Notes: generated by a model not told the origin, from the letters alone. Shown: positions 1 to 32,000, counted from the first letter of the stretch. The stretch is 32,000 nucleotides of DNA from an uncultured bacterium (GCA_963699255.1 OY969425.1:1170001-1202000); one strand, 5' to 3'. Program-made: numbers and translations.

Positions 1-533
1 AAACAGCCCCTGATTATATGAGATTCAAGTTTATGAAGAACGGCATATCCCCGAGGGGCATACCGGGTTACGGAGACAGCCTTGTGGTCGCGGACAGCGA
101 CGAACATAATGAGGAAGGACACATAACCGAGGACCTTGAGATAAGGCGGAAAATGGTCGACAAGAGAATGGCGAAGCTGGAAGAGATAAAGAAAGAATGC
201 TTCGATCCGGACCTTATCGGCGAAAATAATTATCAAACTCTCGTCGTTTGCTGGGGATCGAATCTGAACATGGTCAAAGACGCGGTGCGAGAACTGGGCG
301 CCAAGGGCGTTTCGATACTTCATTTTACCCAGACATTCCCGCTGCACGCTGACACGTTGAAATACCTGGAAAAGGCAAAAAAGGTCGTGATGATCGAGAA
401 TAACGCGACATCGCAGTTCGCGAACCTGATCAAGCTTTCAACAGGATATGATATTAAAGAAAGAATACTCAAATACGACGGGCTTCCCTTCAGCGTTGAA
501 GAGCTGAAGGCGGAACTTGAAAGGATAGTTTAA
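1..533 (+). CDS. 2-oxoacid:ferredoxin oxidoreductase alpha subunit (KorA/OorA type), C-terminal part. The 5' end lies upstream of the window and the frame is open from nt 3.
   Basis: No stop between the window edge and 531-533. The translation (GISPRGIPGYGDS, SDEHNEEGHITED, VVCWGSN, ENNATSQFANLIK) resembles the C-terminal domains of OFOR alpha subunits. The TPP-binding beta subunit follows immediately. Confidence 0.8.
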   Translation, partial: TAPDYMRFKFMKNGISPRGIPGYGDSLVVADSDEHNEEGHITEDLEIRRKMVDKRMAKLEEIKKECFDPDLIGENNYQTLVVCWGSNLNMVKDAVRELGAKGVSILHFTQTFPLHADTLKYLEKAKKVVMIENNATSQFANLIKLSTGYDIKERILKYDGLPFSVEELKAELERIV

Positions 534-1400
534 GTGGCCGACAAGAAAATATATGATATGGGGGACATAGACATAGCCTGGTGCCCGGGCTGCGGCAATT
601 TCGGGATCCTGAACGCGCTGAAAGAAGCGCTCGCCGAACTTGATATTGCGCCGCGCGATCTTGTGATCGCATCCGGCATAGGCCAGGCCGCCAAAATACC
701 CCATTACATCAAGTGCAACGCGTTCAACGGTCTTCACGGGAGGGCGGTGTCCCCCGCCACGGCGATAAAAGCGGCGAATCCTTCGATGGTAGTTATAGCG
801 GAATCGGGGGACGGCGACATGTATGGCGAAGGAGGGAACCATTTCATTCATGCGATAAGGAGGAACCCCGATATCGCATGCCTTATACATGATAATATGG
901 TGTACGGCCTCACAAAGGGCCAGGCCTCGCCGACGAGCCAGAAAGGGTTCAAGACACCCATTCAGGTGGATGGGGTCGCGTCGGAGCCTTTCAATCCGCT
1001 GGCGGTCGCGATAGCGCTTGACGCCTCTTTCGTCGCAAGGACTTTCGTGGGTGAGCCCGCGAAGACAAAAGAGATAATAAAACAGGCGATATCCCACAGG
1101 GGATTCGCCGTGGTCGACATTTTCCAGCCGTGCGTTTCGTTCAATAAGGTCAATACATATCAATGGTTCAGGGACAACACATACTGGCTCCCCGAAGCTC
1201 ACGATCCTCAAGACAGGGTCGGCGCTTTCCGGAGGGCGATCGAATCCGAAAAGCTTGCGCTCGGCGTGTTCTACGTCAACAAGAACAAACCGGTCTTCGA
1301 AGAAACGCTCGCGGCATACAGGTCAATCAGGGACCCGCTATTCACGCGTGAGCTTAACAAGGAAAAACTAAAAGAAATAATAGCGTCTAAAAGGTGGTGA
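534..1400 (+). CDS. 2-oxoacid:ferredoxin oxidoreductase beta subunit (TPP-binding, KorB type)
   Basis: GTG start directly after the upstream TAA, with a GAAAGGA SD about 8 nt upstream. Carries the WCPGCGNFG cysteine motif and the GDGD...GGNH thiamine-diphosphate motif. Confidence 0.88.
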
Positions 1401-1403
1401 GAT

Positions 1404-1592
1404 ATGTCAATATCTGAAATTGTGATCGAAGATGGGTGCATTTCCTGTGAACTCTGCGAGCAGGTGTGCCCGGAAGTTTTTGAGGTCGAAGAGATCGCTG
1501 TCGTTAAGCCAGGGGTTGATCTTAACGCCTACGAGGATAAAATAAGGGAAGCGGCCGACAGCTGCCCCGTCTCGGTAATCTCGGTATCATAG
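1404..1592 (+). CDS. Small single-cluster ferredoxin (62 aa), probable redox partner of the OFOR
   Basis: CISCELCEQVCP ... DSCPV gives a CxxCxxC...CP pattern. Strong SD (AAGGTGGTGA) upstream. Lies 3 nt after the OFOR beta gene. Confidence 0.85.
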   Translation: MSISEIVIEDGCISCELCEQVCPEVFEVEEIAVVKPGVDLNAYEDKIREAADSCPVSVISVS

Positions 1593-1708
1593 CGCAGTTC
1601 TTTTTTTGACGTTGAAGGACCGGCGCCTCAACAAACCGCGCACATCATCGACAGTGACCCCGAATAGAATTCATTGAAATTATTTCCAATAAATGACGAT
1701 TATATGGC

Positions 1709-2515
1709 ATGGTAATGCCAGTATCAGAGAACACTCATATCAACGGCATCGGCATGACCGCTCCAAGGAAATTCCGGGTGCGGACGGGGAAATACGGATT
1801 TGTCCTGAAGCAGGGTTTTGATATAGCGCGCGCCACATACTACCTTAACATAATGGGAAAAGAGCATGAAATATCGGACAGCAAATACGTTATCATATTC
1901 GCCCCATATAAGCGGATATACCTTGCGACGAACCATAATGCCGCCATTTTCTTCGCCTTCCTTGAAAAACAGAGCGGCCGCGTCAAAGGCAATGAGAACT
2001 GGCTGCATATAGACAAATATAAACACCCGGACAACAAGCCGACGCAATTTGAAAATCTTTTATCGCCTTCCACGGACTTCGATGAACTGCGAGATAATCT
2101 CAATTATTTCAGGAAATATACTTCTTTGAACAAAGAAGGGATCCATGTGGCCAATTTCATGTCGGGCGTGGCGCAAATGTACCCGGCCATGGATTTCATT
2201 TTTCTGCACAACGATTGCAAGCCCGGCAAGTCTGCGGCCGATTGGGGAGGAATGCGATTTTCCAAAGTCATCCCTCTCCTTGAATGCGACGGCTCATTAT
2301 TGAACGGACGGAGGAACATCATGAGCATCGATCTGGACCTGCTGGGATATGCCAGCCCTCTCACCGACAGGACCGCCGCCATGATGAAAGAAAAGCTGCT
2401 AATGCTGGCAAAAGAAAGCAGGCTGATAATGCTCTTCACAAGTCCGGGATACATGAGCCATGCCGGCGGCAAAACATGGATGGAAGAAATGGTAAACGAG
2501 ATTATCAACGGCTAG
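1709..2515 (+). CDS. Hypothetical protein (268 aa); possibly UPF0489-like, unverified
   Basis: Long ORF with no competing ORF of similar quality. The spaced NHNAA ... WLHIDKYKHPD ... MSIDLDLLG motifs recall the NHN / H-x-D-x-H-x-D / IDLD pattern I associate with UPF0489. This comes from memory only. No obvious SD. Confidence 0.65.
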   Translation: MVMPVSENTHINGIGMTAPRKFRVRTGKYGFVLKQGFDIARATYYLNIMGKEHEISDSKYVIIFAPYKRIYLATNHNAAIFFAFLEKQSGRVKGNENWLHIDKYKHPDNKPTQFENLLSPSTDFDELRDNLNYFRKYTSLNKEGIHVANFMSGVAQMYPAMDFIFLHNDCKPGKSAADWGGMRFSKVIPLLECDGSLLNGRRNIMSIDLDLLGYASPLTDRTAAMMKEKLLMLAKESRLIMLFTSPGYMSHAGGKTWMEEMVNEIING

Positions 2516-2594
2516 CGATCCGCCGCCGGCGATAATTACATTCCCTTTCCCATGCTTAAGTGCATCTTCATTATTTTAATGTTAAAATATTCCC

Positions 2595-3200
2595 ATGAGC
2601 TCCATTGCATATCAGATAGGCAATTCCTTATATCTTAATATAACCAACCGCTGCACGAATAAGTGCGTGTTCTGCATACGCTACAAGACGAACCTTTTTA
2701 ACAGCAAGCATGATCTGTGGCTTAAGAAAGAACCGACAACGCAGGAGATCATCGAGGCTATCGGCGATCCCGCAAAATACAAGGAGGTGGTCTTCTGCGG
2801 TTACGGCGAACCGCTCATCAGGCTCGACACCGTCATTGAAGTGAGCCGGTGGCTGAAGGATAAGGGCGCAAAAGTAAGGATCGATACCAACGGCCACGGC
2901 AACCTGATACACAAAAGGAATATCGTTCCCGACCTCAAGGGATTTGTCGACTCGATATCTATCAGCCTTAACGCGGTTAACAGGAAAGAATATAATGACA
3001 TATGCCGCCCTGATTTTGGCGAAGATGCTTTTGATGCTATAATCGAATTTACAAAGGAATGCAAAAAATATATCCCGAATGTTGAGCTGACGGTAGTGGG
3101 AATTCCCAAGGTCGACGTGAAAGAAGCAAAGAAGATCGCCGAAGGACTTGGGGTTTCGTTCAGGGTGAGAACTTATTACGAAAAGGATTATATAAAATGA
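2595..3200 (+). CDS. Small radical SAM protein (about 200 aa; resembles the TatD-associated radical SAM subfamily)
   Basis: CTNKCVFC is the CxxxCxxC radical-SAM cluster motif, near the N-terminus after LYLNITNRC. Also has a GYGEP SAM-binding-like motif. The short length fits the small stand-alone rSAM family. Confidence 0.8.
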   Translation: MSSIAYQIGNSLYLNITNRCTNKCVFCIRYKTNLFNSKHDLWLKKEPTTQEIIEAIGDPAKYKEVVFCGYGEPLIRLDTVIEVSRWLKDKGAKVRIDTNGHGNLIHKRNIVPDLKGFVDSISISLNAVNRKEYNDICRPDFGEDAFDAIIEFTKECKKYIPNVELTVVGIPKVDVKEAKKIAEGLGVSFRVRTYYEKDYIK

Positions 3201-3222
3201 GATGCGAGATGAGAGATAAGAA
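3199..3222. repeat. Short copy of the GAGATG-word repeat family filling the rSAM-lpd spacer
   Basis: The sequence gagatgcgagatgagagataagaa spans the rSAM stop and ends at the lpd ATG. It uses the same vocabulary as 9469-9501 and 21125-21157. Confidence 0.5.
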
Positions 3223-4536
3223 ATGAATTATGATATTGCTATTATAGGCTCGGGCCCCGGCGGATATACCGCCGCCATAAGGGCCGCGCAGCTCGGGAAA
3301 AAGGTCGCGTTGATCGAAAAGGGAGATGTCGGGGGATCCTGCCTGAACACCGGCTGCGTCCCGACCAAAGCGCTTTTTTCGTGCGCTAAGCTTTACTCAA
3401 AGATGAAAAGCGCCGAGAAATTCGGGATCAGCGCCGAGAACCTGTACGCGAACTTCCCGAAGATGATCGAGAGGAAGAACAGGATAGTCAACCAGCTGAG
3501 AAAAGGCCTTGAGTATCTTTTCAAAGGCAACAACATCGACCTGGTAAGGGGCGAGGCGAAGCTGAACGGCCCCGAGCAGATAGTGGTCGGCGATCAGGTG
3601 ATAGAAGCGCCGCACATCATACTTGCGACCGGGTCAACGATACCGGACAGACCGCCGTTCAAAATAGACGAGAAAAAGATATTTTCAAGCACGGGGATCC
3701 TCAACCTCGGAACTTTCCCCAAAAACATAGCGATAATAGGAGCCGGCGCCATAGGGATCGAATTCACATCCATATTCAACGCGCTGGGATCTAAGGTTAC
3801 CCTGTTCGAAATGATGCCGCGCATAATGCCCGCCGAAGACGCAGAGCTGTCACAGGCCCTTGAGCAGCTGCTGTCAAGAAAGGGCGTGGAGGTAAGGACA
3901 GGATCAAGCCTTGAGGATGCCGGCGGCTATGAAGCTGTCCTTGTAAGCATAGGCAGGAAGCTGAACACCGAAGGCTTTGAAAGGATCGGCATCGAGCTGA
4001 ACAAAGGAAAAGTCAAGGTGAACGAAAAGATGCAGACGAACATTTCGAATGTCTATGCGATCGGCGACATCGCGGGGAAATACATGTTCGCTCACACGGC
4101 GGCCAGGGAAGGCATAGTCGCGGCTGAGAACGCTTGCGGAAAAAGCGCCAGGATGGACTATACCGCGGTGCCGAAATGCGTTTACTCCCAGCCGGAGATA
4201 GCATCGGCAGGCTTAACGGAAGAAGAAGCAAGGTCAAGCCACAAAGATATTCAGATCGGGAAAGTCCCGTTCAGCGCGTTCTCCAAGTCGCTAATCGACG
4301 ATGAAAGGGACGGATTCGTAAAGTTGGTCGCCGACCGATCGGGAAAGATACTCGGCATACACATATTGGGGAACAACGCTACCGAGATGATCGGCGAAGC
4401 GGCACTGGCGATAAACAAAGGATTGAAGATCGAAGACATGATCTCGACGATCCACGCTCATCCTACCGTTTATGAATCGATGGGCGAAGCCGCCGCCAAT
4501 ACCCTTAAACAGGCTATATCAATATTAAATAAATGA
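3223..4536 (+). CDS. lpd: Dihydrolipoyl dehydrogenase (E3-type pyridine nucleotide-disulfide oxidoreductase)
   Basis: GSGPGGY FAD site, GGSCLNTGCVPTK redox-active disulfide, GAGAIGIEF NAD site and a C-terminal HAHPTVYE His-Glu motif. Confidence 0.88.
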   Translation: MNYDIAIIGSGPGGYTAAIRAAQLGKKVALIEKGDVGGSCLNTGCVPTKALFSCAKLYSKMKSAEKFGISAENLYANFPKMIERKNRIVNQLRKGLEYLFKGNNIDLVRGEAKLNGPEQIVVGDQVIEAPHIILATGSTIPDRPPFKIDEKKIFSSTGILNLGTFPKNIAIIGAGAIGIEFTSIFNALGSKVTLFEMMPRIMPAEDAELSQALEQLLSRKGVEVRTGSSLEDAGGYEAVLVSIGRKLNTEGFERIGIELNKGKVKVNEKMQTNISNVYAIGDIAGKYMFAHTAAREGIVAAENACGKSARMDYTAVPKCVYSQPEIASAGLTEEEARSSHKDIQIGKVPFSAFSKSLIDDERDGFVKLVADRSGKILGIHILGNNATEMIGEAALAINKGLKIEDMISTIHAHPTVYESMGEAAANTLKQAISILNK

Positions 4537-4540
4537 TATT

Positions 4541-4676
4541 GGGAACACGGGAAAGAAGGAATATAGGGATACAGTTTGGGGAAATAGGAAATCGGGAATT
4601 TAGGTTTTCCCTGTATTTCCCAATTCCTTTATCCCTAAACTATATCCCAATATTCCTGTTTTCCATATTTCCAAAA
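4541..4676. repeat. Long imperfect inverted repeat built from GGGAA/GGAAAT words (left arm) and TTCCC/ATTTCC words (right arm) between lpd and lipA
   Basis: Core arms 4557-4604 and 4610-4657 are complementary at 37 of 48 positions in an ungapped hand alignment, or 40 of 48 allowing G:U. Weaker complementarity continues outward. Confidence 0.8.
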
Positions 4677-4693
4677 GGAAATAGTAAATACTA

Positions 4694-5524
4694 ATGCTCC
4701 CTCAATGGTTAATCAAGAAAACTCCTAAACAGGAAAACATTAAAAAGATCAGAAGCCTGATAGGCGACAAGGTGCACACCGTCTGCGAGTCCGCAAAGTG
4801 CCCCAATATAGGCGAGTGCTACAGCAACAGGACCGTCACCTTCATGATCCTTGGGAATATCTGCACAAGAGGATGCGGATTCTGCGCGGTAGAATGCGGC
4901 TCCCCCACCCCGCCTGACGCGGAAGAACCGCGGCGTGTTGCGGACGCGGCAGCGAAGCTCGGATTGAAATACATTGTCGTAACATCTGTCACCAGGGATG
5001 ATCTTCCCGACGGCGGCGCAGGTCAATTCGCAAGAACGATCAATGAATTGCGGTCAGCGATACCGGATGCCAAGATCGAGGTCCTGATACCGGACCTAAA
5101 CGGCAATGAAGATCACTTAAAGATGGTTGTTGACGCGAAGCCGGACGTTTTGAACCATAATATCGAAATGGTACCCAGGCTTTACGCCGTCCTCAGGCCC
5201 AGATCAAATTATCAAACTTCAATAAATGTCCTGAAAGCGGTAAAGAGGATCGATAACGGCACGGTGGTAAAATCCGGTTTTATGCTCGGGCTGGGCGAAA
5301 AAGAGAACGAAATGCTCGATCTGATGAAAGAGCTAAGGTCGGCCGGATGCGACATTGTCACCATAGGCCAATACATCGCCCCTTCACAAGAACACGCAAA
5401 AGTTGTAGAATATATCCATCCGGAAAAATTCGATGAGTACAGGAATTTCGGATTATCCATCGGGATAAAAAAAGTGATCTCCGGACCGTTCGTTAGAAGT
5501 TCATATATTGCAGGGAGCTATTGA
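4694..5524 (+). CDS. lipA: Lipoyl synthase
   Basis: CESAKCPNIGEC auxiliary-cluster motif and CTRGCGFC radical-SAM motif. Length and the C-terminal RSSY motif are typical of LipA. Confidence 0.93.
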   Translation: MLPQWLIKKTPKQENIKKIRSLIGDKVHTVCESAKCPNIGECYSNRTVTFMILGNICTRGCGFCAVECGSPTPPDAEEPRRVADAAAKLGLKYIVVTSVTRDDLPDGGAGQFARTINELRSAIPDAKIEVLIPDLNGNEDHLKMVVDAKPDVLNHNIEMVPRLYAVLRPRSNYQTSINVLKAVKRIDNGTVVKSGFMLGLGEKENEMLDLMKELRSAGCDIVTIGQYIAPSQEHAKVVEYIHPEKFDEYRNFGLSIGIKKVISGPFVRSSYIAGSY

Positions 5525-6690
5525 TGGAGGAAGCGGAAAGACTACAGAAACTACCAACCTATATCTTCGCAAAGCAGGATAAGTTGAAGGCCGAAGCAAG
5601 GAAACACGGCGCGGACCTGATAGATCTCGGTCTGGGAAGCCCGGACGTACCCCCGCCGAAAGAAGTTATCGATGAAATGGTCGCGGCGCTCAAAGACCCT
5701 GCCAATCACAGGTATCCCCCGTTCGATGGCTCACAGGAATTCAGGCACGCCATTGTTAACTGGATGAAACGGCAGTACAACGTCCATGTGAGCGAAGAAG
5801 AAGTTGTCCCTTTGATAGGTTCAAAAGAAGGAATTGTACATCTGCAGTTAGCTTACCTGAATCCCGGCGATACAACTCTTGTGCCGATGCCCGCGTATCC
5901 GGCCCATTTCAATGGCGCGATACTTGCAGGCGCCGAGCCCGTGGTCATTCCTACAACGGAAAAAACTGATTTTATCCCGAACCTTAAAATAATCGATGAG
6001 GCGATCGCAAGACGGGCAAAAATGCTTTTCCTGTCCTATCCGACCAATCCTACCGGCGCCACTGTCCCCCTATCATTTTTCGAGGAAGCCGTTGCTTTCG
6101 CGAAGAAATACGATCTTCTGCTTGTGCACGATTTCGCATACGCGGAGCTTTACTTTGACGGGCATAAGCCGCCGAGCATCCTTACGGTCCCCGGAGCAAA
6201 GGACGTCGCGGTCGAGTTCCATACTCTCTCGAAGACATTCGGCATGGCGGGGTGGAGATGCGGATTCGCCGTCGGGAACAATAAATACATTGAATCGCTA
6301 AGAAAGATCAAGACCAACATGGATTATGGACTTTTCTCGGCGATCCAGAAAGCTTCGATCAAGGCTTTGACCATAAACAACGGTTATATAGACAATGTTA
6401 GAGCGACCTATCAGAAAAGAAGGGACCTTGTCATAGAAAGGCTTAAAGATCTCGGATGGAACATACAGAAGCCGAAAGGCGCCATGTACGTTTGGCTCCC
6501 GGTACCCAGAGGCTTTAATTCATACGACTGGATGATCTATTTATTGGAAAAAGCAGGCGTTGTGGTAACGCCCGGCATCGCTTTCGGAGAGCTCGGAGAG
6601 GGATACGCCAGGATATCATTGATCGACAACGAAACAAATCTTAACAGAGCTTTTGACAGGATGAAGAAAGCCGGGGTCAGGTATGGATAG
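5524..6690 (+). CDS. Class I/II PLP-dependent aminotransferase (aspartate/alanine/LL-DAP aminotransferase-like)
   Basis: N-terminal LPTYIFAKQDKLK...DLIDLGLGSPD, then NPTG and the SKTFGMAGWRCG PLP-lysine motif. The ATG at 5524 overlaps the lipA TGA (TGATG) and has an AGGGAG SD 6 nt upstream. The ORF track's TTG at 5521 is less likely. Confidence 0.85.
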   Translation: MEEAERLQKLPTYIFAKQDKLKAEARKHGADLIDLGLGSPDVPPPKEVIDEMVAALKDPANHRYPPFDGSQEFRHAIVNWMKRQYNVHVSEEEVVPLIGSKEGIVHLQLAYLNPGDTTLVPMPAYPAHFNGAILAGAEPVVIPTTEKTDFIPNLKIIDEAIARRAKMLFLSYPTNPTGATVPLSFFEEAVAFAKKYDLLLVHDFAYAELYFDGHKPPSILTVPGAKDVAVEFHTLSKTFGMAGWRCGFAVGNNKYIESLRKIKTNMDYGLFSAIQKASIKALTINNGYIDNVRATYQKRRDLVIERLKDLGWNIQKPKGAMYVWLPVPRGFNSYDWMIYLLEKAGVVVTPGIAFGELGEGYARISLIDNETNLNRAFDRMKKAGVRYG

Positions 6691-7684
6691 GCCCATCATT
6701 GCCGTAACAATGGGGGACGCTTCCGGCATCGGCCCGGAAATAATAGTCAAGGCTTTCCAGAACGCTGAGATACAGAACGTCGCGCGCCCTATCGTCATCG
6801 GCGACGCGCGCATAATGAAAGCCGCCCTTAAATTCGCAAAAGGCCAGCCGCCCGAGATAAACGCGGTAAAAAGCATTAAAGAAGCGAGGTTCTTAAGGGA
6901 CCTGATAGATGTGCTTGATCTCGGGAACCTTGAACCGTCAAAGGTTAAGACAGGCCAGATATGCGCGCCGTGCGGGAAAGCCGCGATCGAATATCTGGAA
7001 AAAGCCATAGCGCTCGCGATCAACAATGATGTTGACGCTATCGCCACGGCTCCGATAAACAAGGAAGCCATACGCAAAGCGGGCTACAAGTTCCCCGGCC
7101 ACACGGAGCTGCTCGCAAAAAGGACCAAGTCCAAGAATTACGCCATGATGTTCGTATCCGACCCGTTCTGGGTGATGCTTGTGACAACGCACCTTCCGCT
7201 GAGCAAAGTAAGCAAAGCGGTGACCAAAAAGAAAGTGCTCCAGACAATAAAGCTCGCTAACGAGTTCCTTTACAACCTGAGGGGAAAGAAGCCCAAGATA
7301 GGGGTCGCGGGCCTTAATCCCCACGCGGGCGAAGGCGGAATGTTCGGCAACGAGGAGAAAAAAGCCATAAAACCCGCGATCGAAGAGGCCCGGAAGATGG
7401 GAATAAACGTTAAAGGACCGATATCGCCTGACGGGATATTTTATCTTGCGAATGTCGGGCTGTTCGATATCGTGATCGCCATGTATCACGACCAGGGTCT
7501 CATCCCGCTCAAGCTTCTTTCCTTCAACAAGTCCGTTAATGTAACTGTGGGGCTGCCGATCATAAGGACATCCGTTGACCACGGGACCGGATTTGATATA
7601 GCGGGTAAAGGATGGGCGAACCCGACAAGCCTGATAGAAGCCATTAAAGTAGCCGCGCATTTCGCCAAGTCAAAAAAGCAGTAG
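6683..7684 (+). CDS. pdxA: 4-hydroxythreonine-4-phosphate dehydrogenase
   Basis: GDASGIGPEI, TAPINKEA, GHTE, NPHAGEGG, HDQGLIPLK and RTSVDHGT motifs. Overlaps the upstream gene by 8 nt. Confidence 0.9.
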   Translation: MDRPIIAVTMGDASGIGPEIIVKAFQNAEIQNVARPIVIGDARIMKAALKFAKGQPPEINAVKSIKEARFLRDLIDVLDLGNLEPSKVKTGQICAPCGKAAIEYLEKAIALAINNDVDAIATAPINKEAIRKAGYKFPGHTELLAKRTKSKNYAMMFVSDPFWVMLVTTHLPLSKVSKAVTKKKVLQTIKLANEFLYNLRGKKPKIGVAGLNPHAGEGGMFGNEEKKAIKPAIEEARKMGINVKGPISPDGIFYLANVGLFDIVIAMYHDQGLIPLKLLSFNKSVNVTVGLPIIRTSVDHGTGFDIAGKGWANPTSLIEAIKVAAHFAKSKKQ

Positions 7685-8487
7685 TGATCCGGGAAATCCT
7701 CCGAAAATCCGATATCAGGCCGAATAAAAGCTTTGGTCAGCATTTTTTGTCCGATAAAAATATACTGAACAAGATCGCTGATGCCGCAGTCATCACAAAG
7801 GACGATATTGTGCTTGAGGTCGGCACAGGCATAGGGACACTCACCAGGCCTCTCGCCTCGAAAGCAGGTTTCGTCGTGACCGTTGAAGTTGATAAAAAAC
7901 TGATCTCTCCTGCAAAGGAATCCCTTAAGGGATTTAAAAATATAGATATCATCAATGACGATATTATGAAGTGCAACATCCCGAAAATAATGGATGAGCA
8001 TCCTGGCTTTAAGCACAGGAAAGTCGTCGCCAATGTCCCCTACTATATTACAACCCCGCTTATATCCCTGCTCATCGGTTCAAAAGCGAAGTTCGAAACG
8101 ATAGTAATAACGATACAAAAAGAAGTAGCCGAGCGCATTATAAGCAAACCGGGAAATAAGCGGTACGGTTCATTAACGGTATTCGTTAACTATTACACCA
8201 GACCTGAAATAGTATTCGATATCCCCGCCTCCGCCTTTGTCCCTCCTCCGGAAGTCGACTCGGCGGTAATAAGGCTGACCGTTCTGGATAAACCTTCCGT
8301 AAAAGTAAAAGATGAAAAGCTGTTTTTCAGGATCGTCCGCGCGGCGTTCAATCAAAGGCGGAAAATGCTGAAGAACGCCCTTGAAGCCGCAAAGATCGAC
8401 TGGCCAGCCGGAACCGATATCGACGGCAAAAGACGCGGAGAAACCCTTTCAATAGAGGAATTCGCGAAGCTGGCCAATCTCTTCTGA
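7684..8487 (+). CDS. rsmA: 16S rRNA (adenine1518/1519-N6)-dimethyltransferase
   Basis: FGQHFL, the VLEVGTGIGTLT SAM-binding motif and NVPYYITTP. The GTG start overlaps the pdxA TAG by 1 nt. Confidence 0.9.
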   Translation: MIREILRKSDIRPNKSFGQHFLSDKNILNKIADAAVITKDDIVLEVGTGIGTLTRPLASKAGFVVTVEVDKKLISPAKESLKGFKNIDIINDDIMKCNIPKIMDEHPGFKHRKVVANVPYYITTPLISLLIGSKAKFETIVITIQKEVAERIISKPGNKRYGSLTVFVNYYTRPEIVFDIPASAFVPPPEVDSAVIRLTVLDKPSVKVKDEKLFFRIVRAAFNQRRKMLKNALEAAKIDWPAGTDIDGKRRGETLSIEEFAKLANLF

Positions 8488-8497
8488 CCTCACTCGC

Positions 8498-8526
8498 TTG
8501 AAGCATATCCATAATTCTGATAATAT
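8498..8526 (+). promoter_or_regulatory. Candidate sigma70-type promoter for the mdh-fumarase operon
   Basis: TTGAAG (8498-8503), a 17-nt spacer ending in TGa, then TAATAT (8521-8526). It lies about 30 nt upstream of the SD-led mdh start. Confidence 0.35.
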
Positions 8527-8556
8527 TTGAAGGTTATCCTTATAAAGGAGGTTATT

Positions 8557-9477
8557 TTGAAAGTATCGGTTTTCGGCGCGGGGAATGTGGGAGCGGAGGT
8601 CGCAAGGCGGATAGTTGAGAAAAAACTTGCTGATGTCGTTCTTGTGGACATTGTCGAAGGCATACCGCAGGGAAAAGCACTTGATATCCTTCAATCTGGT
8701 CCCGTAGAGGGATTTGACTGCAATATCAAAGGCACAAATGATCCGGCAGAGATCGAAAGTTCAGACATTGTTGTGGTAACCGCTGGCCTCGCAAGAAAAC
8801 CCGGCATGAGCAGGGATGACCTCCAGGCCGCGAACGCCAGGATCGTAAAGGGAATAACTGAAAATATCAAGAGGTCCGCGCCGAGATCAATATTAATAAT
8901 GGTCACAAATCCGCTGGATGTAATGACATATCTTGCCTGGAAAGTAAGCGGGTTCGAGAAACACAGGGTTTTCGGGATGGCCGGCGAACTAGATACTGCA
9001 AGGATGATAACTTTCATATCAATGGAAACGGGTGTTCCCGCGTCAAAAATAAAAGCCATGGTCCTGGGCGGACACGGGGACCTTATGGTGCCCCTTATCA
9101 GCCAGACAAGCGTGAACGGCAAACCCCTTCTCTCTTTGATGCCGAAGCAGAAGATCGATGAGATAGTAAAGCGCACAGCGAACGGAGGCGCTGAAATAGT
9201 CAATCTCCTGAAAACTGGAAGCGCATACTATGCCCCGTCCGCTTCAGCGGTTAAAATGGTCGAAGCGGTCATCAGGAACAAAGAATCCGTCATCCCCAGC
9301 GCCGTGATACTGGACGGCGAATACGGCCTGAAGGATGTCTGCATCGGCGTCCCGGCAAAGATCGGAAAAAAAGGCATCGAGAAGGTCGTTGAATTAAAGA
9401 TAACTGACGAGGAAAAAGCGATACTTGTAAAATCGGCCAATTCCGTTAAGGAGAATATCTCCAAATTAGAGATGTGA
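8557..9477 (+). CDS. mdh: Malate dehydrogenase (LDH-like MDH family)
   Basis: N-terminal KVSVFGAGNVG Rossmann motif, AGLARKPGMSRDDL (the Arg is typical of MDH specificity) and GGHGD. I place the start at TTG 8557, 5 nt after AAGGAGG (8545-8551). The ORF track's 8527 start would add 10 residues before the Rossmann fold. Confidence 0.9.
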   Translation: MKVSVFGAGNVGAEVARRIVEKKLADVVLVDIVEGIPQGKALDILQSGPVEGFDCNIKGTNDPAEIESSDIVVVTAGLARKPGMSRDDLQAANARIVKGITENIKRSAPRSILIMVTNPLDVMTYLAWKVSGFEKHRVFGMAGELDTARMITFISMETGVPASKIKAMVLGGHGDLMVPLISQTSVNGKPLLSLMPKQKIDEIVKRTANGGAEIVNLLKTGSAYYAPSASAVKMVEAVIRNKESVIPSAVILDGEYGLKDVCIGVPAKIGKKGIEKVVELKITDEEKAILVKSANSVKENISKLEM

Positions 9478-9512
9478 GATGCGAGACGAGAGATGTGAAA
9501 TGAGAGAGATCG
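9468..9512. repeat. GAGATGTGA-word module (two direct GAGATGTGA copies 21 nt apart) spanning the mdh stop and the fumarase start
   Basis: GAGATGTGA occurs at 9469-9477 and 9490-9498. The segment 9469-9501 matches 21125-21157 at 27 of 33 positions by hand alignment. Confidence 0.75.
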
Positions 9513-10342
9513 AAGCAAAAAAAATAACAGAAACCGTCAGAGACCTTTGCATACAGGCCAATTACGAGCTTGGCGATGGAGTTGTCCAATTATTGAATGA
9601 AGCCTTAAAAAAAGAAAGATCCGGCACCGGCAGGGAAGTGATCAGGGAGCTGATAAGCAATGCGGAGATCGCGAAGACGAAAAGGTACCCGATATGCCAG
9701 GATACGGGTCTGGCTCTGGTCTTTATTGAACTGGGACAGGATGTGCAGATTACCGGCGGCGATCTTACGGAAGCCGTCAATGAAGGAGTAAGCCGCGGAT
9801 ATACCGAAGGTTATTTGAGGAAATCGGTGGTGCACGATCCTTTCTTAAGGAAGAACACCAATGACAATACGCCGGCTTTGTTACACACGCAGATAGTTCC
9901 CGGCGACAGGATCAGGATCACGTTCATGGCAAAAGGCGGAGGATGCGAGAACGTAGGCGCGTATAAAATGTTCAAGCCCGGCGCAAGCAGGAAAGAGATA
10001 GAGGATTTTGTCGTTGATACCGTTAAGGCCGCCGGGCCGAACCCCTGTCCGCCGATAATCGTTGGCGTCGGCATCGGGGGAAATCAGGAAAACTCCGCGC
10101 TGCTCGCAAAAAAGGCCCTGCTCCGGGAAGCTGGAAAACTGAACAGCAACAAGGAGCTCCATAAAATGGAGAAGGAAATATTGTCCGGGATAAATGACCT
10201 CGGCATCGGACCCGAAGGATTGGGCGGAACGGTAACGGCGATGGCCGTGCACATTGAGTCGGCCCCCTGCCACATAGCAAGCCTGCCGGTAACGGTCAGC
10301 ATCGACTGCCATGCCCACAGGGTAAAGGAGGCGGTCATCTAA
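9479..10342 (+). CDS. Class I (Fe-S) fumarate hydratase, alpha subunit (N-terminal domain type). An L-tartrate dehydratase alpha subunit is not excluded.
   Basis: YPICQDTG motif, KGGGCEN, 287 aa. Adjacent to mdh and to the beta subunit. An in-frame alternative ATG at 9500 (MREIEAKK) is equally plausible, because the first 7 codons lie inside the repeat module. Confidence 0.85.
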   Translation: MRDERCEMREIEAKKITETVRDLCIQANYELGDGVVQLLNEALKKERSGTGREVIRELISNAEIAKTKRYPICQDTGLALVFIELGQDVQITGGDLTEAVNEGVSRGYTEGYLRKSVVHDPFLRKNTNDNTPALLHTQIVPGDRIRITFMAKGGGCENVGAYKMFKPGASRKEIEDFVVDTVKAAGPNPCPPIIVGVGIGGNQENSALLAKKALLREAGKLNSNKELHKMEKEILSGINDLGIGPEGLGGTVTAMAVHIESAPCHIASLPVTVSIDCHAHRVKEAVI

Positions 10343-10882
10343 GTGCAGAAGATCACGACCCCATTAACTGATAAAGTGATCAAATCGCTTAAAGCGGGCG
10401 ATGAAGTCCTGATCTCCGGAGTGATCTATACCGCAAGGGATGCTGCCCACAAAAGACTTGTCCTTGATATCAAACATCCTCCGCTTAACCTGAAGGACCA
10501 GATCATCTATTACTGCGGACCTACGCCCGCGATGCCCGGGCGTCCTGTCGGGTCTGCCGGCCCCACAACCAGCGGCAGGATGGATGGATTTACCGCCCCC
10601 CTGCTGAAAACCGGCCTTAAAGGCATGATAGGAAAAGGCCCAAGGTCAAAGGAAACAAGGGAGCTTATTAAAAAGCACAAGGCCGTTTATTTTGTGGCTA
10701 CGGGCGGTGCAGGCGCCCTGCTTGCGAGGCATATCAGAGCATCACAGGTCGTCGCTTACCCCGATCTTGGCCCGGAAGCTATACACAGATTCGACGTGCT
10801 GGATTTTCCGGTGATCGTGGCCGACGATATCAAAGGCCATGATATTTTTGAAGAAGGGATGAAGAAATACAGGAAAAAATGA
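10343..10882 (+). CDS. Class I fumarate hydratase, beta subunit (C-terminal domain type)
   Basis: GVIYTARDAAHKRL, GPTTSGRMD and GMIGKG motifs. GTG start directly after the alpha-subunit stop, with an AAAGGAGG SD upstream. Confidence 0.85.
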   Translation: MQKITTPLTDKVIKSLKAGDEVLISGVIYTARDAAHKRLVLDIKHPPLNLKDQIIYYCGPTPAMPGRPVGSAGPTTSGRMDGFTAPLLKTGLKGMIGKGPRSKETRELIKKHKAVYFVATGGAGALLARHIRASQVVAYPDLGPEAIHRFDVLDFPVIVADDIKGHDIFEEGMKKYRKK

Positions 10883-11883
10883 CGCCATATAAATCACAAT
10901 ACACAAATCACAAATTACAAACAAATTACAATGCACAAATCACAAATAATTATTTTAGTAATTGTATATTGTTTATTGTTTGTTTATTGTTTATTGTCAT
11001 TTGTATATTCCCATCATATTCTTTTGCTGAAACAAAACAATATGATGGGGTTTGGTTCCTCGGCTTCAATCTTCACACGAAGCTTTTCGGTAATGATGAC
11101 GGCAGGCAGGTGCGCCGTGCCGTAACAACGGCCATAGACAGGGAAAAGATCGCGAAAAAAATAATCGGCGACGATGCCGTCCCCGTCGGCGTGATCCCTC
11201 CCGGAATGGAAGGATACGATCCATCGCTTACCCCGTATCCCCATGACTATGCGCTTGCAAAAAAGCTGATGACGAACGCGGGATATCCTTTGTACGACAA
11301 GCGTTTGAAGCATATATCACTGCTCATGACCGACGGGGAAAAAACAAGATTGATCGTCGATGAAATAAAAAAGGACCTTATTAACATAGGTTTTGACATT
11401 ACGACAAGGGTAGTGAAATACTCGAACACAAAAGAATGGGAAAGGGAACTCATGTCCGGCAACTACAACATGTTCGTAATGGGATATAAAGCCGGGAGCG
11501 TCGGCGAGATATTCATCGCCGACAAATCCACCGGCATCTTCCACACTTTTACCTGCTTTAAAAATACGACCAATGAAGCCGACCAGCAATATTTTGACAG
11601 ATACAGCGACGCCGTATCTTCAGGATTTTCTCCGTGTACGATATGCAAACCACAGCCGGAGAAGGCGCCTACGACGCTTGAACTGGTGCGCCCGCTTTTT
11701 TATCGCGATGGGATCGCGAACGCTGCGTACTTCCAGAATATAAGAGTGGATAATCTTATTGAAGAGCTCTCAACTCTGGATGAAAAGCTTATAGCGTCAA
11801 GAAAAGACAAATTCGAGGAGATCGGACGCATTCTTTATGATGACCTGCCCGTAGTACCTCTTTTCTATATTACGAGGCTATGA
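10879..11883 (+). CDS. Membrane-anchored or secreted, truncated family-5 solute-binding-protein-like protein with an embedded His/Cys (Ada-like Zn) motif
   Basis: The ATG overlaps the fumarase-beta stop (ATGA). A hydrophobic segment ILFIVCLLFIVICIFPSYSFA is followed by SBP_bac_5-like sequence (FLGFNLH..., VRRAVTTAIDREKI, GVIPPGMEGYD, AKKLMTNAGY) that lacks the usual N-terminal lobe. FHTFTCFK...GFSPCTICKP resembles the Ada-type H/C...CxxC zinc motif. The exact start is uncertain. Confidence 0.7.
   Translation: MTPYKSQYTNHKLQTNYNAQITNNYFSNCILFIVCLLFIVICIFPSYSFAETKQYDGVWFLGFNLHTKLFGNDDGRQVRRAVTTAIDREKIAKKIIGDDAVPVGVIPPGMEGYDPSLTPYPHDYALAKKLMTNAGYPLYDKRLKHISLLMTDGEKTRLIVDEIKKDLINIGFDITTRVVKYSNTKEWERELMSGNYNMFVMGYKAGSVGEIFIADKSTGIFHTFTCFKNTTNEADQQYFDRYSDAVSSGFSPCTICKPQPEKAPTTLELVRPLFYRDGIANAAYFQNIRVDNLIEELSTLDEKLIASRKDKFEEIGRILYDDLPVVPLFYITRL
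10891..11008. repeat. Long imperfect palindrome of CACAAAT/ACAAATTACAA words (left arm, nearly G-free) and ATTGT/TTTATTGT words (right arm, nearly C-free)
   Basis: Left arm 10891-10950, centre about 10951-10958, right arm 10959-11008. 10892-10932 matches the reverse complement of 20120-20160 at 36 of 41 positions. 10921-10945 matches 19992-20016 at 23 of 25. Confidence 0.8.
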
Positions 11884-12104
11884 ACCAGACGGACTATTTC
11901 TATAAAGTTAAAAAAAGCGATGTCTCTTTCATTTGCTCATACCTTGAAGCCTTTGAGGGAATGGCCGCGATAAGGACACCGAACCCGAAGATCGGAGAGG
12001 ATGCGGTGCTTCACATCATGGTGTCACCGGATTTTAACAGCCAATTCGAAGAGATCATAAGCAAGCTAAGCAAGGAAATTCCCCTGGAAAAGGTCGAACC
12101 GTGA
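11880..12104 (+). CDS. DUF4911-like small protein (74 aa)
   Basis: 4-nt overlaps on both sides (ATGA, GTGA). YFYKVKKSDVSFICSYLEAFEGMAAIRT...AVLHIMVSPDF fits my recollection of the DUF4911 pattern. Needs an HMM check. Confidence 0.6.
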   Translation: MNQTDYFYKVKKSDVSFICSYLEAFEGMAAIRTPNPKIGEDAVLHIMVSPDFNSQFEEIISKLSKEIPLEKVEP

Positions 12105-12601
12105 ATATTTTTTACCCGAAGGCGCACTTCAGGAACGTACAGGGAATAGATCTCTCAAAGCTCCAGGCTCTGGGCATCACTAACCTGATCGTCGACCTTG
12201 ACGAAACCCTGAGGAAAAGGAATTCGTCCAACATCCCCGAGGGATCCATTAAATGGATAGAAGAGGCTAAAAGTAAGGGCTTCAAGGTATGCATAACTTC
12301 GAACAATCCTTTCTGGTGGAAGCTCAGGAAAATGGAAGATATCTTTAATACCCCCGTCAGCCTCCTGGCGCTGAAACCCCTGCCCATCGCGTTCAATCAC
12401 GCGATGAGCCTGTTAAGTTCGAAACCTTCAAACACGGCTCTGATAGGAGATCAGCTGTTCACGGATATTGTCGGCGCCAACATGCTTGGCATCTATACGA
12501 TCCTGGTGGATCCCATAACGGGAGCGGAAAAAGGGATCTTCAGAAGGATGATGCGATGGCTTGAACAGAAGGTCTTCCCCAGGGTCAAATTAGAGCTTTA
12601 A
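12101..12601 (+). CDS. YqeG-family HAD superfamily (subfamily IIIA) phosphatase
   Basis: LIVDLDETL (DxDxT), ITSNN and IGDQLFTDIVGANMLG motifs. About 166 aa. Confidence 0.75.
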   Translation: MNIFYPKAHFRNVQGIDLSKLQALGITNLIVDLDETLRKRNSSNIPEGSIKWIEEAKSKGFKVCITSNNPFWWKLRKMEDIFNTPVSLLALKPLPIAFNHAMSLLSSKPSNTALIGDQLFTDIVGANMLGIYTILVDPITGAEKGIFRRMMRWLEQKVFPRVKLEL

Positions 12602-13187
12602 GCGAATGCTTTATTATTTCTTCCGTTGAATGATCTTTCGTAAAATCCATTCCCGATTTCATGACCGCTTCGCGCGCTTCTCTGGGCGTATAGCCCAGCG
12701 TCATTAAAGCGGCTATCGCGTCGGCGATCAGAGGTTCCTCGGCCGGAAGCCCCTTTAATGATCCGCCGCCTGCTACGGCGTAAGCTTTCCCCACTTTCTC
12801 CTTCAATTCAATGACAAGCCTCTGCGCGGTCTTTAGCCCGATCCCGGGGACCGTTGTGATGAGATCAACGCTGCCTTTCGCGATCGCGATGACAAGGTCT
12901 TCCATTTTTATCCCGGAAAGAAGCGCAAGCGCGCTCTTCGGCCCGATGCCGGAAACGGAAAGGAGCATGGAAAACAGCCCTCTCTCTTCCCTGCGTAAGA
13001 ACCCGTAAAGGTCCAGCGCGTCTTCACGCACCACCTGATATGTGAAGATCTTGATCTTCTCGCCGGGCTTCGGGAGTCTTCCTATGGACGAGAGCGGGAC
13101 GAAAACCTTGTAACCGACGCCTTGAACGTCGATGACAACATTATTCTGTTCAACGCAATCGAGTATCCCTGTCAGCTGCGATATCAT
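12585..13187 (-). CDS. ruvA: Holliday junction branch migration complex subunit RuvA
   Basis: MISQLTGIL..., VDVQGVGYKV, helix-hairpin-helix motifs (VSGIGPKSALALLS, VPGIGLKTAQRL) and a C-terminal LGY domain. GAGGAAAG SD. The 3' end overlaps the convergent HAD gene by 17 nt. Confidence 0.93.
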   Translation of the reverse strand: MISQLTGILDCVEQNNVVIDVQGVGYKVFVPLSSIGRLPKPGEKIKIFTYQVVREDALDLYGFLRREERGLFSMLLSVSGIGPKSALALLSGIKMEDLVIAIAKGSVDLITTVPGIGLKTAQRLVIELKEKVGKAYAVAGGGSLKGLPAEEPLIADAIAALMTLGYTPREAREAVMKSGMDFTKDHSTEEIIKHSLKALI

Positions 13188-13681
13188 GAAGCTTTCCTCA
13201 CTTTTGAATTAAACCCGTCGGAATTCATGTGGCACAGCGCCACGGCAAGCGCATCCGCAGCGTCATCAGGTTTGGGGACCGCGTCAAGCTTCAAGAGCCT
13301 CTTGACCATTTGCTGGATCTGCTGCTTGTCCGCCCTTCCGTAGCCGGTCAAGGCAATTTTAATTTCAAGCGGGGTATATTCCGCAATATCAAGTCCAGCC
13401 TGGGATGCAGTAAGAAGGATCACCCCCCTCGCCTGTCCCACCGCCATCGCGGTTTTTGTGTTCGCGCCAAAGAACAATCTCTCAACAACGACGCATTTTG
13501 GCTTGTGTTTTGAGATGATCTTCTTGAGGTCGGAATGGATCTTTTTGAGGCGCGCGCTTGAAGTCTCTTTGCTGCTCGTCTTTATGCATCCGTAATCCAC
13601 GACCCTGATTTCATCGCCGTCAGATTCAAGTATCCCGTAACCTGTGGTGGCCGTGCCCGGATCAATTCCCAAGGCTTTCAT
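13184..13681 (-). CDS. ruvC: Crossover junction endodeoxyribonuclease RuvC
   Basis: LGIDPGTATTGYGI, a RuvC-like internal acidic motif and a C-terminal DAADALAVALCH. Overlaps ruvA by 4 nt. Confidence 0.93.
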   Translation of the reverse strand: MKALGIDPGTATTGYGILESDGDEIRVVDYGCIKTSSKETSSARLKKIHSDLKKIISKHKPKCVVVERLFFGANTKTAMAVGQARGVILLTASQAGLDIAEYTPLEIKIALTGYGRADKQQIQQMVKRLLKLDAVPKPDDAADALAVALCHMNSDGFNSKVRKAS

Positions 13682-13688
13682 GGACTAA

Positions 13689-13697
13689 ATTATATCA
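13689..13697 (-). promoter_or_regulatory. Candidate extended -10 element (TGaTATAAT) 7 nt upstream of the ruvC ATG (leaderless-type arrangement)
   Basis: The minus strand reads gTGaTATAATttagtccATG, with no SD between the -10 and the ATG. Confidence 0.35.
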
Positions 13698-13709
13698 CAA
13701 TTTCGGCGG

Positions 13710-14705
13710 CTAAAATGATATTTTGAATTCCTGTATGCGGTGATTGTTCGTGTCGGCCACAAAAAGACGGCCCTGCGCACCAGCCGATATCCCGATTGGG
13801 TTGTTGAACTCTCCCATACCCATCCCGGTCCCCCCGAATTTCATAAGGAACTTTCCGCTCCTGTCGAATATCTGTATCCTGTTGTTGCCGGTATCGCTCA
13901 CATACACATACCTGTCATCAACCGCGATCCCAGCCGGGGAATGGAATTCGCCGTCGCCCCCGCCGGAGCTTCCAATTGATAACAGAGACATGCCGTATTC
14001 ACTAAGCTTCTGTATCCTGTCATTTTTCGTGTCGGCAACATATAAGTTCCTGTCCGGGTCTATTGCGATATCTGACGGCGTATTGAAAAGCCCTTCACCG
14101 AATCCGAACCCGCCAAGTGAATCCAGATAATTCCCGTTCATATCAAATTTTTCTACCCTGTTATTCCCTGAGTCAGTCACAAATGCTTGCCCCATGGGAT
14201 CAACAGCAACCCCCAGAGGCCCGACGAACTTTCCGGAATCTGTCCCCAAAAAACCGAATTCACCCAGGAAAGTCCCGTTCAAATTGAATTTCTGGACCCT
14301 GTTATTATCCTTGTCCACAACGTACAACCTTTGATTCATATCGATCGCGATCCCCGCGGGCGAACTGAACTTTCCATCTGCATTCCCCCATCCGCCGAAT
14401 TGAAAAAGGAACTGGCCGTTCCCATTGAAGACCTCTACCCTGTTGTTCCCTGTATCCGAAACAAAGATGTTATCCATTGCCGATGAACCCGTATATGATC
14501 CCGCGGTCACGCCCATCGGGTAAAGAAATTGTCCGTCTCCGGAGCCGGAGCCTCCTATGACCCTCATAAAAGTCACGGAAGGAACAACAACCTCTTCGGT
14601 CACGGCCTGAGGGACAGTCCCCATGGCAAAACAGGGAGAGGAAATGATCAAGCAAATAATGATGTGAAGAAAAAATATATGTTTCATAAGGCCGCAAGCA
14701 ATCAT
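13710..14705 (-). CDS. Secreted NHL-repeat (six-bladed beta-propeller) protein
   Basis: N-terminal signal-like segment (HIFFLHIIICLIISSPCFAMG). Six recurring units of the type G.F..P.GIA.D....LYV.D..NNR.Q.F. An alternative start is M7 at 14687. Confidence 0.85.
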   Translation of the reverse strand: MIACGLMKHIFFLHIIICLIISSPCFAMGTVPQAVTEEVVVPSVTFMRVIGGSGSGDGQFLYPMGVTAGSYTGSSAMDNIFVSDTGNNRVEVFNGNGQFLFQFGGWGNADGKFSSPAGIAIDMNQRLYVVDKDNNRVQKFNLNGTFLGEFGFLGTDSGKFVGPLGVAVDPMGQAFVTDSGNNRVEKFDMNGNYLDSLGGFGFGEGLFNTPSDIAIDPDRNLYVADTKNDRIQKLSEYGMSLLSIGSSGGGDGEFHSPAGIAVDDRYVYVSDTGNNRIQIFDRSGKFLMKFGGTGMGMGEFNNPIGISAGAQGRLFVADTNNHRIQEFKISF

Positions 14706-14767
14706 ATATCATATTTAACCGCGCTACAAGCATCGAAAACGCTGGAACTGTGTGCTATACTTTCCGC

Positions 14768-15868
14768 ATGCCTTCGGTGTTCAATTGGCTTGTTACAAGA
14801 AAAAGAGCCCTCGTCAAGAGAAAGGGAATCAAGTTCTCGCCGGCTGCAAAGTCGATCATTCTCCTCATAATTGTTTTACTTATCTTGTTCGTTCTCAGAT
14901 ATTCCGGTCAGATAATACGCCCTTTCATCTGGGCGGTTATAACCGCATACCTTTTTGCCCCGTTGATCTACTCCCTTGAAAAAAGAACGCGCGTGCCCAG
15001 GACGTTCTGGATAATGACGGCGTACATCATCATCGGATTTGCCATCTACTGGGCGCTCTCTTATGCGATCCCCATCGCCAACAAAGAAGTGTCGGAAATA
15101 GTCGGCACGGGAACTTTGAACAGCGCGTCATTTCTCGGGAACATAGAAAAGATCGGAAAAGGGAACTTCTTCGGTATTGTTATCGACTATGGGAACGTCG
15201 CATCTGTGATGAGGGTCTGGCTGAGCAGCAAGATAAAGGCGTTCGCCCTGCCCGTCTTTATCGGGTTCATGGAAAGGTTCATATTGATATGCGCGTATTT
15301 TATTATCACTTTCTACCTCCTTCTTGACGGCGAAAAATATATCCGCCTTTTCCTCCTGCTTTTCCCCACCAAATACAGGAGGGAGCTTACAAACGTGGCT
15401 GCGGAAATAAATGAGACGCTGGGCGCATATATCAGGGGCCAGGTCATGCTGATCTTTATCATGAGCCTGGCAAGCTGGCTCGTCCTTTCGACTTTAAGAG
15501 TGCATTACTCTCTGGTTCTGTGCCTTGCGACGGGGGTCCTTGAAGTAGTTCCGGTGATCGGGCCGATCATTGCGACGACGCTGGCGGCCCTTGTGGCTTT
15601 CTACCAGCCCGCCGTCGCCTGGGGTCTCACTAACGTCACATTGACCCTGATAGTGATCGCCGCCTACTTCATATTGAGGCAGATCGAAGATATGATAGTC
15701 ATACCGAACATCGTGGGAAAATTCATACATGTTCATCCTGTGGTAGTTATCTTCGCGATATTTATCGGGGCTCGGATCGGCGGAGTTCTGGGGGTCTTCC
15801 TTGCACTGCCCGTATCCGCGGTGCTGAAGGTCCTTTTTAATTATTTCTATCCTAAGCTGACCGTATAA
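14768..15868 (+). CDS. AI-2E family transporter (PerM/YdiK, UPF0118)
   Basis: Polytopic membrane protein with the family-typical LGAYIRGQ, GVLEVVPVIGPII and VIFAIFIGARIGGVLGVFLALP segments. I prefer ATG 14768 (MPSVFNWL), preceded by TGcTATACT with a 6-nt gap. The ORF track's GTG at 14750 is possible. Confidence 0.85.
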   Translation: MPSVFNWLVTRKRALVKRKGIKFSPAAKSIILLIIVLLILFVLRYSGQIIRPFIWAVITAYLFAPLIYSLEKRTRVPRTFWIMTAYIIIGFAIYWALSYAIPIANKEVSEIVGTGTLNSASFLGNIEKIGKGNFFGIVIDYGNVASVMRVWLSSKIKAFALPVFIGFMERFILICAYFIITFYLLLDGEKYIRLFLLLFPTKYRRELTNVAAEINETLGAYIRGQVMLIFIMSLASWLVLSTLRVHYSLVLCLATGVLEVVPVIGPIIATTLAALVAFYQPAVAWGLTNVTLTLIVIAAYFILRQIEDMIVIPNIVGKFIHVHPVVVIFAIFIGARIGGVLGVFLALPVSAVLKVLFNYFYPKLTV

Positions 15869-16997
15869 AAAAATCCATCAGCTTATGGCCGGCCCTGATA
15901 CGCAGCTTTGTTCTCGATATGCTCTTCTCGTTATAAGCTTCCGCTCCCCTGACCTTTTTCTTTGAAGAATAGATCGCGAATGGGACCGCCTCTCCCGAAT
16001 GCGTCATTAACGCTATCGGGGTCGGATGATCGGGCAACACCATTAGCTTGAAATCCTTATACCTGCTCAAACCTTTTAGTATGGGGCCGACAACGTACCT
16101 GTCAAAGTCTTCAATGGCCTTCATTTTGTGCTTGAGGTTGCCTTCATGCCCTGATTCGTCGGGAGACTCAACATGCACAAATACAAAATCTTTCGTCCTA
16201 AGGGAAGCCAGGGCGTATCTGGCTTTTCCGGCATAATTCGTATCAAGGTAACCCGTGGCTCCGGGGACATTTATTACATCAAGCCCTATAGCCCTTCCTA
16301 TGCCCTTTATAAGATCGACCGCGGTGATGACGGAACCCTTTAGCGGGAACTTTTTCATTTTCGGCGTTTTCCCCTGCCCCCACAGCCATATCATGTTGGC
16401 TTTTCCGCCCTTTGAAGAAAGTATCTCATATGAATCGCTCATCAATATGTTAAGCGCGTCGGCGCCCTTTCCCTTCGGGAGATATTTTCCGATCGGTCTT
16501 CCCGTGATGTCATGGGGAGGCGTGCATTTTGCCTCGCCCGGCCCTCCATTGATGACGGCGATATGCCTGTAACTCACCCCGGGATAAAATCTGATCTTTT
16601 TGTTGCCAAGCTCCCTGTTCAGGAACTTGATCACTTTTTTTGCTTCCTCGGTTGATATGTGGCCCGCGCTGTAGTCCGCCATTTTGCCATTCTCGATCCT
16701 TACAAGGTTGCACCTGAATGCGACATCATTCCTGCCCAGCTTTATCCCCCTGTTCAATGCTTCCAGGGGCCCTCTTCCTGAATAACATTTTCTCGGGTCA
16801 TATCCGAAAATGCTTAAGTTAGCCACGTCGGACCCGGGCTTTACGCCTTTCGGCACCGTATTTACGAGCCCGCAGGTCCCGTTCCTGGCGATCCAGTTCA
16901 TGTTCGGGATCCTTGCGGCTTCAAGCGGGGTCTTCCCCTTAAGCTGCGGCAGCGGCCTGTCCGCCATCCCATCTCCGACCAAAATCACGTATTTCAT
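15852..16997 (-). CDS. apgM: Cofactor-independent phosphoglycerate mutase, archaeal type (ApgM family)
   Basis: MKYVILVGDGMADRP...GKTPLEAA..PNMN, VHVESPDESGHEG and PDHPTP motifs. 381 aa. Convergent 17-nt overlap with the AI-2E gene. Confidence 0.85.
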   Translation of the reverse strand: MKYVILVGDGMADRPLPQLKGKTPLEAARIPNMNWIARNGTCGLVNTVPKGVKPGSDVANLSIFGYDPRKCYSGRGPLEALNRGIKLGRNDVAFRCNLVRIENGKMADYSAGHISTEEAKKVIKFLNRELGNKKIRFYPGVSYRHIAVINGGPGEAKCTPPHDITGRPIGKYLPKGKGADALNILMSDSYEILSSKGGKANMIWLWGQGKTPKMKKFPLKGSVITAVDLIKGIGRAIGLDVINVPGATGYLDTNYAGKARYALASLRTKDFVFVHVESPDESGHEGNLKHKMKAIEDFDRYVVGPILKGLSRYKDFKLMVLPDHPTPIALMTHSGEAVPFAIYSSKKKVRGAEAYNEKSISRTKLRIRAGHKLMDFFIRSA

Positions 16998-17022
16998 ATT
17001 GGTCTGATTATAGCAGATAGAT

Positions 17023-17044
17023 ACCCGCTACTGAAGTGTCGGGT
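17023..17044. repeat. Degenerate GC-rich hairpin (ACCCG...CGGGT) of the same type as the 30486-30535 hairpins
   Basis: The sequence acccgctactgaagtgtcgggt has a 5-bp outer stem plus inner AC/GT pairs. It lies in the 54-bp mpg-apgM spacer. Confidence 0.4.
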
Positions 17045-17051
17045 TCCATTA

Positions 17052-17588
17052 TTATATTTTCGACACATATTTATTCCCTTTTATATAATAACGGTATAAT
17101 TTATTGGATGCTTTTGAGAGCCCTATCCTTCGGGCAGAAACAATTCGAAGTTTTTCGGGCTTTCCTTCCGCAATGACTAGATTTCCTTTTGTGAGATCCG
17201 CCCGATTGAAATGTTTGTCGATCCTGAGAGCCCTGGTGAGCTTCCCCGGGCCGTTCGTCAGCAGCTTAATGCCGCTGATAGGCTCAAGCGACCTGATCAA
17301 TACCGCGCCAGCCCTGCCGATTTTTTCAGTAACCGCATTCAGGCAAAAATGGTTGCCGTAGATGAAGTATACATACGCGTGGCCCGGTTCCTCGAACATA
17401 GGGGCGCAGCGCGGAGTCTTCCCCCTGAAAGCGTGGCTTGCGGGATCTTTCTGGAAGTAGGCTTCCGTCTCGACAATCTTACCGATCAGTTTGCGGGCGC
17501 CGATCTTCCTTACCAGATATTTGCCCAGCAGCTGCCTCGCTACAACACCGGTGTTCCTGCTGTAGAACGATCTTGAAAGGACCCTCAT
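17052..17588 (-). CDS. DNA-3-methyladenine glycosylase (MPG/AAG family)
   Basis: ARQLLGKYLV, IVETEAY, DPASHAFRGKTPR, GHAYVYFIYGNHFCLN and NGPGKL motifs. Confidence 0.88.
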   Translation of the reverse strand: MRVLSRSFYSRNTGVVARQLLGKYLVRKIGARKLIGKIVETEAYFQKDPASHAFRGKTPRCAPMFEEPGHAYVYFIYGNHFCLNAVTEKIGRAGAVLIRSLEPISGIKLLTNGPGKLTRALRIDKHFNRADLTKGNLVIAEGKPEKLRIVSARRIGLSKASNKLYRYYIKGNKYVSKI

Positions 17589-18185
17589 TTACAATCTTGG
17601 GGTTTTTGTTCTTGGCGCAGGCGTAACGTTTTCCTTTGACGGAATTGCAGGGATAACTTCTTCCTGGATCCTCTGGATGTTTTGCTGGACAAAATCTATC
17701 TTCGGGAACATCCCGAAAATGGACAGATAAGACTTTGTAAGGGTTGGAACGGAGATCTTCTTAGAGACGGATACCGAAAAAATATCTTTAATTCCCGTCG
17801 AAAAAGGGAGCATCAGGCATATCTGGATAGCGATGCCGACTATCAGTATCCCCTGCATAAGTCCCAGCAGCGCGCCGCCAAGCGATTCCACCACGCCGAT
17901 GAAAGATACCTTCACCAGCTTCATTATATAGCCGACGAACAGCTCAAGGATCGCGAACGATATCACCCAGAATATTATGAAAGTGACCGCGTATACAGAG
18001 GTGTCCTGAACTTTTAAGAACGGCATGATCGAAGTTGAAAGCGACCTGTACATCTGTCCCGAGAAAAATATGGCAAGAAGGACCGCGAAAATATCCAGGA
18101 ACGTTTTCATTACCCCGCGCTGTACGCCGTAGAAGACAAAGGCAGCAACCGCGATCACCGCGACAACATCGATCCAGTTAATCAT
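17589..18185 (-). CDS. cvpA: CvpA family membrane protein
   Basis: N-terminal MINWIDVVAVIAVAAFVFYGVQRG plus 4 predicted TM segments. Zero-nt junctions with purE upstream and mpg downstream. Confidence 0.8.
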   Translation of the reverse strand: MINWIDVVAVIAVAAFVFYGVQRGVMKTFLDIFAVLLAIFFSGQMYRSLSTSIMPFLKVQDTSVYAVTFIIFWVISFAILELFVGYIMKLVKVSFIGVVESLGGALLGLMQGILIVGIAIQICLMLPFSTGIKDIFSVSVSKKISVPTLTKSYLSIFGMFPKIDFVQQNIQRIQEEVIPAIPSKENVTPAPRTKTPRL

Positions 18186-18641
18186 TTATATCTTAGCTCC
18201 CTTCTCCATCTTGTGCTTTAAAGCTTTAAGCGCGGTTTTCAGTTTGGGATATTTAAGGCTCAATATCTGCGCCGCGAGGATAGCCGCATTCTTTGCGCCG
18301 CCTATCGCGACGGTCGCGACCGGAATTCCCGAAGGCATCTGTACTATAGAGTAAAGCGAATCGAACCCCGACAGCGACTTTGTTTCGATCGGAACTCCGA
18401 TGACCGGAAGAATGGTATTTGCCGCAACAACACCGGGAAGATGAGCCGCTCCTCCAGCCGCGGCGATCACAAGATCATACTTTGAAGCGGCGGCAGAGGC
18501 TATCTTTGAAACTTTCTTTGGATTCCTGTGGGCAGAAGCGACTATCAGATCAAAAGGGATCTTGAATTGGGCAAGAAGTTTCTTGGTCCCATCCATTTGA
18601 GGGATGTCGGAGCCGCTACCAAGAATAACTAATATTCTCAT
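18186..18641 (-). CDS. purE: 5-(carboxyamino)imidazole ribonucleotide mutase
   Basis: ILGSGSDIPQM, VASAHRNP and AAGGAAHLPGVVAA motifs. 151 aa. Confidence 0.92.
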   Translation of the reverse strand: MRILVILGSGSDIPQMDGTKKLLAQFKIPFDLIVASAHRNPKKVSKIASAAASKYDLVIAAAGGAAHLPGVVAANTILPVIGVPIETKSLSGFDSLYSIVQMPSGIPVATVAIGGAKNAAILAAQILSLKYPKLKTALKALKHKMEKGAKI

Positions 18642-18657
18642 AAAATAAATTCTTCCT

Positions 18658-18695
18658 CAATTGTTCATTGTGAAATTGTTAATTGTGTCATTGCC
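18658..18695. repeat. Half-element (T/G/A-word arm) of the CACAAAT/ATTGTG family between the IPMS-like stop and the purE start
   Basis: The sequence caattgttcattgtgaaattgttaattgtgtcattgcc shares the 11-mer ttgttcattgt with 20107-20117. No complementary arm lies nearby. Confidence 0.5.
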
Positions 18696-18697
18696 TA

Positions 18698-19930
18698 TTA
18701 GGGAGCGACCGTCATTATCTTTCTTGCCTGTTCAGGATATTTTGCGACGAACAGGAGCTCTCTTTTCGTCAACGGTTTTTGCGTGTGTACATTGGCATAT
18801 CTGACCAGCTCGAGCACCCTTTCCGCTTCCGCGTCGTCCTTGAATACGACCTCAAGGTTGCCGAAAACATTCCTGAACCCTTTTATGCCGCTGTATTCGC
18901 CGACCGTTATCATTCGCCCCGTCTCAACATATTCGGGCTGGCCCCGTCCCAGTTCTTCGTACTCATAGAGTTCATAGTTCCTTCTGTCCTTCAGCGCGCC
19001 GTCGGCATGAATGCCGGACTCATGGGCAAAAGCGTTCGCTCCCACGCCCACCTGATTGATCGGGATGGGTATCCTGAAAGCATAAGAGGCATAATTCGCT
19101 ATCTCCCATGATCTTAAAAGGTCGACGCCTTCCGGATAATAGCCCTTGCCGGTCAAACCGCTTGAATACTTCAAGGCCAGCAGGACCGACAGCATGTCGG
19201 CATTTCCCGCCCGCTCACCGACCCCGTTCACGGTCGTGTTTATATACGCATCCTGGCCCGCATCAACAGCGCCTCTCGCCCCTTCAATGGAGCACGCAAC
19301 AGCCATTCCCAGATCATTATGGCAGTGAAGTTCTATGGGCATTTTCGTTTTGGTCGCAAGTTCATATATCCTGTCATATATCGTTTTCGGATCATCAGCG
19401 CCAAGAGTGTCGCAGTACCTTAATCGTTTTGCTCCCGCGGCTTTTCCGGCCTGGCCGAAACTGACAAGAAAATCCATGTCGGAACGGGAAGCATCTTCAG
19501 CATTTATGCCGACCGTTTCCGCCCCGTAGCCATATGCCGCTTTTACGGCCTCCTCTATCTTATTGATGACCTGTGTCTTGCTCATTTTTCCCAGGAATTT
19601 GCTCTCAAGCATTATGTTCGACGTTGACATCGAAAGGTTCAGGTGCTTGATCTTTGGGACCAGGTTGAAAGCGAGGTCAACATCTTTCTTTATCCCCCTG
19701 CACCAGCCTTCGAGCCTTATGGGTTTAAGTGCGCCCATTTCGGCAAGTTCAAGGTTCGCATTAAGATAATTCGTTTCGTGCTTCGTGAAAGGGAATCCGA
19801 ATTCCGACTGAAAGATCCCCATCTCGTTCAGCATCATATTTATGATCGTCTTTTCAAGCTTCGCCAGACCGAGCCGCGATGTCTGCACCCCGTCCCTGTT
19901 CGTTACGTCAATTATATAAACTTTCGGCAT
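18698..19930 (-). CDS. 2-isopropylmalate / homocitrate / citramalate / Re-citrate synthase family protein (HMGL-like TIM barrel, no LeuA regulatory domain)
   Basis: VTNRDGVQT, ELHCHNDLGMAVA, NGVGERAGNA and AHESGIHADG motifs. At 410 aa it is too short to carry the LeuA C-terminal allosteric domain. AGGAG SD. Confidence 0.85.
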   Translation of the reverse strand: MPKVYIIDVTNRDGVQTSRLGLAKLEKTIINMMLNEMGIFQSEFGFPFTKHETNYLNANLELAEMGALKPIRLEGWCRGIKKDVDLAFNLVPKIKHLNLSMSTSNIMLESKFLGKMSKTQVINKIEEAVKAAYGYGAETVGINAEDASRSDMDFLVSFGQAGKAAGAKRLRYCDTLGADDPKTIYDRIYELATKTKMPIELHCHNDLGMAVACSIEGARGAVDAGQDAYINTTVNGVGERAGNADMLSVLLALKYSSGLTGKGYYPEGVDLLRSWEIANYASYAFRIPIPINQVGVGANAFAHESGIHADGALKDRRNYELYEYEELGRGQPEYVETGRMITVGEYSGIKGFRNVFGNLEVVFKDDAEAERVLELVRYANVHTQKPLTKRELLFVAKYPEQARKIMTVAP

Positions 19931-19966
19931 TAATATGATCTCCTTCTAATTGTAAACTGTGAGGCC

Positions 19967-19995
19967 ATTATAACTTATCAAAAAAAAAATTACAA
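19967..19995 (-). promoter_or_regulatory. Candidate promoter for the IPMS-like/purE/cvpA/mpg gene string
   Basis: The minus strand reads TTGTAA (19995-19990), a 17-nt spacer containing T10, then TATAAT (19972-19967). An AGGAG SD and the ATG at 19930 follow. Confidence 0.4.
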
Positions 19996-20160
19996 ATTAC
20001 AATACACAAACCACAAGCAATGATGTCACCCTGAACTTGTTTCAGGGTCTGAAAATGCAGATGCCGAAATAAATTCGGCATGACAGTTGGGACAGGCGGG
20101 TTTGTTTTGTTCATTGTATATTGTGATTTGTTTGTGGTTTGGGATTTGTATATTGTGATT
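19980..20160. repeat. Composite element: CACAAAT-word arm (19990-20023), structured core with two 8-bp hairpins (20024-20085), and ATTGTG-word arm (20101-20160)
   Basis: Core hairpins are accctgaa/ttcagggt (20028-20048) and atgccgaa/ttcggcat (20061-20081), bracketed by tgtca/tgaca. The arms match the 10.9-kb copy at 36 of 41 and 23 of 25 positions. Read on the minus strand, the structure is followed by a U10 tract (19989-19980). Confidence 0.75.
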
Positions 20161-21084
20161 TTATCTGTATTCTTCCGATGACTGATAATACCTGAACCAG
20201 ATATTGACTATGCCGATCATCACGATAAGCAACAGGACGGAGGTCGCCGCTCCAGATCCGAAGTCCCACCTCTGGAAGGAATTCCTGAATATGTCCGTCA
20301 TCATGAGATCGCCCCATTGGCCGGGGAAGCCGGCGCCAAAACCGAACATCATGATGACAATATTAAATGAATATACGTTATATATAAGGCCGAAAAGTAT
20401 AAGGATGGCCCAAACTGGCCTCAGGAGCGGGAAAGTGATCATCCAGAATTTCCTCCAGGGCGACGCCCCGTCAATATCCGCCGCTTCATAGAGCTCGTCA
20501 GGTATCGTCTGAAGGCCCGCAAGAAGCATCAGCATTGAAAGCGGCCAGTATCTCCAGACGGTCGGGATGATTATCGCCCATAGGGTATTCGGCCCGAGAA
20601 GCCAGAAAGGTTTTGATGGAAGAATGTGCAGAACATCAACAAGAACAATATTTATGATCCCGATATTCTTCTGCCACATGAATCCCCAGAGAAGCCCGGT
20701 AACATACGTTGGCACTATCCACGGGAACAGGAAAAGCGTTCTGATGAGCGATCGGCCCCTGAATTTCCTGTTCACCATGAGCGCCACCATAAGCCCGACC
20801 CACAGCGTTCCAAGCGTTACGACTATCGTGTATATAACGGTATTCCTGACAGCTTCCAGAAGCCCGATCCTCATGGGGCTTTGCGCGTTCACCAGCACAT
20901 TATAATAATTTTGGAACCCTACGAAAGGCGCGAGAAGATAGCTGCCCAGCGTGAACTGATCAAGCCTCAGGAAAGACATGTAAACCCCCTGGACGATGGG
21001 CAGGAAATGAAGGAAGAACATCGCTATCCCCGTGGGAAGCAGGAACATGTAAGCGAATTTATTCTTTTTAATTTGTTTCCACAT
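20161..21084 (-). CDS. Carbohydrate ABC transporter permease (MalF/UgpA-type, CUT1 family)
   Basis: Six hydrophobic segments and an EAA-loop motif (ELYEAADIDGASPWRKFWMITFPLLRP). Confidence 0.88.
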   Translation of the reverse strand: MWKQIKKNKFAYMFLLPTGIAMFFLHFLPIVQGVYMSFLRLDQFTLGSYLLAPFVGFQNYYNVLVNAQSPMRIGLLEAVRNTVIYTIVVTLGTLWVGLMVALMVNRKFRGRSLIRTLFLFPWIVPTYVTGLLWGFMWQKNIGIINIVLVDVLHILPSKPFWLLGPNTLWAIIIPTVWRYWPLSMLMLLAGLQTIPDELYEAADIDGASPWRKFWMITFPLLRPVWAILILFGLIYNVYSFNIVIMMFGFGAGFPGQWGDLMMTDIFRNSFQRWDFGSGAATSVLLLIVMIGIVNIWFRYYQSSEEYR

Positions 21085-21123
21085 CAGGTCAGGAATTATA
21101 CCTTATAAAAGCATGGAAATGCA

Positions 21124-21205
21124 AGAGATGTGAGACGCGACGTGCGAGATGTGAAAAAGATCTCATCTCACATCTCTCATCTCACATCTCTCATCTCACA
21201 TCTCC
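21124..21205. repeat. GAGATGTGA module (two direct copies) facing three perfect tandem 14-bp repeats (TCTCATCTCACATC) that contain its reverse complement
   Basis: GAGATGTGA occurs at 21125-21133 and 21146-21154. The tandem units are 21161-21174, 21175-21188 and 21189-21202, and each junction yields TCACATCTC. The block sits between the divergent permease and SBP promoters. Confidence 0.85.
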
Positions 21206-21214
21206 GGTCCGGCC

Positions 21215-21243
21215 TTGCCCCTTAGATGAAATTTTGATATAAT
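21215..21243 (+). promoter_or_regulatory. Candidate promoter of the sugar SBP gene
   Basis: TTGCCC (21215-21220), a 17-nt spacer ending in TGa, then TATAAT (21238-21243). AAGGAGG (21266-21272) lies 6 nt before the GTG at 21279. Confidence 0.5.
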
Positions 21244-21278
21244 AACGTCGGTTTTCTAAAGACAAAAGGAGGAAAATC

Positions 21279-22613
21279 GTGCGCAAATATCTAGCTCTGC
21301 TGCTCATCGTATTATTCTCAATTTCCATTATGGGATGCGGGAAAGCAAAGGAAGAACCCGGAAAAGCCACTGTGCAGATGTGGGTCATGCCAAACTCCCT
21401 GGAGCCCATAGCGGATATAGAAGCTCTCCTGAAAGATTTTGAGAAAGATAACCCGGGAATAAAAGTAAAGGTAACATCGGTTGACTGGGGCGCGGCCTGG
21501 ACCAAGATAACAACGGCGGCAACCTCGGGAGATGTCCCGGACCTTGTTCAGATAGGTTCCACGTGGGTCGGCTCAATCTCCGGCATGGGCTCTCTGCTGG
21601 ACCTGAAGGACAGGGTCGCGGAACTTGGAGGAAAGAACGTGTTCGTTCCCGCCGCGTGGAAATCGACCGGCATAGAGGGATCCGGTCAGGTCACCGCGAT
21701 CCCGTGGTTCATGGATGCGAGGGCGATGTATTACAGAACGGATGTCCTGAGGGAAGCAAAAGTCGACCCAAAAGAGCTTGATAACTGGCAGTCATTTGGA
21801 AAAGCGCTTAAGAAGATCAGTGACGCAAAAGTATCGATCGACGGCCTTGATATTTCACCGCTAGGAATATCAGGCAAGAACGACTGGAACGTGATACACA
21901 ACCTTGCTCCGTGGATATGGGGAGCCGGCGGAGACTTTATCGGAAAAGACAGGAAAAGCTCAGTGATAAATTCAAAGGAATCGCTGAACGGGATCTTGTA
22001 TTACATAAGTCTCGTGAAGAACGGTTATGTTCCCATCGAATATCTTGAATTGAACACGGCCCAGGTGTCGTCGAATTTCAATAACGGCTCCTGTGCCATA
22101 TATTTTGACGGACCCTACGAAGTGAAAACCCTGACAACGCCTCCGGGACAGGGAGGAGCAGCCGGCTCGCTTACTTCAAGGAATTTCGCCGTCGCTCCTT
22201 ATCCGAGCGGGCCCAGAGGAAGGGTCGCCTTTATCGGCGGGTCGAACCTGGGGATATTCAAGCTTGCCAAGCATCCGAACGAAGCTTTCAAGGTCATTCA
22301 ATATTTGACCTCAAAACAGTCTCAGGTAAGTTACGCGAAAACCACGGGATTCCTTCCCGCGAGGCGCGACGCGTTCGACGACCCGTTCTTCTCCGCCGAC
22401 CCGAACAGGCGGGTGTTCAAGGAAGCGGTGCTGTATGGAAAGACCTATCCGTGCATTCCCGCATGGGGCCTTCTTGAGCCGGTCCTCACAAGGCGGTTCG
22501 GGATAATGTGGGAATACGTGACGAACACGTTCGGGGACGGTTTCAAACAGTCGGAAATAAAAAAGCAGCTTGATCTTGCAAAGATCGAAATAGATGGAGT
22601 ATTAAAGCAATGA
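21279..22613 (+). CDS. Carbohydrate ABC transporter substrate-binding lipoprotein (family 1 SBP)
   Basis: Signal peptide with a lipobox (LFSISIMGC). SBP_bac_1-like sequence throughout (PDLVQIGSTWV, IPWFMDARAMYYR, GGSNLGIFK). Confidence 0.88.
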   Translation: MRKYLALLLIVLFSISIMGCGKAKEEPGKATVQMWVMPNSLEPIADIEALLKDFEKDNPGIKVKVTSVDWGAAWTKITTAATSGDVPDLVQIGSTWVGSISGMGSLLDLKDRVAELGGKNVFVPAAWKSTGIEGSGQVTAIPWFMDARAMYYRTDVLREAKVDPKELDNWQSFGKALKKISDAKVSIDGLDISPLGISGKNDWNVIHNLAPWIWGAGGDFIGKDRKSSVINSKESLNGILYYISLVKNGYVPIEYLELNTAQVSSNFNNGSCAIYFDGPYEVKTLTTPPGQGGAAGSLTSRNFAVAPYPSGPRGRVAFIGGSNLGIFKLAKHPNEAFKVIQYLTSKQSQVSYAKTTGFLPARRDAFDDPFFSADPNRRVFKEAVLYGKTYPCIPAWGLLEPVLTRRFGIMWEYVTNTFGDGFKQSEIKKQLDLAKIEIDGVLKQ

Positions 22614-22702
22614 CCAATTTGCAATGTCAAATTAATGGCCAATGTCCAATCACTCAATTGGAAATTAATTTGGATTTGGTCATTGGTAATTGGTGATTTA
22701 AA
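22611..22702. repeat. Word-level inverted repeat: three CCAAT words (left) and three ATTGG words (right), filling the SBP-glmS spacer
   Basis: CCAAT starts at 22614, 22639 and 22646. ATTGG starts at 22657, 22682 and 22689, each offset by exactly 43 nt. There is a local hairpin tccaat/attgga (22645-22662), and aaattaat is duplicated at 22629 and 22662. Confidence 0.7.
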
Positions 22703-22705
22703 CTT

Positions 22706-24541
22706 ATGTGCGGCATTTTTGGTTACGTCGGCAATAAAGAATGCATCTCCCTTTTAATAGAAGGCTTGAAGAAGCTTGAGTACAGGGGATATGATTCTGC
22801 CGGCGTCGCGGTCATAAACAATGACCTTTTGATAGTTGAAAAATGCGCGGGAAAAATAACTGAACTTGAAAAACTCCTGGATGGCAATTCTCCCATAGAC
22901 AGCCGCATTGGCATAGCCCACACGCGCTGGGCGACCCACGGCAGGCCTTCCAGCGAGAACAGCCACCCCCATACCGACTGCAAGGACGAAATAGCCGTGG
23001 TCCACAACGGGATCGTCGAGAATTACCTCCAGATAAGACGGGACCTTGCCGCCGACGGACATGTTTTCAAATCCACCACTGACACTGAAGTTATCGCTCA
23101 CCTTATAGAAAAGAACCTTAACTCCGGACCCGCTTCACTGGAAGAGGCCGTAAGGAAAACGGTGAGGGAGCTGGATGGTTCCTTCGCGATCGCTGTCGTA
23201 TCAAAGAACGAGCCGGACAAGATAATAGTCGCAAAACGCGGAAGCCCGTTGAAGATCGGGCTGGGCGACGGCGAAACTTTTATCGCTTCCGATATCCCGG
23301 CACTGATCAAATACACCAGCAGAGTGATCTTCCTGGGCGAGGAAGAAATGGCCGTTGTAACGAAGCTCGGCGCGAAGGTCACCGATTTTGCCGGAAACCC
23401 GGTATCCAAGGAAGTGACCCTGGTATCTTGGGATCCTGTATCCGCCGAAAAAGGCGGGTACGCGCATTTCATGCTGAAGGAGATCCACGAGCAGCCGGGC
23501 GCCATCAGGGATACGATAGCTGACAGGATAAAGGACAATAACATACACTTTGAAGAACTTGGGATCGACAAAAAAGAACTGGCCAAGGTCAACAGGGTCG
23601 TTTTCACGGCCTGCGGGACAAGCTGGCATGCGGGACTTATCGGTGAATATTTGATCGAACAGTTCGTGAAGATTCCCTGCGAGGTGGAATATGCCGCGGA
23701 ATTCAGGTACAGGCACCCGGTCGTGGACAGCAACACCCTTGTCATAGCGATAAGCCAGTCAGGCGAGACGGCGGACACGATGGGAGCGGTGTGGGAAGCA
23801 AAATCACGGGGCGCCAAGGTATTGTCGATATGTAATGTCGTGGGAAGCTCCATCGCAAGAGAATCTGACGGCGTCCTGTACACTTACGCGGGGCCGGAAA
23901 TAGGGGTCGCCTCCACTAAAGCGTTCACCACGCAGATCGTGGTGATCTATCTTTTCTCAATAATGCTGGGCGTCTTAAAGAACAACATAACTCCAAGCGA
24001 AGCGGAAAAAATGATGAAGGACCTCTTTGAGCTTCCTCAGAAGGTGGAGCTTATTCTCATGAACGAGAGCAAGGTGGAAGCTCTTGCCGAAAAACTATAC
24101 AAGAGCACGAACGCGCTTTACCTGGGGCGCGGCAAAGGTTTTCCGATAGCTCTCGAAGGAGCGTTAAAGCTGAAAGAGGTCTCGTATATACACGCTGAGG
24201 GATATCCGGCGGCGGAAATGAAGCACGGCCCTATCGCTCTTATAGACAAGAACATGCCTGTGGTTGTTATTGCCTTGAGAGGGCGCCGCTACGATAAGAT
24301 CCTGGGAAATATCGAAGAGGTCAAAGCAAGAGGCGGGTATGTTGTCGCTATTGCCGTGGACGGCGACACAGAAATAAAAGAAAAGGCTGACGACATATTC
24401 TATATTCCCCATACAACGGAGTCGCTATCCCCTATTCTTGCCGTCATTCCGCTGCAGCTTCTAGCTTATTACATAGCGATAAAGAGAGGCTGCCACGTGG
24501 ACCAGCCGAGGAACCTGGCAAAAAGCGTCACCGTAGAATAG
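22706..24541 (+). CDS. glmS: Glutamine--fructose-6-phosphate aminotransferase (isomerizing)
   Basis: MCGIFGY N-terminal nucleophile, two SIS domains (SQSGETADT) and the C-terminal KSVTVE. 611 aa. Confidence 0.96.
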   Translation: MCGIFGYVGNKECISLLIEGLKKLEYRGYDSAGVAVINNDLLIVEKCAGKITELEKLLDGNSPIDSRIGIAHTRWATHGRPSSENSHPHTDCKDEIAVVHNGIVENYLQIRRDLAADGHVFKSTTDTEVIAHLIEKNLNSGPASLEEAVRKTVRELDGSFAIAVVSKNEPDKIIVAKRGSPLKIGLGDGETFIASDIPALIKYTSRVIFLGEEEMAVVTKLGAKVTDFAGNPVSKEVTLVSWDPVSAEKGGYAHFMLKEIHEQPGAIRDTIADRIKDNNIHFEELGIDKKELAKVNRVVFTACGTSWHAGLIGEYLIEQFVKIPCEVEYAAEFRYRHPVVDSNTLVIAISQSGETADTMGAVWEAKSRGAKVLSICNVVGSSIARESDGVLYTYAGPEIGVASTKAFTTQIVVIYLFSIMLGVLKNNITPSEAEKMMKDLFELPQKVELILMNESKVEALAEKLYKSTNALYLGRGKGFPIALEGALKLKEVSYIHAEGYPAAEMKHGPIALIDKNMPVVVIALRGRRYDKILGNIEEVKARGGYVVAIAVDGDTEIKEKADDIFYIPHTTESLSPILAVIPLQLLAYYIAIKRGCHVDQPRNLAKSVTVE

Positions 24542-24545
24542 GGCT

Positions 24546-24926
24546 TTAAATTCCTTCCCCTTTTACATCTACATCTGTATTGAATACTAAGAGTTTCCCT
24601 ACCTGAATAAATTTAGCCTCTATGTTATTCTTTTTAAGGATCGCTATCAACCCATCCGCGTCTTTCCCTGTTATTCCGTTACCTTTTACTGTAATTTGAT
24701 ATTTTCCGCCAATGGTCTTTACAGTGACAAGCGCGTTAGGATCCGTCTTTGTTACATCATTCACCGTCGCCTTTGCCCCGTTATGGATTATTTTAGGGGC
24801 ATTGTAAAACACATCATGTGAAACATATTTAACTCCATCCACCATTTCTCCGCCATTATCTGAAGGTATATTCACCTTGATCGGCTGATTCGACTGGATC
24901 GAATCGGACCTAATTGGATCTGCCAT
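24546..24926 (-). CDS. Hypothetical protein (126 aa from the SD-supported start)
   Basis: GGAGGTGA lies 7 nt upstream of the ATG at 24926 (MADPIRSD...). The ORF track's upstream start at 24974 lacks an SD. I recognise no motif. Convergent with glmS across a 4-nt gap. Confidence 0.6.
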   Translation of the reverse strand: MADPIRSDSIQSNQPIKVNIPSDNGGEMVDGVKYVSHDVFYNAPKIIHNGAKATVNDVTKTDPNALVTVKTIGGKYQITVKGNGITGKDADGLIAILKKNNIEAKFIQVGKLLVFNTDVDVKGEGI

Positions 24927-25029
24927 AATACCATCACCTCCACTAGTAATATTTTGCTCCCACTTCATAACCATTCAAGCAAGGACCGGAATTGTCTTAC
25001 TTGATCCCTCTCCATATTATATATCGACA

Positions 25030-25074
25030 AATTCCCGCGAGAATTTCAAATATTTTAAAATTCGTTCGGGAATG
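25030..25074. promoter_or_regulatory. Two copies of an AATTC-N6-GAAT(T/g) palindrome 29 bp apart; candidate operator pair
   Basis: AATTCccgcgaGAATT at 25030-25045 and AATTCgttcggGAATg at 25059-25074. They lie in the 210-bp divergent region between the orphan gene and the large glycan gene. Confidence 0.35.
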
Positions 25075-25136
25075 TTTCAGGGTATGGGGTTCAGATTTTG
25101 AGGTTTGGGGTTTTTACTGTATAATTACCTTTATAT

Positions 25137-25325
25137 ATGTCGAAGCCGAAATACTATATTTCAAATAATGATGAATTCATTATAGAGAACTATAATTTAT
25201 CTCCCACCTTTTCGAGCTTTTTCCCCGGGATCGCGGGCATATTCGGTATCCCCATGTGGGTCTTCTACGCGAACCGCGGGCAGTGCATCACGTCTTTCGG
25301 GTCCAGGACAAGGATGGATCGATAA
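25137..25325 (+). CDS. N-terminal fragment (62 aa) of the large GH94-related protein; probably joined to the next ORF by a -1 frame change near 25299-25303
   Basis: KYYISNNDEFIIENYNLSPTFSSFFPG parallels the N-terminus of the in-window GH94 enzyme (KYGYFDNKEKEYVITRPDTPLPWINYLG). The downstream frame is already open from 25256. A TATAAT at 25120-25125 lies upstream. Confidence 0.55.
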   Translation: MSKPKYYISNNDEFIIENYNLSPTFSSFFPGIAGIFGIPMWVFYANRGQCITSFGSRTRMDR

Positions 25326-28255
25326 TGGAATTCCAGCCGGCGAATAAAGCTTATAAAAACGTGGCCCTCAACGGCTTTCGGACATTCCTGAAGATAGACG
25401 GCGTCTTTTACGAACCTTTCAGCGAAAGATGCCAGAACAACAGCAAGATGATAATCTCTCCTCATGACCTGACCATCGTCGAGGAGAACAGGGCATTGAA
25501 GATCAGGGTGGAAGTGAATTACTTCACCATGCCCGGAGAAAGATTCCCGGCGCTCGTGAGGACACTAAGGGTCGAGAATCTGGCGAACAAAAAACGAAAG
25601 GTAGAGGTCGTTGACGGCCTCCCCTCATTGATCCCATGCGGGTTCATGAACTCCCTATTAAAGAACATGAGCCAGACGATAGAAGCCTGGAGCCTGGTCG
25701 AAAACCTTGAGAACGACGCGCCCTTCGTAAGATTAAAAATAGTGCCGTCGGACGCTCCCGAAACGAGATTGTCCGAGAGGGGCAATTTCTACGCGTCTTT
25801 CATGGATCAGGACGGTAAAAGATCTTCACCCAGGATAATAATCAGGCGAAAAGAGATCTTCGGCGAGGTCTCCAGCCTTGAATACCCGGGAAATTTCATG
25901 GAAAAGAATTTCAGGATATCCACTATACAGATGAAAGAGAATTTCATCCCGTGCGCTTTCTCATTTAAAAGATTGGAGCTGCCGGGAAAGAAAGAATTCC
26001 GGCTCTTTTCAGTAATAGGGAATATCGACAGCCCCGAGGTCCTCAATAAAGCAAAACAGAGGATACTGAACAAAAAATACATCGAGGAAAAAGCGCGGGA
26101 AAACAGGAGCCTTATCGACGGGATAACTTCAAATATCTTGACGGTCAGCAGCTCAAAAAGTTTCGATCTGTACACGAAGCAGTCCTTTCTTGATAACGTC
26201 ATGCGCGGCGGCCTGCCTATAAGCATAGGGAACAAGCCTTTCTATGTTTATTACAGGAAACACGGCGACATGGAAAGGGATTACAACGACTTCAAACTCC
26301 TCCCTTCTTATTTCTCACAGGGCTCGGGCAACTACAGGGACATAAACCAGAACAGGAGGAACGACCTGTTCTTTAATCCTGTAGTCAACTCGAGCAATAT
26401 CCAGAGGTTTTATAACCTTATCCAGCTTGACGGCTTCAACCCTCTGGTAGTGCTCCCGAGCAAATATTTCATCGCGTCAAAAGATACCGCTGAAAAGATC
26501 GTCGCGAAACACGTTAAAAGCCGCGGCAAGGAAGTCTCCAGGATCATCTCTAAACCATTCCTGCTGGGCGTATTGCTGAATGACCTTGAAAGGTCGAGGT
26601 GCACGTACGCGTCATCGATAGAGGACTTCATTGAAGAACTTATCTCCAAAGCCGAGAAAGTTGAGGAAGCAAGCCACGGCGAGGGATACTGGACGGACCA
26701 CTTCTCCTATAACACCGACCTTCTCGAATCGTTCGAATGCATATACCCCGACAGGATCAGTGACCTTCTGTTAAATAAAAAAGAATTCACCTTCTTTGAC
26801 AGCGAATTCACCGTTCAGGAAAGAAAAAACAGGTATGTGATCCAGGGCAATAAAGTAAGGCAGTTCGGCAGCGTGAAGTCCGACCCCGAGAAGAAAGCCC
26901 TGATCAAATCGAGGTCCGCGAACAAGAACACCGTGAGAAAGGAAAATGGAAAAGGAGGCATCTACTTCACGACCCTTATAACCAAGCTCCTGTGCATCGC
27001 GGCGAACAAGGCCGCGTCATTCGATGCGGAAGGAATTGGCATAGAAATGGAGGCAGACAAACCCGACTGGTATGACGCGTTGAACGGACTGCCCGGATTG
27101 TTCGGGTCATCCATCTCCGAAACTTTCGAGCTAAAGAGGCTCTGCTCTTATGTTGTTGCTCATATAAAGCCTGATACCAGGGCATCGATCCCTGTCGAGC
27201 TTAAGGAATTCATTGATGATATCGCCGGATGCATGGATGAAAATGACAGTTTTAAATACTGGGACATGTCGAACTCACATAAAGAAAGCTACCGCAGGAA
27301 GACGCTGTTCGGGATAAGCGGTTCGGAATTGGAAGTGAGCGGAAGCTACATTGCCGATTTCTTGAACATGGTGATCGGCAGGTGCGATAAAGGGATTAAA
27401 AAGGCTCTTAATAATTACAAGAATTACTATACATATTATATGAACGAGGTTTCGGACTACGAGCTTGAGAACGGCAAGATAATAGTGAAAAAGTTCGACC
27501 AAAAGCCGCTGCCTCTTTTCCTTGAAGGATTTGTCCACGCGCTTAAAGTGGAAAAAGACCGTAAAATATACGGGCTCGTTAAGGACAGCCCTCTCTTCGA
27601 CAAGAAACTGAAAATGTACAAAGTGAATTCCCCTTTCAACGGCGTTCCGGTGGAGATCGGGCGCGCGAAGGTCTTCACCCCCGGATGGCTTGAGAACGAA
27701 TCCATATGGCTGCACATGGAATACAAATACATGCTCGAGCTTTTGAAGTCCGGCATGTACGAGGAATTTTTCGGCGATTTCAAGAACGTGCTTGTGCCTT
27801 TCATGAAGCCGGCTACATACAAGAGAAGCACGCTTGAAAATTCATCTTTCATCGCCAGCAGCGCTTACCCCGACAAGGACAGCCACGGAAGAGGATTTGT
27901 GGCCAGGCTGTCGGGCGCGACAGCGGAGTTCATCGACATGTGGCTCTGGATGACCACAGGCAAGAACATCTTTACCGTCGACAAGAACGGGAAACTGGTT
28001 TTCAAGCTATCTCCGATACTTCCGAAGTGGCTGTTTGATAAGGGAAAGTTCACCTTTAATCTTCTGGGGTCGACCGAGGTCATATATATTAACAGGACTG
28101 GAAAAGATACTTTTGGCGGCGGCGCCGCACCGGTTTCATACAAGCTTTTCCTTGATAATAAAGAGGTTGCTATCAATGGGCCTATAGTAGCCGAGCCGTA
28201 CTCGACCATGATCAGGAACAGGAAAGCAAAGAAAATAATTGTAACCCTGTCCTAA
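25325..28255 (+). CDS. Large uncharacterised protein, main body (frame open from 25256; about 1,040 aa if joined to 25137-25301). Putative GH94-related glycoside phosphorylase or hydrolase.
   Basis: 999-codon open frame. GNYRDINQN (RD at 26336-26341) and KPDWYDALNGLPG (27065-27085) echo the GH94 motifs GFRDSNQD and ADWNDCLNLGG seen in the gene at 30551+, and in the same order. The first in-frame ATG, at 25325, overlaps the upstream TAA (TAATG). Confidence 0.75.
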   Translation: MEFQPANKAYKNVALNGFRTFLKIDGVFYEPFSERCQNNSKMIISPHDLTIVEENRALKIRVEVNYFTMPGERFPALVRTLRVENLANKKRKVEVVDGLPSLIPCGFMNSLLKNMSQTIEAWSLVENLENDAPFVRLKIVPSDAPETRLSERGNFYASFMDQDGKRSSPRIIIRRKEIFGEVSSLEYPGNFMEKNFRISTIQMKENFIPCAFSFKRLELPGKKEFRLFSVIGNIDSPEVLNKAKQRILNKKYIEEKARENRSLIDGITSNILTVSSSKSFDLYTKQSFLDNVMRGGLPISIGNKPFYVYYRKHGDMERDYNDFKLLPSYFSQGSGNYRDINQNRRNDLFFNPVVNSSNIQRFYNLIQLDGFNPLVVLPSKYFIASKDTAEKIVAKHVKSRGKEVSRIISKPFLLGVLLNDLERSRCTYASSIEDFIEELISKAEKVEEASHGEGYWTDHFSYNTDLLESFECIYPDRISDLLLNKKEFTFFDSEFTVQERKNRYVIQGNKVRQFGSVKSDPEKKALIKSRSANKNTVRKENGKGGIYFTTLITKLLCIAANKAASFDAEGIGIEMEADKPDWYDALNGLPGLFGSSISETFELKRLCSYVVAHIKPDTRASIPVELKEFIDDIAGCMDENDSFKYWDMSNSHKESYRRKTLFGISGSELEVSGSYIADFLNMVIGRCDKGIKKALNNYKNYYTYYMNEVSDYELENGKIIVKKFDQKPLPLFLEGFVHALKVEKDRKIYGLVKDSPLFDKKLKMYKVNSPFNGVPVEIGRAKVFTPGWLENESIWLHMEYKYMLELLKSGMYEEFFGDFKNVLVPFMKPATYKRSTLENSSFIASSAYPDKDSHGRGFVARLSGATAEFIDMWLWMTTGKNIFTVDKNGKLVFKLSPILPKWLFDKGKFTFNLLGSTEVIYINRTGKDTFGGGAAPVSYKLFLDNKEVAINGPIVAEPYSTMIRNRKAKKIIVTLS

Positions 28256-28283
28256 CTTTAAGGGCCCTCATCAACACAAAATA

Positions 28284-28348
28284 TCACTCTGAACGAAGTG
28301 AAGAGTCTGTATTAAAAACAGACTCTTCGTCCTTCGGACTCAGAGTGA
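28284..28348. repeat. REP-like nested palindrome between the large glycan gene and the GH42-like gene
   Basis: Outer stem tcactctga/tcagagtga (9 bp) and inner stem gaagagtctgt/acagactcttc (11 bp), with a 7-nt attaaaa loop and an asymmetric internal loop. Confidence 0.75.
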
Positions 28349-28402
28349 CAAATCAATTCCTCGTTGTCACAAAGTCCTAAAAGTAATATAATCCCCCCTG
28401 TT

Positions 28403-30046
28403 ATGCTCAAAATCGGCGTTACGTTCTATCCCGACCAGTGGCCAAAAGAATATTGGAACAAGGCATTTTCAGAGATCGCTTCTTCCGGATTCAAGATAGT
28501 CCGCTTTGGGGAAATGGCATGGAACTGGATGGAGCCCAAAGACGGCAAATTTAATTTCGCTGACATTGACGAAGCCATGGCCCTCGCCAATAAATACGGC
28601 CTTAAAGTTCTTCTGGGCATACCCACTTCACAGGCGCCGTCCTGGCTGATAAGCGAACACCCCGAGATCCGTCCTGTGGCTGACGACGGCACCCCTTATC
28701 CCGAATACGGCCCAAGGCCCAATTTGTGCAGGGATTCCGACGTATACAAAAGATATGCGAAAAGGCTCATCGAAAACCTTGTAAAAAGATATTCCGACCA
28801 CCCGGCGTTGTACATGTGGCAGCTGGACAATGAGCCCACCTATCCGCCGCTTGACTCGACAACGCAAAAAGATTTTTGCCACTGCAGAGCTACGGAGGCT
28901 GAATTCAGGAAGTGGGTAAAAAATGAATATGAGAACATAACAAGGCTGAATGAAAAATGGGGGACGAAATTCTGGACCGTTGAATTCTCATCCTTTGACG
29001 AAATAACCCCTCCCAGGTGCGGAATGTGGGACGCGGGAAACCCCCACATATTCCTTGACTGGTTCAGGTTCAAGAGCATTAGGCTGAAAGAATTTTTGTC
29101 ATGGGGAAGATCGATAATAAAGAACATCGACAGGGACCACAAGGTGGGGACGAACGGCTTCATAGGGATATGCTCAAGGGTCCCCGACCACAGCATCCTG
29201 GCATCCGAGATGGAATGGTACGGGCTGGATGTTTATCCGAAGGGGAACAGGGCTTCTGTCATGGACCTGGCAAGGATACTGGATCTCTGGAGGGGCTTCG
29301 TGAAAGGCAGGGACTGCGAATTCCATGTGACGGAACTCCAGGGAGGGCAGAACGTAAGGTGGGGCTATCCCGGATTCGTGAACGGAAAAGAAATAAAGCT
29401 CTGGACTCACCAGACTTTCGCCCACGGCGCAAAAACGGTCCTGTATCACGCGTGGAGGCCCCCTCTCTCCGGTTCGGAAACCGGAGGGTTCGGCATACTA
29501 AATTCGAACGGCGAGAGGTCGGAGCGGCTTGAAAAAATCGAAGAGTCAATCAGGGAGATCGACAAGATATCCTATATAGTGGATCAATGCGTACCTGAAC
29601 CGAAAGTGGCTATCGCGTACCTCCGCAGCAGCGAGGTTGAAACATACGAAGAACAGGGGCCAACAAGGGCCATATCAGGCCAGTGGATGGACGTAAGGAG
29701 TGACATAGGGCTTATGCACGGCCTTCTTTCGGTCACCGGCGCGCACAAAGCGCTGTGGAACTATCACAACCCCGCATCTTTCATATTCGAACAGGAGCTT
29801 GAGGCGGGAAAGACGCTTCCGTATCTTGCCATACTTCTGCCGAACCCATATGTATTGACGGAAAAATCGGCAAAACTTTTAAGGAAATTCATCTATGACG
29901 GCGGGATACTTATCACGGAAGCAAGGTTTGGATTGAAGAATGAGAACGGCCGGTTATATGAAAAACCACTTCTGGAAGGCCTGCTCGATGTTAAATACGA
30001 CCACACGGAAATCATCGACACTGAGATAAAGATACCCGGCGCTTAA
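28403..30046 (+). CDS. GH42-family glycoside hydrolase (beta-galactosidase-like), catalytic and middle domains; terminated prematurely by a frame change
   Basis: MLKIGVTFYPDQWP start typical of GH42, WQLDNEP (acid/base region), HVTELQGG (nucleophile region) and a Cys-rich C..CHC segment. The ORF track start at TTG 28364 is possible. A stop at 30044 cuts off the C-terminal domain. Confidence 0.8.
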   Translation: MLKIGVTFYPDQWPKEYWNKAFSEIASSGFKIVRFGEMAWNWMEPKDGKFNFADIDEAMALANKYGLKVLLGIPTSQAPSWLISEHPEIRPVADDGTPYPEYGPRPNLCRDSDVYKRYAKRLIENLVKRYSDHPALYMWQLDNEPTYPPLDSTTQKDFCHCRATEAEFRKWVKNEYENITRLNEKWGTKFWTVEFSSFDEITPPRCGMWDAGNPHIFLDWFRFKSIRLKEFLSWGRSIIKNIDRDHKVGTNGFIGICSRVPDHSILASEMEWYGLDVYPKGNRASVMDLARILDLWRGFVKGRDCEFHVTELQGGQNVRWGYPGFVNGKEIKLWTHQTFAHGAKTVLYHAWRPPLSGSETGGFGILNSNGERSERLEKIEESIREIDKISYIVDQCVPEPKVAIAYLRSSEVETYEEQGPTRAISGQWMDVRSDIGLMHGLLSVTGAHKALWNYHNPASFIFEQELEAGKTLPYLAILLPNPYVLTEKSAKLLRKFIYDGGILITEARFGLKNENGRLYEKPLLEGLLDVKYDHTEIIDTEIKIPGA

Positions 30047-30095
30047 GGCAAAAGCCGTCGGCTTCCGCGATGTAGTTGACGCTAACGGCAACAAC

Positions 30096-30482
30096 GTGAT
30101 CGCAAGCTTCGACGACGGTCATCCGGCCGTGATCGAGAGCCGCATCGGCAAAGGCAAAGTAATATACGCAGCTTTCAGCCTGTTCCTTTCCATATTGAAC
30201 GACGAGAACAAGGAACTTATTAATTTGATAAGAAAACACGTCCCGGAGCCGGAGATAAAGATAACGAATTCAGACCAGGTTGAAATGACCGTCCTGAACG
30301 GCGATAAGACCGTTCTGTACATCATCAACCACTCGAATGCTGCACAGTCTCCCATTATCAAATTGCCCAGAAAATACAAAGGAGCCAAGGACATATTGAA
30401 CGGGGGCTCTCATACCGCATCGGAGGGCTCCATGTTCCTTGAACTGAAGAGCGCCGATGTAAAGGTGCTGGCTCTGGAATGA
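30096..30482 (+). CDS. C-terminal fragment of the GH42-like gene, in the +1 frame relative to 28403-30046 (this frame is open from 30030)
   Basis: Translated from 30030, the frame reads ...ALKAKAVGFRDVVDANGNNVIASFDDGHPAVIESRIGKGKVIYAAF...LYIINHS...DVKVLAL. This matches the end of the GH42 trimerisation domain and the C-terminal beta-sandwich pattern. Confidence 0.7.
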   Translation: MIASFDDGHPAVIESRIGKGKVIYAAFSLFLSILNDENKELINLIRKHVPEPEIKITNSDQVEMTVLNGDKTVLYIINHSNAAQSPIIKLPRKYKGAKDILNGGSHTASEGSMFLELKSADVKVLALE

Positions 30483-30485
30483 AGA

Positions 30486-30535
30486 ACCCGACACTAAAGT
30501 GTCGGTTAAATTAACCGCGACTTCAGTCGCGGGTT
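30486..30535. repeat. Twin GC-rich tetraloop hairpins (CCGACAC-taaa-GTGTCGG and CCGCGAC-ttca-GTCGCGG) linked by a GGTTAA-a-TTAACC palindrome
   Basis: Hairpin stems are 30488-30494/30499-30505 and 30515-30521/30526-30532. The pair starts 4 nt after the GH42 C-fragment stop (6 nt to the first stem) and ends about 15 nt before the GH94 start. Confidence 0.75.
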
Positions 30536-30550
30536 TCGAATTTAGAAAGG

Positions 30551-32000
30551 ATGATAAAGTTGAAGTACGGTTATTTTGATAACAAGGAAAAAGAATATGT
30601 GATAACAAGGCCCGACACGCCGCTCCCGTGGATAAATTACCTGGGGTGCGAGGATTACTGCGCCCTGATGTCAAATACGGCGGGAGGCTACAGCTTTTAC
30701 AAGGACGCGAAAGAGCGCAGGCTCACCCGGTACAGGTACAACAATATCCCCATGGACAGGGGCGGAAGATACATATATATAATGGATAACAGCTCAAAGG
30801 ATTTCTGGTCCGCTTCCTGGCAGCCGGTCCTGAAAGATACCGCAAAATACAAATACGAATGCCGCCACGGCCTTGGCTACACGGTGATAACTTCTGTTTA
30901 TTCGGGCGTAAGAACAAAGACGACCTACTTTGTCCCTCTCGGTGAGAACCTGGAAGTCTGGATGATGGAGATAAAGAACGAAACAAAGAAAATAAGGAAC
31001 CTGACGGTCACCTCTTTCGTGGAATTCTGCCTCTGGGACGCTTTGAACGACATGACCGATTATCAGTACAATCTTAATATCGGGGAAACCGTCTACAAGG
31101 ATAATATCATTTATCATCTCTCGCGCTACAGGGTGGAGAAAAAATACTTCGCCTACCACACCTGCGCGAACGCGAAAGCGGACAGCTTTGACAGCGACAG
31201 GACCGCGTTCCTGGGCTCCTACGGGTCCCTCTCCTGCCCCGCCGCCGTAGAGCGCGGAAAGGGCTCGAATTCGATAGCAAGCGGATGGTCTCCCGTGGCA
31301 AGCCAGTTCATGAACATCAAACTAAAACCGGGAGAGACAAAAACGCTGATATTCCTCCTCGGCTACAGCGAGAAAAAGGACGACATCTCCCGAATCGTAA
31401 AGAAGTTCAAAACGGAAGCATCAGTATTGAATGAGCTTAAGGCGCTTAAAAAATACTGGGATGAGAACCTGAGCCATTTCTCCGCGGAAACGGAAGACCC
31501 TGACGTGAACTCTATGGTGAACATATGGAACCAGTACCAGGCAAGGACCACGTTCAACTGGTCAAGGTCCGCGTCCTATTACGAGTCCGGCATAGGCAGA
31601 GGCATGGGGTTCAGGGATTCGAACCAGGACACCCTGGGGTTCGTGCACCAGATACCCGAAAAGGTAAAGTCCAGGATAGTCGATCTCGCGAGCACGCAAT
31701 TTGATGAAGGCAACGCCCTCCACCAGTATTCGCCGTTGACAAAAAAAGCGATTAGCAATGAAAAGAATTACAGCGACGACCACCTCTGGCTGATCTTCTC
31801 GGTGGCGGGCTATGTCAAGGAGACCGGAGATACCGCGTTCCTGGACAGGCTGGTGCCGTACGCCTCCGGAAATGAAGCCTCGATGTACGATCATCTTGCC
31901 AAAGCCATCGACTATACGATGAAAAATCTCGGGCCGCACGATCTGCCGTTGATGTTCTTCGCGGACTGGAACGACTGCCTTAACCTGGGCGGTGTAAAGA
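30551..32000 (+). CDS. GH94 glycoside phosphorylase (cellobiose/cellodextrin/chitobiose phosphorylase family), 5' part; continues beyond the window
   Basis: The frame is open to the window end. (MIK)LKYGYFDNKEKEYVITRPDTPLPWINYLG, RGMGFRDSNQDTLGF and FADWNDCLNLGG are hallmark GH94 motifs. The true start may be TTG 30560 (MKYGYFD), with an AAAGGA SD 8 nt upstream. Confidence 0.9.
   Translation, partial: MIKLKYGYFDNKEKEYVITRPDTPLPWINYLGCEDYCALMSNTAGGYSFYKDAKERRLTRYRYNNIPMDRGGRYIYIMDNSSKDFWSASWQPVLKDTAKYKYECRHGLGYTVITSVYSGVRTKTTYFVPLGENLEVWMMEIKNETKKIRNLTVTSFVEFCLWDALNDMTDYQYNLNIGETVYKDNIIYHLSRYRVEKKYFAYHTCANAKADSFDSDRTAFLGSYGSLSCPAAVERGKGSNSIASGWSPVASQFMNIKLKPGETKTLIFLLGYSEKKDDISRIVKKFKTEASVLNELKALKKYWDENLSHFSAETEDPDVNSMVNIWNQYQARTTFNWSRSASYYESGIGRGMGFRDSNQDTLGFVHQIPEKVKSRIVDLASTQFDEGNALHQYSPLTKKAISNEKNYSDDHLWLIFSVAGYVKETGDTAFLDRLVPYASGNEASMYDHLAKAIDYTMKNLGPHDLPLMFFADWNDCLNLGGVK

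Follow-up and report, generated by a model that had tools for sequence, protein, structure and literature searches.

STRR-like word hairpins in bacterial gene spacers have their arms in common with PF05635 gene cassettes

The long imperfect palindromes of the window (the whole stretch of DNA that was analysed, 32,000 nucleotides) are best explained as STRR-like word hairpins that lack a gene and are either MITE-like relatives or eroded half-sites of cassettes carrying a PF05635 (IVS-protein) gene, a reading to which we give a probability of about 60%. The arms that they have in common with these cassettes suggest where repeats of this kind come from. The arrays change by slippage, one arm being a perfect 14-mer repeated three times, and the tests that we ran gave no support for a selected structured-RNA role.

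The palindromes noticed in the sequence-only reading are real, and the analysis confirmed five long imperfect hairpins together with three single arrays in the window. Their arms are made of tandem 7-nt words (8-nt words in one family), and one arm is always G-free and the other C-free. Compared with 200 dinucleotide shuffles, all hairpins fold better on both strands (z -7.9 to -2.2), the weakest case being the minus strand of the last one (22606-22700), which 7 of the 200 shuffles equal. The observation that one arm nearly lacks one nucleotide and its partner the complement was borne out by 44 of 45 three-letter hairpins, with G rare in one arm and C rare in the other. The arms are AT-rich and 30-80 nt long, and their autocorrelation is highest at lags 7 (0.51), 14 (0.44) and 21 (0.40), most other lags giving about 0.25-0.33. 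A strict count gives 59 period-7 tracts and a lax one 165, versus 0-20 for lags 5, 8, 10 and 11, and periods 7, 14 and 21 predominate among the non-triplet periods reported by TRF.

The 1.77-Mb genome (G000) contains about 115 word-repeat loci in an ungapped repeat scan, 83 of them between genes as called by a crude ORF caller. They belong to at least six word families, each with its own vocabulary and 9-29 loci. Inverted-repeat clusters with a score of at least 16 number 125 in the genome and 5 after a 30-nt block shuffle. The statement that most spacers hold such elements is true locally (8 of the 12 spacers of at least 20 nt in the flagged stretch) but not genome-wide, where the share is 10-16%. 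The dispersed families were recovered, and the identities that had been aligned by hand between their copies hold approximately. Copies have non-periodic landmarks (GGGAAT family) and multi-word strings in common, and the similarity between copies ends at the element boundaries. No near-identical copies were found in the genome, the best pairs being 77-87% identical, and these therefore give no proof of recent movement. As had been supposed, the elements are unlike REP elements: the REP-like GGAACC... hairpins of this genome are a separate family, and the word hairpins are longer and more AT-rich.

Two junctions of the window are occupied by single arrays of GAGATGN words. The first (3201..3222, plus strand), a member of a 29-locus family, fills the junction between a radical-SAM gene and lpd, as judged from the sequence, and directly adjoins the TGA stop of the upstream gene (3198-3200). 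In G002, one of two syntenic relatives, this junction is an ATGA overlap, and in the other, G001, it holds a different array (GTAAYGA). The second (9466..9499, plus strand) lies at the junction of mdh and fumA, includes the mdh stop (9475-9477) and ends directly 5' of the likely fumA start (9500); here G002 has an ATGA overlap and G001 a REP-like doublet. A hairpin of the same family (21124..21204, unstranded) lies in a divergent spacer, with arms at 21124-21154 and 21161-21204 that are complementary at 81% over 31 nt in several registers (z -5.8). Its left arm is degenerate and its right arm is a 14-mer repeated 3.1 times with a 100% match (TRF), a recent slippage expansion. Between lpd and lipA the spacer is filled by a GGGAAT-family hairpin (4539..4675, unstranded) with a C-free arm (4539-4604) and a G-free arm (4610-4675), both of 66 nt and 74% complementary, and with z-scores of -7.5 and -7.9 against dinucleotide shuffles. 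It is one of nine copies with the landmark GGRATAYRGTTTRGGG in both arms. The family, described earlier by the word GGGAAAT, is real, but its word period is 8. G002 has nothing at this junction, and G001 has a GC-rich element.

The ACAAAT-family hairpin at 10887..11006 (plus strand), with a G-free arm at 10887-10932 and a C-free arm at 10961-11006, lies within the 5' end of an ORF (10879-11883). In the frame of this ORF, the A/C arm reads as a polar tail, and the hydrophobic core of a signal peptide comes from the T/G arm. At the equivalent place G001 and G002 have a word hairpin made of different words, which in both reads as a signal peptide ending in SFA|xxKEYDG. In contrast to the earlier claim, this element is probably no spacer and most likely codes the signal peptide of an SBP-like gene, which is conserved in the two relatives. 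A second ACAAAT-family hairpin (19986..20162, unstranded) has 35-nt arms (19986-20020 and 20128-20162) that are 80% complementary (z -5.2), and a REP-like hairpin doublet is nested in its 107-nt loop at about 20024-20088; at this site G002 has a spacer of 80 nt from which the array is absent. A single C-free array (18655..18697, minus strand) occupies a 56-nt spacer between two minus-strand genes, and the matching junction in G002 is only a few bases wide. It belongs to the AATTAACAAT/TTGTTAATTGT family, and its words are TTGTTAATTGT/AATTAACAA, not CACAAAT, an assignment in which the earlier list of vocabularies had to be corrected. Finally, a CCAAT/AATGACCAAT-family hairpin (22608..22692, unstranded; z -2.7 and -2.2), a member of a 23-locus family, fills the spacer between an SBP gene and glmS with two 36-nt arms (22608-22643 and 22657-22692) that are 75% complementary, and its first word includes the TGA stop of the upstream gene (22611-22613). 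Gene-less copies sit at non-orthologous gene junctions, which in a relative are tight stop/start overlaps. The array at 3201-3222 has AATGA-like strings on its two sides, and in G002 the empty sites are ATGA overlaps; the comparison with G001 and G002, both too diverged for boundaries, gave no clear target-site duplication.

The link to the cassettes comes from the rest of the genome. It has ten PF05635 genes, of which nine are bracketed by inverted word arms. The cassette at 716334-716787 has arms of GAGATGN words and that at 1000736-1001218 arms of ACAAAT words, so that two of the four window vocabularies double as cassette arms; the latter cassette also has a 22-mer in common with the hairpin at 10887-11006. 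The cassettes lie outside the window, and none of its eight elements holds an ORF of the PF05635 family. Across 29 genomes of the phylum, arms of 7- or 8-nt words bracket 26 of 29 PF05635 genes, versus 3 of 24 lipA controls bracketed, none of these by a word array. In the AATTAACAAT family some gene-less copies retain the GC segment and the AT-rich, promoter-like stretch of the cassette, and others the GC hairpin beside the right arm. A search of this genome gave no cassette for the GGGAAT or CCAAT family. In G000 and G001 alike, the GAGATGN cassette is found 5' of one and the same SSB-like gene (SSB-like proteins 83% identical, PF05635 proteins 74%); with its gene intact, this cassette has kept its place since the two sister genera diverged.

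PF05635 (TIGR02436) is the 23S rRNA intervening-sequence protein family, an Avd-like four-helix bundle with no known catalytic activity. The cassette gene matches only four-helix-bundle/Avd-like models; no transposase match was found for it and no transposase was tied to the word arms. All eight PF05635-positive genomes in the sample, of which two belong to other classes, have word hairpins, at densities of 0.7-4.5 per 100 kb, and none was found in 923 kb from six PF05635-negative genomes. The compared genomes are kin, and this co-occurrence is therefore no statistical test. Two genomes also speak against the link: G047 is PF05635-negative yet has heptamer arrays, and G004 has GAGATG arrays with no PF05635 match, although its sequence is only 81% complete.

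The supposed lineage specificity applies to the vocabularies. In this genome the GGGAAT landmark is present 14 times, and among 40 relatives a single copy turned up, in one genome; GAGAYGN arrays were found in this genome, four genomes of the same family and one other genome. It does not apply to the design, which recurs in the eight PF05635-carrying genomes and matches the STRR and heptamer repeats. The STRRs of filamentous cyanobacteria are tandem 7-bp units, several per genome, in intergenic positions, and those between the co-transcribed hupS and hupL are complementary and hairpin-forming, with proposed roles in transcript stability, translational coupling or termination (PMC2670836). Similarly, our elements have a tandem 7-nt unit with several unit sequences, many intergenic loci and complementary arrays able to form hairpins. 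They differ in their words, in the 8-nt family, in the strict G-free/C-free arms and in having arms in common with PF05635 cassettes. As the original definition is tied to heterocystous or filamentous cyanobacteria, they would count only as STRR-like if the host is of another group. Heptamers are the commonest long simple-sequence repeats in many bacteria, with polymerase slippage as the proposed cause (as summarised in PMC4679880). The TAACTGA repeats of Beggiatoaceae, Cyanobacteria and Bacteroidetes are nearly all direct, with one inverted set, and a single word dominates the described Beggiatoaceae genome (MacGregor 2015, PMC4679880). They resemble ours in the 7-nt period, the patchy phylogenetic spread and the intergenic arrays that often end just 5' of start codons (compare 3201-3222 and 9466-9499), whereas our arrays are typically inverted pairs, with many vocabularies. 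Our literature search found no link between heptamer-word arms and PF05635 cassettes.

The cassettes themselves, in which an inverted-repeat stem encloses a PF05635 gene, resemble the 23S rRNA intervening sequences of Leptospira, Coxiella burnetii, Xanthomonas and others (S23p). Those that contain an ORF are regarded as selfish and are excised from the RNA by RNase III (PMC4990558). The window elements have the long stem of terminal inverted repeats, but they are gene-less, their stems are word arrays, and they are flanked by protein-coding genes, not by a 23S rRNA helix; the window gave no rRNA match. Similar to MITEs, they are short, dispersed, multi-copy and gene-less with inverted ends, and these ends (GAGATGN, ACAAAT) and also inner remnants (AATTAACAAT family) are found in a longer, gene-carrying partner. 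In contrast to MITEs, no transposase can be recognised in this partner, there are no evident target-site duplications, and the ends consist of internal repeats that change by slippage. REP/BIME elements with their Y1 (RAYT) transposase are likewise abundant intergenic palindromes at operon junctions, but REPs are short and GC-rich, and the single Y1 transposase of this genome is flanked by GGAACC... hairpins, not by word hairpins.

It is rather unlikely that the hairpins are selected RNA elements (bidirectional terminators, RNase III sites or stabilisers that uncouple or protect neighbouring cistrons), with their likeness to the cassettes secondary. The strong folding on both strands, the position of most hairpins at gene 3' ends or operon junctions, the T-rich arm that comes after a GC-rich tip hairpin in some families and the roles proposed for cyanobacterial STRR hairpins (PMC2670836) would agree with such a function. 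Divergent spacers contain fewer hairpins with the G-free arm first (an A-rich arm, then a U/G-rich arm) than expected (1 of 29 versus 5.8, binomial p about 0.013), a hint that some constraint or function operates at the 3' ends of genes, but those with the C-free arm first occur there at the expected rate (7 of 30). Covariation in the 9-copy family was no better than in column shuffles (pairing 89.4% versus 87.5%), and 253 of 500 shuffles had at least as many pairs changed on both sides. Counted along the direction of transcription, G.U mismatches are as common as A.C mismatches, with no strand bias, and most mismatches are non-wobble. With regard to Rho-independent termination, the stems have no U-tract after them, terminator-like matches stay at the shuffle level, and the Rfam search gave no family match. 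The orthologous junctions of the syntenic relatives are empty, as tight ATGA overlaps (G002), or hold an unrelated element (G001), which also argues against the structured-RNA role put forward earlier.

Slippage purely in place, with heptanucleotide repeats growing from local seeds and becoming palindromic by template switching, without dispersal, we consider improbable. It would account for the perfect 7/14-nt arrays (TRF), including 21161-21204, and for the great difference in purity that the two arms of one hairpin may show; it is also in line with the prevalence of the heptamer class of repeats in bacteria (PMC4679880) and with the 17-nt spacer between SBP and glmS in G002, which looks like one word of the array in G000. 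Distant copies, however, have two-arm non-periodic landmarks, multi-word strings and inner non-repeat parts in common, with similarity ending at the element boundaries; one vocabulary is found at 29 loci and again in sister genera, and one gene family is almost always bracketed by arms across the phylum. Lower still we place iteron-like arrays of double-stranded binding sites for a chromosomal protein of nucleoid organisation, replication or partition, in which the hairpins would be irrelevant. Each word does consist of a conserved 4-5-nt core with variable positions, the arms hold the family consensus without compensating each other, and both orientations occur, as expected of sites read in the duplex. 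Against this stand the many unrelated vocabularies in a single genome, their turnover between genera, the absence of positional conservation and the strict G-free/C-free asymmetry, which better fits single-strand recognition or avoidance of self-folding.

If the word hairpins are relatives of PF05635 cassettes, they would spread by a process without a transposase, with recombination between arms and some activity of the four-helix-bundle protein as candidates, and they would persist mainly at sites that tolerate insertions. Transcribed elements would form long mismatched double-stranded RNA that may be cut by RNase III like the rRNA intervening sequences; the gene for this enzyme, rnc, is present in the genome. 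Some copies may have been put to use by the host, for instance as a signal peptide or as the context of a start codon. Tentatively, we propose that the PF05635 protein might be the trans-acting partner, which would read the 7-8-nt words in single-stranded form and maintain or spread the hairpin cassettes without a classical transposase. The arms would then be G-free or C-free, and unable to self-fold, because the protein recognises the words on a single strand. If this is true, the STRRs of cyanobacteria, the heptamer repeats of bacteria and the rRNA intervening sequences would all belong to a single class of mobile element.

The main palindromes that the sequence-only reading had described were recovered by a repeat search and are real. 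They are word hairpins, that is inverted arrays of 7-8-nt words, at 4539-4604/4610-4675 (66-nt arms, 74% complementary), 19986-20020/20128-20162 (35-nt arms, 80%), 21124-21154/21161-21204 (31-nt arms, 81%, several registers), and 22608-22643/22657-22692 (36-nt arms, 75%). The whole-genome inverted-repeat scan added 10887-10932/10961-11006, and three unpaired single arrays are located at 3201-3222, 9466-9499, and 18655-18697. Each window hairpin folded better than its dinucleotide shuffles (n=200), with fold z scores from -7.9 to -2.2 and with the two strands about equal; the CCAAT element was the weakest, 7 of 200 shuffles folding as well on its minus strand. The shuffle control that had been proposed as a first way to refute the observation is thereby answered. 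The observation of word palindromes is confirmed, and the identities that had been aligned by hand were about right when realigned. The array at 18658 had been counted with the CACAAAT elements but belongs to the AATTAACAAT family. That most spacers hold such elements is true within 3199-22702 (8 of the 12 spacers that are 20 nt or longer) but not genome-wide, where only 10-16% of spacers do (gene calls from our own ORF caller).

The source genome (G000) is a single contig of 1.77 Mb. An ungapped scan found 125 inverted-repeat clusters of score at least 16, versus 5 in a shuffle that kept composition in 30-nt blocks. In 45 of the 125 the arms nearly lack one base, and the proposal that the other arm lacks its complement was borne out in 44 of these 45 three-letter hairpins, with G missing from one arm and C from its partner, and never A/T. 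Arm autocorrelation peaked at lags 7, 14, and 21 (0.51, 0.44, and 0.40), most other lags giving about 0.25-0.33. TRF likewise returned arrays of period 7 (n=93), 14 (n=67), and 21 (n=17), with control periods 8, 10, 11, and 13 giving 12, 7, 11, and 7, and lag-7 tracts numbered 59 (strict) or 165 (lax) versus 0-20 at lags 5, 8, 10, and 11. Merging hairpins and arrays gave about 115 loci, which were grouped by shared 9-mers into families as Louvain communities, single-linkage k-mer clustering having percolated into one component. The families are GAGATGN (29 loci; window members 3199/3201-3222, 9466-9499, and 21124-21204), CCAAT/AATGACCAAT (23 loci; 22608), GAGATTAGAG (20 loci; none in the window), AATTAACAAT (14-19 loci, gathered by k-mer selection; 18655), ACAAATCACA or ACAAAT (11 loci; 10887 and 19986), and GGGAAT, whose words are 8 nt long (9 loci; 4539). 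A generic search pattern (G-free run, then C-free run) was rejected as unspecific at 20-28 nt and insensitive at 32 nt.

The suggested role as a structured RNA received no support from the available tests of spacer class, mismatch type, covariation, and Rfam and terminator matches. The share of loci in co-directional, convergent, and divergent spacers roughly follows how common each spacer class is. In co-directional spacers most arm mismatches are neither G.U-type nor A.C-type, and no excess of G.U over A.C was found (16 vs 20 in plus-strand operons, 34 vs 26 in minus-strand operons). The nine GGGAAT copies could be aligned well and share a non-periodic landmark, GGRATAYRGTTTRGGG, which both arms carry in mirrored form. 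Their pairing was 89.4% vs 87.5% in column shuffles, their covariation counts were matched by 51 to 253 of 500 shuffles, and the RNAalifold covariation term was slightly unfavourable; the GGGAAT arms match since each retains the family words, not via compensating changes between copies. No Rfam family was matched at gathering thresholds, and terminator-like consensus matches were at shuffle level. One hint towards selection on RNA structure is the scarcity of G-free-arm-first hairpins in divergent spacers (1 of 29, with 5.8 expected); C-free-first hairpins are not rare there (7 of 30). Hairpins that start with the purine-rich arm read alike on both strands, so that arm order is a property of the family and not of orientation, and arm order relative to transcription was discarded as a signal because it is uninformative for such hairpins.

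The window was compared with two same-family relatives, G001 and G002, which are syntenic with it over at least 20 genes (LipA about 76% identical); a metagenome scan found no relative closer than 76% identity, and a separate look-up of contigs encoding LipA gave no exact record. The radical-SAM/lpd junction holds a GAGATGN array in G000, a different heptamer array (GTAAYGA) in G001, and an ATGA overlap in G002. ATGA overlaps are also found in G002 at lpd/lipA, where G000 has the GGGAAT hairpin and G001 a GC-rich double hairpin, and at mdh/fumA, where G000 has a GAGATGN array and G001 a REP-like doublet of the same family as doublets in the window. At SBP/glmS the CCAAT hairpin of G000 faces a 17-nt spacer in G002, and G001 carries a word hairpin at one junction that is tight in both other genomes. 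Since the same junctions are empty or differently filled, elements are gained and lost at gene junctions, separately in each lineage. The G000 arrays at 3198-3226, 4534-4696, and 9475-9502 separate gene pairs that share stop/start bases in G002, and they supply the stop or adjoin the start; translational coupling has probably been lost at these three junctions.

The position of 10887-11006 is the exception: G000, G001, and G002 each carry a word hairpin there, with different words, and when translated it reads as a signal peptide in every case (window 10879-11040 and the corresponding stretches of G001 and G002). A polar tail rich in K/N/Q is encoded by the A/C arm and the hydrophobic core by the T/G arm, with SFA|xxKEYDG of an SBP-like protein following. 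The element is predicted to be coding and co-opted. The ORF (10879-11883) has only the C-terminal half of the SBP_bac_5 domain (profile positions 195-348 of 368) together with an Ada-type zinc-binding domain, an odd architecture that is kept in G001 and G002.

G000 has 10 genes of PF05635, the 23S rRNA intervening-sequence (IVS) protein family (also TIGR02436, four-helix-bundle, and weakly Avd), and inverted word arms surround 9 of them. The cassette at 716334-716787 has GAGATGN arms, with the start codon within the last words, and that at 1000736-1001218 has ACAAAT arms and a 22-mer in common with the window element at 10887. Across 29 phylum genomes, arms of 7- or 8-nt words flank 26 of 29 PF05635 genes, each gene with its own word, while 3 of 24 lipA controls were bracketed, none of them by word arrays. 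Gene-less copies of the AATTAACAAT family still have inner parts of the cassette: one has a GC segment and an AT-rich promoter-like stretch, both 5' of the gene in the cassette, and others have the small GC hairpin that lies 3' of the gene. By their sequence, these copies look like internal deletions of the cassette. G000 and G001 share the position of the GAGATGN cassette, upstream of one SSB-like gene (SSB-like proteins 83% identical, PF05635 proteins 74%). The PF05635 gene is therefore a long-standing resident there, under purifying selection, and its long residence fits the GAGAYGN arrays in four same-family genomes. The GGGAAT landmark was found only in G000, plus a single match in one relative.

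Both SSB-type genes of G000 adjoin word arrays: the paralogue at 716811-717212 is directly downstream of the GAGATGN cassette, as it is in G001, and the rpsF-ssb pair (1441618-1442708) lies between inverted GAGATTAGAG-type arrays. These adjacencies may be coincidental. The only GxxExxY gene (TIGR04256, PD-(D/E)XK-like; G000:C1:496627-497209) is about 1 kb from a PF05635 cassette and has a 31-nt inverted repeat of its own around it. A 175-aa gene at G000:C1:951952-952780 lies between the inverted heptamer arms AAGTAAGAAGTGAGAAG and CTTCTAACTTCTT; it had no NCBIfam match, and its N-terminus presumably resembles an ORF6N/KilA-N domain, so cassettes may also carry cargo other than PF05635.

The same scan was run on DNA sampled from further genomes of this phylum. 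Word hairpins were present in 8 of 8 PF05635-positive genomes (six of the class of G000, two of other classes) at 0.7-4.5 per 100 kb, with excess lag-7 tracts. None were found in six PF05635-negative genomes (923 kb in total), all from outside the class of G000. Lag-7 tracts were at background in 5 of these 6; G047, a PF05635-negative congener of positive genomes, carries heptamer arrays with their word. This co-occurrence among related genomes is supportive rather than a test.

Best copy pairs in G000 are only 77-87% identical, with no recent burst of copies seen, and similarity stops at the element boundaries. Six near-perfect 7/14-nt arrays, including the right arm 21161-21204 (a 14-mer x 3.1, 100% match, opposite a degenerate left arm), indicate that slippage is active. 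Doublets of REP-like hairpins belonging to other families (GTCACCCTGAAC... and GGAACCGCGACT...) occur at 20024-20088, 28256-28363, and 30483-30550, and the loop of the 19986-20162 word hairpin encloses one of them. The single Y1 (IS200-type) transposase of G000 (G000:C1:1290400-1291600), is flanked by GGAACC... REP-like hairpins, and this unit as a whole lies inside a GGGAAT-type hairpin with the purine-word arm GGAAGAAAGGAAAAAGGGGAATTTGGG and the pyrimidine-word arm TTTTCCTCTTTTCCATTTTCC. Other elements thus seem to land in the loops of word hairpins.

The design is of a known kind. It matches the STRR heptamers of cyanobacteria, whose hairpins, between hupS and hupL and at other sites, lack an established function (PMC2670836), and likewise the broader class of heptanucleotide repeats and the TAACTGA arrays, which stop shortly before start codons (PMC4679880). 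The gene-carrying cassette corresponds to the ORF-containing 23S rRNA intervening sequences, which are considered selfish elements and which RNase III excises (PMC4990558). The claim of a lineage-specific family therefore stands in that the families are real and their vocabularies lineage-restricted, but not for the design itself. We favour, with a probability of roughly 0.6, the explanation that the word elements are gene-less, MITE-like relatives of the IVS-protein cassettes. They would occupy gene junctions where insertion is tolerated and evolve by slippage. The orthologous junctions, the cross-genera cassette, the apparent internal deletions, and the presence/absence sampling are supportive of this explanation.

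For annotation, these elements are inserted in operon junctions that overlap tightly in relatives. They can contribute a stop codon, the context of a start, or even a signal peptide, and start-codon calling is misled by them. To our knowledge, neither an origin nor a function has been assigned to heptamer (STRR) repeats in the decades since they were described, and the same holds for an explanation of the four-helix-bundle protein encoded in rRNA intervening sequences; in the literature searched, no paper was found that joins heptamer repeats to PF05635. A genome with STRR-like repeats and PF05635 genes together, paired through shared arms, a cross-genera cassette, gene-less copies with cassette parts, and co-occurrence among the sampled genomes, makes this pairing concrete and open to a bench test.
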